64,000 bases of DNA from Candidatus Limnocylindrales bacterium (GCA_038214255.1 JBBQRZ010000007.1:36730-100729), one strand, 5' to 3'; shown: positions 1 through 64,000, counted from the stretch's first letter. Notes: generated by a model not told the origin, from the letters alone. Numbers and translations: made by a program.

Positions 1-652
1 CTCGACGATTGATGAGCAGCGCCTGCTGGAACCGATGCGCCGCGCAGGCCAGGTCGTGGGTTGTCGCGATCACGGTCTTGCCGGCACGGGCCTCGGCTTC
101 GAGGACGTCCATGAGGTCCTCCTGGGTCGTCGCATCGACCCCGGTGACCGGCTCGTCGAGCAGGTACAGCTCGGGTTCCGCGGCGAGGGCGCGAGCCAGG
201 AACACGCGTCGCCGCTGGCCGCCGGAGAGGGCCCCGATCTGGCGGTCACGGGCATCGCTCATGCCGACCGTCGCCAATGCCCGATCGACGAGGTCATGGT
301 CATGCGGGCCGGGTCGCCGACCGATGCCGATGGCCGTATAGCGACCCATCATCACGACCTCGGCCACGGTGACCGGGAAGGCCCAGTCGACCAACTCGGC
401 CTGCGGGACATAGGCGACCCGGCGGGCGTATCGACCGGGTGGGCCGCCGAGGATCTCCACAGTGCCGGCCCTTGGGGCGATGAGCCCGGCCATGATCTTG
501 AGCAACGTGCTCTTGCCGGCGCCGTTGGGGCCGATGACAGCGAGGAGGGAGCCGCGCCGGATCGACACCGACACACCCGAGAGGGCGACCCGATCGCCGT
601 AGCCGGCATCGACCCCGTCGAGGCGGACGGTGACCTCGTCGGCTATCGCAAT
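1..652 (-). CDS. Metal (Zn/Mn-type) ABC transporter ATP-binding protein; C-terminal end cut by the window edge
   Basis: The minus-strand frame reads VIGPNGAGKSTLLKIMAGL (Walker A), then LSGGQRRRVFLARALAAEPELYLLDEPVTGVD (signature + Walker B), then TVIATTHDL. It is absent from the ORF track because it runs off the window. There is no ATG; start candidates are ATT at 652 or CTG at 679, overlapping the end of the upstream binding-protein gene. Confidence 0.8.
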   Translation of the reverse strand, partial: MAIADEVTVRLDGVDAGYGDRVALSGVSVSIRRGSLLAVIGPNGAGKSTLLKIMAGLIAPRAGTVEILGGPPGRYARRVAYVPQAELVDWAFPVTVAEVVMMGRYTAIGIGRRPGPHDHDLVDRALATVGMSDARDRQIGALSGGQRRRVFLARALAAEPELYLLDEPVTGVDATTQEDLMDVLEAEARAGKTVIATTHDLACAAHRFQQALLINRR

Positions 653-1548
653 GCCTCGACGATCTGCTGCATGTTCCAGCGCATCACTCCGACGTAGGTA
701 TCGGCGGGGGGGGGACCCACCGCATCGTTATACAGGGTCGACACCACCTTGGTGATGCCCGCCTCCCGCGCCAGGGTCTCCGCCAGGGACGGATTGAATT
801 GCGCCTCGGTGAAGACAGCCTTCACGCCGGCCCCCTTGACGGTGTCGACGAGCCTCGCCAGCTCGCCGGCCGACGGCTCCTGGCCGGGGTTGGCGAGGAT
901 CACCCCGATGAGCTCGAACCCGTAGTGCCTGGCGAAATACGGGAACGCGTCGTGGAAGGTCACGAGCTTGCGGTTCGCCGCGGGGATCGTCTGCACCTGG
1001 GTCAGCAGCCCGGCATCGAGCGCCGTCAGGCGTTCCCCGTAGGCCCTGGCGTTGGCCGCGTACGTTGCCCCACCGGCGGCGTCAAGCTCGGTCAGCTTGG
1101 CGGTGATGGCCGGAAGGTAGTACCGCACGACGAGTGATGGATCCAGCCAGAAGTGCGGGTTGGGCTTGCCCTCCACCGTGATCGTGGGGATGCCGTCGCC
1201 GAGGACGAGCTGGGTCGCGTTGCCGCCGCTCGCCGACGCGAGCAGCTTGTCGAGGAAGTCGTCGAGCCCGACGCCGTTGCGCACGATGAGGTTCGCGCCA
1301 TCGACGAGGCGGCTGTCGCTGGGTTTTGGCTCGTAGTCTTCCGGCCCGACGCCCGCCGGGATGATCGACGTCACCGTCGTCCGGGTCCCGCCGACGTTCG
1401 CGACGATGTCGGCGAAGATCGTCGTCGTGGTGACAACCTTGAGGACCGCCGAGCTGTTCGGGCTCGACGAGGCCGGCGTACAGGCCGCGAGCAGAAGGGC
1501 CACCCCGAGGAGGGATACCAGCGCTCCGTGGCTGATATCGAGTCTCAT
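643..1548 (-). CDS. Metal ABC transporter substrate-binding lipoprotein (ZnuA/TroA-like)
   Basis: Lies in track ORF 643..1617. The internal Met at 1548 gives a signal peptide plus lipobox, MRLDISHGALVSLLGVALLLAAC. The body (LKVVTTTTIFADIVANVGG, PHFWLDP, FHDAFPYFARHYG) is typical of metal-binding SBPs. Confidence 0.85.
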   Translation of the reverse strand: MRLDISHGALVSLLGVALLLAACTPASSSPNSSAVLKVVTTTTIFADIVANVGGTRTTVTSIIPAGVGPEDYEPKPSDSRLVDGANLIVRNGVGLDDFLDKLLASASGGNATQLVLGDGIPTITVEGKPNPHFWLDPSLVVRYYLPAITAKLTELDAAGGATYAANARAYGERLTALDAGLLTQVQTIPAANRKLVTFHDAFPYFARHYGFELIGVILANPGQEPSAGELARLVDTVKGAGVKAVFTEAQFNPSLAETLAREAGITKVVSTLYNDAVGPPPADTYVGVMRWNMQQIVEALR

Positions 1549-1592
1549 CCCCGGCGCGATCGATTCATGTGCCGGATCTCCTTGGGCTGGGG

Positions 1593-2090
1593 CTAGTTGA
1601 CCCGGCAGTTCGGGCACAGCCCGAACAACTCGAGGCGGTGGTCGTCGATGCGATAGCCGGTCGTCCGCTCGAGGTCGCGGACGACGTTGCGAAGGCCGGC
1701 GTCCGCGACATCGCGGCTACGGCCGCATCGCGAACAAACGACGTGGTGGTGATGGGCCGCTTCGCAAGCGACGTAGGCGTGGTCGCCGCTTGGCAGATCG
1801 AGCCGCTCGACCGCGCCGAGGCTGGCGAGGACGTCCAGGGTTCGGAAGATCGTGGCGCGCCCGATCCCGAGCCGTTGCGTGCGCGCCTCGGCCACCAGGT
1901 CGGCCGCGGAGAAATGGGCCGCCTGATCGGCGATCAATCGAGCAACGGCGCGCCGGGGCTCCGTCAGGCGGTAGCCCTCGCGTTCGAGCGCGACGAGGAG
2001 CGGATTGGCATCGACCACGGGCGGACGATACCAGTGGCGACGGGGTTTGTCGAGACCGAGTCTCAGGTAGACCTCAAACGGTCGTCGCAC
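1593..2090 (-). CDS. Fur-family metalloregulator (Zur-like by context)
   Basis: Shows a winged-helix region (RATIFRTLDVLASLGAVERL) and a CxxC...CxxC pair (HHHHVVCSRCG ... FGLCPNC). It sits directly upstream of znuA-like/znuC-like on the same strand. A GTG at 2018 would give a more typical ~141 aa protein. Confidence 0.8.
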   Translation of the reverse strand: MRRPFEVYLRLGLDKPRRHWYRPPVVDANPLLVALEREGYRLTEPRRAVARLIADQAAHFSAADLVAEARTQRLGIGRATIFRTLDVLASLGAVERLDLPSGDHAYVACEAAHHHHVVCSRCGRSRDVADAGLRNVVRDLERTTGYRIDDHRLELFGLCPNCRVN

Positions 2091-2213
2091 GACGCCGCGC
2101 GCCGCCCATGTCGGGCGTACTGCCCCGATGGAACCATCGTCCCGCTGGAATCTGCACCTGAGCCGCGCAAACTGACCCGCAAGTCGGGCGCGGCCCGGCG
2201 CTCAGAGGACCGC

Positions 2214-2999
2214 ATGGCCATCCAGATCCTGCGCGGCAAGGCCGGCCGTGCCGTCACGGGCCCGGCGCCCGAGCCGGTCGCCATCGGCGAGGACGACTCG
2301 GAGATCTTCAGCTGTCCAACGTGCGAACGACCGCTGGCGACCGGCGTATCCCGCTGCCCGGGTTGCCGGACCCATCTCGTCAGAGGCGTCCCACTGAGGC
2401 GCGTCGTGGCGCGCGGCGGGCTGGCCCTGATCATCGCGCTGGCGATCGGTGGTGGCGTGATCGGGGCGGTCATCCTGATCCAGAACGTCGTGGCCGGCGG
2501 CCTGCCCCCGACCTCGGCATCGGCCTCCGCCGGTGGCGCGGCACCGGTTGCCACGGTCGACCCGGCCGTGCCGATGCGCGCCCGGTCGGGGCTTCACCAG
2601 ACCTCGCTCATCAACCAGCGACTCGCGAACGACGCCGGGAAGCTCGCGGTGGCCCTGGCCGCCCGCCAGCCGGTCGCGGCCGACATCGCCCACGCCTTGC
2701 GGACCATCGCGGCGGACGCCACGTTCGGCGCGAGCGTCGCCCGCGACGTGGCCGCTTGGCCGGACGGCGCCGCGCTGTCGGAGAAACTGGCGGCGTTCTA
2801 CGACTCGGTTGGAGCGTCGGCCGTCAGGGGGCTCGATGCGTCGATCACGAACCGGGCGGCGTACATGACGGCCGGGCGGCGGATGCTGGTCGTCGTCGGC
2901 GAGCTCCGCGCGATCGACGCCGCCTCGCAAGCGCTTGCCGCGAGCATCCATTTCGCGCTCGATCCGGTGACCCTGCCAAGGAGCGTCGCCCGTCCCTGA
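2214..2999 (+). CDS. Hypothetical membrane-anchored protein with N-terminal zinc-ribbon (CPTC...CPGC)
   Basis: Uses the internal ATG at 2214, preceded by an AGAGGA Shine-Dalgarno. The upstream part of track ORF 1569..2999 is antisense to the Fur gene. One TM helix (LALIIALAIGGGVIGAVILI). Confidence 0.55.
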   Translation: MAIQILRGKAGRAVTGPAPEPVAIGEDDSEIFSCPTCERPLATGVSRCPGCRTHLVRGVPLRRVVARGGLALIIALAIGGGVIGAVILIQNVVAGGLPPTSASASAGGAAPVATVDPAVPMRARSGLHQTSLINQRLANDAGKLAVALAARQPVAADIAHALRTIAADATFGASVARDVAAWPDGAALSEKLAAFYDSVGASAVRGLDASITNRAAYMTAGRRMLVVVGELRAIDAASQALAASIHFALDPVTLPRSVARP

Positions 3000-3011
3000 C
3001 CGAGTCGACGG

Positions 3012-4238
3012 TCAGCGGCTTGCCGTCGTCGACGCGTAGCCCGTCAGCTCCACGTAGGCCTCCCCACCGAGCACCCGGCCCGCCCGAGTGGCTTTCACGT
3101 GCTGCGAGCCTTCCCAGTACACGACGCCCGTCGTCGCGCGCGTATCGAGCTCCTGGTCGGCAACCGTTGGCGTGAGCTTGATCTCGAGTGCCTCGCTCGG
3201 GATCCGGACCGTCCAGCCCGCCGGATAGTCCGCGCCGGACCGCGCGCTGGTCCACTGGCTCGTGACGGCGACGGTGAAGGCGGCGCGGTCGAGGTTACGG
3301 CTCGTCCCGCCCGCATCTACGACCGTCCCGTAGACCAGGGGATAGCTCCCGTCCGCGTCGCGCACGAGGGACAGCGTCAGGTCGGTGCCGTCGTCGAGGT
3401 TGACGGCGAACCAGTCCCAGCCGCCACCGCCGACGCTGATGAAGTCGCCCCATTGGTGATCGAACCACGCCTCGCCCGTGACCGTCAGCGCGCGGCCGTC
3501 GAGATCCAATGAGCCCGTCGCCGCCATCGCGGTGCGGGAGTAGTAATACGAGCCGCCGGCCGGGCCGAAGTCGATCCAGCCGTCGCGGTCGTGGAGGGCC
3601 GGCGGCTTCGTCGCGCGCAGATCGAGCGTCAGACCCAGGCCGCCCCGTGCGCCGGCCGCTGCCGCCTCGTCGGGGGCCATCGCGGCGACCAGCCGGTCCG
3701 TGCCGCCGCTTCCCGCCATCTTCCAGGCCGACCGGTCGAACGTCGCGGGATCGGTCGGGTCGATCCCCGACAGCCCAAGGTCGAAGCCTGTCGGCTGGCC
3801 GGTAGCGTCGCGCGGTGAGACGTCCACCTGGCCGCCGACTTCGAAGCGCTGGCCGTAGTGAAACTGGTGCCCAGTCTCGTCGGTGATCGCCAGGTGCGAC
3901 GCCCAGGTCGTCGGGAAGCGGCCCCGTTCGGCCCGGAACACGACGTACTCGAAGCCGAAGCGCTGCCCGTCGTCCGAGTGCAGATGGCCCGTGTAGTACC
4001 ACCATTCGGTGAGCCGGTGATGCGGTCCGTCGTCGCGCGGCAGGACGATCGGGACGGGATCGGCAAGCGCGGCCTGGGGTGGTGCGGTCGCCCCGGGGGT
4101 CGGCGCCGGGGCCGTCGGGTTGGCGAGGATCGGACCGCCGCCCGCCGTGCAGGCGGCCGACACGACGAGCGCGACGACCGCGCCCGCCAGGTGCCGCCCG
4201 CGGAGCCCGCGATCCCGGCCAGAGGGCGCCGGGCTCAT
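3012..4238 (-). CDS. AttH/CrtC-like (hydroxyneurosporene-synthase fold, lipocalin-like) lipoprotein
   Basis: TEWWYYTGHL...FGFEYVVFR...WFDHQWGDF matches my recollection of the AttH/CrtC family. The Met at 4238 gives a lipoprotein signal (AVVALVVSAAC). Its ATG overlaps the upstream MMPL stop (ATGA at 4235-4238). Confidence 0.75.
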   Translation of the reverse strand: MSPAPSGRDRGLRGRHLAGAVVALVVSAACTAGGGPILANPTAPAPTPGATAPPQAALADPVPIVLPRDDGPHHRLTEWWYYTGHLHSDDGQRFGFEYVVFRAERGRFPTTWASHLAITDETGHQFHYGQRFEVGGQVDVSPRDATGQPTGFDLGLSGIDPTDPATFDRSAWKMAGSGGTDRLVAAMAPDEAAAAGARGGLGLTLDLRATKPPALHDRDGWIDFGPAGGSYYYSRTAMAATGSLDLDGRALTVTGEAWFDHQWGDFISVGGGGWDWFAVNLDDGTDLTLSLVRDADGSYPLVYGTVVDAGGTSRNLDRAAFTVAVTSQWTSARSGADYPAGWTVRIPSEALEIKLTPTVADQELDTRATTGVVYWEGSQHVKATRAGRVLGGEAYVELTGYASTTASR

Positions 4239-6562
4239 CGGGTCGCGGCCTCGGACGCCGCCTCGGATGCGGGCAGACGATCTCCGACGAGGCGCTCCAG
4301 GACCGCCGGCATCCACCAGTTCCAGCGCCCGAGCAGGCGCATCGATGCGGGGACCAGCAACGCCCGGACGACGGTCGCATCGAGCGCCACGGCGATCGCC
4401 ACCCCGAGGCCGAGCGCCTTGATGAGGACGATGTCGGCGAACGCGAACGAGCCCGCGACGAGGACGACGATCAGTGCCGCCGACGTGACGATCCGGCCGC
4501 TCCGCTCGAGCCCGCGGGCGACGGCCTCGGTGTTGTCGCGGGTCCGGTCCCAGACCTCCTTCATCCTCGTGAGGAGGAAGACTTCGTAGTCCATCGAGAG
4601 CCCGAACAGGACGCAGAACAGGATGACCGGCTGGGTCGTTTCCACGAAACCGAGCGGGGTGAACCCGAGGAGGGCCGGCAGGTTGCCGTCCTGGAAGATC
4701 CAGACCAGGGCGCCGAAGCTCGCCATGATCGAGAGCGCGTTCATGACCAGCGCCTTCGCCGGCAGGATCACCGAGCGCAGGAGGGCGAACAGCACGAGGT
4801 ACGTGGCGACGAAGATGAACAGGGCGGTCCGCGGGAAGTCCGCGGCGACCCGGTCGACGACGTCCGTCACGTCCGCCGCGCCACCCCCGATCAGCACCGT
4901 GACCCCCGGTGGCGGCGCGAACGGGCCGCTCGGATCCCGCAGTTCCCCGACCAGTCCCCGACCTTCGAGGCGGTTCGGCCCGAACGGCGTGTACACCGTG
5001 AATGCCGTGAGGTTGCCGCGGGTCGTTGCCGCCAGGGCAGCCGCGACGAACCGGTCGCGCGGGCCGTTGGGATCGCGATAGAGCAGCTGGTACTGGGCGA
5101 GGGTCAGGCGCGGGTCCACGTCGACCAAGCTCTCGACCCGTGAGACCCGGGGGTCCGCCGCGAGTCGGCGCGAGTAGTCATAGAGGCGGGCCACGTTGGC
5201 CGCATCGGTCACCGGTCCGCCGGTTCGGACGGCGAGCGTGAGCGGGGCGAACTCTCCCTCGCCGAAATCGGCCTTCAGGTGATCGAACGCGGCCCGCGAC
5301 GGCACGTCCGGCGGCAGGATGCTGGCGTCGGGGGCGTTGAAGCGGACGTGCAGGAACGGCGACCCGAGGACGAGCAGGAACGCGAGCGTCGGGACGAGGA
5401 CGGCGACCGGATGGGCCATGACCCGTCGGGCGAGCCGCGCCCACGATCCCTCGCCAGGTGGTCGCACAGTGACCCGGCGGACGGCCAGCCGATCCAGCCG
5501 CGGGCCGATGACCGTGAGGATCGCGGGCAGCAGCGTCAGGGCGGCCGCGACTGCGAGACCCACGACGATCGCCCCGGCGATCCCGACGGAACGCAGGATC
5601 ATGAACTCGAAGAGGACGAGCCCGATGAGTCCCAACAGGACGGTCAGGCCGCTGAAGAACACGGCACGTCCGGCCGTGGCCACGGTCAGGCGTACCGCGG
5701 TGGCGACCGCCTCGTCGACGGGTTGGTCGTGGCGGGCCGCCAGCTCCTCGCGGAAGCGGCTGGTCATCAGCAACGAGTAGTCCACCCCCAACCCGAGGCC
5801 GAGCAGCGTCGCGAGGTTGAGCACGAAGATGCTCATCGGCGTGACCGACGCGATGAGGAAGACGGCGGCGAGCGCGACCACGACGGACGCTCCACCGACG
5901 ACGAGCGGCACACCGGCCGCGACGACCGATCCGAACACGAACAGCAGCGCGATGGCGGCGAGCGGCAGCGAGATGACTTCGCTGCGCTGCAGGTCATGTT
6001 CCGAGACGGTCTGGACGTCGCCATAGAAGGCCGGGCCACCCGCGAGCTCGACGCCGAGGCCGGGCGCCGGTCGCAGTCGCTCGCGCAGGATCGGCAGGGC
6101 CTTCGGGGAATCGTCGGGCGGCAGGTCGAGGAGGACGAGGTCGTAGGCGGTGTGCCGGTCGGCTGAGACCTGGCGCGGCTGGAGCAGGTGCGAGACGACC
6201 CGCGCGACGTGCGGGGCTCCGCCGACGTCGCGGATGGCGTCGGCCGCGGCCAGCTCGAACGCCGGCGTGCCTGCCTCGAGGGTCGGGCTCGAGAAGACGA
6301 TGACGAGCGCCGACGGCGGCGCGCCGAGCTCCTTCCCGAGGGTCGCCTTCGCCCGCGCGGATTCGAGATCGTCGAGGATGAATCCGCCCGCCCGCAGGGC
6401 GCTCGGCGCCTGCGGCGCCAACGGCACGGCAAGGAGGATCAGCACCGCCCATGCGCCGATCACCCAGCGCGCGCGGCGCACGACGAACCGGCCGAGGCGT
6501 TCGAAGGGGGTCACCGCGCCGTCATCGTAGCGGCGATGGCGCCTCGGGGCCCGCACCCTCAT
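4235..6562 (-). CDS. MMPL-family (RND superfamily) membrane transporter
   Basis: 775 aa with two blocks of multiple TM helices separated by soluble loops. GLGVDYSLLMTSRFREE and GLSMDYEVFLLTRMKE are the duplicated MMPL motifs. Confidence 0.9.
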   Translation of the reverse strand: MRVRAPRRHRRYDDGAVTPFERLGRFVVRRARWVIGAWAVLILLAVPLAPQAPSALRAGGFILDDLESARAKATLGKELGAPPSALVIVFSSPTLEAGTPAFELAAADAIRDVGGAPHVARVVSHLLQPRQVSADRHTAYDLVLLDLPPDDSPKALPILRERLRPAPGLGVELAGGPAFYGDVQTVSEHDLQRSEVISLPLAAIALLFVFGSVVAAGVPLVVGGASVVVALAAVFLIASVTPMSIFVLNLATLLGLGLGVDYSLLMTSRFREELAARHDQPVDEAVATAVRLTVATAGRAVFFSGLTVLLGLIGLVLFEFMILRSVGIAGAIVVGLAVAAALTLLPAILTVIGPRLDRLAVRRVTVRPPGEGSWARLARRVMAHPVAVLVPTLAFLLVLGSPFLHVRFNAPDASILPPDVPSRAAFDHLKADFGEGEFAPLTLAVRTGGPVTDAANVARLYDYSRRLAADPRVSRVESLVDVDPRLTLAQYQLLYRDPNGPRDRFVAAALAATTRGNLTAFTVYTPFGPNRLEGRGLVGELRDPSGPFAPPPGVTVLIGGGAADVTDVVDRVAADFPRTALFIFVATYLVLFALLRSVILPAKALVMNALSIMASFGALVWIFQDGNLPALLGFTPLGFVETTQPVILFCVLFGLSMDYEVFLLTRMKEVWDRTRDNTEAVARGLERSGRIVTSAALIVVLVAGSFAFADIVLIKALGLGVAIAVALDATVVRALLVPASMRLLGRWNWWMPAVLERLVGDRLPASEAASEAATR

Positions 6563-6608
6563 CTGCTAGCATCTCGACGTCGAACGAGCCCACCCTGGAG
6601 AGGCCCTC

Positions 6609-6941
6609 GTGAACCTGTTGCTGGCGCCGTTCAGCCACTTCCCGGAGTCGTTCGTCGCGTTCGCGGTGGCGGGCGGGGTCGCGTTCCTCATGATCGTCGT
6701 GGTGCTGAAGTCGGCCCTCTCGACCGAGCGTGGCGCGCGCTGGGTCAAGCGAATCACCAACCCGAACGCGAAGTACCTCTTCACGATGCTGTTCATCGTC
6801 TGGGCGCTCGTGTTCGGCATCGGGCTGCAGATCGTGCCGCACGTCGGGGCGAGCTCGCCCTACGGCGCGATGGGCCTGATCGCGCTGTTCACCGGCTTCT
6901 TCATCATGATGGGCTTCCTCTGGTCGGTGATCGGGGAGTAA
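6609..6941 (+). CDS. Small hypothetical membrane protein (3 predicted TM helices)
   Basis: GTG start preceded by GGAGAGG. The hydrophobic segments look like real protein. This stretch is visibly less GC-rich than its neighbours. Confidence 0.6.
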   Translation: MNLLLAPFSHFPESFVAFAVAGGVAFLMIVVVLKSALSTERGARWVKRITNPNAKYLFTMLFIVWALVFGIGLQIVPHVGASSPYGAMGLIALFTGFFIMMGFLWSVIGE

Positions 6942-7056
6942 GCGGGGGCCGGCGAAGGCGACCGATCCATCCATCCCGATGAACCCAACGGGGGCGGCTT
7001 CGGTCTTGTAAGCCGGACCTTCGGACGCTGGACCCGCCCGACGGGGTGGCGCTATC

Positions 7057-8691
7057 ATGCGCCAACATTCAGTCTGCATAAATCCTATGCATCCGGAGGC
7101 CCCTCGGTTGGACGCCCAGGAGATCAAGACCGCCGTCGCCCATCAGGAGGCAGCGCGCGTCGCCGCCGAGGCTCCGTTCGTCAATGCCGCCGACCCGGCG
7201 CGCGTGCTCGGCCCCGACGGGAAGCCGGCGGTCAGCCGCCGCGCCCCGCTGTGGGAGGACATCCCCGACGCGCAGTGGAACGACTGGCGCTGGCAGCTCT
7301 CGCATCGGGTCAACGACCTCGAGGAGATCGAGCAGGTCCTCGAGCTCACCGACGAGGAGCGCGAGGGGCTCTCGGCCGACGACAAGTTCCGCGTCGACAT
7401 CACGCCGTACTTCATCAGCCTGATCGACCCGAAGGATCCGGACGACCCGATCCGCCGCCAGGTCATCCCGCTCGGTCGAGAGCAGGAGGCCTTCACGGCG
7501 ATGATGGAGGACTCCCTCGCCGAGGACCGACACTCCCCGGTGCCCGGCCTCGTCCACCGCTACCCGGACCGCGTGCTCATGCTCGTGACGACGCAATGCG
7601 CGTCCTACTGCCGGTATTGCACGCGGTCGCGGATCGTCGGCGACCCGACCCAGAACTTCAACAGCCGCGACCACGAGGCCCAGCTCGAGTACCTGCGCCG
7701 GACGCCCCAGATCCGCGACGTCCTGATCTCCGGCGGCGATGGGCTGACGCTCGCCCCCAAGCTGTTCGAGAAGATCCTGCGCGGCCTGCGCGAGATCCCG
7801 CACATCGAGATCATCCGGATCGGGAGCCGCGTGCCGGTCTTCCTGCCGCAACGGATCGACGACGAGCTGTGCGAGGTGCTCGAGAAGTACCACCCGCTCT
7901 GGATCAACCTCCACTTCAACCATCCCAACGAGATCACGCCCGAGGTCTCGCGCGCGGTCGACAAGCTGACCAAGGCCGGGCTCCCGGTCGGGAACCAGAG
8001 CGTGCTGCTCGCCGGGGTGAACGACTGCGTGCACATCCAGCGCGCGCTCGTCCACAAGCTCGTGGCCAACCGGATCCGGCCGTACTACCTCTACCAGTGC
8101 GACCTGGTCGAGGGTTCCGGGCACTTCCGGACGCCCGTCGGCAAGGGCCTCGAGATCATGGAGGGGCTGCGCGGCCACACCTCCGGCTACGCCGTGCCGA
8201 CCTACGTCATCGATGCGCCCGGCGGCGGCGGCAAGATCCCGGTCATGCCGAACTACCTCATCTCGTATTCGGACCACAAGGTCGTGCTGCGCAACTACGA
8301 GGGCTACATCACGACCTACGAGGAGCCCGAGACGTACCGCAAGCACGACTCCGCCGCGTGCTCGTACTGCCAGGACGGGCGACCCGAGCCGGGCCAGTCC
8401 GGGGTCCTCGGCCTGCTCGAGGGCGAGCGGATGTGGATCGAACCCAAGGGCTTCAGCGAGATCCACACCCGCGGCAACACCGAGGCCCACCGCCTCCAGG
8501 ACCCGTCCAAGTGGGTCCCGTACGGCGTCGGGGCGATCGAGGGCACGGCCGGCGCCCCGCTGCGGGTGCTCGAACCGGGCGAGGCGGCCACGAACGGGGA
8601 GCCGTCCGCCGCGCCGGCGTACGGCCCGGGCGAGGAGCCCCGTCCGCGCGAGGGGGAGCCGACTGCGTCGGCCCACGGGGAATTGCTCTAG
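7057..8691 (+). CDS. kamA: Lysine 2,3-aminomutase (radical SAM, KamA/AblA type) with a ~100 aa C-terminal extension
   Basis: CASYCRYCTRS radical-SAM cluster motif, WNDWRWQL, HRYPDRVLMLVT and GGDGL blocks. The start is uncertain: in-frame ATG at 7057, ATG at 7087, or TTG at 7108. The TTG is preceded by GGAGG at 7095-7099. Confidence 0.9.
   Translation: MRQHSVCINPMHPEAPRLDAQEIKTAVAHQEAARVAAEAPFVNAADPARVLGPDGKPAVSRRAPLWEDIPDAQWNDWRWQLSHRVNDLEEIEQVLELTDEEREGLSADDKFRVDITPYFISLIDPKDPDDPIRRQVIPLGREQEAFTAMMEDSLAEDRHSPVPGLVHRYPDRVLMLVTTQCASYCRYCTRSRIVGDPTQNFNSRDHEAQLEYLRRTPQIRDVLISGGDGLTLAPKLFEKILRGLREIPHIEIIRIGSRVPVFLPQRIDDELCEVLEKYHPLWINLHFNHPNEITPEVSRAVDKLTKAGLPVGNQSVLLAGVNDCVHIQRALVHKLVANRIRPYYLYQCDLVEGSGHFRTPVGKGLEIMEGLRGHTSGYAVPTYVIDAPGGGGKIPVMPNYLISYSDHKVVLRNYEGYITTYEEPETYRKHDSAACSYCQDGRPEPGQSGVLGLLEGERMWIEPKGFSEIHTRGNTEAHRLQDPSKWVPYGVGAIEGTAGAPLRVLEPGEAATNGEPSAAPAYGPGEEPRPREGEPTASAHGELL
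7075..7091. promoter_or_regulatory. AT-rich palindrome TGCATA-N5-TATGCA overlapping an extended -10-like TGcATAAAT at the kamA 5' end
   Basis: Read directly: tgcata aatcc tatgca. It lies in a short low-GC island (about 7050-7095) within otherwise GC-rich DNA. Confidence 0.35.
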
Positions 8692-10079
8692 CTCGCCTTC
8701 GGAGCCTCGTCGGCGACGACCTCGAGGGCCTTCTTCAGCTGCGGATCCTTCAACGCCTTGATCTCGGCCGGGGTCAGCCGCCGGACGGCGTCCGGGGTCA
8801 GCGGGGTCACGTCGGCCGGTCGCGTGACCGGCACGTCCGGGGCGATGCCCTCATGCCAGATCCGGCGGCCGCTGGGCGTCAGCCACTCGACCGTGCCGAT
8901 CCGCAGCGCAGACCCGTCCGAGAGCCCGAACTCGCCGAGCACGGTTCCGGTACCGAACGTCGTCTCCCCGACGACCTTGGCGCGGTTGGCGTCCTGCAGC
9001 GCGCCCGCCACGATCTCCGAGGCGCTTGCCGTGTCGTGGTCGACCAGCACGACGAGCGGGACGTCGGTGGCCACCCCGTTCGGTGATACCGGGTGCTTCA
9101 CCTCGCCGCCCTGGGCGTTGCGCTCGATGTACACGAGGCCGCTCGAGAGGAACTGGCTTGCGACCCCGACAGCTTCGTTGACGTAGCCACCGCCGTTGCC
9201 GCGCAGATCGAGTACGACCCGGTCCGCGCCGTCGGCGCGAGCCGCCTTGAGCGCCGCCACGAGATCGTCGGCGGCCCCCGAGGAGAACTGGTCGAGCCGG
9301 ATGAGCGCCGTCTTCGAGCCGGGGACCATCGTCCACGCGACGGGTTCGATCGGCACGTCGGCGCGCACGATCGTCACGTTTCGCTCCGGACCGGTATCGC
9401 CGGCACGGATCGTCAGGGTGACCGTTGTTCCCGCCTCACCGCGGATCCATCCGGCGATCTCGGTGATCGTGTGGCCCGTGGTCGGTTTCCCGTCCGCGGC
9501 GACGATGACATCGTCGCTCGCGAGCCCGGCCTTATCGGCAGGGCTGCCCTTGAACACCTCGACGATGCGCGGAAGTCCGGCCGCGTTCTGATCGATCCGG
9601 ACGCCGATGCCGACGAACGAGCCGCTGAGGGCCGCGTCGCGTTGCTTGCGCTCCTCGGGCGTCATGAAGTCCGTGTGGCCGGTGTCGCCGACGGCCTCGG
9701 TCATGCCCTTGATGGCTCCATGGATGAGCGCCCGGTCGTCGAGATTGCTCCGGTCGACATATTGTTGATGGATCGTGTCCCAGGCCTCGCGAATCAGGCC
9801 GAACGAGGTCGGTGCCGAGGCGCCGGGCGACGCGGGGTTCGGGGCGGCTCCCGTGACACCCGACCCGGGTCCGAACAGGCGACCCACTCCGATCCCGGCG
9901 CTGAACGTCGCAACGAACGCGAGCACGACGACCGCGCCGATGAGCCCCGACCGGCGTCCGCGACCGGCCGCCCGTGACGTTTGAGCCTGGGAGGGACCGG
10001 GCGTGAGGGAGGTCACGGCCGGCGGCTCTCGGTCGGTGGTCGGCTGGGTCGGGATCTGGTCGGTATCCATCGGTGGCAT
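8688..10079 (-). CDS. S41 family C-terminal processing peptidase with PDZ domain, membrane anchored
   Basis: PDZ-like block (IVEVFKGSPADKAGLASDDVIVAADG) and S41 catalytic blocks (LDLRGNGGGY, VVLVDHDTASASEI). N-terminal TM helix. Its stop overlaps the kamA stop (CTAG at 8688-8691). Confidence 0.9.
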   Translation of the reverse strand: MPPMDTDQIPTQPTTDREPPAVTSLTPGPSQAQTSRAAGRGRRSGLIGAVVVLAFVATFSAGIGVGRLFGPGSGVTGAAPNPASPGASAPTSFGLIREAWDTIHQQYVDRSNLDDRALIHGAIKGMTEAVGDTGHTDFMTPEERKQRDAALSGSFVGIGVRIDQNAAGLPRIVEVFKGSPADKAGLASDDVIVAADGKPTTGHTITEIAGWIRGEAGTTVTLTIRAGDTGPERNVTIVRADVPIEPVAWTMVPGSKTALIRLDQFSSGAADDLVAALKAARADGADRVVLDLRGNGGGYVNEAVGVASQFLSSGLVYIERNAQGGEVKHPVSPNGVATDVPLVVLVDHDTASASEIVAGALQDANRAKVVGETTFGTGTVLGEFGLSDGSALRIGTVEWLTPSGRRIWHEGIAPDVPVTRPADVTPLTPDAVRRLTPAEIKALKDPQLKKALEVVADEAPKAS

Positions 10080-10123
10080 CGAGCTCGTGCGGTGGCGACG
10101 GTCGTCCGCGCGAACGCGCGAGC

Positions 10124-10146
10124 GTGCCGGACGGGGCGTCCGGCAC
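10124..10146 (-). terminator. Perfect 9-bp stem hairpin (GTGCCGGAC-ggggc-GTCCGGCAC) downstream of the cupin gene
   Basis: Read directly. Located between the cupin stop (10235) and the S41 start (10079). No U-tract. Confidence 0.35.
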
Positions 10147-10234
10147 GGGAAGGATGCCCCAGATCGGTTGAGACTGGGTCATGGCTCAGGTCAAGGTTCG
10201 GTTGCGTCCGTCGATGAGCGGGCGCGGGCTCGGT

Positions 10235-10744
10235 TCAGCCCAGCAGGGTCAGCCCGTACCGCTCGATGAGGTCGGGTACCCAGTCCATCGACATGGTTGA
10301 CCCGTATCGGGCGGCCGTGGCTCCCATGGTTTCGGGCGTCAGCTCGCCGCGCGCTCCGAGCTCGCCGAACTGCGCGAACATCTCCTCCAGTCCGGATGGC
10401 GTGATGATTTCGAGGATCCGCGCAGGTCGGTCGTCCGGATTCCAGAAAACATGCGGGATCCCGCGCGGCTTCAGGATGTACGAGCCCATCGTCCCGATGA
10501 ACTCGTCATCTCCGATCCGCGCCCCGATTCGCCCCTCGAGGATGTACGACCACTCATCGTGATCCCGGTGGACGTGCGGTGGGACGAGAAGCCGCGGCGC
10601 GACGGGGTGCTCGACGATGGAGATCACGCCGTTCGTGGCCGTTCCAGGGATCTTCGTGATGACCCCGAGGGGACCCTCCATGACGACGGTGCCGGCCGTC
10701 GGCTCGACGAGAAACATGCTCACGGCGCTGGTCGGGGTCGTCAT
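10235..10744 (-). CDS. Cupin domain protein
   Basis: PPHVHRDHDEWSYILEG ... GSYILKPRGIPHVFWN is the two-motif cupin signature. Confidence 0.8.
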   Translation of the reverse strand: MTTPTSAVSMFLVEPTAGTVVMEGPLGVITKIPGTATNGVISIVEHPVAPRLLVPPHVHRDHDEWSYILEGRIGARIGDDEFIGTMGSYILKPRGIPHVFWNPDDRPARILEIITPSGLEEMFAQFGELGARGELTPETMGATAARYGSTMSMDWVPDLIERYGLTLLG

Positions 10745-10761
10745 CTCGCACCTCTATTATC

Positions 10762-10777
10762 TGCACAGCCGTGTGCA
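10762..10777. promoter_or_regulatory. Palindrome TGCACA-gccg-TGTGCA in the cupin/TetR divergent intergenic region (candidate TetR operator)
   Basis: Read directly. Lies in a comparatively AT-rich 86-bp divergent spacer. Confidence 0.4.
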
Positions 10778-10830
10778 TCCATATTCGAGGCTAGCGGCCG
10801 ACGCCAGGTTCGTCAATACTTTCACTGCAC

Positions 10831-11463
10831 ATGGCTGAGCAAGAGAAATCGACAGGTCAGCGGCCCTATCGGATGGGACGGCGGCGCGAGCATCTCGAGG
10901 CGACGCGCCAGCGCATCGCCGAGGCCGCGTTCGAGCTGCACCGGACGGTGGGACCGGCGCAAACGTCGATCAGCGCGGTCGCTGAGCGGGCTGGCGTCCA
11001 GCGTCACACGGTTTACAACCATTTTCCCGACGTGACGTCGCTCTTCCGCGCCTGCACGGAGCACGGGATGCGCGTCACCCATACGCCGGAGCCGGGTCCT
11101 TGGCGCGCAATCGAGGATCCGCCGGCTCGGCTGCGCCACGGGCTCGGCGAGCTGTACGCGTACTACCGGGCCAACGCCCGGCTCCTTGGCAACGTCGTCC
11201 GAGACATGCCGGTCCTCGGAGACGCCGGCGGCTCGGAGGCGTTCGTGGACCGAATGGCCGAACTTTTCGCCGCACTTGGCGACGGATGGCAGGACAAGGC
11301 CGCGACGCAGCGGCTGCGGATGGTGGCGATCGGCCACGCGATGTCCTACGAAACGTGGCGATCGTTGACCGACAAGGGGCTGTCCGACGACGAGGCCGGT
11401 GATCTGATGCTGCATCTGGTGACCAGCGTCGACGTGCTCAGTCAGCGGGTGTACCGGCCGTAA
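10831..11463 (+). CDS. TetR/AcrR family transcriptional regulator
   Basis: N-terminal HTH: RQRIAEAAFELHRTVGPAQTSISAVAERAGVQRHTVYNHF. Confidence 0.85.
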   Translation: MAEQEKSTGQRPYRMGRRREHLEATRQRIAEAAFELHRTVGPAQTSISAVAERAGVQRHTVYNHFPDVTSLFRACTEHGMRVTHTPEPGPWRAIEDPPARLRHGLGELYAYYRANARLLGNVVRDMPVLGDAGGSEAFVDRMAELFAALGDGWQDKAATQRLRMVAIGHAMSYETWRSLTDKGLSDDEAGDLMLHLVTSVDVLSQRVYRP

Positions 11464-11587
11464 CAGTCCCACGGGCCGGAGAGAGCGGCGCGACGACCGC
11501 CGCCACGGGTTAGGCGGTCTGGACCAAGCGCGATCCGCTGCGGTAGACTCCCTAATCCCTAGTGTTCAGTCGGAGATCAGCGTTCCC

Positions 11588-12043
11588 GTGACCGACGCTC
11601 CCGTCACGGCCATCGGCTTGGGCCCGTTGCGGCCCGCCCCGGCCGGCCTTCCCGATCCGGAGATCGACCCGCCCACGATCGGCGAAGCCCGCGACCCGTT
11701 CACCTCGGTCCGGGTGATCCACCTTGTCGCTCGTCTCGAACGGGGTCGGCCGATCCGGCTGGCGGACATCGCCGATCGCCTCAACGCAGCCTATCTCGAC
11801 TGGCACTTTCCGGTCTCCGTCGTCGCCGACGTTGCCCTCCAGCTGCAGGCGAACTGGATGGCCGACTACCGCAACGGCTCCGGGATCGCCATCGCCGACG
11901 GGCCATCGGGAGCTACGCTCACGATCGAGGACTCGAGCCGGGTCGATCCGTGGATCGTCCGCCAGGCCCAGCACGAAGTCGCCTCCTGTACCGAGCGGCT
12001 CGCCGAGTTCAGCCGCCGCGACCGACCTACGTCCGCCGACTGA
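11588..12043 (+). CDS. Hypothetical protein
   Basis: 151-aa ORF with a GTG start and protein-like composition. No motif recognised. The long minus-strand ORF 11552..12862 covering it looks like an antisense artefact. Confidence 0.45.
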   Translation: MTDAPVTAIGLGPLRPAPAGLPDPEIDPPTIGEARDPFTSVRVIHLVARLERGRPIRLADIADRLNAAYLDWHFPVSVVADVALQLQANWMADYRNGSGIAIADGPSGATLTIEDSSRVDPWIVRQAQHEVASCTERLAEFSRRDRPTSAD

Positions 12044-12103
12044 GACCGCCGAGCCGCGGCTCCCCAGAACGAACGCCACCAAATCATCAGGAAGGGGCAT
12101 GCA

Positions 12104-12970
12104 ATGAGTCAGAACGGATACGCGACCCAGGACGCCCTGGTCGATGCCGAGTGGGCGAAGGCCCACCTCGAGGACCCGAACATTCGATTCGTCGAGGTCG
12201 ACGTCGACACGACCGCGTACGAGCAGAGCCACATCCCGGGCGCCATCGCCTGGAACTGGACCAGCCAGCTGTCCGACGGCGTGCGTCGCGATATCGCCTC
12301 GCGCGAGGACTTCTCCAAGCTGTTGTCCGAGTCGGGGATCGGGCCCGACACGACGGTTGTGCTGTACGGCGACAACAACAACTGGTTCGCGGCGTGGGCG
12401 TACTGGCAGCTGAAGCTGTACGGCCACCGCGATGTGCGGATCCTCAACGGGGGCCGCAAGTATTGGCTCGACCAGGGACTGCCGCTCTCCACGGACGTGC
12501 TGCGTTACGACGAGACCGGCTACGAGTTGCCGAAGGCGGACTTCAGCCTGCGGGCCTTCCGCGACGACATCCTGCCGCGTCTCGGCGAGGCGGGCCTCGC
12601 CCTCGTCGACGTGCGATCGCCGGCCGAGTTCAACGGCGAGATCATCGCGCCTCCCGGCATGAGCGAGACCGCGCAGCGCGCCGGTCACATCCCCGGGGCC
12701 GCGTCGATCCCGTGGGCGCAGACCGTCAAGGAGGATGGGACCTTCAAGGACGCCGACGACCTCCAGGCGCTGTACGCGGCGAAGGGCGTCACGCCGGACA
12801 AGGACATCATCGCCTACTGCCGGATCGGGGAGCGCTCGTCCCACAGCTGGTTCGTGCTGCACGAGCTGCTCGGCTACGAGCGGGTCCGCAACTACGACGG
12901 CTCATGGACGGAGTACGGGAGCCTGATCGGCGTCCCGATCGAGAAGCCGGTGCCGGTCGGCGTCGACTGA
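12104..12970 (+). CDS. Thiosulfate/3-mercaptopyruvate sulfurtransferase (tandem rhodanese)
   Basis: Two rhodanese domains. Active-site loop YCRIGERSSHSWF. HIPGA motifs in both halves. GGAAGGGG Shine-Dalgarno. Confidence 0.9.
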   Translation: MSQNGYATQDALVDAEWAKAHLEDPNIRFVEVDVDTTAYEQSHIPGAIAWNWTSQLSDGVRRDIASREDFSKLLSESGIGPDTTVVLYGDNNNWFAAWAYWQLKLYGHRDVRILNGGRKYWLDQGLPLSTDVLRYDETGYELPKADFSLRAFRDDILPRLGEAGLALVDVRSPAEFNGEIIAPPGMSETAQRAGHIPGAASIPWAQTVKEDGTFKDADDLQALYAAKGVTPDKDIIAYCRIGERSSHSWFVLHELLGYERVRNYDGSWTEYGSLIGVPIEKPVPVGVD

Positions 12971-12988
12971 CCCATCCCGGTTTGTCCG

Positions 12989-13014
12989 AGCCCGGGTCCG
13001 CCAGGATCCGGGCT
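12989..13014. terminator. Hairpin between convergent genes (AGCCCGG...CCGGGCT)
   Basis: 7-bp outer stem with an inner TCC/GGA pairing, read directly. Only a weak T run follows. Confidence 0.3.
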
Positions 13015-13019
13015 TCGAC

Positions 13020-13454
13020 TCACCGACCTTTCCGGTGCGCCTCCAGCGCCCGGACGTACCGGTTCCGCAGCGCCTCGAACTCCGCGATCAGCCGCTGGCC
13101 CTCGGGCGAGGCTTGATCCCCGGCTTCGAGGCGGCGTTCGACCGCTCGCCACTCCGCGAGGATGCTGGCCAGGTCCTCGGGCGGGTCCGATTCCTCGATC
13201 GTCGGCAGCCTGGAGGCGGTGGGGATCGCGGCGGTCTCGTTAGCCTTGGCTTCCTCGACTCGCGCCAGGACGAGCAGGGCCTCCGCGGCAACCCGCACCT
13301 CGCGGGCGAGTGCCGGGAACTCGGCATTCCCGGGCCGCACCCCACGTTTCAAGCGCTCTCGGGCATCGACCTCGCGGATGGCGATGAGGAGGCCGTCCGA
13401 GGCACCCCGCAGTGCGTCCTTGATGGTGTTCGGATCGTCAGGCAAACGGGTCAC
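13020..13454 (-). CDS. Hypothetical helical protein
   Basis: 144-aa ORF with a GTG start and a charged, helical-looking sequence. No motif recognised. Confidence 0.45.
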   Translation of the reverse strand: MTRLPDDPNTIKDALRGASDGLLIAIREVDARERLKRGVRPGNAEFPALAREVRVAAEALLVLARVEEAKANETAAIPTASRLPTIEESDPPEDLASILAEWRAVERRLEAGDQASPEGQRLIAEFEALRNRYVRALEAHRKGR

Positions 13455-13681
13455 TCTCCACCGGTGACGGCTTGGCGAGACTGAAGCCTAATCCAGTCGC
13501 CGAGTCATTCACAAGGGGCAGTCGTGGACGCGTGCTGTCCGTCCGGCCGGTGCGCGCCCAGTCGCGCCTGGTGCGTCGACGCACCACGACATCGCGCATC
13601 CGAACGGTATTGGAATGGCATTCCGGTGCGGTTCGGAGTACAAGGTCCAAAGGCCGCTGGGGGACAGGTGGGGAGGCTGCC

Positions 13682-14002
13682 TTGCTCGAAGCGCCAGGAC
13701 GTATCTACGGCGTGGCTGCCATCGAGGTGGGGGAACGGGCGCTGCCGGTCGCGTGGGGTCGACTGGTCAGGCCGGGATCCGACGTCACGACGAGCGCCAG
13801 CCCCGCTGCCTGGACGATGGACCTGGAGACGATCTCCTTCGACCGGCTCGCGACCCGGGACTACGTCGTCCGGATCACGCTCAAGGATGGGCGAACCCTG
13901 GCCGGCGAAGCGGTCCTCGAATCCACGAACGGCCGGGTCTACCACTTCGAGGGCCGCGGGGATTGGGCGAGCCTCGACGAACACGAGTCCGCTCCAGACT
14001 AG
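13682..14002 (+). CDS. Hypothetical small protein (start inferred)
   Basis: The C-terminal part of track ORF 13472..14002 looks protein-like (MDLETISFDRLATRDYVVRITLKDGRTLAGEAVLESTNGRVYHFEG). A TTG at 13682 is preceded by GGGGAGG. Confidence 0.3.
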   Translation: MLEAPGRIYGVAAIEVGERALPVAWGRLVRPGSDVTTSASPAAWTMDLETISFDRLATRDYVVRITLKDGRTLAGEAVLESTNGRVYHFEGRGDWASLDEHESAPD

Positions 14003-15127
14003 TCATCGACCGTGGGTCGCCATGACCTCCCGGAGCCGGTCATGGGGCAGCGCGTAGGCCGTGATCCCGTCGCGTCCGACCATCGTTTCGGCCGCCAGGA
14101 GCGCGTTGACGATCGACTCCTCCGTCGCCTCGATGACGCCGTCGAACAGCCGATCGATCACGATGTCGCCGACGGCGCGGACCGGATACGTGCCGGTGGC
14201 GATTGGGTCGTCCGGAGTCGTGCCCGGTAATCGGTTGCCGGTCGCGAACGCGATGAACAGGTCGCCGCTCGTGTGGCCGCCGGTGCCGCCCATCCGCGCG
14301 ATGCCGAGCCCCGCCCGCTGGGCGAGGCGTTCGCACTGGTGCGGGAGCAGCGGGGCATCGGTGGCGACCACGACGATGATCGAGCCCGAGCCGGCGGCCG
14401 GTGGAGCCGCCCGGCCCGGAAGGTCATCTCGCGGGCTCGGGACCTCGTCGACCGGGATCGCCTCGCCGACCCGAACGCCGTCGACCCGCAGCCACGAGCG
14501 CTTGCCGTAGTTCGCCTGGACGAGGACCCCGACGGTGTACCCGCCGAGCTCCGGCCCGATGACCCGTGACGCCGTCCCGATCCCGCCCTTGAACTCGTGG
14601 CAGATCATGCCCGTTCCCCCACCGACGGCCCCCTCGGCGACCGGCCCGCTCGAGGCGGCCTCCAATGCCTCGTCGAGGTGCTCGGGCCGGACGTGGAAGC
14701 CGTTGATGTCGTTGAGCAGGCCGTCGTACGTCTCGCCGACGACCGGGAGCGACCAGGCGGCGTCCCGCGGGTCGCGTCGCACGGAGGCCGCCACGAGCGC
14801 GTCCCGGACGACCCCGACACTGTGGGTGTTCGTGATGGCGATCGGTGTCGTCAGCAGCCCGGACTCGCGGACCCATTCGAGGCCGGTCAGCTCGCCATTC
14901 CCGTTGAGCCGATGACAGCCCGCGAAGACCGGCTCGCGCCAGTCCGCGGCTCCACGCGGGCAGACCACGGTGACGCCGGTCCGGACCGGCCCCTTGCCCA
15001 CCACGAGCGGGCCATCGCCGCGGATGAGCGTCGTGTGCCCTACCGTGACGCCGGCCACGTCGGTGATCGCGTTGCCGGGCCCCGGCGTCCCCAGGCCGAT
15101 GCGGATCCCCAGGTCTCGTGCTCGCAT
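14003..15127 (-). CDS. P1/S58 family peptidase (DmpA-type L-aminopeptidase/D-esterase)
   Basis: N-terminus MRARDLGIRIG..GPGNAITDVAGVTVGH and the self-processing-type GxxxTN/GGTG blocks match my recollection of the DmpA family. Confidence 0.85.
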   Translation of the reverse strand: MRARDLGIRIGLGTPGPGNAITDVAGVTVGHTTLIRGDGPLVVGKGPVRTGVTVVCPRGAADWREPVFAGCHRLNGNGELTGLEWVRESGLLTTPIAITNTHSVGVVRDALVAASVRRDPRDAAWSLPVVGETYDGLLNDINGFHVRPEHLDEALEAASSGPVAEGAVGGGTGMICHEFKGGIGTASRVIGPELGGYTVGVLVQANYGKRSWLRVDGVRVGEAIPVDEVPSPRDDLPGRAAPPAAGSGSIIVVVATDAPLLPHQCERLAQRAGLGIARMGGTGGHTSGDLFIAFATGNRLPGTTPDDPIATGTYPVRAVGDIVIDRLFDGVIEATEESIVNALLAAETMVGRDGITAYALPHDRLREVMATHGR

Positions 15128-15133
15128 CGGCGC

Positions 15134-16633
15134 ATGCTAACGGCGGCTCCGACCGCGGGGCGGCCCGTCCCGCCCGACGGCCGTATCATCCCGGGCGTGA
15201 TCCCCGTGGGCCCGAATCTTCCCGGCACGCCCGCGGCCACCGTCCGCCTGCGACGGTTGCCGGAGCGGCTCGCGGCCGCTCGCCCGATCGATGTCGCCGA
15301 GGGCTTTCGCGACCTGCCCGGCCTCGCGCTGCTCGAAAGCGCCCGACCAGGCCGGAACGCGCGCTGGACCTACCTCACCGCGGACCCCGTCGCGATCGTC
15401 GAGTCGGCCGCCGCGGGCCCCGACCCGTTCGCCGTCGCCCGCCGGCTCGTCGGGCGCCTCGATGGAACGCCGATCGCCGGGGCGGACGCGCCGCGGTTCC
15501 TCGCTGGGCTGGTCGGCTTCCTGGGCTACGACCTCGGGCATCTCCTCGAGCGTCTCCCCTCCATCGCCGCCGACGACCAGGGCCTCCCGCCGCTTCGCCT
15601 CGCGCTGTATGACTGGGTCGTCGCGTGGGACCGGCGCACGGGGCAGGCCTGGCTGGGTGGCCGAGCCCTCGATGGCGACGGTCGCCGCCTGTCCCGTCGC
15701 CTCGACGAGGTGCATGCCCGGCTGACCTCGCCGCCACCACCTCAGGTGTCGCCGGCCGAGGACCGCTCCAGCGAGCCGCTGCTGTTCCGGTCGGGCCTGT
15801 CGCGGTCGGAGTACGAGGCCGGCGTCGAGACCGTGCGTGCCCATATCGCTCGCGGCGACATCTACCAGGCGAACCTCACCCGTCGGCTCGAGGCGTCGTT
15901 CCGCGACGATCCCTGGGACGCCTACCGGCGCCTGCGGACCGGCGACCCATCGCTGTTTTCGGCGTTCCTCGACCTTGGAGCGTCGCCGGAGACCGGGCGC
16001 CCGCGGGCCCTGCTCTCCGCCTCGCCCGAGCCGTTCCTCGCCCTCGACCGGAACGGCGTCGTAGCCACCGATCCGATCAAGGGCACGCGCCCGCGCGGCC
16101 GGGACCGGGCCGAGGACCGAGCGCTTGCGTGCGAGCTCCTCGCGAGCGCCAAGGACCGGGCCGAGAATGTCATGATCGTCGACGTCCTACGGAACGACCT
16201 CGGCCGCATCTGTCGCCCGGGGAGCATCCGCGTCCCGCGACTGTGCCGCCTCGAGCGCACGGCCGCCGTCCAGCACCTCGTCTCGACGGTGACCGGACAG
16301 CTGGCCGAGGGGCGCGACGCGTTCGACCTCCTCGCCGCCTCGTTCCCTGGCGGGTCGATCACCGGCGCCCCGAAGATCCGGGCGATGGCGATCCTCGAAG
16401 GCCTCGAGCCCGTTCGGCGCGGGCCGTACACCGGGGCGCTCGGCTGGATCGGCCCGGATGGAGCGATGCAGATGAGCATCCTCATCCGGACGTTTGTGGC
16501 CGATGGACGCCGGCTGACCCTGCACGTCGGCGGCGGCATCACGTGGGGCAGCGACCCGGCCGCGGAATGGGAGGAGACCGTCGCCAAGGCCCGCGGCCCG
16601 CTCGGGTCGATCGGTGCCGTGGAGATCGAGTGA
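15134..16633 (+). CDS. pabB: Aminodeoxychorismate synthase component I (chorismate-binding enzyme, PabB-like)
   Basis: GDIYQANLT, FPGGSITGAPKIRAMAILEGLE and RGPYTGALGW blocks. Start ambiguous (ATG 15134, or a GTG further in). The upstream part of track ORF 14597..16633 is antisense to the peptidase gene. Confidence 0.85.
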   Translation: MLTAAPTAGRPVPPDGRIIPGVIPVGPNLPGTPAATVRLRRLPERLAAARPIDVAEGFRDLPGLALLESARPGRNARWTYLTADPVAIVESAAAGPDPFAVARRLVGRLDGTPIAGADAPRFLAGLVGFLGYDLGHLLERLPSIAADDQGLPPLRLALYDWVVAWDRRTGQAWLGGRALDGDGRRLSRRLDEVHARLTSPPPPQVSPAEDRSSEPLLFRSGLSRSEYEAGVETVRAHIARGDIYQANLTRRLEASFRDDPWDAYRRLRTGDPSLFSAFLDLGASPETGRPRALLSASPEPFLALDRNGVVATDPIKGTRPRGRDRAEDRALACELLASAKDRAENVMIVDVLRNDLGRICRPGSIRVPRLCRLERTAAVQHLVSTVTGQLAEGRDAFDLLAASFPGGSITGAPKIRAMAILEGLEPVRRGPYTGALGWIGPDGAMQMSILIRTFVADGRRLTLHVGGGITWGSDPAAEWEETVAKARGPLGSIGAVEIE

Positions 16634-17559
16634 ACGACGCGGCCCCAGCAGGACCGGGGCACGTCTGGGTCGACGGGCGGCTGCTGCCGGCCGACGCACC
16701 GCACCTGTCGGCATTCGATCGCGGGTTCCAGCTCGGCGATGGGGTGTTCGAGACGTTGCGCGCGCGTGCCGGCCGCGTGACCGAGCTGGCCGAGCACCTG
16801 GCCCGGCTGCATCAGTCGGCCGATGGCCTCGGCATCCCGATCGCCCCCGACGTCGACGCGCGCCTGGCCGACGGGATCGCGGCGTTGCTCGCGGCCGAGG
16901 GTCTCGCCGGGCCGGCCGGCGACGCGACCGTGCGACTCACCGTGTCGCGCGGGGCGACCCGGGTCCGTGGCCTGCTTCCGACGGATCCGGCGATCAGCGC
17001 GACCCTCGTTATCCAGGCCTGGCCGATCGTGCCCGCCCCGGCCGGGCACCTCGACACGGGCCTGCACGTGATCGCGTCCGCGGTCCGGCGCGATCCGCAG
17101 GATCCGCTGGCGACCCTGAAGACGACGTCCCGTGCGGAATACGTCTACGCCCGGCTCGAGGCGCGCCGCGCCGGTGCGGACGATGCGCTGTTCATGACGA
17201 TCGACGGTCACCTGTCCGAGGCCACGACCGCGAACATCTTCCTCGTGCGATCGGCGTCCGCGGACGCCGTCGAGGAGCTCGCCACGCCATCGCTCGACTG
17301 CGCGATCCTGCCGGGGACCACCCGCTCGTGGCTGCTCGACTGGGGCACCCGTGTGGGCCTGCGCCCGGTCGAGGGCCGGCTCTCGCGGGCCGAGCTCGCG
17401 GGCGCGAACGAGGCGTTCTTCTCGTCAAGCGTGGCCGGGATCCTGCCGGTGACGCGCTTCGAAGGCCGGCCGATCGGGAACGGCCGACCGGGGCCATGGA
17501 CGATGCGCGCCCGCGCCGACCGCGAGTCGATGATCCGCGGCGAGGAGGGAGCCTCGTGA
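16630..17559 (+). CDS. pabC: Class IV aminotransferase-fold enzyme (aminodeoxychorismate lyase, PabC-like)
   Basis: DRGFQLGDGVFETLR, KTTSRAEYVYA and ILPGTTR blocks. Its GTG overlaps the pabB stop (GTGA at 16630-16633). Confidence 0.8.
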   Translation: MNDAAPAGPGHVWVDGRLLPADAPHLSAFDRGFQLGDGVFETLRARAGRVTELAEHLARLHQSADGLGIPIAPDVDARLADGIAALLAAEGLAGPAGDATVRLTVSRGATRVRGLLPTDPAISATLVIQAWPIVPAPAGHLDTGLHVIASAVRRDPQDPLATLKTTSRAEYVYARLEARRAGADDALFMTIDGHLSEATTANIFLVRSASADAVEELATPSLDCAILPGTTRSWLLDWGTRVGLRPVEGRLSRAELAGANEAFFSSSVAGILPVTRFEGRPIGNGRPGPWTMRARADRESMIRGEEGAS

Positions 17560-18086
17560 CCCGTGACGAGCTGATCTCCCGGACCCGTCAGCTCGTCGCC
17601 GAGGGTGCGCGGCTGGATTCGGAGCCATCGCTCGGAGCCCTCCAGGTCTGGCTGCAGCTGTCCGACGACCTGCTCTCGACGGCCTGGGGGAGCATGGATC
17701 GATACCACCTCGCCTGGCTCATGGTCGGCAAGCCGAAGGGCATCGTTCGCGGCCGCCCGATGTCCCAGGACGAGGAAGCCGCCTATGTCCGCGAGGTCGT
17801 GACCCAGAAGACGGCCGCCCTGCGGATGAGCCTCGACGCGGTGGAACGCCAGCAGATGCCGTTCGCCGGCGAGACCGGGGGCCGGGGTTCTGGCGAGGCC
17901 GCGACCGCCACCGACTCCGCAACCGAGCGTCCGGCCGCGGCCGCCATCGACCGGGCGCCCGGCCAGGCCGGCCTCCCGACCGACCCGACCCTGGCCGAAC
18001 GCCTGGAAGAGGCGCGCCGCCGTGCCGACGCCCACCGGGACCACGGGGAGCGGCGCGCCCCTCGCCCCGACCGCATGCAACGGTGA
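17556..18086 (+). CDS. Hypothetical protein coupled to pabC
   Basis: Its GTG at 17556 overlaps the pabC stop (GTGA). The N-terminal ~100 aa look folded; the C-terminal tail is low complexity. Confidence 0.5.
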   Translation: MTRDELISRTRQLVAEGARLDSEPSLGALQVWLQLSDDLLSTAWGSMDRYHLAWLMVGKPKGIVRGRPMSQDEEAAYVREVVTQKTAALRMSLDAVERQQMPFAGETGGRGSGEAATATDSATERPAAAAIDRAPGQAGLPTDPTLAERLEEARRRADAHRDHGERRAPRPDRMQR

Positions 18087-19195
18087 CGGTCGGCACCCGG
18101 GTCCCGGCCGTCGGCGGCAGCCGAACCGTCCCCGCCCCCGACGCGATCGCGACCGACTACCTCCTGCTCGGCCTGCGGCTCGACCAGCACACGCCGGGTC
18201 TCGTCGACGGCTACTTCGGTCCGGCGGCGCTCAAGAGCAAGGTCGATCTCGAGCAGCGTCGCCCGGCCGCCCGACTGCGGGAGGATGCCGCGGTCCTGCG
18301 CGGACGCGTGGTCACCGACGTCGCCGATCCCAGCCGTCGGGCCTGGCTCGACGGCCAGCTCGTCGCCCTCGAGGCGCAGGCCGGGGTCTTGGCCGGTGAC
18401 GATCTCGGATTCGAGGAGCGGGTGGCCCGCTACATGGGCTTCTCCCCGGCCCGTCGCGACGACGCGGGATTCGCGTCCGCGACGGCCGCCATCGACGCGC
18501 TGCTCCCCGGGGACGCGCCGCTGAACGCTCGCCTGGAGGCCTGGGACCGGGGGCTCGTCATCCCGATCGATCGGTTGCCGGGCGTCGTCGACTGGCTCGT
18601 GGAACGCGTTCGCACGCGCGCCCGGGAGCTGTTCGGCCTGCCGGCTGGCGAGGATCTGCGCGTCGCGCTCGTGACCGGACAGCCGTGGACCGCCTACAAC
18701 TGGTACGACGGCGGTGGGCACTCGCGGGTCGACCTGAACACCGACCTGCCGTCCCGCGCTCCGGACCTCATCCGGACGATCGCCCACGAGACCTATCCGG
18801 GCCACCATCTCGAGCAGGCCTGGAAGGAGGCGGACCTCGTTGAGCGCGAGGGCCGGCTGGAGGCCTCGCTGATGCTGATCAATACCCCGGACTGCGTCGT
18901 GAGCGAGGGCCTCGCGGAGGTCGGGACGACCTTCGCGTCTCCCCTCGTCGAGCGCGCCGACCTGCTCGTCGAGCTGTTCGAGCGCGCCGCGCTGCCCATT
19001 GCCAACGACCGGGCCGCGACGCGCGATGCCGCCGCGATCGCGGCCGCTCTCGATACGCCGCGACACACGCTCGCTGCGATCCGCGGCGAGGCCGCCCGGC
19101 GCCGGTTCACGGACGGGCGCTCGCACGAGGAGGTGCTCGACTATCTCGTCGCGGTGGCCGCCCTGCCGCCCGACATCGCGGCCAAGCGCCTATAG
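18083..19195 (+). CDS. DUF885-like putative metallopeptidase, terminated by an in-frame TAG inside an apparently conserved block
   Basis: HETYPGHHLEQ resembles the DUF885 HExxPGHHxQ motif. Its GTG overlaps the upstream stop (GTGA at 18083-18086). Confidence 0.65.
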   Translation: MTVGTRVPAVGGSRTVPAPDAIATDYLLLGLRLDQHTPGLVDGYFGPAALKSKVDLEQRRPAARLREDAAVLRGRVVTDVADPSRRAWLDGQLVALEAQAGVLAGDDLGFEERVARYMGFSPARRDDAGFASATAAIDALLPGDAPLNARLEAWDRGLVIPIDRLPGVVDWLVERVRTRARELFGLPAGEDLRVALVTGQPWTAYNWYDGGGHSRVDLNTDLPSRAPDLIRTIAHETYPGHHLEQAWKEADLVEREGRLEASLMLINTPDCVVSEGLAEVGTTFASPLVERADLLVELFERAALPIANDRAATRDAAAIAAALDTPRHTLAAIRGEAARRRFTDGRSHEEVLDYLVAVAALPPDIAAKRL

Positions 19196-19366
19196 TTCAT
19201 CGAGCACCCGATGTGGCGCACCTACACCTTCGTCTATGCGGAGGGCGAATCACTCGTGCGCCGCTGGATCGACGCAGGCGAGGCGGCCGAGCGGACGAGC
19301 CGCTTCGGCCGCCTGTTGCACGAGCAGATCACGCCGGATCGGCTCCTGGAGAGCGCGCCGGACTGA
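19196..19366 (+). other. In-frame 56-codon continuation of the DUF885-like gene after TAG 19193-19195
   Basis: The same frame continues FIEHPMWRTYTFVYAEGESLVRRWIDAGE...ESAPD, ending at TGA 19364-19366. The composition is protein-like. Confidence 0.5.
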
Positions 19367-20081
19367 TCGCGGTCGGGGTCGGACGGCCGGCCAGCCACGC
19401 CATCGCGAACCCGGCGCTCGCCCCAGCCAGGATGGCCAGCAGGACGATGCCGAGCACCGGGATCCCGCCCGATCCCGTTTCGGCCGCCGCCAGCCGGGCG
19501 GCCAGGTCATCGCGCGACTTGGTCAGCGCCTGGACCTCGTTCTCGAGGGTCGCGGTCTGGGCGCGGAGCCCGCCGATCGATGTTTCGAGATCGTTGAACT
19601 GCGGGCCGAGGCTGGAATCCAGCTCGTGCCGCATGTCGCGCTTGGCCTGCTCGATCGCCGTCATGGCGACCGCCGGGTCGAACGCGGGCACCGCGCCCGA
19701 GACGGCCTGCACCTGCAGCGTCACCGGCACGCTATCGACGATGAGATCCGGCATCGAGACGGACCAGGTCCAGTAGCCGGCCGAGGGGAACCTGACCTTC
19801 GCGACGAAGTGTCCGTCCGCGCCGCTCGCCGTCGGCGTGAAGTCCCGCCGCTCGCCGGTCGTGGCGTTCGTGATCGAGACCGTTGGATGGACCCAGCCGG
19901 CCGGCGTCACGCCGTGCTGCAGGACGGTGAACCCGAGCTCGACTGTCGTGCCGGCGACCGGTTTGGTCGTCGCGCCGGCGTCGGCCTTGATGTCGGCCCA
20001 GCCGCCGGCGATCGCGGTGCTCGAGGCGAGGAGGAGCAACAGGGCCGCGCTCGACAGCGCGGCAAGGGTTCGTCGGATCAT
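19329..20081 (-). CDS. Secreted/anchored hypothetical protein (signal peptide, Ig-like N-domain, coiled coil, C-terminal TM)
   Basis: Signal peptide MIRRTLAALSSAALLLLLASSTAIAG. Heptad-like segment LRAQTATLENEVQALTKSRDDLAARL. C-terminal helix IPVLGIVLLAILAGASAGFAMAWL. Confidence 0.65.
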   Translation of the reverse strand: MIRRTLAALSSAALLLLLASSTAIAGGWADIKADAGATTKPVAGTTVELGFTVLQHGVTPAGWVHPTVSITNATTGERRDFTPTASGADGHFVAKVRFPSAGYWTWSVSMPDLIVDSVPVTLQVQAVSGAVPAFDPAVAMTAIEQAKRDMRHELDSSLGPQFNDLETSIGGLRAQTATLENEVQALTKSRDDLAARLAAAETGSGGIPVLGIVLLAILAGASAGFAMAWLAGRPTPTAISPARSPGADPA

Positions 20082-20166
20082 GACGTCGACCTCCAGCGGG
20101 GACCGGGCGGCCCGGTGATGTCCTCCCTACACCGGATGGCCGGGATCGGTTCCCGGCGGGGCCGCC

Positions 20167-20667
20167 TCAGAGCTCCCGGATGAAGACCACCCGGTCGTCA
20201 CCTTCGCCGTCGTAGTCGGCATACGCCGGCGTGCCGTACAGACGTTGCGTGCCCGGGCCCTCCTCGACGCGGAACCCGATCGAGGTGTGGAACGCGACGG
20301 AGATGCGGTTGCCTGGCCAGGTGATCGCCTTGACCCGGGCGACGCCGCGGTCGCGGACATCGTCGATGAAGTGCTCGTACAGATCACGACCAAGGCCCGC
20401 CCGGCGGCCGTTCGGGTTCGTGGCGACCATGTGAACGTAGGCCGTGTCCGGGTGGTCCTGGCTGATGAAGCCGATCAGGAAACCGGCCACCCGGCCGTCC
20501 GTTCGCTCGGCGATCCAGGAGGTCCCGGTGAAATGCTGGAGCCAGAGCCGCGGCAGCAGGAGGCGTATCCGACGCCCGCCCCACCAGTCGTCGACGAGCC
20601 CGACGAGGCGCGGGTGATCGGCCTCGACCGGCCGGCGGAACGTGATGCCGTCGGCAGAGCCGCTCAT
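20167..20667 (-). CDS. GNAT family N-acetyltransferase
   Basis: VATNPNGRRAGLGRDLYEHF is the acetyl-CoA-binding (Q/R)xxGxG/A motif. The start at 20667 overlaps the upstream stop (ATGA). Confidence 0.75.
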   Translation of the reverse strand: MSGSADGITFRRPVEADHPRLVGLVDDWWGGRRIRLLLPRLWLQHFTGTSWIAERTDGRVAGFLIGFISQDHPDTAYVHMVATNPNGRRAGLGRDLYEHFIDDVRDRGVARVKAITWPGNRISVAFHTSIGFRVEEGPGTQRLYGTPAYADYDGEGDDRVVFIREL

Positions 20668-21182
20668 CGGGCCGACCACCACGCGACAACCAGCGCGAGG
20701 GCGACCTGGAGCGGGACGAGCACGCCGAACGTCTGCCCGAGGTAGTCCGGGAGGGTGAGCACCCCGCCTTCGGTCCGGGCGTAGAGCCACAGGCCCAGCT
20801 GGCCGACCAGGACGCCGGCGACCGCGATCCCGGCGGCCAGCCACGCCCGCCGGGGTGATGCGAGGCTGTCGCCCGCGCCGGCGGCGAGGCCGAGCGCCGC
20901 CCCGCGTCCGGTGAGCGCGGCCACGACGAGCAGGCCCGCGGAGATCGTGATCACGCCCCCGAGGAGGACCGTCAGCCCAGCGCCGATGAGGCCAACCACC
21001 ACGGCGAAGGCGACGCCACGGGCCGGCGATCCGCCGCCGGCCGGCGAGGCGCCGCCGCCCGGGGTTGCCCCGGGTGCGCCGATCGGCGCCGCGCCCTCGC
21101 GGTAACGGTCCGAGGGCGGGTGGTCCAGTCGTCGCTCGCCGGGCTGCTGGGGCGGGTCGTCGGGTGGTGGCATGGCGGCCAT
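20664..21182 (-). CDS. Hypothetical integral membrane protein with Pro/Gly-rich N-terminus
   Basis: Three or four hydrophobic helices. Translationally coupled to the GNAT gene. Confidence 0.55.
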   Translation of the reverse strand: MAAMPPPDDPPQQPGERRLDHPPSDRYREGAAPIGAPGATPGGGASPAGGGSPARGVAFAVVVGLIGAGLTVLLGGVITISAGLLVVAALTGRGAALGLAAGAGDSLASPRRAWLAAGIAVAGVLVGQLGLWLYARTEGGVLTLPDYLGQTFGVLVPLQVALALVVAWWSAR

Positions 21183-21208
21183 CGTAGTCGGACGCTAGAC
21201 TCCCGATC

Positions 21209-21691
21209 GTGAGCCATCCAAGCCTCGGCCTGCCGCCGGACGATCCGTTCGCCGATGCCTCGGATGCGCCGCGGCGCGTCCGCGATCGGGCGTCCGATCT
21301 CGCGGCCCGAGCCCTCGCCGTGGCGATCGATCGCGATCCGACCTTTCGCGAGCGCTACGACGAGGTCGGCCTCCGCGCCCGGCTCCACGACGCGGAGATG
21401 TTCGTCGACCGCCTGGCCGTCGCCCTGGCCACCGAGCGGCTCGACCTCGTCGACCAGTACGCCGACTGGACCGTGCCGATGTATCGCCGCAAGCGGGTGC
21501 CGCTCGACGACATGATCGCGCTGTGTGAGGGCCTCAAGGCAGCGCTTCCCGCCCTCCTCGCCGAGGCCGAGCTCCCGCCCGCCTACCAGGCGCTCGACGG
21601 GGCGATCGCCGTGTATCGCAACCAGCGGCGGATCGCCGGGGATGCGCGCCCGCGCAACCGCTTCATCCAGTTCATCTACAAGGGCGCGTAG
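21209..21691 (+). CDS. Hypothetical protein
   Basis: 160-aa ORF with a GTG start and helical, protein-like composition. No motif recognised. Confidence 0.5.
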   Translation: MSHPSLGLPPDDPFADASDAPRRVRDRASDLAARALAVAIDRDPTFRERYDEVGLRARLHDAEMFVDRLAVALATERLDLVDQYADWTVPMYRRKRVPLDDMIALCEGLKAALPALLAEAELPPAYQALDGAIAVYRNQRRIAGDARPRNRFIQFIYKGA

Positions 21692-21699
21692 GTGCCCCG

Positions 21700-22029
21700 A
21701 TGACGATCAAGTGGGTGCAGCAGGACCCGCTCGTCATGAACGGGGAGCCGTTCTGCTACAACTCCCGCCTGACCGTGCGCCAGCTGCTCGAGCTGCGGTC
21801 GAACGGCTACGACCTGACCCGGATCCTGACCGATCACCCGGAGTTGCGGGTCGTCGGGATCGCGGCGGCATTCACGTACGCGGCCGCGCACCGCGAGCGT
21901 TACGCGGACTTCTTCGAGCCCGACGGGTCGCTGGCCGGTCCCGGCTATACCGAGACGGAAGCCGCCGGTCTGCCCGCGCAGTACCGCCAGCCCGGGATCG
22001 TCGTCAAAACCGCGGTTCCGCCGGCCTGA
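21700..22029 (+). CDS. DUF433 domain protein (antitoxin-like HTH)
   Basis: PLVMNGEPFCYNSRLTVRQLLELRSNGYDLTRILTDHPELRVVGIAAAFTYA matches my recollection of the DUF433 pattern. Confidence 0.65.
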   Translation: MTIKWVQQDPLVMNGEPFCYNSRLTVRQLLELRSNGYDLTRILTDHPELRVVGIAAAFTYAAAHRERYADFFEPDGSLAGPGYTETEAAGLPAQYRQPGIVVKTAVPPA

Positions 22030-22074
22030 TCGCCCGTCTGGGAATTCCGACCCGAGTGGTAGGATTATTCCGAT

Positions 22075-22425
22075 ATGACCGACACCCCAACCGACGTCCA
22101 GGTCCCCCAGGCCGCGCCTGCCGCCGAGGCAGCCGGGTTCGACCCCGAGCGTCGCGCCACCGAGCTTGCGATCCTCGATGCACTGCGAGCGGTCGTGGAC
22201 CCCGAGATCGGGATGAACGTCGTCGAGCTCGCGTTGATCAAGCAGATCATCCTCGGCCCCGATTCGACCGAGATCAAGATGATCCTGACGACCCCATTCT
22301 GTCCGTACGCCGGATCGATGATCGCCCAGGTCAAGGAGCAGACCGAATCGGTCGTCGAGCACGACGTCAAGGTGACCCTGCTGGCCGAGCGCTGGGATCC
22401 GCGCGATGCCGGCCTGATGTGGTGA
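22075..22425 (+). CDS. DUF59/MIP18-family Fe-S cluster assembly protein (SufT/PaaD-like)
   Basis: ILDALRAVVDPEIGMNVVELALI ... ILTTPFCPYAGSM is the characteristic DUF59 core with its Cys. Confidence 0.8.
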   Translation: MTDTPTDVQVPQAAPAAEAAGFDPERRATELAILDALRAVVDPEIGMNVVELALIKQIILGPDSTEIKMILTTPFCPYAGSMIAQVKEQTESVVEHDVKVTLLAERWDPRDAGLMW

Positions 22426-22492
22426 ACCGATCCCCGAACCACCTGTCCTACTGTTTGTCAGCCATCACCGTGCACGAGGAGCACACCGACTC

Positions 22493-23209
22493 ATGAGCGA
22501 CCAGCGCGTCTCGAATCCCTACGCCACCCCCAGCCCGTCGACGCTCGGCGTCAAGCCGGACGCGAGGCTGGCCCAGGCGTTCCTGACCCACGCCTTCCTG
22601 TGGATGTTCGTCGGGCTGCTCATCAGCGCCGGCGTGGCCTTCTTCGTTCAGTCGACTCCACGGCTGATCCAGTTCGCGGCCGGGAACTTCTTCCTGCTGA
22701 TCATCGCCCAGCTCGCGCTCGTGGTGGTGATCAGCTGGGGCATCAACCGGATCAGCGCCACCGTGGCGCTGGGCCTGTTCTTCGTCTACGCGGCCACGCT
22801 CGGCCTGACCGTCGGGCTCATCGTGACGGGCTACACCGGTGCCTCGGTGGCGACCGCGTTCCTGTCCGCGTCGGCGATGTTCGGGGCGGCGGCGGTCTAC
22901 GGCACCGTCACGAAGCGCTCGCTCGCCGGCCTCGGCGGACTCCTGTTCATGGGCGTGATCGGCCTGCTTGTGGCCATGCTCATCAACGCGTTCGTCGCGA
23001 GCAGCGGGCTGTCATGGATCATCTCGATCGTCGGCGTCGTGTTGTTCACCGGGCTGACGGCCTATGACGTCCAGCGCATCCAGAACGGCCAGCTCGCGAT
23101 CGCGACCGGATCGATGGAGAAGGCCGCCGTCATCGGCGCCCTCCACCTCTACCTCGACTTCGTGAACCTGTTCCTGTTCATGCTTCGGCTCTTCGGGGGC
23201 CGCAACTAG
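22493..23209 (+). CDS. Bax inhibitor-1/YccA family membrane protein
   Basis: Seven hydrophobic helices. TAYDVQRI and LHLYLDFVNLFLFMLRLFG C-terminal motifs. GAGGAG Shine-Dalgarno. Confidence 0.9.
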   Translation: MSDQRVSNPYATPSPSTLGVKPDARLAQAFLTHAFLWMFVGLLISAGVAFFVQSTPRLIQFAAGNFFLLIIAQLALVVVISWGINRISATVALGLFFVYAATLGLTVGLIVTGYTGASVATAFLSASAMFGAAAVYGTVTKRSLAGLGGLLFMGVIGLLVAMLINAFVASSGLSWIISIVGVVLFTGLTAYDVQRIQNGQLAIATGSMEKAAVIGALHLYLDFVNLFLFMLRLFGGRN

Positions 23210-23237
23210 ACTGGTCGCCTCGCTCCCGGCAGCCAAC

Positions 23238-23268
23238 GATCCCCGGCCGAACGGCCGGGGATCTTCTC
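23238..23268. terminator. Intrinsic (bidirectional) terminator: perfect 11-bp stem GATCCCCGGCC-gaac-GGCCGGGGATC followed by TTCTC
   Basis: Read directly. Sits between the convergent BI-1 gene (stop 23209) and GGDEF/EAL gene (stop 23287). Confidence 0.75.
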
Positions 23269-23286
23269 GTCCGCGGGTCGGAACCC

Positions 23287-26200
23287 TCAGGCCGTGCGGC
23301 GCAGACCGGCGACCCGGCGGCGGCTCGCCCGCAGGAGACGCGTCGTGGCGGCGGCGGGCGTGGGTCGCGCGAAGAGGTAGCCCTGCCCGAGGTCGCAGCC
23401 GGCGGCACGCAAACGGTCGGCCTGCGCCCGGGTCTCGATGCCCTCGGCGACCACCCCGATGCCCAGGCCGTGGGCGAGCGCGATGACCGCATCCACGATC
23501 GAGCGGTCCGCCGCGCCGTCGAGCCCCATCACGAACGAGCGGTCGATCTTGATCATGTCGAGCGGCAGGAGCTTGAGGTAGGCGAGCGACGAGTAGCCCG
23601 TTCCGAAGTCGTCGAGGACCAGGCGCACGCCGAGATCGCGTAGTCGTCGGAGGGCCCGGACGCCGATCTCGGACTGGTCCATCACGACGCTCTCGGTGAT
23701 CTCGAGTTCGAGCGCTGCCGGCTCCAGGCCGGTCGCGGCGAGGACCGCCCCAACGTCCTCGACGAGGTCGGCCTGGATGAACTGGCGGGCCGACAGGTTG
23801 ACCGATACGAATGGCCCCGCACTCCTGCCGTTCCCCGAGCGCCGCCAGCGCGCTGCCTGGCGGCAGGCCGTCTCCAGCACCCAGCGACCGAGCGGCACGA
23901 TCAGGCCCGTTTCCTCGGCCATCGGGATGAACGCCATCGGAGCGACCAGGCCACGGGTCGGGTGCTGCCACCGGACGAGGGCCTCGAAGCCGACGATCCG
24001 TTCATCCTCCAGCTCCACGATCGGCTGGTAGTGGACGCGCAGCTCGCCGCGTTCGAGGGCGGCCCGCAGGTCGTTCTCCAGGTCGAGCCGCTCCATCGTC
24101 TGGTCGTTCATCGACGCCTCGAACACGGCGTGGCGCTGGGTCGCATTCGATTTGGCCCGGACCATCGCGATCTCGGCCTCGCGGAGCAGCTCCTCGGGTG
24201 TCGTCCGTCCGCGCGTCGCGACCGCGATGCCCATCGACGCGCTGATGAACCAGTCCCGGCCGTTGAGCGAGAACGGCGCGCGCAACTCCGCGCTGATGCG
24301 GTCGGCGATGTGCCGGGCCTCGTTCGCGTCGGCGACCGGGTCGAGGATGATCCCGAACTCGTCCCCGCCGAACCGCGCGACCGTGTCGCCGGGACGAAGC
24401 CCGACGAGCAGCCACTGGCCGACGGCGACGAGCAACCGGTCGCCGACGGTGTGACCGAGGCTCTCGTTGATGACCATGAACCGGTCGAGGTCGAGGAGGA
24501 CGACCGCGATGCCGGACGTGCCGTCCGCTCGCTCGCGGGCGAGCGCCTGCAGGATCCGGTCGGTCAGCAGCTCGCGATTGGGCAGGCCGGTCGTCGGGTC
24601 GTACAGCGCGCCACGACGGGCCACGTCGGCGAGGCGAGCGTTGTCGAGGCCGATCGAGGCGAGCTTCGCAAAGCTCGTGAGCGCGTCGATCTCGCGGGGG
24701 CCCCAGTGCCGCCCGGTCGCGCCGGCCGAGAGGCCGAGCACCCCGACGGTCCGGCCGCCGGCAAGCAAGGGCACGCCGACGACCGACCCGAACGTGGCAC
24801 TCGGCAGGTTCGGGGAGCGGCCCGACCACAAGTCGTAGTCGTCGATCGCGACGGGCTCGCCGCTGTTCACGACCGCGCCGCTGAGGCCTTCGCCGGGTTG
24901 CATCCGCATGCCGACGAACTCGCTGAACAGACCCGTCCCCACCCGGATGATCAACATCGACCCGTCAGGGTCGAGCAGGTTGATGAACCCGTGCGGTGTG
25001 CCGAGGAGGGCCGTCGCCCGGGCGATGATCATCTCGAGCAGGCCTTCCTGATCCCGCCGGTCCAGGAGCGCGAGGGCCGTCTCGTCGAGGGCCCGCAGGT
25101 ACGGGTCGGCCAGGCCCTCCGGTCGGCCACGATCGGCCGGTTTGACGAGGTAGAGCGCGCGATCCGCGACCGCGACCAGCTCATCCTTGGTCGCGCCGTC
25201 GACGGGGAAGCACGCGATGCCGACGCTGATCGCGATCGGTGGGCCGCCGATCGCGGCCGACCGATCCGCCACCGCTCGCCGGATCCGGTCCGCGACCTCG
25301 TGGGCGACGAGGCGGTCCGCACCCGGCAGGATCGCGGCGAATTCGTCGCCGCCGTAGCGATACAGACGATCCGTTTCGCGCGTAGACGCCTCCATCGCCG
25401 CGGCGATATCGACGAGCAGCGCGTCGCCGGCCGGATGCCCGCGCGAGTCGTTGAATGCCTTGAAGGCATCGAGATCGAGCATGAGGACCGCGAACTGGCT
25501 CGGTCCGCCCTCGATCGCGTCCAGCAGCTCGCGTTGGAAGGCCCCGTGATTGCGCAACCCGGTCAGCGCATCCTGCTCGGCCCGAACCCGGACCTCGCCG
25601 TGCGCCTCTGCGTTCTGAAGGGCGATCGAGGCCTGGCCGGCGAAGAGCTTCACGAGCTCGAACTCGTTGTCGGTGAAGAAGGCCTGGGCCTCGCCCATCC
25701 GCCCGACGTTGAGGGTGCCGATCGTCGCTCGGTTGACGAGGAGGGGCACCACGATCATCGCTTCCGGCTCGAAGGGGGTGCCCGGCACCTGGACGGAGCG
25801 CGGGTCCAGATGTGCCTCGTTGGCCAGGACCGCCTCCCCGTGGTCGATGACCCACCCGGTGATGCCCGGCCCGAGCGGGCTTTCGTGGGCGAGGATCAGC
25901 TCGGCGAACCGATCGCGGGCGATGACCGCCCGCCGCACGCCACGGGCTGGATCGACGCGGTAGACGGTCAGCGTGTCGTACGGGACGATTGCCTTGAGCG
26001 AGTCGGCGATGAGGTCGAGGACGCTCGCGGGCTCGAGGGTCGAGAGCAGCCGCTCGTTGACCTCGAGGAGCCGTCGCTGGCCCTCGAGCTGGAGCTCCAA
26101 CTCGGTCTGCTGACGGCGCAGGCGCTCCATGCTCGAGGCGTTGACGAGGGCCTGCGCCGCGTAGGCGGCGAAGATCGACAGGGTCGTCTCGTCGTCGGTA

Positions 26201-27249
26201 TCGAAGCGTGCCCGCCCGACCGACGAGACGACGATGACGCCGTGGACCGTGTCGCCGTACGACATCGGGACGACGAGCATCGACTCGGCCTCGGCAGCGC
26301 TCCCGACAAGGCGGCCGCGCGGGTCGGCTGCGGCGTCGTCGAGGCGGATGGGTCGCCCGTTGGCCGCGACCCAGCCGGTCAGGCCCCCCCCGATCGCGAC
26401 ACGCAGGCTGGCCGGATCGGGGTTCGGGACGCCGAGGAACGTGCCGTGGAACGCGATCGGTTCGCACACGCCGGCCGCCGGATCGACGCGGTAGACGCGG
26501 ATCGAATCGCACTCGATGAGCCGCGCGGCCTCGGCGACGATCGCCCAGGCGATCCCCTCGACGTCCTGGAAGCGACTCAGCCGGCCGGCGAGGCCGGCGA
26601 TCGATCGGAGGCGACCGGCCAGCGTCCGGCTCGACTCCGCCAGGCGTGCGCTCCCGATCGCGGTGGCCATGTGGTCACCGAAGGCCCGGGCGAAGTCGCG
26701 CTCGTCGGTGGACCAGTCGTAGGCCTCTCGGTGGTAGAGCACGAGCAGGCCGAGGATCTCGTCGCCGAAGACGAGCGGGACGTAGCAGACCGAGCGGACC
26801 CCGATGTCGCGATAGACGCGGCGCAGGACGGGGTTCGTCCGGCGCATGGCGGGATCGAGGACGCGGACCTCGCGGGCACGGAGGGCCTCCATCCCGGTCG
26901 TCGCCGCGCGATGGGGAAGTCCGGCGATTGTGTCGAGGATCTCGGTCGAGAGCCCGCGATGCGCGGCCAGGTGGAGCGGGGTGGGCGCCGCGGCGTCATA
27001 CAGCCAGAGGCCCGCGCGATCCACCCCGAACAACGTGAACGCCTCGTCGATGACGTCCTCGAACAGGCCGGCGAGATCGTGCCGGCCGCTGACCTCCGCC
27101 GCGATCCGGCGGAGGGCGTCGGCGCGCGTGGGACCGGCGCGGTCGACGTCGATCCGTGCCGCGGGGGGGCTCGGCGTGATGACGCGGCGGCGCCGTTTCG
27201 CAGCACGCTGGTTATCGGCGAGGACCATGGGTCGCCGCGCTACCTCCAT
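23287..27249 (-). CDS. Multidomain c-di-GMP signalling protein: GAF x3 - GGDEF - GAF - GGDEF - EAL
   Basis: Two GGDEF cores, each with RxxD five residues upstream (RETDRLYRYGGDEF and RPGDTVARFGGDEF). EAL-domain blocks EALVRW, ELEITES, DDFGTGYSSL, KIDRSF, EGIET and QGY. Four GAF-like segments. Confidence 0.9.
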   Translation of the reverse strand: MEVARRPMVLADNQRAAKRRRRVITPSPPAARIDVDRAGPTRADALRRIAAEVSGRHDLAGLFEDVIDEAFTLFGVDRAGLWLYDAAAPTPLHLAAHRGLSTEILDTIAGLPHRAATTGMEALRAREVRVLDPAMRRTNPVLRRVYRDIGVRSVCYVPLVFGDEILGLLVLYHREAYDWSTDERDFARAFGDHMATAIGSARLAESSRTLAGRLRSIAGLAGRLSRFQDVEGIAWAIVAEAARLIECDSIRVYRVDPAAGVCEPIAFHGTFLGVPNPDPASLRVAIGGGLTGWVAANGRPIRLDDAAADPRGRLVGSAAEAESMLVVPMSYGDTVHGVIVVSSVGRARFDTDDETTLSIFAAYAAQALVNASSMERLRRQQTELELQLEGQRRLLEVNERLLSTLEPASVLDLIADSLKAIVPYDTLTVYRVDPARGVRRAVIARDRFAELILAHESPLGPGITGWVIDHGEAVLANEAHLDPRSVQVPGTPFEPEAMIVVPLLVNRATIGTLNVGRMGEAQAFFTDNEFELVKLFAGQASIALQNAEAHGEVRVRAEQDALTGLRNHGAFQRELLDAIEGGPSQFAVLMLDLDAFKAFNDSRGHPAGDALLVDIAAAMEASTRETDRLYRYGGDEFAAILPGADRLVAHEVADRIRRAVADRSAAIGGPPIAISVGIACFPVDGATKDELVAVADRALYLVKPADRGRPEGLADPYLRALDETALALLDRRDQEGLLEMIIARATALLGTPHGFINLLDPDGSMLIIRVGTGLFSEFVGMRMQPGEGLSGAVVNSGEPVAIDDYDLWSGRSPNLPSATFGSVVGVPLLAGGRTVGVLGLSAGATGRHWGPREIDALTSFAKLASIGLDNARLADVARRGALYDPTTGLPNRELLTDRILQALARERADGTSGIAVVLLDLDRFMVINESLGHTVGDRLLVAVGQWLLVGLRPGDTVARFGGDEFGIILDPVADANEARHIADRISAELRAPFSLNGRDWFISASMGIAVATRGRTTPEELLREAEIAMVRAKSNATQRHAVFEASMNDQTMERLDLENDLRAALERGELRVHYQPIVELEDERIVGFEALVRWQHPTRGLVAPMAFIPMAEETGLIVPLGRWVLETACRQAARWRRSGNGRSAGPFVSVNLSARQFIQADLVEDVGAVLAATGLEPAALELEITESVVMDQSEIGVRALRRLRDLGVRLVLDDFGTGYSSLAYLKLLPLDMIKIDRSFVMGLDGAADRSIVDAVIALAHGLGIGVVAEGIETRAQADRLRAAGCDLGQGYLFARPTPAAATTRLLRASRRRVAGLRRTA

Positions 27250-27385
27250 CGGGGGAATCGCATCCGGACACCGTCGTTCTGGGACGGCACGAGAACGGTA
27301 CGGTCCGGTGACCTCCGGGGCGATAGCCCATCGGTACCAGCCGACGCCTCGGCGGAGTTCGTTTCAGGCGGCGCCCACGACCAGG

Positions 27386-29845
27386 TCAGGACCGCAGCCG
27401 GGACATCTCCGGATCGAACAGGGGATCGGCGGCCACCGTCGCGGGCAGGGTCTCCCCGAAGTACTGGACCTGGACCGTCTGCCCCGGATTGGCCAGCTCG
27501 GCGGGCAGCCAGGCGTAGGCGATCGGCGCCCCGATGCTGTAGCCGTAGGCCGCACTCGTGACATAGCCGACCGGCTGACCGTCCACGAGGACCGGCTCCT
27601 TGCCCATCACGACCGCATCCGGGGCGCTGAAGGTCAGCGCTACGAGCCGTCGGGTTGCCGTCGCATCGCTGCGGTCGACGAGCGCGTCGCGACCGACGAA
27701 CGGGCCCTTGTCCATCCGGACGGCAAAGCCCAGCCCGGCCTCATAGGGGTCGTTCTCGGTCGTCATGTCGGCGCCCCACGAGCGGTACCCCTTCTCGAGG
27801 CGCAGGCTGCCGAACGCGCTGCGCCCGGCCGCGATGAGCCCGTGTTCCCGGCCCGCGGCCCAGAGCGTGTCCCACAGCTTGAGGCCCATGTCCGCGGTCG
27901 TGTACAGCTCCCATCCGAGCTCGCCGACATACGACAGGCGGAGCGCCGTGACCGGCACGTTGCCGACCCACAGCTCGCGACCCTTGAAGTAGCCGAGACC
28001 CGCATTCGAGACATCGGCATCGGTCAGGGACGCGAGGATGTCCCGGGCGCGCGGCCCCCACAGGCCGATGCAGCACGTGCCCGCCGTGATGTCACGGACC
28101 TGCACGCTGCCGTCATTCGGGGCGAGGCGCGCGAGCAGGGCGAAGTCGAGGTTGCCATTCGCCCCGATCTGGAACCGATCCGGCCCAAGGCGCGCGATCG
28201 TCAGGTCGCTCCGGATGCCGCCCCGCTCGTCGAGCATGAGCGTGTACACGACCGTGCCGACGGACCGGTCCAGGCGGTTCGTCGTGAGCCGGTCGAGGAA
28301 CGCCAGCGCGCCCGGCCCGGTGACCTCCAGGCGCTTGAGTGAGGTCATGTCGTACAGGCCGGCCGTGTCGCGCGTGGCCCGGGCCTCGGCGCCCGCGATC
28401 GGATTCCAGTAGCGGCTCGCCCAGGCGTTGCGGCCCGGGATCTCGTAGCGCCCGAGGAGCTGCTCGTTGACGCCGTACCAGTGGGGTCGCTCCCACCCGT
28501 TGCCCTCCAGGAAGTACGCGCCGAGCTCCTGCTGGCGCTCGTTGAAGGGCGACACCCGGAGCGGCCGCGGATGCTCCATGGGCTGGAGCGGATGGATGAT
28601 GTCGTAGACCTCGATGTAGTTCTGGATGCCCCGCTCGCGGATGTAGGCGGGCGCCAGCTGGTGCGGCTCGAAGCGGTTGATGTCGCACTCGTGGAGGTCG
28701 GTCGGTGAGCCGCCGTCGACCAGCCACTCGGCCATCGCCCTTCCCACGCCGCAGCCGTGGGTCACCCAGACCGCCTCGGCCAGCCAGAATCCTCCGACGT
28801 CCTTTGACTCGCCCATGAGTGGTGCCCCGTCCGGGGTGAACGAGAAGATGCCGTTGATGCCCTCGGCGATCCGCACGCCGTCGCCGCGCAGGGCCGGGAC
28901 GATCGCCTGGGCCCAGCGCCACGACTCCTCGAACGTCTCAGGCGTGAACTCGAGCACCGATGGCATCACCGGCGCCTCGCTCGGAGGGAGGATCGTGGCG
29001 GCATCGATCGGCATCGGCTGGTGCGCGTAGGAGCCGACCCCGAGCCGGTCGACATGCTCGCGGAAGTACAGGTCGCGGTCCTGGGCACGGATGATCGGGT
29101 GGACGTTCTCGCGGTCGGGCGGGATCGCGAGGGCGGCGAGCTCTGGCAGTGGCGTCGATGTCGTGTACTGATGGGCGAGTGGCTGGAGCGGCACCGTCAC
29201 TCCGACCATCGCCCCGATTCGCGGACCCCAGACGCCGGCCGCGCACACGACGATGTCGGCCGCGAACTCGCCCTGGTCGGTGATGACCGCGTGGACCTTG
29301 CCGTCATCGGTGCGGATGCCGGTCACCGTGTGCTCGCCGAGGAACCGGGCCCCGCCCTCGGTCGCGCGGCGGGCCTGGGCCTCCGAGACGCGCACCGCCT
29401 TGACGAGGCCATCGGTCGGGACGTGATAGGCGCCGAGGATCGTGTCGCGGTCGACCAGCGGCCAGAGCCGCGCGGTTTCGGCCGGATCGATGACCCGGCC
29501 CTCGATGCCCCAGGCCTCGGCGAAGCCCTGGCGGCGATGCAGCTCCCGGAGGCGGTCGTCGGTGAGCGCGAACTCCAGGCTGCCGACCTGGTTGAAGACC
29601 CAATCGCCGTCGAGCGTGAGCGACTTCGATTTCTCGACCGTGTACCGGGCGAACTCGGCCATCGTCCTGGAGGGGTTGGTCTGGAACACGAGCCCGGGGG
29701 CGTGGGACGTGGAGCCTCCGGCCGCGAACAGCCGGCCCTGGTCGAGGACGGTCACGTCGGTCCAGCCGCGCATGACGAGCTCGTCGGCCAGCGAGCAGCC
29801 GACGATGCCGGCTCCGATGATGACGACGCGCGGTCCGCTGGCCAA
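27386..29845 (-). CDS. Dimethylglycine oxidase-type flavoenzyme (DAO domain + GcvT-like folate-binding domain)
   Basis: TTG start preceded by GGAGG. MASGPRVVIIGAGIVGCSLADELV...GGSTSHAPGLVFQTNPS is near-colinear with the Arthrobacter DMGO N-terminus as I recall it. The C-terminal LSYVGELGWELY/LRLEKGY blocks are aminomethyltransferase-like. Confidence 0.85.
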   Translation of the reverse strand: MASGPRVVIIGAGIVGCSLADELVMRGWTDVTVLDQGRLFAAGGSTSHAPGLVFQTNPSRTMAEFARYTVEKSKSLTLDGDWVFNQVGSLEFALTDDRLRELHRRQGFAEAWGIEGRVIDPAETARLWPLVDRDTILGAYHVPTDGLVKAVRVSEAQARRATEGGARFLGEHTVTGIRTDDGKVHAVITDQGEFAADIVVCAAGVWGPRIGAMVGVTVPLQPLAHQYTTSTPLPELAALAIPPDRENVHPIIRAQDRDLYFREHVDRLGVGSYAHQPMPIDAATILPPSEAPVMPSVLEFTPETFEESWRWAQAIVPALRGDGVRIAEGINGIFSFTPDGAPLMGESKDVGGFWLAEAVWVTHGCGVGRAMAEWLVDGGSPTDLHECDINRFEPHQLAPAYIRERGIQNYIEVYDIIHPLQPMEHPRPLRVSPFNERQQELGAYFLEGNGWERPHWYGVNEQLLGRYEIPGRNAWASRYWNPIAGAEARATRDTAGLYDMTSLKRLEVTGPGALAFLDRLTTNRLDRSVGTVVYTLMLDERGGIRSDLTIARLGPDRFQIGANGNLDFALLARLAPNDGSVQVRDITAGTCCIGLWGPRARDILASLTDADVSNAGLGYFKGRELWVGNVPVTALRLSYVGELGWELYTTADMGLKLWDTLWAAGREHGLIAAGRSAFGSLRLEKGYRSWGADMTTENDPYEAGLGFAVRMDKGPFVGRDALVDRSDATATRRLVALTFSAPDAVVMGKEPVLVDGQPVGYVTSAAYGYSIGAPIAYAWLPAELANPGQTVQVQYFGETLPATVAADPLFDPEMSRLRS

Positions 29846-29928
29846 TCAGCCGCCTCCGATCCTGCCGAAGATGGGAAGCGACGACGGGCGGGGGCCCGGC
29901 GTCGCCGGTGGTCGGATCCCTCAGCGAG

Positions 29929-30972
29929 CTACTGGGCGGGCATCCACGCGGACCAGACGGTCGGGTTGGCCGTGACCCACTGCTTCGCGGCATCCTCGGG
30001 ACTCATGCTCTTGTTCGTGATGAGGTCCGCGACGTTGTTCTGGTCCGTGTTGCCCCACTTGAAGTTCTTGATGAACGTGGCGGCCTTCCCGCCCGTCTCG
30101 GCGAACTTCGTGGCGACGATCTTGTTGAGGATGTAGGGCGGGTAATCGCACGCGACGGCCTTGAGGTCCTTGTCGCAGCCCGGCGTGTACGGCGGGAGCT
30201 TGACCTGCACCAGCTTGATCTCGTTGTGCAGCCATTGCGGGTCGTAGAAGTAGCCGATGAGTGGCGTCTGGTTCTTGGTTGCTTCCTGGAAGGCCGTGAT
30301 CGTCGCCGCCTCGCTGCCCGAGAAGACGACCTTGTAGTTCAGCTTCAGGTTGGCGATGAGCGCCTCGTCGTACTGGACGAAGGTCGGGTCGCTCCCGAGG
30401 AACTGGCCCTTGTCGCCCGACTCGGAGGTCTTGAACAGGTCGGCGTACTTGTTGAGGTTGTTCCAGTCGGTGATGTCTGGGTACTTGTCGACCATCCACT
30501 GCGGGACGTACCAGCCGATGATGCCGGTGACCCCGTTGGGCCCGTCGTCCTGGGCGACCTTCTTGTCCGTGATGTAGGTCTTCTCGAGGTCGGGATGGCC
30601 CCAGTTCTCGAGGATCACGTCGACTTCGCCGGTGTCGAAGCCCTGCCAGGCGACCTCCTCGGCGAGCGTGTTGGTCTCGACCTTGTAGCCGAGCTGCTGG
30701 AGCAGGCACTGGGCCACGGCGACGTTCGCCTGGGCACCGACCCACTGGTTGATCATGAGCTTGGCGGTTCCCTGGTCGCCCGCGCCCGTGCACGTCACCT
30801 CCGATGCGGCGCTCGGGGAAGCGCCCGTGCTCGCTTCGGCGCTCGCGGCCGCGCTCGCCCCGGCGCTCACCACGGGCGCGGCACTCCCGCCGCCTCCGCT
30901 GCTACACGCGCCGAGGACCAGGGACATGATCGCGGCACCGGCGAGCAGCCGGGCCAGTCGCTTGTGTTCCAT
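29929..30972 (-). CDS. Glycine betaine/quaternary amine ABC transporter substrate-binding lipoprotein (OpuAC/ProX-like)
   Basis: The internal Met at 30972 gives the lipoprotein signal MEHKRLARLLAGAAIMSLVLGAC. Body blocks INQWVGAQANV, GIIGWYVPQW and YDPQW are OpuAC-like. Confidence 0.85.
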   Translation of the reverse strand: MEHKRLARLLAGAAIMSLVLGACSSGGGGSAAPVVSAGASAAASAEASTGASPSAASEVTCTGAGDQGTAKLMINQWVGAQANVAVAQCLLQQLGYKVETNTLAEEVAWQGFDTGEVDVILENWGHPDLEKTYITDKKVAQDDGPNGVTGIIGWYVPQWMVDKYPDITDWNNLNKYADLFKTSESGDKGQFLGSDPTFVQYDEALIANLKLNYKVVFSGSEAATITAFQEATKNQTPLIGYFYDPQWLHNEIKLVQVKLPPYTPGCDKDLKAVACDYPPYILNKIVATKFAETGGKAATFIKNFKWGNTDQNNVADLITNKSMSPEDAAKQWVTANPTVWSAWMPAQ

Positions 30973-31000
30973 CGTTGTTCGCTCCTCCAAAGTCAGCCGG

Positions 31001-32929
31001 TCAGCCGGCCCTCGCGACGGTTCGGCGGCGCCCTCCCGCGCCTTGGGTGATCCGGTCGAGCATGATCCCGATGAGCACGATCGCCGTCCCTGCGGCGAGC
31101 CCCTTTCCGAAATCGGTCCCCTGCGCGAATCCGGTGACGACGTCATAGCCTAGCGCCCCCGCCCCAACGAGCCCGCCGATGACGACCATCGCCAGGACGA
31201 GCACGATCCCTTGGTTCGCGGCGACGAGCAGCGCTCGGCGTGATAGCGGCAGCTGGACCTTCCAGAGCAATTGTCGTTCGGTCGAGCCACACGCGGTCGC
31301 TGCCTCCAGCACGGTCTTGGACACGGACCGGATCCCGGCATCCACGAGCCGGATCACGGGCGGCACGGCGTAGATTACGGCCGCCACGATCGCGGTGAAC
31401 CGACTCGGGGCGAACAGCGCGATCGCGGGGATGAGATAGACGAACGCGGGCATCGTCTGGGCCGCGTCGAGGATCGGTCGCAGCACGGTCCGGAGCCGGT
31501 CGCTGCGCGCCGACAGGATGCCGACGACGACGCCCAGGACGAGCGTGATGAGCGTCGCGACGAGGACGGACGCGAGGGTCTGCATCGAGTGGTTCCACAG
31601 ACCGAGGAGGACGACGATCCCGAGGCAGACGCCGGCGGTGATCGACGCCCGCCGACCGGAGACGTACCAGGCCACCAGGACGACCACGGCCACGACCAGC
31701 CACCAGGGCGCCGTCGTCAGGACGGTTTCGAGGGGGTTCAGGACGGCGAACGTGAAGACATTCTTGATGGCCAGGGTCAGGCCGGAGAACGTGCCGGTGA
31801 TCCAGTGGACGATGTCGTTCACCGGCACCCGGAACGAGACGGTCACGGCCTTGGGGAACACGGTCGGCTTCGTGAGGACATGCCCCGCGACGACGATCGC
31901 GGCGATCGCGGCGAGGATCGCGCCGTAGAGGATCCGCCGGCGACGCGGATCCTCGTCATCCGAGCGCCGGAACCTTGGGTCCATCCATTCCCCGGCGTGC
32001 TCGGTGAGACGGTCGAGCACGATGGCGAGGATCACGATGGCGAGGCCGGCGTCGAAGGCCCCGCCGACGTCGACCTTGGAGAGGGCCTGGAGGATGTTCC
32101 GACCCAGGCCCGGCGCCCCGATGAGGCCGGTGATGACCACCATCGAGAGGGCCATCATGATCGTCTGGTTGACCCCGATCCCGATCGTCCGGCGCGCGAG
32201 CGGCAGCTGCACCTTGCTCAGGACCTGCCAGCCGGTCGAGCCGAGCGAGGTGGCCGCCTCGACCGTTTCCTTCTCGACGCCCCGGATCCCGAGCGAGGTG
32301 ATCCGGATCGCGGGCGGGATGGCGTAGATGAGGGTGGCGATCGTCGACGATGGCGCGCCGATGAGGAACAGCAGCGTCATCGGCGCGAGATAGGCGAACG
32401 TCGGCATGATCTGCATGACGTCGAGGATCGGGGTGACGATCGACGACAGTCGGTCGCTGCGGCCGACCATGATCCCGAGCGGGATCCCGATCAACAGCGA
32501 GATCACGACGGCCGCGAGCATCAGGCCAAGGGTGGCCATGCTCGCGTCCCACAGGCCGAGCACCCCGAGCGCCGCGAAACCGATCACGCACAGGATCGCG
32601 AGGCGCACCCCGCCGAAGATGAGCCCGAGACCGCCGGCAAGCGCCAGGACGCCGGGCCAGCCAAGGAACGCGAGCGCGCCGTTGAAGCCGTCAACCAGGG
32701 CGGCGATGCCGATCCGGATCGGATCGAGCACCGTGCGGTTCTGATCGACCGCCTGCTTGACCCCGTTGAGTGCCTTGAAGAGCGGGAAGTCCTGGTCGTG
32801 GGGGAGGGTCCACTGACCCCGGAACAGGATGAACAGGAGCACGACGACCGCGGCCAGGACAGCCGCGAGGAGCCGTTTCGCCAGGACGGGGTCGAGGCGC
32901 CGGCTGGCCGGCAGGCTGATGGCCGTCAC
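31001..32929 (-). CDS. Glycine betaine/proline ABC transporter permease, fused double-permease (OpuAB/ProW-like)
   Basis: 642 aa with two repeats of the BPD permease core, each with EAAxxxG-type loops ([13 protein letters not shown] and [13 protein letters not shown]). Its GTG overlaps the ATPase stop (GTGA). Confidence 0.9.
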
Positions 32930-33987
32930 GTCTCGACGTCCTCCGCACCGGCGATGGCCGTAAGGATCTGACGCCGATCGACGACCCCGATCAACCGATC
33001 GCCGTCCAGGACGCGAATCGGCTTGTCCGTGGCGGCGGCCACGTGGACGGCCGTTCGGATCACCGTCGTCGCCGGGAATGACGGGCCGTCCAGGGCGTCA
33101 TCCGGGGTCGGGTCGCGCATGACCCAGCGGAGCGTGAGGACGTTGGCCTTCGGAACGTCCTGCACGAAGTCGGCGACGTAGTCGTCGGCCGGGGCGCCCA
33201 CGAGGTCCTCGGGCCGTCCGGCCTGGACGATGTACCCGTCGCGCATGATCACGATGTGGTCGCCGAGCTTGAGGGCCTCGGCGAGATCGTGGGTGATGAA
33301 CACCATCGTCTTGCCGACCTCGTGATGCAGCCGGAGTACCTCGCTCTGCATGTCGCGGCGGATCAAGGGGTCGAGGGCGCTGAACGGCTCGTCGAAGAAC
33401 ATGATCTCGGGATCGACCGCCAGCGCCCGGGCCAGGCCCACCCGTTGCTGCATCCCGCCCGAGAGCTGGTCGGGATAACTGTTCGCGTGACCCTTGAGTC
33501 CGACGAGGTCGATCATCTTCTGGGCCTTCTCGTGCCGGGAGGCCTTGGGCTCGCCGCGGATCTCGAGGGGATAGGCCACGTTGTCGATGACCCGACGATG
33601 GGGCAGCAGTCCGAAGTGCTGGAAGACCATGGAGAACCGATGCCGGCGCAGTTCGCGGAGCCGCTCGTCGTCCGCCTTGCGCACGTCCTCGCCATCGAGG
33701 AGCACCTCGCCGTCGGTGGGCTCGATGAGGCGGGTGATGCACCGGACGAGCGTCGACTTGCCGCTGCCGGACAGCCCCATCACGACGAAGACTTCGCCGG
33801 GCTTGACCTCGAACGAGACGTCGCGGATCGCGATCATGGACCCGGTCTTGGCCCGTAGCTCGTCGCGCGGGAGGTCGGCGTCGGGCGTCCCGATGATCTT
33901 GTGTTCGGCGGGACCGAAGACCTTCCACAGGTGCCGGACGGCGAGCGTCGGCGTACCCGGACCGGTGTCGCCTCGGGGTGGATCCAT
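32926..33987 (-). CDS. Glycine betaine/proline ABC transporter ATP-binding protein with C-terminal CBS pair (OpuAA/ProV-like)
   Basis: [24 protein letters not shown] and [10 protein letters not shown]. The C-terminal ~110 aa are CBS-like. ATG at 33987 (or GTG at 33999). The upstream part of the track ORF looks non-coding. Confidence 0.9.
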
Positions 33988-34018
33988 CGTCGCCGTGACG
34001 CCGTCACTCAACCTGGTC

Positions 34019-35488
34019 TCACCCTCCGAACCAGCCCGTCGGCCCCGGTGCCGTGTTCTGCCAGATGTGCTTGGCCTCACGGTACTCGTCCAGCCCGCTG
34101 GGGCCAAGTTCCCGGCCGATCCCCGACTGCTTGAAGCCGCCCCATTCCGCCTGCGGCAGGTACGTGTTGTAGTCGTTGATCCAGACCGTTCCGTGGCGCA
34201 GCCGCCCGGCGACCCGCTGGGCGCGCGACGCATCGGCGGTCCAGACCGCGCCGGCGAGGCCGTAGGTCGTGTCGTTGCCCAGCTCGATCGCCTCCGCCTC
34301 GGTCGAGAAGCGCTCGACGGTCAGCACGGGCCCGAAGACCTCGTCGCGCACGATCCGCATGTCGCGCCGAACCTCGGCGAAGACGGTCGGCCGGTAGTAG
34401 AAGCCGGTTTGTAGCTGCGGCTCGTCCGGCCGCCGGCCGCCGGCGACGAGGCGCGCGCCATCCTCCAGCGCGCGCGCCACATGCGCCTCGACCTTGGCCC
34501 GATGCGCCTCGGAGATCAGGGCTCCGGTCTCGGTCGCCTCGTCCGTGCCGGCGCCGAGGCGGATCCGGTCGGCTCGCTTGGCGATCGAGGTTACGAACCG
34601 GTCGTAGATCTTGTCCTGCACGATCGCCCGGCAACCGGCGCTGCAGACCTGGCCGGAATGGACGAACGCCGCCGTCAACGCGTTGTCGACGGCTGTCTCG
34701 AAGTCCGCGTCGGCGAAGATGATGTTCGGGCTTTTGCCACCGAGCTCCAGGGCGACCCGTTTGACGTTGATCGCGGCGCCGCGCATGAGCGCCCGTCCGG
34801 CTTCGAGGCCGCCGGTGAGGGAGATGAGATCGACGTCCGGTGAGTCGCCGAGAGCCTGTCCGACCCGCTCGCCCGGGCCGAGCACGAGGTTGACGACGCC
34901 CGGCGGCGTGCCGGCCTCCTCGAGCAGGTGGGCCAGGTGGATCGCCGTGAGCGGCGTGACCTGGGCGGGCTTCATGATCACCGTGTTGCCGGCGGCCAGC
35001 GCCGGAGCGACCTTCCAGGACAGCTGGAGCAGCGGGTAGTTCCACGGGGCGATGAGCCCGCACACGCCGACCGGCTCGTAGACGATGCGCGAGAGGGCGT
35101 TCCACAGCGAGGTGTCGACGAGCCGCCCGGCCTCCTTGTCGGCGAGGTCGGCGTAGTAGCGGAAGACGCGGGCGACCTCGGCGATGTCCGTGCGGCTCTC
35201 GCGCATGGCCTTGCCCGTGTTCCGGGTCTCCTCGAGCGCCATCGGCTCCAGGTCGCGATCGAGGAGGTCGGCGACTCGATCGAGCAGCGCGGCGCGTTCG
35301 GCGGTCGGGCTGCGAGGCCAGTCGGTCTGATCGAACGCGCCCCGGGCGGCAGCGATCGCGGCCTGGACCTGCTCGTCGGTGGCGACGTCGACCTCGGTGA
35401 CGAGCGTGCCGTCCGATGGGTTGACGACCGGGCTGCACGAGCCGTCGCCGGAAGCCACCCATTGACCGTCGATGAGCAGGCTGGGCAC
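34019..35488 (-). CDS. NAD(P)-dependent aldehyde dehydrogenase (betaine-aldehyde dehydrogenase-like by context)
   Basis: ALDH blocks [11 protein letters not shown] and [11 protein letters not shown] (catalytic Cys). GTG at 35488 is preceded by GAGGAG. Confidence 0.85.
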
Positions 35489-35634
35489 GGGACTCCTCGG
35501 CGTTCCGTTTCGTCGGGTCGGGCGAGAATGGGCCGCACAAGGGCGCGCAGTCAAGGCGTGTCGCGCTGGCCGCGCGGCCCCGTCCCTCCCAACCTACCGC
35601 CAGGCCGAACCGATCGCGAAGAAGGAATGAGGAG

Positions 35635-36072
35635 ATGCCGCTCACCGGAGAGTACGAACCGAGCACGGCCGCCTGGGCGCGCAAACAGGCCGAGCGCTAC
35701 GAGGCGACCGCTGGCGCCGAGGCCGGCGATCTCCGCGGCCGACCCGTGATCGTGCTGACCTCAGTCGGAGCGAAGACCGGCAAGCTCCGCAAGACCGCGC
35801 TCATGCGCGTCGAACACGAGGGCCGCTACGCGGTCGTGGCGTCGATGGGCGGCGCCCCAAAGCACCCCGTCTGGTACTACAACCTCAAGAAGAACCCGCA
35901 CGTCGAGCTGCAGGATGGCCCAACGAAGCGCGACTACGCGGCGCGCGAGGTTACGGGCGACGAAAAGGCCGTCTGGTGGGAGCGCGCTGTGGACGCGTGG
36001 CGCGACTACGCGAGGTACCAGACAAGGACAGCTCGGCAGATTCCCGTCTTCGTGCTCGAACCGATGAAGTGA
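35635..36072 (+). CDS. Deazaflavin (F420)-dependent nitroreductase/FDOR-A family protein
   Basis: [48 protein letters not shown] is the hallmark of the Ddn-like split beta-barrel family. Confidence 0.85.
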
Positions 36073-36100
36073 TCGGAAGCATGGCGACAGGCGAGGGCCG

Positions 36101-37018
36101 TCAGGGCGTGTAGTCGACCTGGACCTGGACGGAATCGAGCGTGAAGGTCCGCGCGGTGCTGTTGGCGACGTCGGTCAGGCGCACTCGGAAGTTCGCGTCC
36201 GAGAAATCGCTCGCGACCCATGCCCGTGCCCAGAGCGACGACGACCCGCCAAGCGTGTAGAACGTCAGCGCGGTGCTCGTCAGGCTGACCTGCTGGGCGG
36301 CGGTCCACGTCGTCCCGGCGTTCCACGACAGCTCGGCGCAGACGTTATTCGTGCCGGCCACCGCACTGATCGCGGACTTGACCTTCACGGTGATCCCCTT
36401 GATCGCGGTCACGCTCGCTGGCAGGCCCAGCCCGAACGTCCAGAACCGATGACGGTCCTTGCCCGCGCCACCACAAGCGACGGCAGTGTTCGTCCCGCTG
36501 TTGGCGTCGGTGGCAACGGCTCCGTCGGCCACGCATCCATTGGCGGGGTTCAGCTCGTAGCCGTTCGCGTCGCCCCCGGTGTCGGATCCCTGCGAGCCAC
36601 ATGGGCGGAAGCCGGTCACGCCCATGTGGATGACCGAGCTCGCCTGGTTGCTGTTCGCGCTCGTCCAGTTCGAGACGTAAGCCTGGAGGACGTAGTAGTA
36701 GGTCGCGTCGGTCGAGGGACTGTCCGTGTAGGACGTCGCCGTGCGGGGGGTCACGGTCGTGATCTGGCTGTAGCCGCTGCCGCTCGTCGTCGACCGAAGC
36801 ACGTTGTAGCCCGCCGCGCCCGTGCTGACCGTTGCCGTCCAGGTCAGGCCGGCGGTGGCCCCGCTGGTGGCTGCCAGCGAGGTCGGCGGACTGAGGCTCG
36901 CCGTGCTCCATGCCGCGGTCGGAGCGGCGCTGTCGGTGAACCTGGCCAGCGTGATCGGGGCAGCCGTCGGGCTCGCGAGCGCCGCCGAGATGAGGAGGAC
37001 CACGCCGAGCGATCGCAT
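36101..37018 (-). CDS. Secreted accessory protein with SipW-type signal (..LARFTDS..), FN3-like domain and Cys-containing C-terminal domain
   Basis: The internal Met at 37018 gives MRSLGVVLLISAALASPTAAPITLARFTDSAAP. FN3-like segment LTWTATVSTGAAGYNVLRSTTSGSGYSQITTVTPRTATSYTDS..YYYVLQAY. Last gene of the TasA-like/SipW module. Confidence 0.65.
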   Translation of the reverse strand: MRSLGVVLLISAALASPTAAPITLARFTDSAAPTAAWSTASLSPPTSLAATSGATAGLTWTATVSTGAAGYNVLRSTTSGSGYSQITTVTPRTATSYTDSPSTDATYYYVLQAYVSNWTSANSNQASSVIHMGVTGFRPCGSQGSDTGGDANGYELNPANGCVADGAVATDANSGTNTAVACGGAGKDRHRFWTFGLGLPASVTAIKGITVKVKSAISAVAGTNNVCAELSWNAGTTWTAAQQVSLTSTALTFYTLGGSSSLWARAWVASDFSDANFRVRLTDVANSTARTFTLDSVQVQVDYTP

Positions 37019-37035
37019 GGTGAACGTGCCGGCGA

Positions 37036-37581
37036 TCACGCGCGGAGCGCGCGCCGCCGCCGGATCGGTTGGGTCCGCCTCGGGGTCGGTTGGCTCGTCT
37101 CGAGCAGCCAGGTGAGCGCGAAGAGGAGTCCCGCCAGGCACAGGACGAAGAGGACACCAACGGGGACGGACAGGAACTTGATGAGGTAGCCCGCGTACGG
37201 GGCCTCGACCGTGACCTTGCCGATGACGGCCGCGGCCGGCACGATCGATGGATCGACTGACGCGTTCGCATCACCCTTCGTCTCGAGCCACAGCCCGTCG
37301 GCCCGGGAGATCAGGCGGGTGATCCGGTGGGTGAAGACGGCGTTCTGCGACCCGACGCGCATCGAGACGATGTCGCCCACGGCGAGGGCCGACGGGGCCA
37401 CCGGATCCACGACCACGGCATCACCGAGGTGGATCGCCGGCTCCATCGACCCGCCGCCGATGACCAGCGTCTGTCGACCGGTCATCGGGACGATCCGCCC
37501 GAGGGCGACCCCGACGAGCACGAGGACGACGAGCGCGACGAGCGCCGCGTCGAGGCTGCGGCGGAGCACACGGGCGCTCAC
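37036..37581 (-). CDS. Signal peptidase I, archaeal/SipW type (S26B)
   Basis: [13 protein letters not shown] (catalytic Ser), VFTHRITRL (His), TKGDAN, and N- and C-terminal TM helices. GTG start at 37581. Confidence 0.85.
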
Positions 37582-37592
37582 GGTCCCGTTGC

Positions 37593-38174
37593 CTACGGGT
37601 TGTTGGCGGTCTGTTCCGCGTTGAACGTGAAGGTCGCGGTCGTGGCGGCGGCCTGGTACCCGTTTCCGGAAGCCAACGGGAAGGCCCACGCGAAGCAGAG
37701 CTGTTCGCTTGCCGCGGCGGCCAGGGCTCGGTCGCCGGCCTGGGCTCCCTGGGCCGGATCCCCGAAACCCGCCCCGTTCAGGGCGCCCGTGTAGAGGGTG
37801 CTGCTGCCCGCGCACGCTCCGGTCTTGACGGTCAGCGTCAGCTGATCCCGGAGTGCCTTGCCGTCGGCATTGGTGCTGGAGCTCGACATCGCGTAGCGGA
37901 GCGCGCCCGAGCCGTTGTTGGCCACTGTGAGCGCAGCGCTGCCCGAGTCGCCGGGCATGACGTTCGCGACGGTGAACAGCGTCGACGGGCTGGTCGCGAG
38001 ATCGACCGTGCCGGCGGTGAACGTGCCGCCCGAGGAATCGGAGTCGGTGAAGACGGCGAGCGAGAGCGCGCCCGCGCCGACGGTTCCGAGCGAGAGGCTC
38101 AGAAGGAGCACGAGCAGTGCTCGGCGGCGCCTTCGATCGCGGCGTTCGAGGCTGGACGTTTCGAATGCATCCAT
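37593..38174 (-). CDS. TasA/camelysin (peptidase M73-like) family secreted protein with SipW-cognate signal peptide
   Basis: Starts at the internal Met at 38174: [59 protein letters not shown]...[25 protein letters not shown]. The rest of track ORF 37593..39578 is antisense to soxB. Confidence 0.75.
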
Positions 38175-38351
38175 CGGTGGTATCCCCGCATGTGGCTGCC
38201 CGGTGACGGAATGCGCCGGGAAATCGCTGGTTTGACGACCCCATGGGACCGCACCAACGACGTAGGCGGCTACAGGACTAGAGGGCCGGCGGCCGTGGGA
38301 CCTTCGTCCCGGCGAGACCGCGCGGGGTTGGCTCGCGCTACGCTGCGCGGC

Positions 38352-39581
38352 GTGAGCGGAGTCACCGACGACCACGTGCCCCAGCACCCCGATCGCCTGT
38401 GGCGGCACCCCGAGCCCAAGCCCGCGTACGACGTGGTGATCATCGGCGGCGGCGGCCACGGGCTGGCGGCCGCCTACTACCTCGCGAAGATCCACGGCAT
38501 CTCGAACGTGGCCGTCGTGGAGCGCGGCTGGCTGGCCGGCGGGAACATCGCGCGCAACACCGCGATCATCCGCAGCAACTACCTGTGGGACGAGAGCGCC
38601 GCGATCTACGAGCACGCGCTCAAGCTCTGGGAGACGCTGCCGGAGGAGCTCGACTACGACCTCCTCTTCAGCCAGCGCGGCGTCATGAACCTTGCCCACA
38701 ACCTGGGCGACGTCCGCGAGGGGATGCGACGCGTCCATGCGAACCGCCTCAACGGGATCGATGCCGAATGGCTCGCCCCGGACGACGTGAAGCGCCTCTG
38801 TCCGATTGTCGATACGTCGCCCGACGTCCGCTACCCGGTCCTCGGGGCGACATACCAGCCTCGCGGTGGGATCGCCAAGCACGACCACGTCGCCTGGGGC
38901 TACGCGCGCGCCGCCGACCGCCTCGGGGTCGACCTCGTCGAGGGCGCCGAGGTGACCGCGATCGACATCGCCGCCGGTCGGGTCACCGGGATCCAGACGT
39001 CGCGCGGCCCGATCCGCGCCGGCAACGTTGCGATCGTGGCCGCCGGCCACGCCAGCATCGTCGCCGCGATGGCGGGCCTCCGGCTGCCGCTCCAGAGTCA
39101 CCCGCTCCAGGCCCTCGTGTCCGAGCTGCTGGAACCCATCCACCCGACGGTCGTCATGAGCAACGCCGTCCACGTCTACGTGAGCCAGGCGCACAAGGGC
39201 GAACTGGTCCTGGGCGCCGGGATCGACAGCTACAACGGCTACGGCCAGCGCGGCGCGTTCCACATCATCGAGCACCAGATGGCGGCGGCCGTGGAACTCT
39301 TTCCCGTGTTCGCCCGGGCGCACGTCCTGCGCACGTGGGGCGGCATCGTCGACGTGTCGCCCGACGCCTCCCCGATCGTGTCCAAGACCGCGGTCAGCGG
39401 CCTGTACCTGGACTGCGGATGGGGGACCGGCGGCTTCAAGGCGACCCCCGCCTCTGGTTGGGTGCTCGCCCACACCATCGCCAATGACGAGCCGCACGCG
39501 CTGAACCGCGCCTACTCGCTCGAGCGGTTCGAGACCGGGGCGCTCATCGACGAGCACGGCGCGGCGGCGGTGGCGCACTGA
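38352..39581 (+). CDS. soxB: Sarcosine oxidase subunit beta
   Basis: [51 protein letters not shown] is the canonical SoxB N-terminus. GTG start inferred at 38352. Confidence 0.9.
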
Positions 39582-39823
39582 TGCTCCTGGTCCCTTGCCC
39601 GTGGTGCGGGCCGCGCGCGGAGATCGAATTCCGCTACGGCGGGCAGGCTGGCATCGCCTACCCGAAGGATCCGGACGGGCTGACCGACGCGGAATGGGTC
39701 GAGTACCTCTTCCTGCGCGACAACCCGAAGGGTCCGTGGCGCGAGCGCTGGGTCCACACGGCCGGCTGCCGTCGCTGGTTCGACGTCACCCGAGACACCC
39801 TGACGAACGAGTTCCTCGGATGA
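39581..39823 (+). CDS. soxD: Sarcosine oxidase subunit delta
   Basis: 80 aa, CPWCG...HTAGCRRWF zinc-binding pattern. Its ATG overlaps the soxB stop. Confidence 0.9.
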   Translation: MLLVPCPWCGPRAEIEFRYGGQAGIAYPKDPDGLTDAEWVEYLFLRDNPKGPWRERWVHTAGCRRWFDVTRDTLTNEFLG

Positions 39824-42444
39824 CGGCATCGCGCCTCGCCGCCAGCGGCGACCGGATCGATCGGAGCCGCCTCGTGCGGTTCGAGTTCGACGGCGGGAGC
39901 CTGACCGGCTTCGCCGGCGACACGATCGCCTCGGCGCTGCTCGCGAACGGCATCGATCTCGTCGGGCGAAGCATCTATCACGCCCGCCCGCGCGGGATCG
40001 TCAGCGCCGGCCCGGAGGAGCCGAACGCGCTCGTCCGGGTCGTCTGGCCGTCCGGGGTCTCGGAGCCGATGCTGCGCGCGACGACCGTGCCGATCGAGGA
40101 CGGGCTCCGCGTCGCGAGTCTCGCCGGCCGGGGTCGCCTGGAGACGACGACCGACCCCGGCCGCTTCGATGCGGCGAATCGGCACTGCGAGGTGCTCGTC
40201 ATCGGGGCGGGTGCCTCCGGCCTGGCGGCGGCCGAGGCGGCCCGCGACGCGGCGCCCGCCGACCGCGTCTTCGTGATCGATGCACAGCCGGCGCTCGCCG
40301 GGCCGGAGGTCCAGCCCGACACGACGGCCCTGGGCATCTACGACCACGGCTATGTCACCGCCGTCCAGCGCCATCCGACCCCAACCACGGACGGGCGCCT
40401 GTGGCACATACGGGCCAAACGGATCGTGATCGCGACCGGTGCGACCGAGCGGCCGATCGTCTTCGCCAACGACGATCGCCCGGGGATCATGCTGGCGGGC
40501 GCCGGCGCCACCTACATCGAGCGGTATGGTGTCCGACCGGGGGAGCGGGCCGTCATCTTCACGACGAACGGCACGACCGACGCCGTCGCGGCGACCCTGG
40601 GCGCGGCCGGCGTCGAGATCGTAGCCACCGTGGATGCCCGCGCGGGGGAGGCGGTCGTCGACACCCTCGGCGACGACGCGGGCCGAATCAGCGGCGTCGT
40701 CATCACCAGTGAGGGTGCGGCGCCGACGACGGTCGAGGCTGACCTCCTGCTCGTGTCGGGAGGCTGGAACCCCAACGTAGCGCTGTGGGCCCAGGCGCGC
40801 GGGACGCTGCGCTTCGACGAACGGATCGCCGCCTTCGTCCCCGATGGCCGGGGCCCGGGCGTGCCGATCGAGGCCGTCGGGGCAGCCGCCGGCGAGATCG
40901 AGGGCATCGGGGAGCTGCGGCCGCTCTGGGTCGTGCCGCCCCACGGTGAGAGCGGCGGCGATACGAGCGACCCCTGGATCAGGCACTACGTCGATCTCGG
41001 TCGGGACGCCACGGTGAGCGACCTCCGCCGGGCGCTCGGCGCCGGACTGACCTCGATCGAGCACGTGAAGCGCTACACGACGATCGGCACCGGGATCGAC
41101 CAGGGCCGGACGTCGGGCGTCGTAACAAGCGCGATCGCCGCCGCGATCCTCGGCCAGGAGGTCGGAGCGGTCGGTGTGCCGACCTTCCGCCCGCCGACCG
41201 TGCCCGTCAGCTTCGCCCAGCTGGCGGCACGGGATCGCGGAGCGCTGGCCGACCCGATCCGGACGACGCCGATCCACCCGTGGCACGTGGCGAACGGGGC
41301 GGTCTTCGAGGATGTCGGCCAGTGGAAGCGCCCACGCCACTTCCCGCAAGCCGACGAATCGATGGAGGAGGCCGTCCTGCGCGAGTGCGTGGCGGCGCGC
41401 TCAGGCGTCGCCGTCATGGACGCGACGACGCTCGGCAAGATCGACGTCCAGGGCCCGGATGCGGGCGTCTTCCTCGATCGCGTCTACACGAACACGTTCT
41501 CGACGCTCAAGGTCGGGTCGTGCCGCTACGGCCTCATGTGCCGGGCGGACGGGATGGTCTTCGACGACGGAGTGACGTCGCGGCTGGCCGAGGACCGATA
41601 CCACATGACGACGACGACCGGCAACGCCGCGGCCGTCCTCGACCATCTGGAAGAGTGGCTGCAGACCGAATGGCCCGACCTGCGCGTGCGCGCCACGAGC
41701 GTGACCGAGCAGTGGGCGACCATCGCGGTCGTCGGCCCGCACGCGCGCGACGTCGTCGCCCGCGTCGCACCGGGACTCGACCTCTCGACCGAGGCGTTCG
41801 GGTTCATGACCTGGCGCGACGCGGTCATCGCGGGCGTGGTCGGCCGCGTGTTCCGCATCTCGTTCTCCGGGGAGCTCGCCTACGAGCTCAACGTCCCGAC
41901 CTGGCATGGCCTCGCGCTCTGGAAGGCCTTGATAGCGGTCGGCGAGCCGCTCGGGATCACGCCGTACGGCACCGAGGCGATGCACGTCCTGCGCGCCGAG
42001 AAGGGCTACCCGATCATCGGCCAGGAGACGGACGGGACGACGACGCCGCAGGACCTCGGGATGGGCGGGCTCGTGTCGACGAAGAAGGACTTCATCGGCC
42101 GGCGATCGCACCGGCGACCCGATGCGGCTCGGGCGGACCGGAAGCAGCTCGTTGGCCTGCTGCCGACCGACCCGACCGCGCTGCTCCCCGAGGGGGCGCA
42201 ACTGGTCAGCCTCGACGCGGATCTCGCGACGACGCCGGTCCCGATGCTCGGGCACGTCACCTCCTCGTACCGGAGCGCCGCCCTCGGCCGCACGTTCGCG
42301 CTGGCCCTCGTGAAGGGTGGTCGGGATCGCCTCGGGGAGCGCGCTCTCGCCCCGCTCGTGACCGGCACGGTCGAGGTCGAGATCACGGGCTCGGTGCTGT
42401 TCGATCCGGAGAGCCGGCGGCGCGACGGGGAGCCGCCGGCGTGA
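39820..42444 (+). CDS. soxA: Sarcosine oxidase subunit alpha
   Basis: FEFDGGSLTGFAGDTIASALLANG, an NAD/FAD fold (VLVIGAGASGLAAA) and a C-terminal GcvT-like folate domain (FSGELAYELNVP, LRAEKGYPIIG). ATGA overlap with soxD. Confidence 0.9.
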   Translation: MTASRLAASGDRIDRSRLVRFEFDGGSLTGFAGDTIASALLANGIDLVGRSIYHARPRGIVSAGPEEPNALVRVVWPSGVSEPMLRATTVPIEDGLRVASLAGRGRLETTTDPGRFDAANRHCEVLVIGAGASGLAAAEAARDAAPADRVFVIDAQPALAGPEVQPDTTALGIYDHGYVTAVQRHPTPTTDGRLWHIRAKRIVIATGATERPIVFANDDRPGIMLAGAGATYIERYGVRPGERAVIFTTNGTTDAVAATLGAAGVEIVATVDARAGEAVVDTLGDDAGRISGVVITSEGAAPTTVEADLLLVSGGWNPNVALWAQARGTLRFDERIAAFVPDGRGPGVPIEAVGAAAGEIEGIGELRPLWVVPPHGESGGDTSDPWIRHYVDLGRDATVSDLRRALGAGLTSIEHVKRYTTIGTGIDQGRTSGVVTSAIAAAILGQEVGAVGVPTFRPPTVPVSFAQLAARDRGALADPIRTTPIHPWHVANGAVFEDVGQWKRPRHFPQADESMEEAVLRECVAARSGVAVMDATTLGKIDVQGPDAGVFLDRVYTNTFSTLKVGSCRYGLMCRADGMVFDDGVTSRLAEDRYHMTTTTGNAAAVLDHLEEWLQTEWPDLRVRATSVTEQWATIAVVGPHARDVVARVAPGLDLSTEAFGFMTWRDAVIAGVVGRVFRISFSGELAYELNVPTWHGLALWKALIAVGEPLGITPYGTEAMHVLRAEKGYPIIGQETDGTTTPQDLGMGGLVSTKKDFIGRRSHRRPDAARADRKQLVGLLPTDPTALLPEGAQLVSLDADLATTPVPMLGHVTSSYRSAALGRTFALALVKGGRDRLGERALAPLVTGTVEVEITGSVLFDPESRRRDGEPPA

Positions 42445-42986
42445 GCCGCGGCGTTTCGATTTGGCCGATTGCGCGGCTGGCCCAGATCTCGCTGCGCGCC
42501 GACGCCACCGATAGGGCGCTGGCTGGTCGCCTCGCCCCAGCACTGGGTGCCGCCTTGCCGACCGCGCCGGGGACGGTCGCGTCGACCCCGGACGGGGGGC
42601 GGCACATCCTGTGGCTGGGCCCTGACGAATGGCTGGTGGTCGGACCGGATGACTCGGCCGCATCGATCGAGGGGGCCATCCGGGAGGGGAGCCGGGAGGC
42701 ATTCGTCACGACGGTCGATGTCTCGGCGAATCGCGCCGGTCTGGAGCTCGCGGGGCCGGCGGCGCGCGAGCTGCTCGGGTTCGGCTGTTCGATCGATCTC
42801 GATGCGGCGGCGTTCGGTCCCGGGCAGTGCGCGCAGACCCTCCTCGCCAGGGCCGGCGTCATCATCTGGGCGATGCTGGACGGCGATGCCCCGACGTACC
42901 GGATCCTCGTTCGGCCCTCGTTCGCCGGGTACCTTGGTGCGTGGCTGGCGGACGCGATGGATGGGCTGCCCGACCGACCCGGATAA
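42441..42986 (+). CDS. soxG: Sarcosine oxidase subunit gamma
   Basis: Position and size fit soxBDAG order. LWLGPDEWLVVGP and VDVSANRAGLELAG blocks. GTGA overlap with soxA. Confidence 0.8.
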   Translation: MSRGVSIWPIARLAQISLRADATDRALAGRLAPALGAALPTAPGTVASTPDGGRHILWLGPDEWLVVGPDDSAASIEGAIREGSREAFVTTVDVSANRAGLELAGPAARELLGFGCSIDLDAAAFGPGQCAQTLLARAGVIIWAMLDGDAPTYRILVRPSFAGYLGAWLADAMDGLPDRPG

Positions 42987-43054
42987 CGCCGATCGATCGG
43001 GCGCTACACTCCCCGAACGCGGGTTGCTCCGCGGGCACATGCGGAGGAGCTGTG

Positions 43055-43390
43055 ATGGGATTCGTCAGCGGGGTGATCACCGGCATCGCGATCTCGGCCG
43101 GCGCAGCTGCCTGGTACATGTCGCGATCCGGCCAGCCCTTCCGCGACCAATACCGAGTCGAGGCACGTCTCGGCGAGATGGGCGACCTGCTCGAGCGTCG
43201 GACGCGCGAGATCCAGTCGACTGTGAACACGCAGTTCGCCGAGATGCGGGCCTCAGCAGACGCGGCCCCCGGCGAAGGTGCTGGCCGCCTCGACGATGCG
43301 CGGGCCGCCGCCGCCGAAGCGGCCGCGGCCACCGCGGCCGCCGCGGAAACGGCGAAGAAGCCCCGCAAACCAGCCACCGCCGCCGACTGA
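43055..43390 (+). CDS. Small YtxH-like membrane-anchored protein
   Basis: MGFVSGVITGIAISAGAAAWYM followed by a charged helical region and an Ala-rich tail. Confidence 0.5.
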   Translation: MGFVSGVITGIAISAGAAAWYMSRSGQPFRDQYRVEARLGEMGDLLERRTREIQSTVNTQFAEMRASADAAPGEGAGRLDDARAAAAEAAAATAAAAETAKKPRKPATAAD

Positions 43391-43411
43391 CCCGACCCCT
43401 ACGCCGCCCCC

Positions 43412-43436
43412 GGGGAGGGTGATCGCCTCCCTCCCC
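43412..43436 (+). terminator. Hairpin GGGGAGGG-N9-CCCTCCCC downstream of the YtxH-like gene
   Basis: 8-bp perfect stem read directly. No U-tract. Confidence 0.3.
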
Positions 43437-43473
43437 GTGTCACGTACCCTTCCGCGACGCCGAACCGTGCGTT

Positions 43474-43983
43474 TTGCCCCTCGGCAACGTGTATGTAGGT
43501 GTGACGACCCACGTGGCCATCGCCGAATCGACCGACATCGCCTACGAGCGCGCCTTCGAGGAGCACTGGCCTGACGTGTTTCGCTTCGCCCTCGCCTGGA
43601 CCAACGACTGGTCGGCGGCTGAGGACCTGGCCCAGGAGGCGTTCCTCCGCCTGTGGAACCAGCGGGGCCGTCTCGATTGGAGCCGGCCGGTCCTTCCGTG
43701 GCTGCTCGTGACCGCGCGTCGCCTTGCGACGGACCGATTCCGGATGCTCCGCCGACGGTTGGTGCCCACCACGCATCCCGCGACCCTCGATCAGGCAATC
43801 CAGGCGCGCTGGCTCGACGTTTGCGCCGCGATGGCCGACCTGTCGCCGCTGGAACGCACGGCGCTGATCATGACCGCGGTGGAGGGCACCACGTATGAGG
43901 AGGCCGGCCGGGTGCTGGGGACCACGGCCGGCGCCCTCCGCGCGGCGGTCAGTCGCGCCCGAACAAAATTGGAGGCCGCCTGA
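43474..43983 (+). CDS. ECF-type RNA polymerase sigma-70 family factor
   Basis: Region 2 (VFRFALAWTNDWSAAEDLAQEAFLRLW) and region 4 (LSPLERTALIMTAVEGTTYEEAGRVLGTTAGALRAAVSRAR). Start uncertain (TTG 43474, or GTG at 43489/43501/43513). Confidence 0.85.
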   Translation: MPLGNVYVGVTTHVAIAESTDIAYERAFEEHWPDVFRFALAWTNDWSAAEDLAQEAFLRLWNQRGRLDWSRPVLPWLLVTARRLATDRFRMLRRRLVPTTHPATLDQAIQARWLDVCAAMADLSPLERTALIMTAVEGTTYEEAGRVLGTTAGALRAAVSRARTKLEAA

Positions 43984-44690
43984 TGGACCGCTCGCGCGCG
44001 GATCGGATTCTCGAGGACTGGACCGCGGTCGCCGGCGAAGCCCGCCGGCCAGCGGCCCCGCCACGTCCCGTCGCCGTCCGAGGTGGCCTGCCGAGTCTCG
44101 GCCTGGCGGGCGCGGGTCTTCTCGTGGTCGGGCTGGTGATCGCCGTGGTTTGGGTCGGTCGCCCCGGGCCGAACGGCGGTATCGGCGCCCCATCGACGCA
44201 GCCGAGTCCCACGGCCACGCCGGCGGCGACTCCGACGACCCCCACGACGACCCCCACGACGACCCCGGTACCCACGATCGGTCCGTGCGACCCGGCCGGG
44301 CTGTCCGCCCGGATCACGCTCTGGGATGGCGCGGCGGGCCACCGGATCGCCCACGTCGAGCTCAAGAATGCCGGGTCCACCCCGTGCAGTGTGCCGGCGT
44401 CGGCGAAGCCGCAGCTCGTGGATGGCCGCGGGTCGGTCCTGATCGACGGTTCGAGCCCGCCCACCTCGGGCCTCCTCACGGTCGATCCGGGCCGCACGCT
44501 CAAAACGCTCGTCCAGGACGGCGACTACTGCGGTTCCACGCCTGTGGCTCCGGTGACCGTCGCATTCGTGCTCGACGGCGGGGGACGGATCGTGGCGGCG
44601 CCATTCTCGCCGACCGACGCGACGGTTCCGCCCTGCCTCAGTTCGCCGGGATCGGCCGGGGATATCGAGATGCAGCCGTGGGCGCCGTGA
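43983..44690 (+). CDS. Membrane protein coupled to the ECF sigma factor; extracytoplasmic DUF4232-like domain
   Basis: Start overlaps the sigma stop. One TM helix, a Pro/Thr linker, then CDPAGLSARITLWDGAAGHRIAHVELKNAGSTPCSV..., which is DUF4232-like. No zf-HC2 anti-sigma motif. Confidence 0.65.
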   Translation: MDRSRADRILEDWTAVAGEARRPAAPPRPVAVRGGLPSLGLAGAGLLVVGLVIAVVWVGRPGPNGGIGAPSTQPSPTATPAATPTTPTTTPTTTPVPTIGPCDPAGLSARITLWDGAAGHRIAHVELKNAGSTPCSVPASAKPQLVDGRGSVLIDGSSPPTSGLLTVDPGRTLKTLVQDGDYCGSTPVAPVTVAFVLDGGGRIVAAPFSPTDATVPPCLSSPGSAGDIEMQPWAP

Positions 44691-44691
44691 G

Positions 44692-45888
44692 ATGAGGCGT
44701 TCCGGGATCGCGCTGATCGCCGCGCTGCTGGTGGCGGGATGCAGCAGCCAGCTCAGCGCTCCGATTTCGGGAGCGCTGGCGCCGGCGACGGCGCACGCGA
44801 AGCTCGAACCTGCGGTCGCGTCCGTCTCGGCGGCGAGGGCGGCGTCGGTCTCGGCGGGGACGAAGGTGCAGGGCGCCGCCCAAGCGTCGATCGCCGCCGC
44901 CCCCACGATCGAGCAGCTGATCGGCCAGAAGCTCGTCGTCCGCATGGATGGAATCACCCCGAGTGCCGACCTCCTCGCCCGGATCCGACGCGGTGAAATC
45001 GGGGGCGTCATCCTGCTTGGCTTCAACATCACGACCCCGTCCGCCCTGATCGCGCTCACCGCGAAGCTCCGCGCGGCCGCGGCGGCCGGAGGCCAGCCCA
45101 AGCTCCTGATCGCGGTGGACCAGGAGGGCGGCCCGATCAAGCGGATCCCGTGGGCACCGCCGACGCTATCGCCGACCCAGATGGGCCGGATCGGACTGGC
45201 AGCAACGGCCCGCGCGCAGGGCACGAGCACCGGCGCGGCGCTCCACGGCCTCGGCATCAACGTCGACCTCGCCCCGGTCGCCGACGTTCCGGCCTCCACC
45301 GCGTCGTTCATATACCGCGGCGGCCGGACCTTCTCGTTCAGCTCGGCGCGGACGGCCGTCCTGGCCGATGCGTTCGCATCCGGGCTCGAGTCGAAGGGCG
45401 TCCTCCCGGCGATGAAGCACTTCCCGGGGCTCGGGTTCGCGACGCACAACACCGACGGGTTCGTGGTCACGATCGGGGCCTCTCGGGGGGCGCTCGCCCC
45501 CGGCCTGCGCCCCTACCGAACCGCGATCGGACACCAGATCCCGCTGATCATGCTGTCCAACGCCACGTATTCCGCCTACGACGCCGGGCATCCGGCCGGC
45601 TGGTCGCACACCATCTCCGTCGCCCTGCTGCGCCGGGACCTCGGCTTCACCGGCGTGACGATCAGCGACTCCCTCGACGGCACGGCCCATGCCCGCGGGC
45701 TGCCGCCTGGCTTGTTGGCGTTCCGCGCGGCCTATGCCGGGACCGACATGATCCTGATGACCGGCTCGGAAGCCTCGACTCGGGCGGCGCACGCGACGCT
45801 CCTCGCGCATGCCAAGAGCGGCTCGCTCTCGCCGGCGACGCTGCGAACGTCGTACGACCGGATCCTCGCGCTCAAGGCCCGTCTCTGA
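44692..45888 (+). CDS. Glycoside hydrolase family 3 N-terminal-domain lipoprotein (NagZ-like beta-N-acetylhexosaminidase)
   Basis: Lipobox LLVAGC. IGQKLVV, VDQEGGPIKR, GINVDLAPVADV and KHFPGLG blocks. Confidence 0.85.
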   Translation: MRRSGIALIAALLVAGCSSQLSAPISGALAPATAHAKLEPAVASVSAARAASVSAGTKVQGAAQASIAAAPTIEQLIGQKLVVRMDGITPSADLLARIRRGEIGGVILLGFNITTPSALIALTAKLRAAAAAGGQPKLLIAVDQEGGPIKRIPWAPPTLSPTQMGRIGLAATARAQGTSTGAALHGLGINVDLAPVADVPASTASFIYRGGRTFSFSSARTAVLADAFASGLESKGVLPAMKHFPGLGFATHNTDGFVVTIGASRGALAPGLRPYRTAIGHQIPLIMLSNATYSAYDAGHPAGWSHTISVALLRRDLGFTGVTISDSLDGTAHARGLPPGLLAFRAAYAGTDMILMTGSEASTRAAHATLLAHAKSGSLSPATLRTSYDRILALKARL

Positions 45889-45986
45889 CGACCCGTCTCT
45901 GACGACCCACTTGCGCGGATGTGCGATGGTTCGGTCGGCTCGACCGCGACGTCCGCGATCGATTTCGACCCGTACCAGGAGTGCCC

Positions 45987-46322
45987 GTGCCCCGTCGCAA
46001 GGTGAGCTATCCACCGGCCAAGACCGCCAATCGCCCGGCTCCACCGACCGGACTTCCGACTGATCCCCCCTATGTCCGCCCGACCGTCGCCACGATCGAC
46101 CTGACCGCCGGCAAGGGCCGCGCCGGCCTCTCGGTCGGAGGGCGCGTCCGCATCGCCGGGTCCGGCCTGTACGCCGGCGAGGTCGCCGTCATCGAGCGAC
46201 TCGTGGCCGGTGTCATCCCCGCCGCTGTCGTCCGCACCGAGGCCGGCAAGACGCGCCAGGTCCGGACGATCGACCTGGAGCCCGTCGGCGCCGCGACCAC
46301 GGGAGCCGCCACCGACGCCTGA
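45987..46322 (+). CDS. Hypothetical small protein
   Basis: Lies in track ORF 45921..46322. GTG at 45987 follows AGGAG at 45976-45980. The C-terminal half looks beta-rich. Confidence 0.35.
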   Translation: MPRRKVSYPPAKTANRPAPPTGLPTDPPYVRPTVATIDLTAGKGRAGLSVGGRVRIAGSGLYAGEVAVIERLVAGVIPAAVVRTEAGKTRQVRTIDLEPVGAATTGAATDA

Positions 46323-46356
46323 ACCACGGCCGCGGGCCATGCGCGCGCCGGCCGCC

Positions 46357-46401
46357 GCGCCCGCCGCCGACGCGCCCGCCGCCGCAGCGCCCGCACGTGC
46401 A
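46357..46401. repeat. Three imperfect tandem copies of a 15-nt GC-rich unit (gcgcccgccgccgac / gcgcccgccgccgca / gcgcccgcacgtgca)
   Basis: Read directly, in the spacer between convergent genes. Confidence 0.5.
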
Positions 46402-46423
46402 GCGCCGCCCGGCGCAAACGACC

Positions 46424-47173
46424 TCAGGTGTGACGCAGTCCCGCGGCGACCCCCGCCGCCGTCGCGACCACCTGTTCCGCGACGGCAGCCTCGCGGCCGG
46501 CGGTCGGGAATCGGTACGACGGCCCGTGGAGGTGGACCGCTGCCACGACCTCGCCCGACGCATCGGCGACGGGCGCGGCGATCGACGAGATCCCCGGGTC
46601 GAACTCCTCGAGCGCCCAGGCGTACCCGTCACGCCGGATCTCGCGGAGCCGCTCCTGCAGCAAACCAGGGTCCGTCATGGTCCGCGGCGTGAACTGTTCG
46701 AGCGGCCCCTCGAGGTACCGCTCGATCGCGGCCGGTGGCCGGAACGCGAGCAGCACCTGACCCGACGACACCGCGTGAAGCGGCACCCGCGACCCGGTCC
46801 AGTCGCGCACCGACACCGGGTTCGGCGTGTCCACCTGGTCGATGTAATGGGCCATGTCCCCGTCCGGGACGGACAGGCCGGCGGCCTCGCCGACCGCGTC
46901 GGCCAGATTCCGCAGCCCGGGTCGGGCCAGTGCCGCCAATGACCGCGCGGGGGTCAGCCCGACGGCCAACGTCGCGAGCCGGGGCCCCAGGCGGTAGTGC
47001 GTGTCGCCCGGCACCTGCTCAACGACCCCTTCGTGGGCCAGCGAGGCGAGCAGGCGCGCGGCCGTCGACTTGGGCAGGGCAGCCCGCTCGGCGACCTCGG
47101 TGACCCCGATCGGCCCCGCGGCGAGGACGCCAAGCACCGCAAACGCGCGTTCGATCGATTGGACTCTGGACAC
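46424..47173 (-). CDS. IclR family transcriptional regulator
   Basis: SIERAFAVLGVLA..GPIGVTEVAERAALPKSTAARLLASL HTH plus a C-terminal effector domain. Divergent from the corrinoid cassette. Confidence 0.9.
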   Translation of the reverse strand: MSRVQSIERAFAVLGVLAAGPIGVTEVAERAALPKSTAARLLASLAHEGVVEQVPGDTHYRLGPRLATLAVGLTPARSLAALARPGLRNLADAVGEAAGLSVPDGDMAHYIDQVDTPNPVSVRDWTGSRVPLHAVSSGQVLLAFRPPAAIERYLEGPLEQFTPRTMTDPGLLQERLREIRRDGYAWALEEFDPGISSIAAPVADASGEVVAAVHLHGPSYRFPTAGREAAVAEQVVATAAGVAAGLRHT

Positions 47174-47206
47174 GGCACCCCTTGTCCGCTAGATTCGGCT
47201 TCTCGC

Positions 47207-47243
47207 GGTTCCATCATACGGTACGGTTCCACGATATGGAACC
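47207..47243. promoter_or_regulatory. Three GGTTCCA half-sites: one direct copy (47207-47213) plus a perfect palindrome GGTTCCA-cgata-TGGAACC (47225-47243); candidate IclR operator
   Basis: Read directly, in the 106-bp divergent spacer between the IclR gene and the corrinoid protein gene. Confidence 0.5.
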
Positions 47244-47279
47244 TCCCGCGACGACTTCTCCTCTGCGGAGCCAACGGAC

Positions 47280-47967
<688 letters not shown>

Positions 47968-47987
<20 letters not shown>

Positions 47988-48651
47988 ATCCTCGGGCCCG
48001 CGCCGCGCCGCGAGGGGCAGCGCCCCACGGGTCCTGATCGTCGGCTGCGGTGCGCTGGCCAATGAGCTCGTCGCGCTGACCCGCGATCTCCCGAACGTCG
48101 ATATCACCTGCCTGCCGGCGACCCTGCACAACCGTCCCGGCGGCATCCCGGCCGCCGTCCGTGACCGGATCCACCGGCGCCGGGCCGACTACGACCGCGT
48201 GTTCGTCGCGTATGCCGACTGCGGCACCGGCGGCCTGCTCGACCACGTGATCGAGGAGGAAGGCGTCGAACGCCTGGCCGGCGCCCATTGCTACCAGTTC
48301 TACGCAGGCGGCGCGGCATTCGACCGCCTCGTCGAGGAGGAGCCGGCGACGTTCTTCCTGACCGACTTCCTCGCCCGCAACTTCGACCGGCTCGTGATCA
48401 AGGGCCTCGGGCTCGATCGACACCCCGAGCTGCTCGACGCCTACTTCGGGAACTATCGCCGCCTCGTGTACCTCGCCCAGACCGACGAACCGGCGCTCGT
48501 CGCCGCCGCCCGGCGCGCTGCCCGGCGGCTCGGCCTCGCCTTCGAGGTCCGCCAGACCGGCCTCGGCGAGCTCGGCTCGACGATCGCGGCGGTCACCGCC
48601 GGCCTGCCGGCCCCGGCCGTCGTCTCTGTGCTCGACATCGGAGGACGCTAG
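47968..48651 (+). CDS. DUF1638 domain protein
   Basis: VLIVGCGAL...YADCGTGGLLD...HCYQFY...FFLTDFLARNFD matches my recollection of DUF1638. GTG at 47968 overlaps the upstream gene by 20 nt; the start is uncertain. Confidence 0.7.
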
Positions 48652-48655
48652 CGCC

Positions 48656-49009
48656 GTGGCCTTCATCACCGTCATCTGGTGGCGCGACATCCCGGCCCAG
48701 GTCACGGCCCGCGAGGGCCGTCGCCAGAGCAAGGAAGTGCTCCACCCGCGCTTCCAGGTCGCGATCGACAAGGCGGCAAGCCGCGCGGGCAAGCGCGCCT
48801 ACGGCGAATACATCGAGGAGTGGCGCCGGGTGCAGCGGCCGTGCGGCGACGACATCGAGGCCGAGGTCGCCGCCGAGGTCGCCCGCCTCGAGGCCGATTA
48901 CGACAAGCACCGCCTCGCCCAGCTCATCCAGTCGGGCGGCGTCGACGGCGGTCCGATCTTCCCGCCAGCCCAGGACGAAACCCAGGGCAAACCGACGGTG
49001 GACGCATGA
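48656..49009 (+). CDS. Small conserved protein of corrinoid-methyltransferase clusters (resembles proteins annotated 'virulence factor' domain)
   Basis: 117 aa, GTG start, MAFITVIWWRDIPAQVTA... The family name is recalled from similar gene clusters and is not verified. ATGA coupling to the next gene. Confidence 0.55.
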   Translation: MAFITVIWWRDIPAQVTAREGRRQSKEVLHPRFQVAIDKAASRAGKRAYGEYIEEWRRVQRPCGDDIEAEVAAEVARLEADYDKHRLAQLIQSGGVDGGPIFPPAQDETQGKPTVDA

Positions 49010-49983
49010 CCCGGACCGTCATCGGCTCGGCGACGCGCGAGGTCGTCATCGCGGACGATCGCCCGTTCGTGATCATCGGCGAGCGGATCAACCCCACCGG
49101 TCGGAAGGTTCTCATGGAGGAGATGAAGGCCGGGGACTTCAGTCGGGTTGAACGCGACACCATCGCCCAGGTCGAGGCCGGCGCCCAGATGCTCGACGTC
49201 AATGCCGGGATCCCGCTCGCGGACGAGCCGGCGATCCTCGCCCAGACGATCCAGCTCGTCCAGTCGCTGACCGACGTGCCGCTGTCGATCGATTCCTCGA
49301 TCGTCGAGGCGCTCGAAGCGGGCCTCGCGGTCTACCGCGGCAAGGCGCTCCTCAACAGCGTCACCGGGGAGGAGGAGCGGATGGAGCGCGTCCTTCCGCT
49401 CGTCAAGAAGTACGGCTGCGCGGTCGTCGCGATCAGCAACGACGAGACCGGGATCTCGATGGATCCCGACGTCCGTTTCGGGGTCGCCAGGCGGATCGTC
49501 GAGCGCGCGGCGGACTACGGGATCCCGCGTGAGGACATCATCGTGGATCCGTTGCTCATGCCGATCGGCGCGCTGTCGGGGGCGGGCCGTCAGGTCTTCC
49601 GGATCCTCGGGCGCCTGCGCGACGAGCTCAAGGTCAACTCGACCTGCGGCGCATCCAACGTCAGCTTCGGGCTACCCAATCGCGAGGGCATCAATGGCGC
49701 CTTCCTGTCGATGGCGATCGCATCGGGCCTGACCTCGGCCATCACGAATCCCATCGCCGAAGGCGTCCGCCACGCGGTCCTGGCGAGCGACGTCCTGATG
49801 GGCAACGACCAGGACGCGACGCGCTGGATCAAGGCCTTCCGGGTCACCCCACCCGAGGGCGAGGCCGGCGGGCGACGGGTGAACCGTCGCCGTGGCCCGG
49901 GCGCCGGGCCCGGAGCCCCGGTCCTCAGCGCCGACGTGCCCGGCGTGGATGTCCCCGGTCTCGACGTGCCGGCCCTCGACTGA
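49006..49983 (+). CDS. Methyltetrahydrofolate:corrinoid methyltransferase (pterin-binding TIM barrel, MtgA/AcsE/MetH-domain-like)
   Basis: IIGERINPTGRK, MLDVNAG, LSIDSS, LLNSVTGEE and CGASNVSFGLPNR blocks are typical of the pterin-binding domain. Confidence 0.9.
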   Translation: MTRTVIGSATREVVIADDRPFVIIGERINPTGRKVLMEEMKAGDFSRVERDTIAQVEAGAQMLDVNAGIPLADEPAILAQTIQLVQSLTDVPLSIDSSIVEALEAGLAVYRGKALLNSVTGEEERMERVLPLVKKYGCAVVAISNDETGISMDPDVRFGVARRIVERAADYGIPREDIIVDPLLMPIGALSGAGRQVFRILGRLRDELKVNSTCGASNVSFGLPNREGINGAFLSMAIASGLTSAITNPIAEGVRHAVLASDVLMGNDQDATRWIKAFRVTPPEGEAGGRRVNRRRGPGAGPGAPVLSADVPGVDVPGLDVPALD

Positions 49984-49999
49984 TCGGGTCCATGCCCGG

Positions 50000-52075
50000 A
50001 TGACAGCCCCGACCGCTCCAACCGATCCCCAGATCATCTTCACTCCGTCGGGAAGACGCGGTCGAGCGCCGGTCGGGACCACCCTGCTGGATGCGGCGCG
50101 GACCCTCGGCGTCGACATCGACTCGGTCTGCGGCGGGCGCGGGATCTGCGGCCGCTGCGCCGTGACGCCCGGCTTCGGATCGTTCGCCAAGCACGGGATC
50201 ACCTCCGCGCCCGACCACCTGTCGGCGCTCGGCGAGGTCGAGGCGGCGTATCGCACCGAGAACGGCCTCGCCGCCGACCGCCGCCTGTCATGCACCGCCG
50301 AGCTGCTGGGCGACCTCGTCGTCGACGTCCCGCCCGAGAGCCAGGTCCACCGCCAGGTCGTGCGCAAGGACCTCGACGCCCGGCCGTTCGTCCTGGACCC
50401 GGTCGTGCGTCTCCACACCGTCGACGTCGTCCCGCCCGACCTCGCGACGCCCACCGGCGACCTCGGCCGGCTGTTCGACGCGCTGCGGAGCGAGTGGCAG
50501 CTCGACGGCTTGCGCGCCGACCTCGCCGTGGTCAGGGCGCTCCAGCCGGCGCTCACCAGTGGCGACTACCGCGTGACCGTGGCCGTCCACGGCGGCCGCG
50601 ACGTCATCGCGGTCTGGCCCGGGTTCCACGACCGCGCCTTCGGGGTCGCGATCGATGTCGGCTCGACGACGATCGCCGGCCACCTCGCCAACCTGGGCGA
50701 CGGCACGATCCTGGCGAGCGCCGGGGTCATGAACCCGCAGATCCGGTTCGGCGAGGACCTCATGAGCCGCGTCTCGTACGTGATGATGCACGAGGGTGGC
50801 GAGGTGGAGCTGACCGCCGCGGTCCGCAAGGCGCTCGACGGGCTGCTCGCGACGCTCGGGAATCGGGCCGGCATCAAGCGCTCGGAGATCCTCGAGCTCG
50901 CCATCGTCGGCAACCCGATCATGCACCACCTCCTCCTGGGCATCGACCCGACCCCGCTCGGCTCGGCGCCGTTCGCCCTCGCGACCGACACCGCCGTCCA
51001 CACCACGGCCGCCGAGCTCGGCGTGCGCGCGCATCCGGGCGCCCGCGTGTACCTGCTGCCGTGCATCGCCGGCCATGTCGGGGCCGACACCGCCGGGGTC
51101 ATCCTCGCCGAGGAGCCGCACAAGGCCGAGGCGATGACCCTCGTCGTCGACGTCGGCACGAACGCCGAGATCGTCCTCGGCGACAAGCGCCGCCTCCTCG
51201 CGGCGTCGAGCCCGACCGGCCCGGCGTTCGAGGGCGCCCAGATCAGCTCCGGCCAACGCGCGGCACCCGGCACGATCGAGCGGGTCCGCGTGGACGCGCA
51301 GACGCTCGAGCCACGGTTCCGGGTCATCGGCGTCGACGCCTGGTCGAACGATCCCGGGTTCGCTGCCGCGCTCGCGGCCGCCGGGACGGGAGTGACCGGC
51401 ATCTGCGGCTCGGGCATCATCGAGATCGTCGCCGAGCTGTACCTCGCGGGCGTCGTCACCGCCGACGGCGTCATCGATGGCGAGATGGCGGCCCGCACCC
51501 CGCGCGTCGTCGCCGATGGCCGGACCTTCAGCTACGTCCTGTACGAGCCGACCGACGGCGGGCCGCGGATCCTCGTCACCCAGAACGACATCCGGGCCAT
51601 CCAGCTGGCCAAGGCCGCGCTCTACGCCGGCTTCCGGCTGCTCATGGATCAGCTCGGCATCGACGCGGTCGACGAGGTGCGGCTGGCCGGGGCGTTCGGC
51701 AGCCAGATCGATCCGCTCCACGCGATGATCCTCGGGCTCATCCCCGACTGCGACCTCGGGCGTGTCCGGGCGGCGGGCAACGCGGCCGGGACCGGGGCGC
51801 TCATCGCGCTCCTGTCGGGCGCCGCCCGCACGGAGATCGAGCAGGTCGTCCGGCGGGTCGAGAAGATCGAGACCGCGGTCGAGCCGCGCTTCCAGCAGCA
51901 TTTCGTCGAGGCGATGGCCATCCCGCACCGGACGGCCGCCAACCCCAATCTCGAGCGGGCGGTCACGCTGCCGGCCCGCCCCGCGACCGCCGACCGCGGC
52001 GCGGACCCGCGAGCGGAGCGACGCCGGCGCCGAGCGGTCACGGCCGCATCGACCGGCCCGGGAGAAGACCGATGA
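50000..52075 (+). CDS. Corrinoid reductive activase (RACo/RamA-like: N-terminal 2Fe-2S ferredoxin + ASKHA ATPase, DUF4445)
   Basis: IIFTPSG..GTTLLDAARTLGVDIDSVCGGRGICGRCAV (plant-type ferredoxin). Later AIDVGSTTIAGHL, VVDVGTNAEIVLG and SPTGPAFEGAQIS are ASKHA phosphate motifs. Confidence 0.85.
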   Translation: MTAPTAPTDPQIIFTPSGRRGRAPVGTTLLDAARTLGVDIDSVCGGRGICGRCAVTPGFGSFAKHGITSAPDHLSALGEVEAAYRTENGLAADRRLSCTAELLGDLVVDVPPESQVHRQVVRKDLDARPFVLDPVVRLHTVDVVPPDLATPTGDLGRLFDALRSEWQLDGLRADLAVVRALQPALTSGDYRVTVAVHGGRDVIAVWPGFHDRAFGVAIDVGSTTIAGHLANLGDGTILASAGVMNPQIRFGEDLMSRVSYVMMHEGGEVELTAAVRKALDGLLATLGNRAGIKRSEILELAIVGNPIMHHLLLGIDPTPLGSAPFALATDTAVHTTAAELGVRAHPGARVYLLPCIAGHVGADTAGVILAEEPHKAEAMTLVVDVGTNAEIVLGDKRRLLAASSPTGPAFEGAQISSGQRAAPGTIERVRVDAQTLEPRFRVIGVDAWSNDPGFAAALAAAGTGVTGICGSGIIEIVAELYLAGVVTADGVIDGEMAARTPRVVADGRTFSYVLYEPTDGGPRILVTQNDIRAIQLAKAALYAGFRLLMDQLGIDAVDEVRLAGAFGSQIDPLHAMILGLIPDCDLGRVRAAGNAAGTGALIALLSGAARTEIEQVVRRVEKIETAVEPRFQQHFVEAMAIPHRTAANPNLERAVTLPARPATADRGADPRAERRRRRAVTAASTGPGEDR

Positions 52076-53613
52076 CCGAGACGTTGCCGACCCGCCGCAG
52101 CGGCGGTCGCGAAGGTCGGCGAGCCGTGCGCCTGAGCCACCAGGTCGAGCGGATGCCGTTCCTGACCCGGACGCTCGCCCCGTTCGAGGTCCTCAGCGAC
52201 GAGGGCCTCTCGATCCTCGAGCACAACGCCGACACGATCCTCGAAGAGGTCGGCGTCGAGTTCCGCGGCGACCCGGACGCCCTGCGGCTCCTGCGCGAGG
52301 GCGGCGCCGACGTCGAAGGTGAGCGGGTCCGATTCCCGCGCGGCATGTGCCGCCAGGTCGTCCAGGCAACCGCCCCGCGCCAGTTCACCCAATACGCACG
52401 GAACGAGGCGAACAACGTCGAGATCGGCGGGATGCACACGGTCTTTGCGCCCAACTACGGCTCGCCGTTCGTGCGCGATCTCGACCGCGGCCGGCGCTAC
52501 GGCACGATCGAGGACTTCCGCAACTTCGTGAAGCTCGCCTACATGAGCCCGCACCTCCACCACAGCGGCGGGACGGTGTGCGAACCGGTCGACGTGGCGG
52601 TCAACAAGCGCCACCTCGACATGGTCTATTCGCACATCCGCTACAGCGACAAGCCGTTCATGGGCTCGGTCACGGCACCCGAGCGGGCGCGCGATACGGT
52701 CGAGATGGCGCGCCTCACCTTCGGCGCGGACTACCTCGAGGATCACGCCGTGATCCTCTCCCTGATCACCGCCAACTCGCCACTCGTCTGGGACTCGACG
52801 ATGCTCGGCGCGGCGCGCGCCTACGCCGAGGCCAACCAGGCCACGCTGCTCACGCCGTTCATCCTGGCCGGAGCGATGGCCCCGGTCACCGCGGCCGCAG
52901 TCGCCGCCCAGACCCTCGCCGAGTCGCTCGCCGGGATGACGTTCGTGCAGCTCGTCCGGCCGGGCGCCCCGGTCGTGCTCGGATCGTTCGCCTCCTCGAT
53001 GTCGATGCAGTCGGGCGCGCCGACGTTCGGCACCCCGGAGCCCGCGCTCGTGCTCTACACGATGGCCGCGCTCGCCCGCCGGCTCGGCGTGCCGTTCCGG
53101 TCCGGTGGCTCGCTGTGCGCCTCCAAGGTGGCCGACGCACAAGCCGCCTATGAGAGCGCCGCGACCCTCCAGCCGACCGTTCTCGGCGGGGTGAACTTCG
53201 TGCTCCACGCGGCCGGCTGGCTCGAAGGCGGCCTCGCGGTCGGCTACGAGAAGTTCATCCTCGATGCCGACCAGTGCGGGATGATGGCCGTGTTCGTGAA
53301 GGGCGTCGACATGTCCGAGAACGGCCAGGCGCTCGACGCGATCCGGTCGAACGGCCCCGGCCAGCATTTCCTCGGCACGGCGCACACGTTCGCCAACTTC
53401 GAAACCGCCTTCTACCGCTCCGAGGTCGCCGACAACAACAGCTTCGAGCAGTGGCAGGAGGACGGCTCGCTCGACGCCGCCCAGCGCGCGAATGCGATCT
53501 GGAAGCGGATGCTGGCCGAGTACGAAGCACCGCCGCTCGAGCCCGCGATCGACGAGGCGCTCCTCGAGTTCATGGTCCGGCGCAAAGCGTCGATGCCGGA
53601 CTCCGAGGTCTAG
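52072..53613 (+). CDS. MttB-superfamily (trimethylamine methyltransferase family) enzyme, non-pyrrolysine type; likely quaternary-amine:corrinoid methyltransferase
   Basis: 513 aa uninterrupted (no in-frame TAG). LSDEGLSILEHNADTILEEVGVEF, ITANSPLVWD, FILAGAMAPVT, GAPTFGTPE and HFLGTAHT blocks are MttB-like. ATGA overlap with the activase gene. Confidence 0.85.
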   Translation: MTETLPTRRSGGREGRRAVRLSHQVERMPFLTRTLAPFEVLSDEGLSILEHNADTILEEVGVEFRGDPDALRLLREGGADVEGERVRFPRGMCRQVVQATAPRQFTQYARNEANNVEIGGMHTVFAPNYGSPFVRDLDRGRRYGTIEDFRNFVKLAYMSPHLHHSGGTVCEPVDVAVNKRHLDMVYSHIRYSDKPFMGSVTAPERARDTVEMARLTFGADYLEDHAVILSLITANSPLVWDSTMLGAARAYAEANQATLLTPFILAGAMAPVTAAAVAAQTLAESLAGMTFVQLVRPGAPVVLGSFASSMSMQSGAPTFGTPEPALVLYTMAALARRLGVPFRSGGSLCASKVADAQAAYESAATLQPTVLGGVNFVLHAAGWLEGGLAVGYEKFILDADQCGMMAVFVKGVDMSENGQALDAIRSNGPGQHFLGTAHTFANFETAFYRSEVADNNSFEQWQEDGSLDAAQRANAIWKRMLAEYEAPPLEPAIDEALLEFMVRRKASMPDSEV

Positions 53614-53618
53614 GTCCC

Positions 53619-54497
53619 GTGCTCTTTCGACGCCGCCGGTCGCTCTCGGCCGCGCAGTCGGCAGCCCTGGCGGGGGTGCTCCAGGCGCCGACGTTCGAGT
53701 TGATCCCGCTCAAGAACTCGCTCGATCAGGCCGCGCACCTGCCGGCCGGGGCGACGGTGTCGGTGACGGCCTCGCCGGCCAAGGGAATCGAGGCGACGGT
53801 CGCGCTGTGCGAGCAGCTCCAGGCCCTCGGCTTCCGCGCCGTCCCGCACGTCTCGGCGCGGATGATCCGGGACCGCGCCCACCTCGAGGACCTGATCGCG
53901 TGGCTCGAAGGCGCCGGGGTCGATCGGGCGTTCGTGGTCGGCGGTGACGCCAAGGAGCCGGGAGCCTACCCGGACGGCCTGGCATTGCTGCGCGAGATGG
54001 CCGAGATCGGTCATCCGCTCAGCGAGATCGGGATCCCCGGCTACCCGCAGGGCCATGCCTTCATCGCCGACGGCCCGCTCCTCGAGGCGCTGCGCGCCAA
54101 GGCCGCGTTCGCAAGCTACATGACGACCCAGCTCTGCTTCGACCCCACCGCGATCGCTCGCTGGCTTGCCGAGCGGCGGGCCGAGGGGATCATGCTGCCG
54201 GTGCACGTCGGCGTCCCCGGGGTGGCCGAGCCACAGAAGCTGCTCGCGATCGCCGCCCGCATCGGCGTCGCCGACACCCACCGGTTCCTCGTCAAGAACG
54301 TCCGATTCGTGACCCGCCTCGTGCGGTCCGGCGGCTTCTACCGGCCCGACGGCCTGCTCGAGGGCCTCGCGCCGTACGCCGCCGACCCGGCCGCCGCGAT
54401 CGTCAGCCTGCACCTCTACACGTTCAACGCGGTCGATGCGACCGAGGCCTGGCGGCGCGACTTCCTCTCGAAGCTGCCGGTGGCCGCGACAACCTGA
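53619..54497 (+). CDS. metF: Methylenetetrahydrofolate reductase (MetF-like)
   Basis: FELIPLKN, VSVTASP, VPHVSAR, FVVGGD, QLCFD and LHLYTFN blocks. GTG at 53619, 6 nt after the MttB stop. Confidence 0.8.
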   Translation: MLFRRRRSLSAAQSAALAGVLQAPTFELIPLKNSLDQAAHLPAGATVSVTASPAKGIEATVALCEQLQALGFRAVPHVSARMIRDRAHLEDLIAWLEGAGVDRAFVVGGDAKEPGAYPDGLALLREMAEIGHPLSEIGIPGYPQGHAFIADGPLLEALRAKAAFASYMTTQLCFDPTAIARWLAERRAEGIMLPVHVGVPGVAEPQKLLAIAARIGVADTHRFLVKNVRFVTRLVRSGGFYRPDGLLEGLAPYAADPAAAIVSLHLYTFNAVDATEAWRRDFLSKLPVAATT

Positions 54498-54580
54498 CCC
54501 GGGGGTGGGCGGCCCGGGCATGGCACAATCGAGCGGTGCAGTCGGCCCATGGCTGCAAGCACAAGCCTGGAGAGAACCGA

Positions 54581-55321
54581 ATGTCGTCCGACCCTCATTC
54601 CCTGCGCTCTCGTCGCGCACTCCTGGCCGCAGCGGCGGGGTCAGCGGCGGCGGTCGCGGCGTCGGCGGCCCTGCCACTTGGCGTGGCGGCAGCCCCCACG
54701 AACATGCTGACCGAACAGGACAACCCGACCGTTGCCCAGACGTCGATCACCATGACCGATGCGACGCCGATCACCGCCGCTGAAGTCGCGTTCAAGGCGG
54801 TCAACACCATGACGACTGCGGCCGCGTTCGTGGCGGCTGCCGGCGACCAGGCCCTCATCCAGACGGATACGTCGTTTACGGGCGCCTACGGCTTCTCGGA
54901 GTCGGGCGGGGTAACCGTCAATGTCGGGGCCGGCGTCTGGGGCGACAGCGATATCGGCGTGGTCGGGACCGGCATCCAGGCCGGTCTGCTTGGCATCGGC
55001 ACCGATGGGGTCGTTGGCATCGGGGACGTCGGCGGTTCAGGCGTCGTCGCGATCAGCGGCAGCACGACCGACCTGGCGCTCGATGTCCAGGGCAAGGTCA
55101 GGTTCAGCCGATCCGGACGCAGCAGCATCGGATCGGGGAAGTCCAGCGTGAAGGTGACCTTGGCCGGTGTCACGTCGGGAAGTCGCGTGTTCGCCGTGCT
55201 CCACTCGAACCGGACCAGGCGCTACGTTCGCGCCGTGGTCCCGACCACCAACTCGTTCACGATCTACCTGAACACGACCGTGACGTCCGCGACGTTCGTG
55301 GCCTGGTTCGTGATCAACTGA
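54581..55321 (+). CDS. Tat-signal secreted hypothetical protein with Gly/Val-rich repeat core
   Basis: ATG at 54581 follows GGAGAG. SRRALLAAAAGSAAAVAASA is a twin-arginine signal. Core GVWGDSDIGVVGTGIQAGLLGIGTDGVVGIGDVGGSGVV. Confidence 0.6.
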   Translation: MSSDPHSLRSRRALLAAAAGSAAAVAASAALPLGVAAAPTNMLTEQDNPTVAQTSITMTDATPITAAEVAFKAVNTMTTAAAFVAAAGDQALIQTDTSFTGAYGFSESGGVTVNVGAGVWGDSDIGVVGTGIQAGLLGIGTDGVVGIGDVGGSGVVAISGSTTDLALDVQGKVRFSRSGRSSIGSGKSSVKVTLAGVTSGSRVFAVLHSNRTRRYVRAVVPTTNSFTIYLNTTVTSATFVAWFVIN

Positions 55322-55322
55322 G

Positions 55323-55556
55323 ATGGGCGACATGACTCGAGCGGCGATCGACAAGTGGCTCGCGGCGCATGGCCGGGAGAGCGCGTCGGGTCGCCACGTT
55401 GCAGCAAGGATCTCGCTGGCTGACGTCAAACGTTGGGCAGATGCTCGTCCGCATCGTCGTCGTTCGCATGCGCTCGCCGCGTTCCTGGACGCTCGCGATC
55501 GCGGCGAGAACCCGGCCTTGCCCTTCGCGAAGTTTCGGAAGAACGCCAAGGGCTGA
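55323..55556 (+). CDS. Small basic hypothetical protein
   Basis: 77-aa ORF starting 2 nt after the upstream stop. No motif recognised. Confidence 0.3.
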   Translation: MGDMTRAAIDKWLAAHGRESASGRHVAARISLADVKRWADARPHRRRSHALAAFLDARDRGENPALPFAKFRKNAKG

Positions 55557-55600
55557 CCTTCCGGGCGACGGGGCAGCTCAGCCCCGGAGCCCTTGATCGA

Positions 55601-56809
55601 CTATCCGCCGCTGAGGTGCCGCAATGCCGCGGCCGCGTAGGCGGCGACGCCCACGGCCATCGAGGGCTCGTCGAAGACGACCCGGTTCGAGTGGTTCTGC
55701 GGCGCCGTCGCGGGATCCTCCTCGGCCGGTCTGCCCCCGACGAACGCCATGAGACCCGGGACCTCCTGGAGGACGTACGAGAAGTCCTCGGCGCCCATGA
55801 CCGGTGCCGCCAAGTCATCGATGGCCTCCTCGCCGACGATCTCGACCGCGATCTCGCGGAACCATGCGGTCGCGGCCGGATCGTTGACGGTGACCGGGTA
55901 GCCGGCCACGACTTCGACCTCGATCGTCGCGCCGTGCGCCGCCGCGATGCCGGCCGCGACACGCTCCACGAGCTCGCGCATGAAGGCGCGCGTCTTCTCG
56001 GATACCGTCCGGATCGTGCCTTCGAGCTCGACCGACTCGGGGATGATGTTGTTCGTCGTCCCGCCGGTGACCCGTGTGATCGTGACGACCGCGGGGTCGA
56101 ACACGTCGACGCTGCGAGTGACCGCGGTCTGCCAGGCGAGGATCAGCTCGGCGGCGACGGTGATCGGGTCGAGCGCGAGATGCGGGGTGGAGGCGTGACC
56201 GCCGCGGCCACGGACCGTCGCGGCGATCCGATCCGCCGACGCGAGCATCGGGCCCGGGCGAAGCGCGAGGACCCCGGCCGGGTAGCGGGTGCTGATGTGC
56301 AGCGCCACGGCGCGATCGACGTCCTGGCCATCCAACAGGCCCTCCTCGAGCATGAACTTGGCCCCGAAGAAGCCCTCCTCACCGGGCTGGAACATGAGCA
56401 GCACGTTCCCGGCAAGCAACCCCCGCCGCTCCACGAGGAGGCGAGCGGCCCCCAGCAACATCGCGACGTGGGTGTCGTGGCCGCAGGCATGCATCTGTCC
56501 GCCGACCTCGGATGCGAAGTCGAGGCCGGTGTCCTCCTGGAGCGGCAGAGCATCCATGTCGCCGCGCAGGAGGATCGTGGGTCCGGGGCGGTCGCCCTCG
56601 ATGACGGCGGTCACCGAGGTCGTCATGTCGCCCGGCCGCGGTTCCAGCCCGAGCGCCCGCAGCTCCGCCGCGACCAGGGCCTGCGTCACGGGCAGGTCGA
56701 GGCCCAATTCCGGGTACCGATGGATCCGTCGCCGGATCTCGATGACGTCGGGCAGGATCGCCTCGGCAGCGGCGCGAAGCTCGGCGAGGCTGGCAGTGGT
56801 GTCAGTCAT
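55601..56809 (-). CDS. M20 family amidohydrolase (N-acyl-amino-acid amidohydrolase/hippuricase-like)
   Basis: The internal Met at 56809 gives MTDTTASLAELRAAAEAILPDVIEIRRRIHRYPELG. MHACGHDTH metal site. GEEG block. Confidence 0.85.
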   Translation of the reverse strand: MTDTTASLAELRAAAEAILPDVIEIRRRIHRYPELGLDLPVTQALVAAELRALGLEPRPGDMTTSVTAVIEGDRPGPTILLRGDMDALPLQEDTGLDFASEVGGQMHACGHDTHVAMLLGAARLLVERRGLLAGNVLLMFQPGEEGFFGAKFMLEEGLLDGQDVDRAVALHISTRYPAGVLALRPGPMLASADRIAATVRGRGGHASTPHLALDPITVAAELILAWQTAVTRSVDVFDPAVVTITRVTGGTTNNIIPESVELEGTIRTVSEKTRAFMRELVERVAAGIAAAHGATIEVEVVAGYPVTVNDPAATAWFREIAVEIVGEEAIDDLAAPVMGAEDFSYVLQEVPGLMAFVGGRPAEEDPATAPQNHSNRVVFDEPSMAVGVAAYAAAALRHLSGG

Positions 56810-56858
56810 GGCGCGAGTATCGCTGTCCGCGGCCAGGGCGTTGTGAGCCACGGGCTCG

Positions 56859-57658
56859 ATGCTCGGCGGCTTCGTGATGTGGAACCGGAGCGGCGAGCCA
56901 TGCCGGCTCGAAGGTCGTCCGTCGGTCAAGGTCCTCGATGCCGCGGGCCGGACGCTCGAGGTCATCACCGTGCCGGCCACCGTGCCGACTCCGAGCCCTG
57001 CGGCACGACCGATCGTCCTGCGTGCCGGACAGCTCGCCCCCGTTCTCTTCCAGGAGGCTCCGAGCGGAATCGGGCTCGTACGGCTCCAATGGTCCAACTG
57101 GTGCGGGTCGGCGCCGAAGGCACCACTCCGGCTGGTCGTGACCCTCCCCGACGGCGGGGTACTCCAGATACCCGTTCTCTTCGGGGCCGAAAGTACGCCT
57201 CGATGCGACGTGTCGAGCTCGCCATCAACGATGTCGGTCGCCCGTACGAGGCAACGACGGGGCCGTCACCGACCGAGCCGCCACCCGTGCCCCCCGAGTC
57301 GCTCAGCCTGGCGCTCGAAATGCCCGACCACGCCGTTGCGGACCGGACGCTGCACTACGTCGCGATCCTCACGAACCCGACCTCCGCTCCGATTGCCCTC
57401 GAGCCGTGCCCGACATACCAGGAACGACTCAATGCCAGGGGCGGCAGCGTGGTCGGCGAGTACGTCCTCGCCTGCTCGACGGTGCCGGTCCTCGCGCCCG
57501 GTGCGAGCGTCCCCTTCGCCATGGAGCTCGAGGTTCCCGGCACGTTGCCGTCGGATAGCACGGCGGCGATCGTGTGGAGCCTCGATCCGTACCACGCCCA
57601 GGGGTTCCCACCACGCCCCCCAGAGCTCAAGGTTCCGATCCGGATCGCGGCCGAGTAG
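56859..57658 (+). pseudogene. Possible frameshifted gene for a two-domain DUF4232-like protein (frame switch near 57203-57215)
   Basis: From 56859 one frame reads protein-like (NRSGEPCRLEGRPSVKVLDAAGRTL...LQWSNWCGS...TPRCDV) and then becomes Arg/Ser/Pro junk. The neighbouring frame reads junk until 57203 and then protein-like (VELAINDVGRPYE...HYVAILTNPTSAPIALEPCPTY...) up to the stop at 57658. Confidence 0.35.
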
Positions 57659-57948
57659 GGTCGTCGCCCCGTAGACGTTTGACACGGCGTGACCGGAGGG
57701 ATCGCCCAACCCCCAATTCACATCCCGGGATGAACGAGCGTGGACCGGTGACCAGACTGCAGCCCGGCGCTCGATCACGTGGGCTCATCCCGAAAACCAA
57801 AGCGGGAGTTCACTGACGGCGTGACTGCAGGAACGCCACACGTCACCGGTCGGCGCGACGGGACGACGGCGAAGCGACCCAGACGGCATAGTGTGCGGGT
57901 GCGCAGCGGCTCGTCCGACGCGCCGGGTGGACGAAGCCGACGAGCACG

Positions 57949-59046
57949 TTGCCGATGACTGAGCCGAAGAACCCGAGCTTCTGGTCGAGCCTGCCGGGGT
58001 TGGTCACCGCGATCGCCGGCATGATCACCGCGGTCGCGATCCTCGTGACCACGCTCGCCAACCTGCCCGCGTCGTCGCCGAAGCCGTCGGCCTCGAGCGA
58101 GCCGACGGGTGCCGCGATCTCGGCCGGTCCAGCGGGGTCCGCCCAGGCGAGTGGCTCGGCGAGCGGGTCGGCCGCGCCGAGCGGGTCGGCCCGTGCGTCG
58201 GCGGCGCCACCCAGCGCACCCGCGGCGGCCGCCCGTTCGATCGTGTTCTTCTCGTCGCGGGCGGACCCGTCGTCGGGCGCACAGAACGTCGACCTGTTCT
58301 CGGTCGATCCATCGACCGGGATCGAACGGCGCGTCACGACCGACCCGAATCCCGACAGCTATCCCGCGTGGTCGCCGGATGGCACGCGGATCGCCTTCGA
58401 CAGCAAGCGCGCCAACGGCATCCGCAACCTCTGGGTCCTCGAGGCGGACGGCTCATACACCAGGCTGACCAACGACACCCGAGCCGACGGCTACGCGACC
58501 TGGTCGCCCGACGGCTCTCGCATCGCGTGGGCTTCGGGCCCGGCGGGGAGCAGGGAGATCTGGGTGATGGACTCGGCCGACGGCGGGCATCGCAAGCGCC
58601 TCACGACCGGCGGGGACGACCTCCTGCCGAGCTGGGGCGCCAACAACCTCATCGCGTTCGAGCGCAAGGCGGGCTCATCGTCCGAGGTCTGGGTGGTCAA
58701 CCCGACCGACGGCGCGGCGTCGGCGCGGATCACGCTCGGCGACGGCGGCGGAGGGGACCCCTCGTGGTCGCCCGACGGCCAGCGGCTCGCGTTCGTCCGG
58801 AGCGGCGGTGGCCTCGATCGGATCTATGTCGTGAACGCGAACGGCCACAGCGGCCTGCGGCAGCTGACCAAGAGCTCGACCTGCCCATGCACTGACCCGA
58901 CCTGGTCACCGAGCGGGACCCAGATCGCCTTTGTCGGCGCTCCGCTCGGCTCGGCCCGCCTCCGGCCGATCTTCGTCATCCCGGCCGCGGGTGGCTCGCT
59001 GAGGCGGGTCACTACCAACGGCGTGGGGCCCGGCTGGGCCGGCTGA
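57949..59046 (+). CDS. Membrane-anchored TolB-like beta-propeller protein (PD40/WD40-like repeats)
   Basis: N-terminal TM helix, a Ser/Ala/Pro linker, then repeated xWSPDGxxIAF motifs (AWSPDGTRIAF, TWSPDGSRIAW, PSWSPDGQRLAF, PTWSPSGTQIAF). TTG at 57949 or ATG at 57955. Confidence 0.8.
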   Translation: MPMTEPKNPSFWSSLPGLVTAIAGMITAVAILVTTLANLPASSPKPSASSEPTGAAISAGPAGSAQASGSASGSAAPSGSARASAAPPSAPAAAARSIVFFSSRADPSSGAQNVDLFSVDPSTGIERRVTTDPNPDSYPAWSPDGTRIAFDSKRANGIRNLWVLEADGSYTRLTNDTRADGYATWSPDGSRIAWASGPAGSREIWVMDSADGGHRKRLTTGGDDLLPSWGANNLIAFERKAGSSSEVWVVNPTDGAASARITLGDGGGGDPSWSPDGQRLAFVRSGGGLDRIYVVNANGHSGLRQLTKSSTCPCTDPTWSPSGTQIAFVGAPLGSARLRPIFVIPAAGGSLRRVTTNGVGPGWAG

Positions 59047-59073
59047 CCTCGGCCGCTGGCCGGCCGCCCCTTC

Positions 59074-59102
59074 GTTGACGGTCCGGGCGCGGGCCCGTAG
59101 CA
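59074..59102 (+). promoter_or_regulatory. Sigma-70-type promoter candidate TTGACG-17 nt-TAGCAT upstream of Rrf2-sufCS
   Basis: Hexamers and the 17-nt spacing read directly. Confidence 0.5.
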
Positions 59103-59129
59103 TGATATCCGACGAATTCACTCGGATAT
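59103..59129. promoter_or_regulatory. Perfect inverted repeat GATATCCGA-N9-TCGGATATC immediately after the -10 (candidate Rrf2 operator)
   Basis: Read directly. AT-rich relative to its surroundings. Positioned to occlude the transcription start. Confidence 0.5.
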
Positions 59130-59238
59130 CGAGGCCACTCCCCTGATCCTTCCCGTCCAGACCGGCGCAGGCACCCCAACCGCCGCGACCGCCCCGACCG
59201 CGAGCCCTGCACGCCCGTCCTTCCATGGATCCGGTGCG

Positions 59239-59700
59239 GTGTCCTTCAGCACGAAGGGCGAGTACGGCGTCCGCCTCATGGTCCAGCTCGCGCGTCACTA
59301 CGGCAGCGGCCCCGCGTCACTCGCCGGGATCGCTGCCGAGGAGGACCTTCCGCGTGCCTACCTCGAACAGCTCGTGGTCAACCTGCGCGAGGCCGGCCTC
59401 GTCGTCAGCACCCGGGGCGCGCGCGGCGGCTATGAGCTGACCCGGGCGCCCGAGACGATCCTCATGAGCGAGGTCCTGCGCGCTCTCGAGGGGCCGATCG
59501 CGCCGATGATGTGCGCCACCGACGATCCCGAGCACGCCATCACCTGCGACCGCAGCGCGCGCTGCACGGTCAACGTCCTGTGGGTCCGCGTGCGCGACGC
59601 GATCACTGGCGCGCTCGACTCGATGACCCTCGCCGACCTCGTCCCGCCCCGACTCCCGACCAGCCCAGACGAACTCCAAGGAGCGACGACCAACCCGTGA
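59239..59700 (+). CDS. Rrf2 family transcriptional regulator (IscR/SufR-like role by context)
   Basis: MSFSTKGEYGVRLMVQLAR...LPRAYLEQLVVNLREAGLVVSTRGARGGYELTR. Three Cys (C..C.....C: MMCATDDPEHAITCDRSARC) suggest a cluster ligand set. Confidence 0.85.
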   Translation: MSFSTKGEYGVRLMVQLARHYGSGPASLAGIAAEEDLPRAYLEQLVVNLREAGLVVSTRGARGGYELTRAPETILMSEVLRALEGPIAPMMCATDDPEHAITCDRSARCTVNVLWVRVRDAITGALDSMTLADLVPPRLPTSPDELQGATTNP

Positions 59701-60596
59701 CCGACCCGTCCGCCACCGACCAGCAGCTCGTCATCCGCGGCCTCCGCGTCGCGACCGTTGCGAACCACGAGCACGAGATCCTCGAGGGCATCGACCTGAC
59801 CGTCGGCCAGGGCGAGGTCCACGCGATCATGGGTCCCAACGGCTCGGGCAAGACGACGCTAGCCTACGCGCTCATGGGCCACCCGGCGTACCTCATCAAG
59901 GGCGGCGAGGTCTCCTGGAAGGGCCGCAACATCCTCAAGCTCTCGCCCGACAAGCGGGCTCGACTCGGACTCTTCCTCGCGTTCCAGTACCCGACTGCGA
60001 TCCCCGGCTTGAGCGTCGCCTCGTTCATCCGAAGCGCGCTGAATGCCAAGCTCCAGGGCATCGACAAGAACCCCGACATCGACCCGACCGACTCGATCAA
60101 GGGCGGTGTCTCGATGCGCGACTTCCGCAACAAGATGCGCGAGAAGATGGCGCTGCTGCGGATGGACGAGGGGTTCGCCGCGCGCTACGTCAACGATGGC
60201 TTCTCGGGCGGCGAGAAGAAGCGCCTCGAGATGCTCCAGATGGCGGTCCTTGAGCCCGAGATGGCGATCCTCGACGAGACCGATTCAGGCCTCGACATCG
60301 ATGCGCTTCGCATCGTCGCCGAGGGCGTCAACGCGATGCTCAACCCGAACCTCGGGGTACTCCTCATCACCCATTACCAGCGGTTGCTCAACTACATCAC
60401 GCCGGACGTCGTCCACGTCCTGGCGCAGGGCCGCATCGTCAAGAGCGGTGGCAAGGACCTGGCGCTGCGGCTCGAGGACGAGGGCTACGGCCCGATCCTG
60501 CGCGAGGCCGGCCTGTCGCCCGATCTCCCCGATGAGGCGCTCCTCGTTCCCAAGGGCCCCGAGCTCGACCTCGAGCCCGTGGAAGCCGCCCACTAG
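59697..60596 (+). CDS. sufC: Fe-S cluster assembly ATPase SufC
   Basis: GPNGSGKTTLAYALMGHPAY, LFLAFQYP, FSGGEKKRLEMLQMAVLEP and ILDETDSGLDIDAL. GTGA overlap with the Rrf2 gene. Confidence 0.9.
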   Translation: MTDPSATDQQLVIRGLRVATVANHEHEILEGIDLTVGQGEVHAIMGPNGSGKTTLAYALMGHPAYLIKGGEVSWKGRNILKLSPDKRARLGLFLAFQYPTAIPGLSVASFIRSALNAKLQGIDKNPDIDPTDSIKGGVSMRDFRNKMREKMALLRMDEGFAARYVNDGFSGGEKKRLEMLQMAVLEPEMAILDETDSGLDIDALRIVAEGVNAMLNPNLGVLLITHYQRLLNYITPDVVHVLAQGRIVKSGGKDLALRLEDEGYGPILREAGLSPDLPDEALLVPKGPELDLEPVEAAH

Positions 60597-60609
60597 CCGG
60601 TCGACGACG

Positions 60610-61875
60610 ATGGCCATCGAGGCGACCGAGGCGACCGAGGGGCCCGCGCTCGATCCCCGCGCGCTGCGCCGGGACTTCCCGATCCTCGACCAGCAGATCA
60701 ACGGCCACAAGCTCGTCTACCTCGACTCGGCGTCGACGAGCCAGAAGCCGCGCGTCGTCATCGACGCGCTCGACACCTACTACCGCGAGTACAACGCGAA
60801 CGTCCACCGCGGGATCTACACGATCGGCGAGAAGGCCACGGCGGAGTACGAGGCGGCCCGTGCCAAGGTTGCGCGGTTCATCAACGCACCCGACGCCCAC
60901 GAGATCGTCTTCACCCGCAACGCGACCGAGGCGATCAACCTCGTCGCCTATTCGTGGGGCCGGCGCAACATCAACCGCGGCGACGCGATCGTGCTGACCG
61001 AGATGGAGCACCACGCGAACCTTGTTCCGTGGCAGATCCTCGTCCAGGAGCGCGACGGCGACCTCGAGTTCATCCCGATCACCGACGACGGCCTGCTCCG
61101 CCTTGAGGTCCTCGAGGTGCTGCTGCGCCTCAAGCCGAAGCTCGTCGCCTTCACCCACGTGTCGAACACGCTCGGGACGATCAACCCGGTTCGCAAGATG
61201 ACCGAGATGGCGCATGCGGCGGGGGCGCTCGTGCTGATCGATGGGGCGCAGGCGGTGCCGCACCTGCCGGTCGACGTCCAGGAGCTCGGCTGCGACTTCT
61301 ACGCGTTCAGCGGCCACAAGATGCTTGCGCCGATGGGCTCGGGCGCGATGTGGGCGCGGCGCGAGCTGCTCGAGGCGATGCCCCCGTTCCTCGCCGGCGG
61401 GGAGATGATCCGGGAGGTCCATCTGCGGCGCAGCGAGTTCAACGCGATCCCCTGGAAGTTCGAGGCGGGGACGCCGGCGGTCGGCGACGCCATCGGCCTC
61501 GGAGTCGCGGCCGATTACCTGCGGGACATCGGCATGGGCGCCGTCCGAAGCCACGAGCGCGAGCTCGTGGCCTATGCGCTCGAGGTGCTCCAGCGCGAGG
61601 TCCCCGGGATCTCCCTCTACGGACCGATGGATCCGGACCGCCGCGGCGGCGTGATCCCGTTCAACTTGCCGGGCATCCACCCGCACGACGTGGCCCAGGT
61701 CCTCGATCGCTTCGGCATCGCGGTCCGCGCCGGCCACCACTGCACGATGCCGCTCCATGAGCGACTCGACCTCGCGGCCACGGCCCGCGCCTCGTTCAGT
61801 GTCTACTCGACCCGCGACGACATCGACGCCCTCGCGGGCGGCCTTCGCGAGGTGCTCAAGGTCTTCCGCGTCTGA
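60610..61875 (+). CDS. sufS: Cysteine desulfurase SufS (class II)
   Basis: YLDSASTSQKP, HHANLVPWQ, FSGHKMLAPMGSG (PLP Lys) and RAGHHCTMPL (catalytic Cys loop). Confidence 0.9.
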   Translation: MAIEATEATEGPALDPRALRRDFPILDQQINGHKLVYLDSASTSQKPRVVIDALDTYYREYNANVHRGIYTIGEKATAEYEAARAKVARFINAPDAHEIVFTRNATEAINLVAYSWGRRNINRGDAIVLTEMEHHANLVPWQILVQERDGDLEFIPITDDGLLRLEVLEVLLRLKPKLVAFTHVSNTLGTINPVRKMTEMAHAAGALVLIDGAQAVPHLPVDVQELGCDFYAFSGHKMLAPMGSGAMWARRELLEAMPPFLAGGEMIREVHLRRSEFNAIPWKFEAGTPAVGDAIGLGVAADYLRDIGMGAVRSHERELVAYALEVLQREVPGISLYGPMDPDRRGGVIPFNLPGIHPHDVAQVLDRFGIAVRAGHHCTMPLHERLDLAATARASFSVYSTRDDIDALAGGLREVLKVFRV

Positions 61876-61908
61876 GTTTTCCGCGTCTGACGGATCGTGC
61901 GGTCCGCC

Positions 61909-63297
61909 TCAGTCGAGGCGGACGCCCTGCCGTCGGAGTTCCTGCTGGACCTGCCCGATGTCGAGCCGGTCGAACGGCTGGCCGATCCGGATCGACACGG
62001 CGGCGGCCACCCCGGCGCCCTGACCGCTGACCGTGCAGCACATCATGCTGCGGACGGCCGCGTGGGAGATCTTGTCGCCCCCGATGCAGCGGCCGGCCAC
62101 GAGGAGGTTGCCGACGTTCTTCGGCACGAGCGAGCGGTACGGGAGCTGGAAGTAGCGACCGGTCGTCGGCAGGATCAGGACGCCGTAGCCGTCGATGAAT
62201 TCGGGAAAGATGCCGATCGTGTCCTCGAAGCGGGCCTCGCCACGGACATCGGCCTCGGTCAGGATGTAGAGCGCGTCGATCTTGCGGGTATCGCGCACCC
62301 CCAAGCTCATCCCGAAGTTGCGCAGCGTGGCGTTCTCGCATCCGGGCATGAACTGCCGGAGCGCTTCGACCGCGTGCATCGCCTGCTGGCGACCCGCGAT
62401 CTCGCCACGGGTCAGCTCGTCCGCGTCGCTGCCGTCCAGGTCGGAGATGTGGACCAGATTGAGATAGGTCAGGTCACCCTGGTCCGTGACGGTGCCCCAT
62501 GTGCCCGCGAGGGTGATCAGGTTCGGCGGGAGCACGCCGGCCGCGACCGCCTGCTTGAACGGCTTGCGAAGGAACGGCGAGAACAGCTCGTCCTCCTTCC
62601 CGCTGGTCTCGATATCCCACTCGGCGTTGCCGGCCCAGTCCCGGTAGGTCTGGGGGTCCGCCTTGACCTCGTCGATGAACCGACGCTTGTTCACGCCGGT
62701 CATCGAGAACATCACTGAGACCGCAAGCATCTCCTCGATCGGCGTCTTGCGGTACGGCGCTCCGGCCCGGGCCGCGACGTCGGCGTCGCCGGTCGCGTCC
62801 ACCACCCGCTTCGCCATGATCGCCTCGCGCCCGGACTTGCTCTCGGTGATCACGCCGCGGACGATACCGCCCTCGACGATGGGCGCGACACACAGGCGGT
62901 GGAGCAACGGCTCGACACCCGCTTCGGAGACGACCGTGTCGGCGACGAACTTGAAGCGCTCCGCGTCGAGAGCCTGGCTCGTCGACTGTGGCTCGTCGGA
63001 AGTCGCGCCCATCTCCTTGGCACGGGCCTCGAGCTCGCTCCCCACGCCGACGCTGTCGATCGTCTCCTTATGGCGGTACCACGCGAAGCCCTCCACACCG
63101 ACGACGGTGATGTTGCCGCCGAGGCAGCCATACCGCTCGAGGAGGGTCGTGCTCGCTCCGGCGCGCGCCGCCCCGATCGCCGCGCCGAGCCCGCCCGGCC
63201 CACCGCCGACGACCAGGACGTCGGTCTCGCGGATGACGTCGATAGTTCGGGCCGCCTCCTCGATCCGGGTCCGACCGCCCGGGGTCGCGCTCGTCAA
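61909..63297 (-). CDS. FAD-dependent oxidoreductase (FAD_oxidored/GIDA-like family)
   Basis: DVLVVGGGPGGLGAAIGAARAG dinucleotide fold. TTG at 63297 is preceded by AAGAGG. The track start at 63357 would overlap the upstream ABC gene. Confidence 0.75.
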   Translation of the reverse strand: MTSATPGGRTRIEEAARTIDVIRETDVLVVGGGPGGLGAAIGAARAGASTTLLERYGCLGGNITVVGVEGFAWYRHKETIDSVGVGSELEARAKEMGATSDEPQSTSQALDAERFKFVADTVVSEAGVEPLLHRLCVAPIVEGGIVRGVITESKSGREAIMAKRVVDATGDADVAARAGAPYRKTPIEEMLAVSVMFSMTGVNKRRFIDEVKADPQTYRDWAGNAEWDIETSGKEDELFSPFLRKPFKQAVAAGVLPPNLITLAGTWGTVTDQGDLTYLNLVHISDLDGSDADELTRGEIAGRQQAMHAVEALRQFMPGCENATLRNFGMSLGVRDTRKIDALYILTEADVRGEARFEDTIGIFPEFIDGYGVLILPTTGRYFQLPYRSLVPKNVGNLLVAGRCIGGDKISHAAVRSMMCCTVSGQGAGVAAAVSIRIGQPFDRLDIGQVQQELRRQGVRLD

Positions 63298-63307
63298 TCG
63301 AAGCCTC

Positions 63308-64000
63308 TTAGTCGGCGACGGCGAAGACCGCGCCCGGGAGCACGCTGACCCGGACACCCGAACCCGGCGTCAACCCCGCGGCCTCACCGGCGGACAGCTG
63401 GGCCACGATGAGCTCGTCCGTGGGCAGAGTCACCTGGGCGCGGCAGACGGAGCCGAGGAAGCTCACCGCCAGGACCCGCGCTGCGGCGCCGTCGTCGGCA
63501 GCCAACCGAATGGCCTCGGGCCGGACGAGGGCGGTCACGCGGCCCGGACCAGCCGAGCCCTGGAGCAGCGGCACGCGCGTCCCGAAGAGCTCGACCGTCC
63601 CGTCGCTGGCGTTCCCGGCGATGCGGTTCGTCAGCCCAACGAACTCCGCCACGAAGCGCGTCCGAGGCCGGTCGTAGAGCTCGGCCGGCGCAGCGATCTG
63701 TTCGAGCCGGCCGGCCGACATCACGCCGACGCGATCACCCACGGCGAGGGCCTCTTCCTGGTCGTGGGTCACGAAGACCGCGGTGATCCCGATCATGATC
63801 TGGATCCGCCGGATCTCCTCACGAAGCTGGCGGCGGACCCTGGCGTCGAGGGCCGACAGCGGCTCGTCGAGGAGGAGCACGCTGGGCTCGATGGCCAGGG
63901 CTCGGGCGAGCGCGACCCGCTGCTGCTGCCCACCGGACATCTGGTGGGGGTAGCGGCTCGCCTGCTGGCCCAGGCCCACCAGGTCGAGCATCTCATCGGC
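63308..64000 (-). CDS. ABC transporter ATP-binding protein (PotA/Fe3+-type importer ATPase with C-terminal TOBE-like domain); N-terminus beyond the window
   Basis: MSGGQQQRVALARALAIEPSVLLLDEPLSALD, VFVTHDQEEA, then a beta-rich C-terminal domain. The frame stays open to the window end. Confidence 0.85.
   Translation of the reverse strand, partial: ADEMLDLVGLGQQASRYPHQMSGGQQQRVALARALAIEPSVLLLDEPLSALDARVRRQLREEIRRIQIMIGITAVFVTHDQEEALAVGDRVGVMSAGRLEQIAAPAELYDRPRTRFVAEFVGLTNRIAGNASDGTVELFGTRVPLLQGSAGPGRVTALVRPEAIRLAADDGAAARVLAVSFLGSVCRAQVTLPTDELIVAQLSAGEAAGLTPGSGVRVSVLPGAVFAVAD

Follow-up and report, generated by a model that had tools for sequence, protein, structure and literature searches.

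We investigated a window of 64,000 nucleotides (the whole stretch of DNA that was analysed) from a MAG of Candidatus Limnocylindria (Chloroflexota), an uncultured soil bacterium whose genome is approximately 89% complete. Genes for betaine import and for three demethylations, the first of them probably by a B12-dependent methyltransferase, are packed into 27 kb of this window (Table 1), and profile and PDB searches recovered, at or near the places reported, all of the genes that a preliminary description of the locus had named; its statement that BHMT and GbcAB are absent from the window was likewise correct. Profile searches of the window resolved the set into three modules that form separate transcription units, rather than one, divided by an F420H2-quinone-reductase gene with a secreted-protein/signal-peptidase module (35635-38244) and by an ECF sigma/DUF4232/GH3 block (43474-45888). 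The window additionally contains pabB and pabC (14597-17559), which had been said to fit a heavy folate demand; the genes are indeed there, and their connection to the pathway is one of proximity only, 10 kb off and behind unrelated genes.

Table 1. Genes and regulatory features of the betaine import, dimethylglycine oxidase, sarcosine oxidase and corrinoid modules in the window.
Feature	Position	Strand	Supporting match
Dimethylglycine oxidase (FAD amine oxidase fused to GcvT-type folate domain)	27386..29845	-	Pfam DAO, FAO_M, GCV_T, GCV_T_C
OpuAC-type glycine betaine binding protein	29929..31146	-	PF04069, 133.8 bits
ABC permease with two BPD_transp_1 domains	31001..32929	-	PF00528, two stretches
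Importer ABC ATPase	32926..34233	-	PF00005
Aldehyde dehydrogenase, closest to betaine-aldehyde dehydrogenase	34019..35554	-	PF00171, 559.7 bits
SoxB, sarcosine oxidase beta subunit	38352..39581	+	TIGR01373, 625 bits (above cut-off 529)
SoxD, sarcosine oxidase delta subunit	39581..39823	+	PF04267, 118.8 bits
SoxA, sarcosine oxidase alpha subunit with GcvT folate domain	39817..42444	+	Pfam Fer2_4, SO_alpha_A3, GCV_T, GCV_T_C
SoxG, sarcosine oxidase gamma subunit	42441..42986	+	PF04268, 70.5 bits
IclR-family regulator, divergent from cassette	46424..47173	-	PF01614, PF09339
Probable IclR operator	47208..47242		GTTCCATCATACGGTAC, then perfect palindrome GTTCCAC-GAT-ATGGAAC
Corrinoid (B12-binding) protein, MtgC-like	47280..47987	+	PF02310, PF02607
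DUF1638 protein	47968..48651	+	PF07796, 100.9 bits
Methyl-corrinoid:tetrahydrofolate methyltransferase, MtgA/MtgD-like	48679..49983	+	PF00809
RACo/RamA-type ATP-dependent reductive activase of corrinoid proteins	49892..52075	+	Pfam Fer2, RACo_linker, Raco_middle, RACo_C_ter
Non-pyrrolysine MttB-superfamily methyltransferase, MtgB-like (probably acting on glycine betaine)	52072..53613	+	PF06253, 755.8 bits
Divergent MTHFR	53619..54497	+	Pfam MTHFR, 23.3 bits (below cut-off 24)

The minus-strand block combines an importer, an aldehyde dehydrogenase (ALDH) and a dimethylglycine oxidase (DMGO). The last of these has the domain architecture of the characterised Arthrobacter globiformis enzyme (1PJ5), which it matched over its full length (residues 1-818, 1021.8 bits), and is an ordinary orthologue of it with no notable difference. 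The ALDH found its top NCBIfam match in betaine-aldehyde dehydrogenase (TIGR01804) at 588 bits, below the cut-off of 668.6, and the real start of the ABC ATPase probably lies downstream of position 34233. In the second module, soxB, soxD, soxA and soxG follow one another in one string and encode a heterotetrameric sarcosine oxidase; SoxB matched the solved enzyme (2GAG_B) with 708.7 bits, and SoxA scored 1024 bits against TIGR01372, slightly under the cut-off of 1164. These are again ordinary orthologues of the known enzymes (2GAG, 1X31), with the same subunit architecture and nothing notably different. The host is aerobic, since it encodes the O2-dependent DMGO and sarcosine oxidase together with genes for heme A synthesis.

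The third module is a cassette of six genes in a single same-strand string (47280-54497). Its corrinoid protein carries the DxHxxG motif as GDIHDIG and has 1Y80 and MttC (7XCN_M) as its nearest PDB entries, the pterin-binding methyltransferase scored 343.6 bits against NF005719 (cut-off 259), and DUF1638 proteins assist in the reactivation of corrinoids in related systems (PMC12478193). The stand-alone corrinoid protein, the DUF1638 protein, the pterin methyltransferase and RACo each occur as a single copy in the genome, and the cassette is its sole set of corrinoid protein, methyltransferase 2 and activase, a set probably common to three further MttB paralogues encoded elsewhere.

We identified the same arrangement in other lineages. 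The order IclR, corrinoid protein, DUF1638, methyltransferase, RACo, MttB and MTHFR-like protein is kept in 45 of 54 long loci, spanning Chloroflexota, Actinomycetota and some Proteobacteria, with the IclR gene at the same position in 39 of the 54, and a conserved copy of the operator precedes the corrinoid gene in loci from Chloroflexota, Acidimicrobiia and Gaiellales. An IclR repressor probably controls the cassette operon through this conserved palindrome. The operator occurs once in the whole genome; it was not found at the sox and opu promoters, and no operator is common to the modules. In 23 of the 54 long loci the cassette has a sox, DMGO-family or OpuAC gene no more than 10 kb away, and in two close relatives (L011 and L035) sox is directly upstream of it. 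Within the genus, cassette orthologues are common and the sox and DMGO modules vary independently; a true DMGO, at 72% identity or more, and a SoxB of the window type, at 78% or more, are confined to a few genomes.

The last gene of the cassette encodes an MTHFR-like protein whose nearest solved relative is S6MTHFR (PDB 7XG9, E 3.5e-38), a type 4 MTHFR that oxidises CH3-THF (PMC11868366). We compared seven residues specific to S6MTHFR, namely L48, P49, F215, C219, P268 and F269 (loop beta2-alpha3, helix alpha8 and loop beta8-alpha11) and R78, and found five changed (L48 to Ser, R78 to Met, F215 to Ile, C219 to Ile and P268 to Thr), with only P49 and F269 kept. The general catalytic residues E21, D107 and Q175 are retained. 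This protein may run in the direction of CH3-THF oxidation, as its nearest relative does.

The MttB-family protein is a 513-residue open frame that matched PF06253 over positions 1-500 of 500 and belongs to the non-pyrrolysine branch, there being neither an in-frame amber codon nor an internal stop. It is 65% identical to 4YYC (E 2.7e-218), deposited as a 'putative' enzyme, and 44% identical to the biochemically characterised MtgB of Desulfitobacterium hafniense (2QNE/9YCE, E about 1e-122), and only remotely similar to the trimethylamine enzyme MttB (7XCL, E only 1e-28). Four residues of MtgB contact betaine (PMC13080624): Y97, through a cation-pi contact with the nitrogen; R312 and H348, which contact the carboxylate; and F356, a second aromatic cation-pi partner. 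The window protein keeps three of the four, with Y97 in a PNYG segment that aligns to PGYG of MtgB, and R312 and H348 both present. F356 is replaced by Gly (HAAGWLEGG against HTAGILQYF), as in 4YYC, and a Trp lies four residues upstream of this column, also as in 4YYC.

Four MttB-family members are present in the genome, the window copy and three others, which raises the alternative that the window MttB acts on another quaternary amine (proline betaine, carnitine, gamma-butyrobetaine, choline or other), that the paralogue L002 demethylates betaine through the shared cassette, and that the closeness of DMGO, sox and opu marks a general methylated-amine region. L002 (contig C12) is 64% identical to the window copy and has the same Y, R and H with Gly in the F356 column, so sequence alone cannot single out the window copy; R312 and H348 are present in L003 as well as L002, and therefore do not discriminate among the paralogues. 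This alternative is additionally favoured by the aromatic pair, which MttB members that act on other substrates do not retain (PMC13080624), and by the persistence of the cassette where the sox and DMGO modules vary in the genus. However, the window copy resembles D. hafniense MtgB more closely (43.7% identity) than other paralogues do (40.0% and 38.0%), and its orthologues in other phyla adjoin sox, DMGO-family or OpuA genes. The contexts of the other paralogues, moreover, are typical of, and point to, other betaines: L002 lies next to a StcD/DgcA-like enzyme with Oxidored_FMN and Pyr_redox domains, a peptide-type ABC importer and an aromatic amino-acid lyase, and L003 next to a member of the enolase superfamily and a further DAO-GcvT enzyme. 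We consider a different substrate for the window copy unlikely, and conclude from residues and relatedness that it is probably a glycine betaine:corrinoid methyltransferase.

We additionally searched the whole genome for other betaine demethylases, as a preliminary description of the locus had advised for gbcAB, bhmt and choline dehydrogenase. No protein exceeded the GbcA equivalog cut-off (NF058607, 670 bits) in any of 41 genomes, comprising that of the window (approximately 89% complete) and 40 relatives, the sole BHMT-like protein proved closer to MetH, and BetA is present (contig C6), with no ALDH found beside it on that contig. If betaine were nevertheless demethylated by an enzyme that uses no corrinoid, with the cassette serving other substrates, the candidates would be a Rieske oxygenase on contig C45, distantly related to GbcA, Stc2 and CntA, or a stand-alone homocysteine methyltransferase on contig C26 acting as a true BHMT. 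The Rieske protein belongs to the quaternary-amine clade, with GbcA as its top NCBIfam match and 3N0Q, Stc2 (3VCA) and CntA (6Y8J) as its best PDB matches, but it reached only 211.5 bits, aligns to its PDB relatives through its N-terminal half only, and has no reductase partner visible on its short contig, where its neighbour is a stand-alone GcvT-like gene. For the C26 protein the top NCBIfam match is betaine-homocysteine S-methyltransferase (NF005718), but at 315.7 bits it falls below the cut-off of 338, and it matched the homocysteine domain of MetH (1Q7M, 203.5 bits) three times better than mammalian BHMT (1UMY, 67.3 bits). Its gene context is uninformative, and the 'Bhmt' of the Sinorhizobium meliloti type has been argued to be an MtgE module rather than a betaine demethylase (PMC12478193). 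Demethylation by either protein is improbable. Least plausible of all is that the cassette runs mainly in reverse as a split methionine synthase, passing methyl groups from CH3-THF through the corrinoid protein to homocysteine with MttB as a side entry, since, although C26 encodes an MtgE-like protein, its gene is unlinked to the cassette, contig C15 carries a full-length MetH (14558-18529) and a homocysteine methyltransferase-MTHFR fusion, and the cassette is co-transcribed with MttB and with an MTHFR whose nearest relative oxidises CH3-THF.

The reading that we favour, with a probability of roughly 0.7, is that glycine betaine is converted to glycine by an aerobic pathway that depends on cobalamin and whose genes in the window are distributed over the neighbouring corrinoid, DMGO and sarcosine oxidase transcription units. 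Betaine would be imported by the OpuA-type ABC system, and BetA with the ALDH of the window could also make it from choline. The MttB-family enzyme would transfer one N-methyl group to the Co(I) corrinoid protein, leaving dimethylglycine; the pterin-binding methyltransferase would pass the methyl group on to tetrahydrofolate, and the divergent MTHFR would convert CH3-THF to CH2-THF; RACo, probably with DUF1638, would re-reduce corrinoid oxidised to Co(II). The second methyl group would then be taken off by DMGO and the last by sarcosine oxidase, the GcvT-like domain of each enzyme trapping the carbon as CH2-THF. FolD and Fhs, whose genes adjoin each other elsewhere in the genome (contig C4), could oxidise the C1 units to formate with a gain of ATP.

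This order of MttB, DMGO and sarcosine oxidase, with all carbons delivered to folate, had been proposed from the window, and it survived the whole-genome test; set against it, the modules share no operator and vary within the genus, and, whereas gene identities, copy numbers and synteny were observed directly, the substrate of MttB, the direction in which the MTHFR works and regulation by IclR are inferred. The description of the modules as three mechanistically different kinds could not be upheld: there are two classes only, because DMGO and sarcosine oxidase share flavin amine oxidation with folate trapping.

More tentatively, as a proposal to which we give somewhat less than an even chance, a single hub operon under IclR control, made up of corrinoid protein, DUF1638, methyltransferase 2, RACo, MttB and an MTHFR of a new subtype, might serve several scattered, substrate-specific MttB paralogues in aerobic soil Chloroflexota and Actinomycetota. 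The MttB clade with the HAAGW..GG motif might bind betaine by a different aromatic arrangement, and the linked MTHFR-like proteins might constitute another subtype that oxidises CH3-THF, one devoted to corrinoid demethylases. CbiC was not found in our searches; thus these abundant soil lineages would need the corrinoids of other organisms in order to turn over betaine.

Among the closest known systems is the aerobic MtgBCD scheme, with MetF2, RamA and DUF1638, of Ruegeria pomeroyi DSS-3 (Mausz et al., PNAS 2025; PMC12478193), which was demonstrated by genetics and proteomics. According to that study, which deals with marine Proteobacteria and makes no mention of Chloroflexota, single genomes encode several MttB paralogues, and in other bacteria the system is colocated with genes for demethylating dimethylglycine and sarcosine. 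All of its components are found here (MttB-family protein, DxHxxG B12-binding protein, pterin methyltransferase, RamA/RACo, DUF1638 and dedicated MTHFR), with the same proposed flow from betaine through CH3-corrinoid and CH3-THF to CH2-THF. In contrast to R. pomeroyi, the host here is a soil Chloroflexota in which a single operon, accompanied by an IclR regulator, contains all six genes; the MTHFR is divergent and related to the S6MTHFR type, and the nearest solved relatives of the corrinoid protein are of the anaerobe type. In the marine system MtgC and MtgD double as a split methionine synthase and MetH is usually absent; here, a classical MetH is present, and a dual role in methionine synthesis is therefore not required.

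Other systems resemble the window in part. D. hafniense MtgABC (PMC13080624) is likewise built on a non-pyrrolysine MttB homologue of the same TIM-barrel family, with a corrinoid protein partner and a THF methyltransferase, but here F356 is Gly, the host is aerobic, and the later steps are carried out by oxidases rather than by dimethylglycine fermentation or respiration. In Eubacterium limosum (MtpB, MtcB, MtyB and MthB; PMC12478193, PMC8604678), several substrate-specific MttB paralogues similarly appear to use one set of corrinoid protein, methyltransferase 2 and activase, whereas the host here is an aerobe of another phylum whose paralogues adjoin oxidase and dehydrogenase genes for later demethylations. 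S6MTHFR of Sphingobium lignivorans SYK-6 (PMC11868366) is also coupled to a demethylase that produces CH3-THF, although the partner here is an MttB-family corrinoid system and not LigM, DesA or Dmt. Because the aerobic route was already published for marine bacteria in 2025 (PMC12478193), the system in the window is a new host and not a new pathway.

For the demethylation of glycine betaine, we recovered by profile and PDB searches all the genes that the preliminary description had named in three modules, consisting of a minus-strand import and dimethylglycine oxidase (DMGO) block, a complete soxBDAG set with all four subunit genes, and a corrinoid cassette. The window covers contig C7:36730-100729 of the source assembly (2.8 Mb in 55 contigs, 89% complete), with approximately 70% G+C, and candidate open reading frames were chosen by third-position G+C and then tested against profiles.

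Features of the betaine modules in the window, and related loci on other contigs (C) of the same genome
Feature	Location	Strand	Evidence or remark
Signalling protein, directly downstream of DMGO	23287-27249	-	1320 aa; four GAF, GGDEF and EAL domains
DMGO	27386-29845	-	DAO-FAO_M-GCV_T-GCV_T_C (Pfam); 1021.8 bits, full length, against Arthrobacter globiformis 1PJ5
OpuAC binding protein, double permease, ABC ATPase, aldehyde dehydrogenase (ALDH)	same block as DMGO	-	profile matches
F420H2-dependent quinone reductase family gene (PF04075) and a minus-strand module	35635-38244		module with weak Peptidase_S24/signal-peptidase match
SoxB			passes TIGR01373; 708.7 bits against solved beta subunit 2GAG_B
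SoxD	39581-39823		Pfam family match
SoxA	39817-42444		SO_alpha_A3 and GCV_T domains
SoxG	42441-42986		Pfam family match
IclR gene	upstream of cassette		divergent
Two-part site	47208-47242		5' of corrinoid gene
Corrinoid cassette	47280-54497		one strand throughout
B12-binding (corrinoid) protein	in cassette		His-on motif GDIHDIG
DUF1638	after corrinoid protein
Pterin-binding methyltransferase	in cassette		NF005719, over cut-off
RACo-type activase	between pterin-binding methyltransferase and MttB
MttB-family protein	in cassette		513 aa, without internal stop
MTHFR-like protein	last gene of cassette
Second methylated-amine region (locus L095)	C12:5900-24500		two MttB paralogues
MetH and YitJ-like fusion	C15:14558-20514		full-length MetH
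Second soxB/soxD-like pair	C23:461-3261		about 40% identical to window genes
Aminomethyltransferase and Rieske pair (locus L097)	C45:5456-7968		stand-alone GcvT-like protein directly upstream of oxygenase

The protein matching A. globiformis DMGO is, judged by its sequence, a true dimethylglycine oxidase. DMGO and sarcosine oxidase share a common chemistry, known from the literature on 1PJ5 and 2GAG, of flavin-dependent amine oxidation with folate capture on a GcvT-like domain. Because of this, the three modules, previously described as mechanistically different, fall into two classes by mechanism and three by enzyme architecture. The top NCBIfam model for the ALDH is betaine-aldehyde dehydrogenase (588 bits, under the cut-off of 668.6). 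A choline dehydrogenase (BetA) over its cut-off was identified on C6 with no ALDH beside it, and the window ALDH is thus likely BetB.

The three modules do not form one operon. Unrelated genes lie between them, namely those for an F420H2-dependent quinone reductase, for a secreted-protein/signal-peptidase module, and for an ECF sigma factor, a DUF4232 protein and a GH3 hydrolase. The pabB and pabC genes, proposed to serve the folate demand of the route, are real; their assignment to the betaine system fell away, having only proximity behind it at a distance of 10 kb, with a peptidase, hypothetical genes, a Bax1-I protein and the large GAF-GGDEF-EAL protein in between. In a search for riboswitches, no Rfam family of any kind reached its gathering score in the window.

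The first demethylation, of betaine to dimethylglycine, had been assigned to the corrinoid cassette, whose genes overlap or leave tiny gaps. The nearest homologues of its MttB protein (81-93% identity) belong to soil MAGs with the labels Candidatus Limnocylindrales or Chloroflexia, which makes the host an uncultured member of the Chloroflexota and not an actinobacterium. Among solved structures, the closest to this MttB is 4YYC, annotated as a "putative trimethylamine methyltransferase" (E 2.7e-218, 65% identity), followed by the characterised betaine enzyme MtgB of Desulfitobacterium hafniense (2QNE/9YCE; E about 1e-122, 44% identity), and the pyrrolysine trimethylamine enzyme 7XCL is remote (E 1e-28). 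Four betaine contacts of MtgB were defined in a 2026 JBC study (PMC13080624). Alignment on the 9YCE sequence showed that Y97, R312 and H348 are kept in the window protein, and that F356 is replaced by Gly (HAAGWLEGG versus HTAGILQYF), as is also the case in 4YYC. Membership of the MtgB substrate class is therefore plausible, although the protein departs from it in one feature; betaine is the probable substrate of the window MttB.

We searched for alternative betaine demethylases, which the preliminary description had found to be missing from the window. The only stand-alone homocysteine methyltransferase of the genome, on C26, scores 315.7 bits against a "BHMT" cut-off of 338, with 203.5 bits against the MetH homocysteine domain and 67.3 bits against mammalian BHMT; this Sinorhizobium meliloti-type "Bhmt" has been argued to serve as MtgE within a split methionine synthase, and not as a betaine demethylase (Mausz et al., PMC12478193). 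Similarly, no GbcA above the cut-off was found in 41 genomes (this one and 40 of the same genus or order). The best Rieske candidate, on C45, reaches 211 bits against a GbcA equivalog cut-off of 670, and only its N-terminal half aligns with 3N0Q, Stc2 and CntA.

This Stc2/CntA/GbcA-clade oxygenase lies beside a stand-alone GcvT-like aminomethyltransferase, and the pair may be an oxidative N-demethylase with its folate trap. Related Rieske genes are recurrent in the genus, and occur as tandem pairs in a small-genome sister family.

We identified four members of the MttB family in the genome. The paralogue L002 is 64% identical to the window MttB and retains Y97, R312 and H348; in L003 (40% identity) Y97 is missing, and in L004 (27% identity) none of the four betaine contacts is present. 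L002 and L003 both lie in the second methylated-amine region on C12, with a peptide-type ABC importer between them. L002 adjoins an Oxidored_FMN and Pyr_redox enzyme (StcD/DgcA-like), an aromatic amino-acid lyase and an IclR gene, and L003 adjoins a DAO-FAO_M-GcvT enzyme, an ALDH and an enolase-superfamily (HpbD-like) protein. StcD and HpbD are known from the catabolism of stachydrine and hydroxyproline-betaine. By analogy, these contexts suggest that L002 and L003 act on other betaines, in candidate proline-, hydroxyproline- or histidine-betaine routes. No corrinoid protein was found near either gene within the C12 region, and the stand-alone corrinoid protein, DUF1638, pterin methyltransferase and RACo are single copies in the assembly, all inside the window; all the MttB paralogues presumably share this cassette.

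A second soxB/soxD-like pair is present in this genome (G000) and in relatives G001, G005, G006, G009, G010, G012, G017 and G021-G024. The approximately 40%-identical SoxB paralogue lies 6-7 kb from an L003-type MttB in at least ten genomes within the genus, an arrangement suggestive of a further demethylation pathway that combines a corrinoid system with an oxidase.

Upstream of the corrinoid gene, we identified a two-part site, GTTCCAyCATACGG.AC followed by GTTCCAC-N3-rTGGAAC, that is common to the cassettes of Chloroflexota, Acidimicrobiia and Gaiellales (among loci L005-L082). In searches of the window and the whole genome it occurs once in this organism, suggesting that the IclR regulator probably controls the cassette alone. 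A shared regulon of the three modules found no support, because the palindrome GTTCCAC-N3-ATGGAAC is confined, in window and genome, to the cassette promoter.

The MTHFR-like protein scores 23.3 bits against Pfam MTHFR, just under the threshold of 24, and gives only a weak score with the NCBIfam metF model; it nevertheless matches PDB 7XG9 at E 3.5e-38. This is the structure of S6MTHFR from Sphingobium lignivorans, the enzyme on which the "type 4" MTHFR class was founded, a CH3-THF oxidiser with genetic coupling to demethylases that depend on THF (PMC11868366). Of its residues, catalytic Glu, Asp and Gln are retained in the window protein, as are P49 and F269; L48, R78, F215, C219 and P268 of S6MTHFR are absent. 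The window protein would oxidise CH3-THF, a direction that fits its context. Elsewhere in the genome, the genes for FolD and Fhs lie side by side on C4, and MetH on C15 adjoins a homocysteine S-methyltransferase-MTHFR fusion, a biosynthetic pair distinct from the catabolic cassette. CobS is encoded on C1, and a genome-wide search for CbiC, an enzyme of de novo corrin synthesis, gave no hit in an assembly that is only 89% complete; corrinoids for MetH and the Mtg cassette may come from salvage.

We investigated the distribution of the cassette in the 80 best MttB loci of GTDB species genomes, taking counts from the 54 that were at least 15 kb long. A corrinoid protein and RACo lie next to MttB in 45 of the 54 loci, with an MTHFR-like gene in 43 and an IclR gene in 39. 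Identical gene order was found in Chloroflexota, Gaiellales, Acidimicrobiia (including Ilumatobacteraceae and Microthrix), one Acidobacteriota-labelled MAG and some Proteobacteria. Within 10 kb, soxBDAG (8/54), a DMGO-family gene (18/54) or OpuAC (6/54) was identified, with at least one of these in 23/54. Inside the genus, orthologues of the cassette (82-91% identity) are common and the paralogue classes recur, whereas true DMGO (at least 72%) is limited to about four genomes and window-type SoxB (at least 78%) to two or three; the small-genome sister family has no cassette orthologue, DMGO or SoxB of these types. Strict co-inheritance within the genus is therefore unsupported, the cassette being common and the exact DMGO and sox orthologues sporadic. 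Thus, the window neighbourhood is one particular assembly of mobile catabolic modules, and not a fixed unit.

The kind of pathway is already known. A description of the aerobic B12-dependent route came only in 2025, for marine Proteobacteria: proteomics and knock-outs showed that aerobic Ruegeria pomeroyi demethylates betaine via MtgB, MtgC and MtgD, with MetF2, RamA and DUF1638 co-induced (Mausz et al., PNAS 2025, PMC12478193). In that study, mtg genes were often colocated with later demethylation steps in other bacteria, genomes carried up to seven MttB paralogues, Chloroflexota were unmentioned, and Actinomycetota appeared only as 5% of reads (PMC12478193). In Limnocylindria, mttB and mtgB genes had been recorded before, in a MAG survey of a floodplain (PMC11264602).

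What is new is the host, a member of the Chloroflexota (Limnocylindria). The window and about 50 syntenic loci extend the known hosts of the route to uncultured soil and freshwater Chloroflexota (Limnocylindria) and to Actinomycetota (Gaiellales and Acidimicrobiia), where the machinery forms a compact, conserved operon that is often found beside later demethylation steps. Glycine betaine is a major osmolyte and a nitrogen-rich substrate in soil and sea alike, and its turnover in soil is hereby tied to cobamide availability. The conserved operator and unusual MTHFR also make this a clean operon for biochemistry. Compared with the system of PMC12478193, the cassette here is one compact operon headed by a probable IclR operator, the genome retains a classical MetH, and the MTHFR is divergent and S6MTHFR-like.
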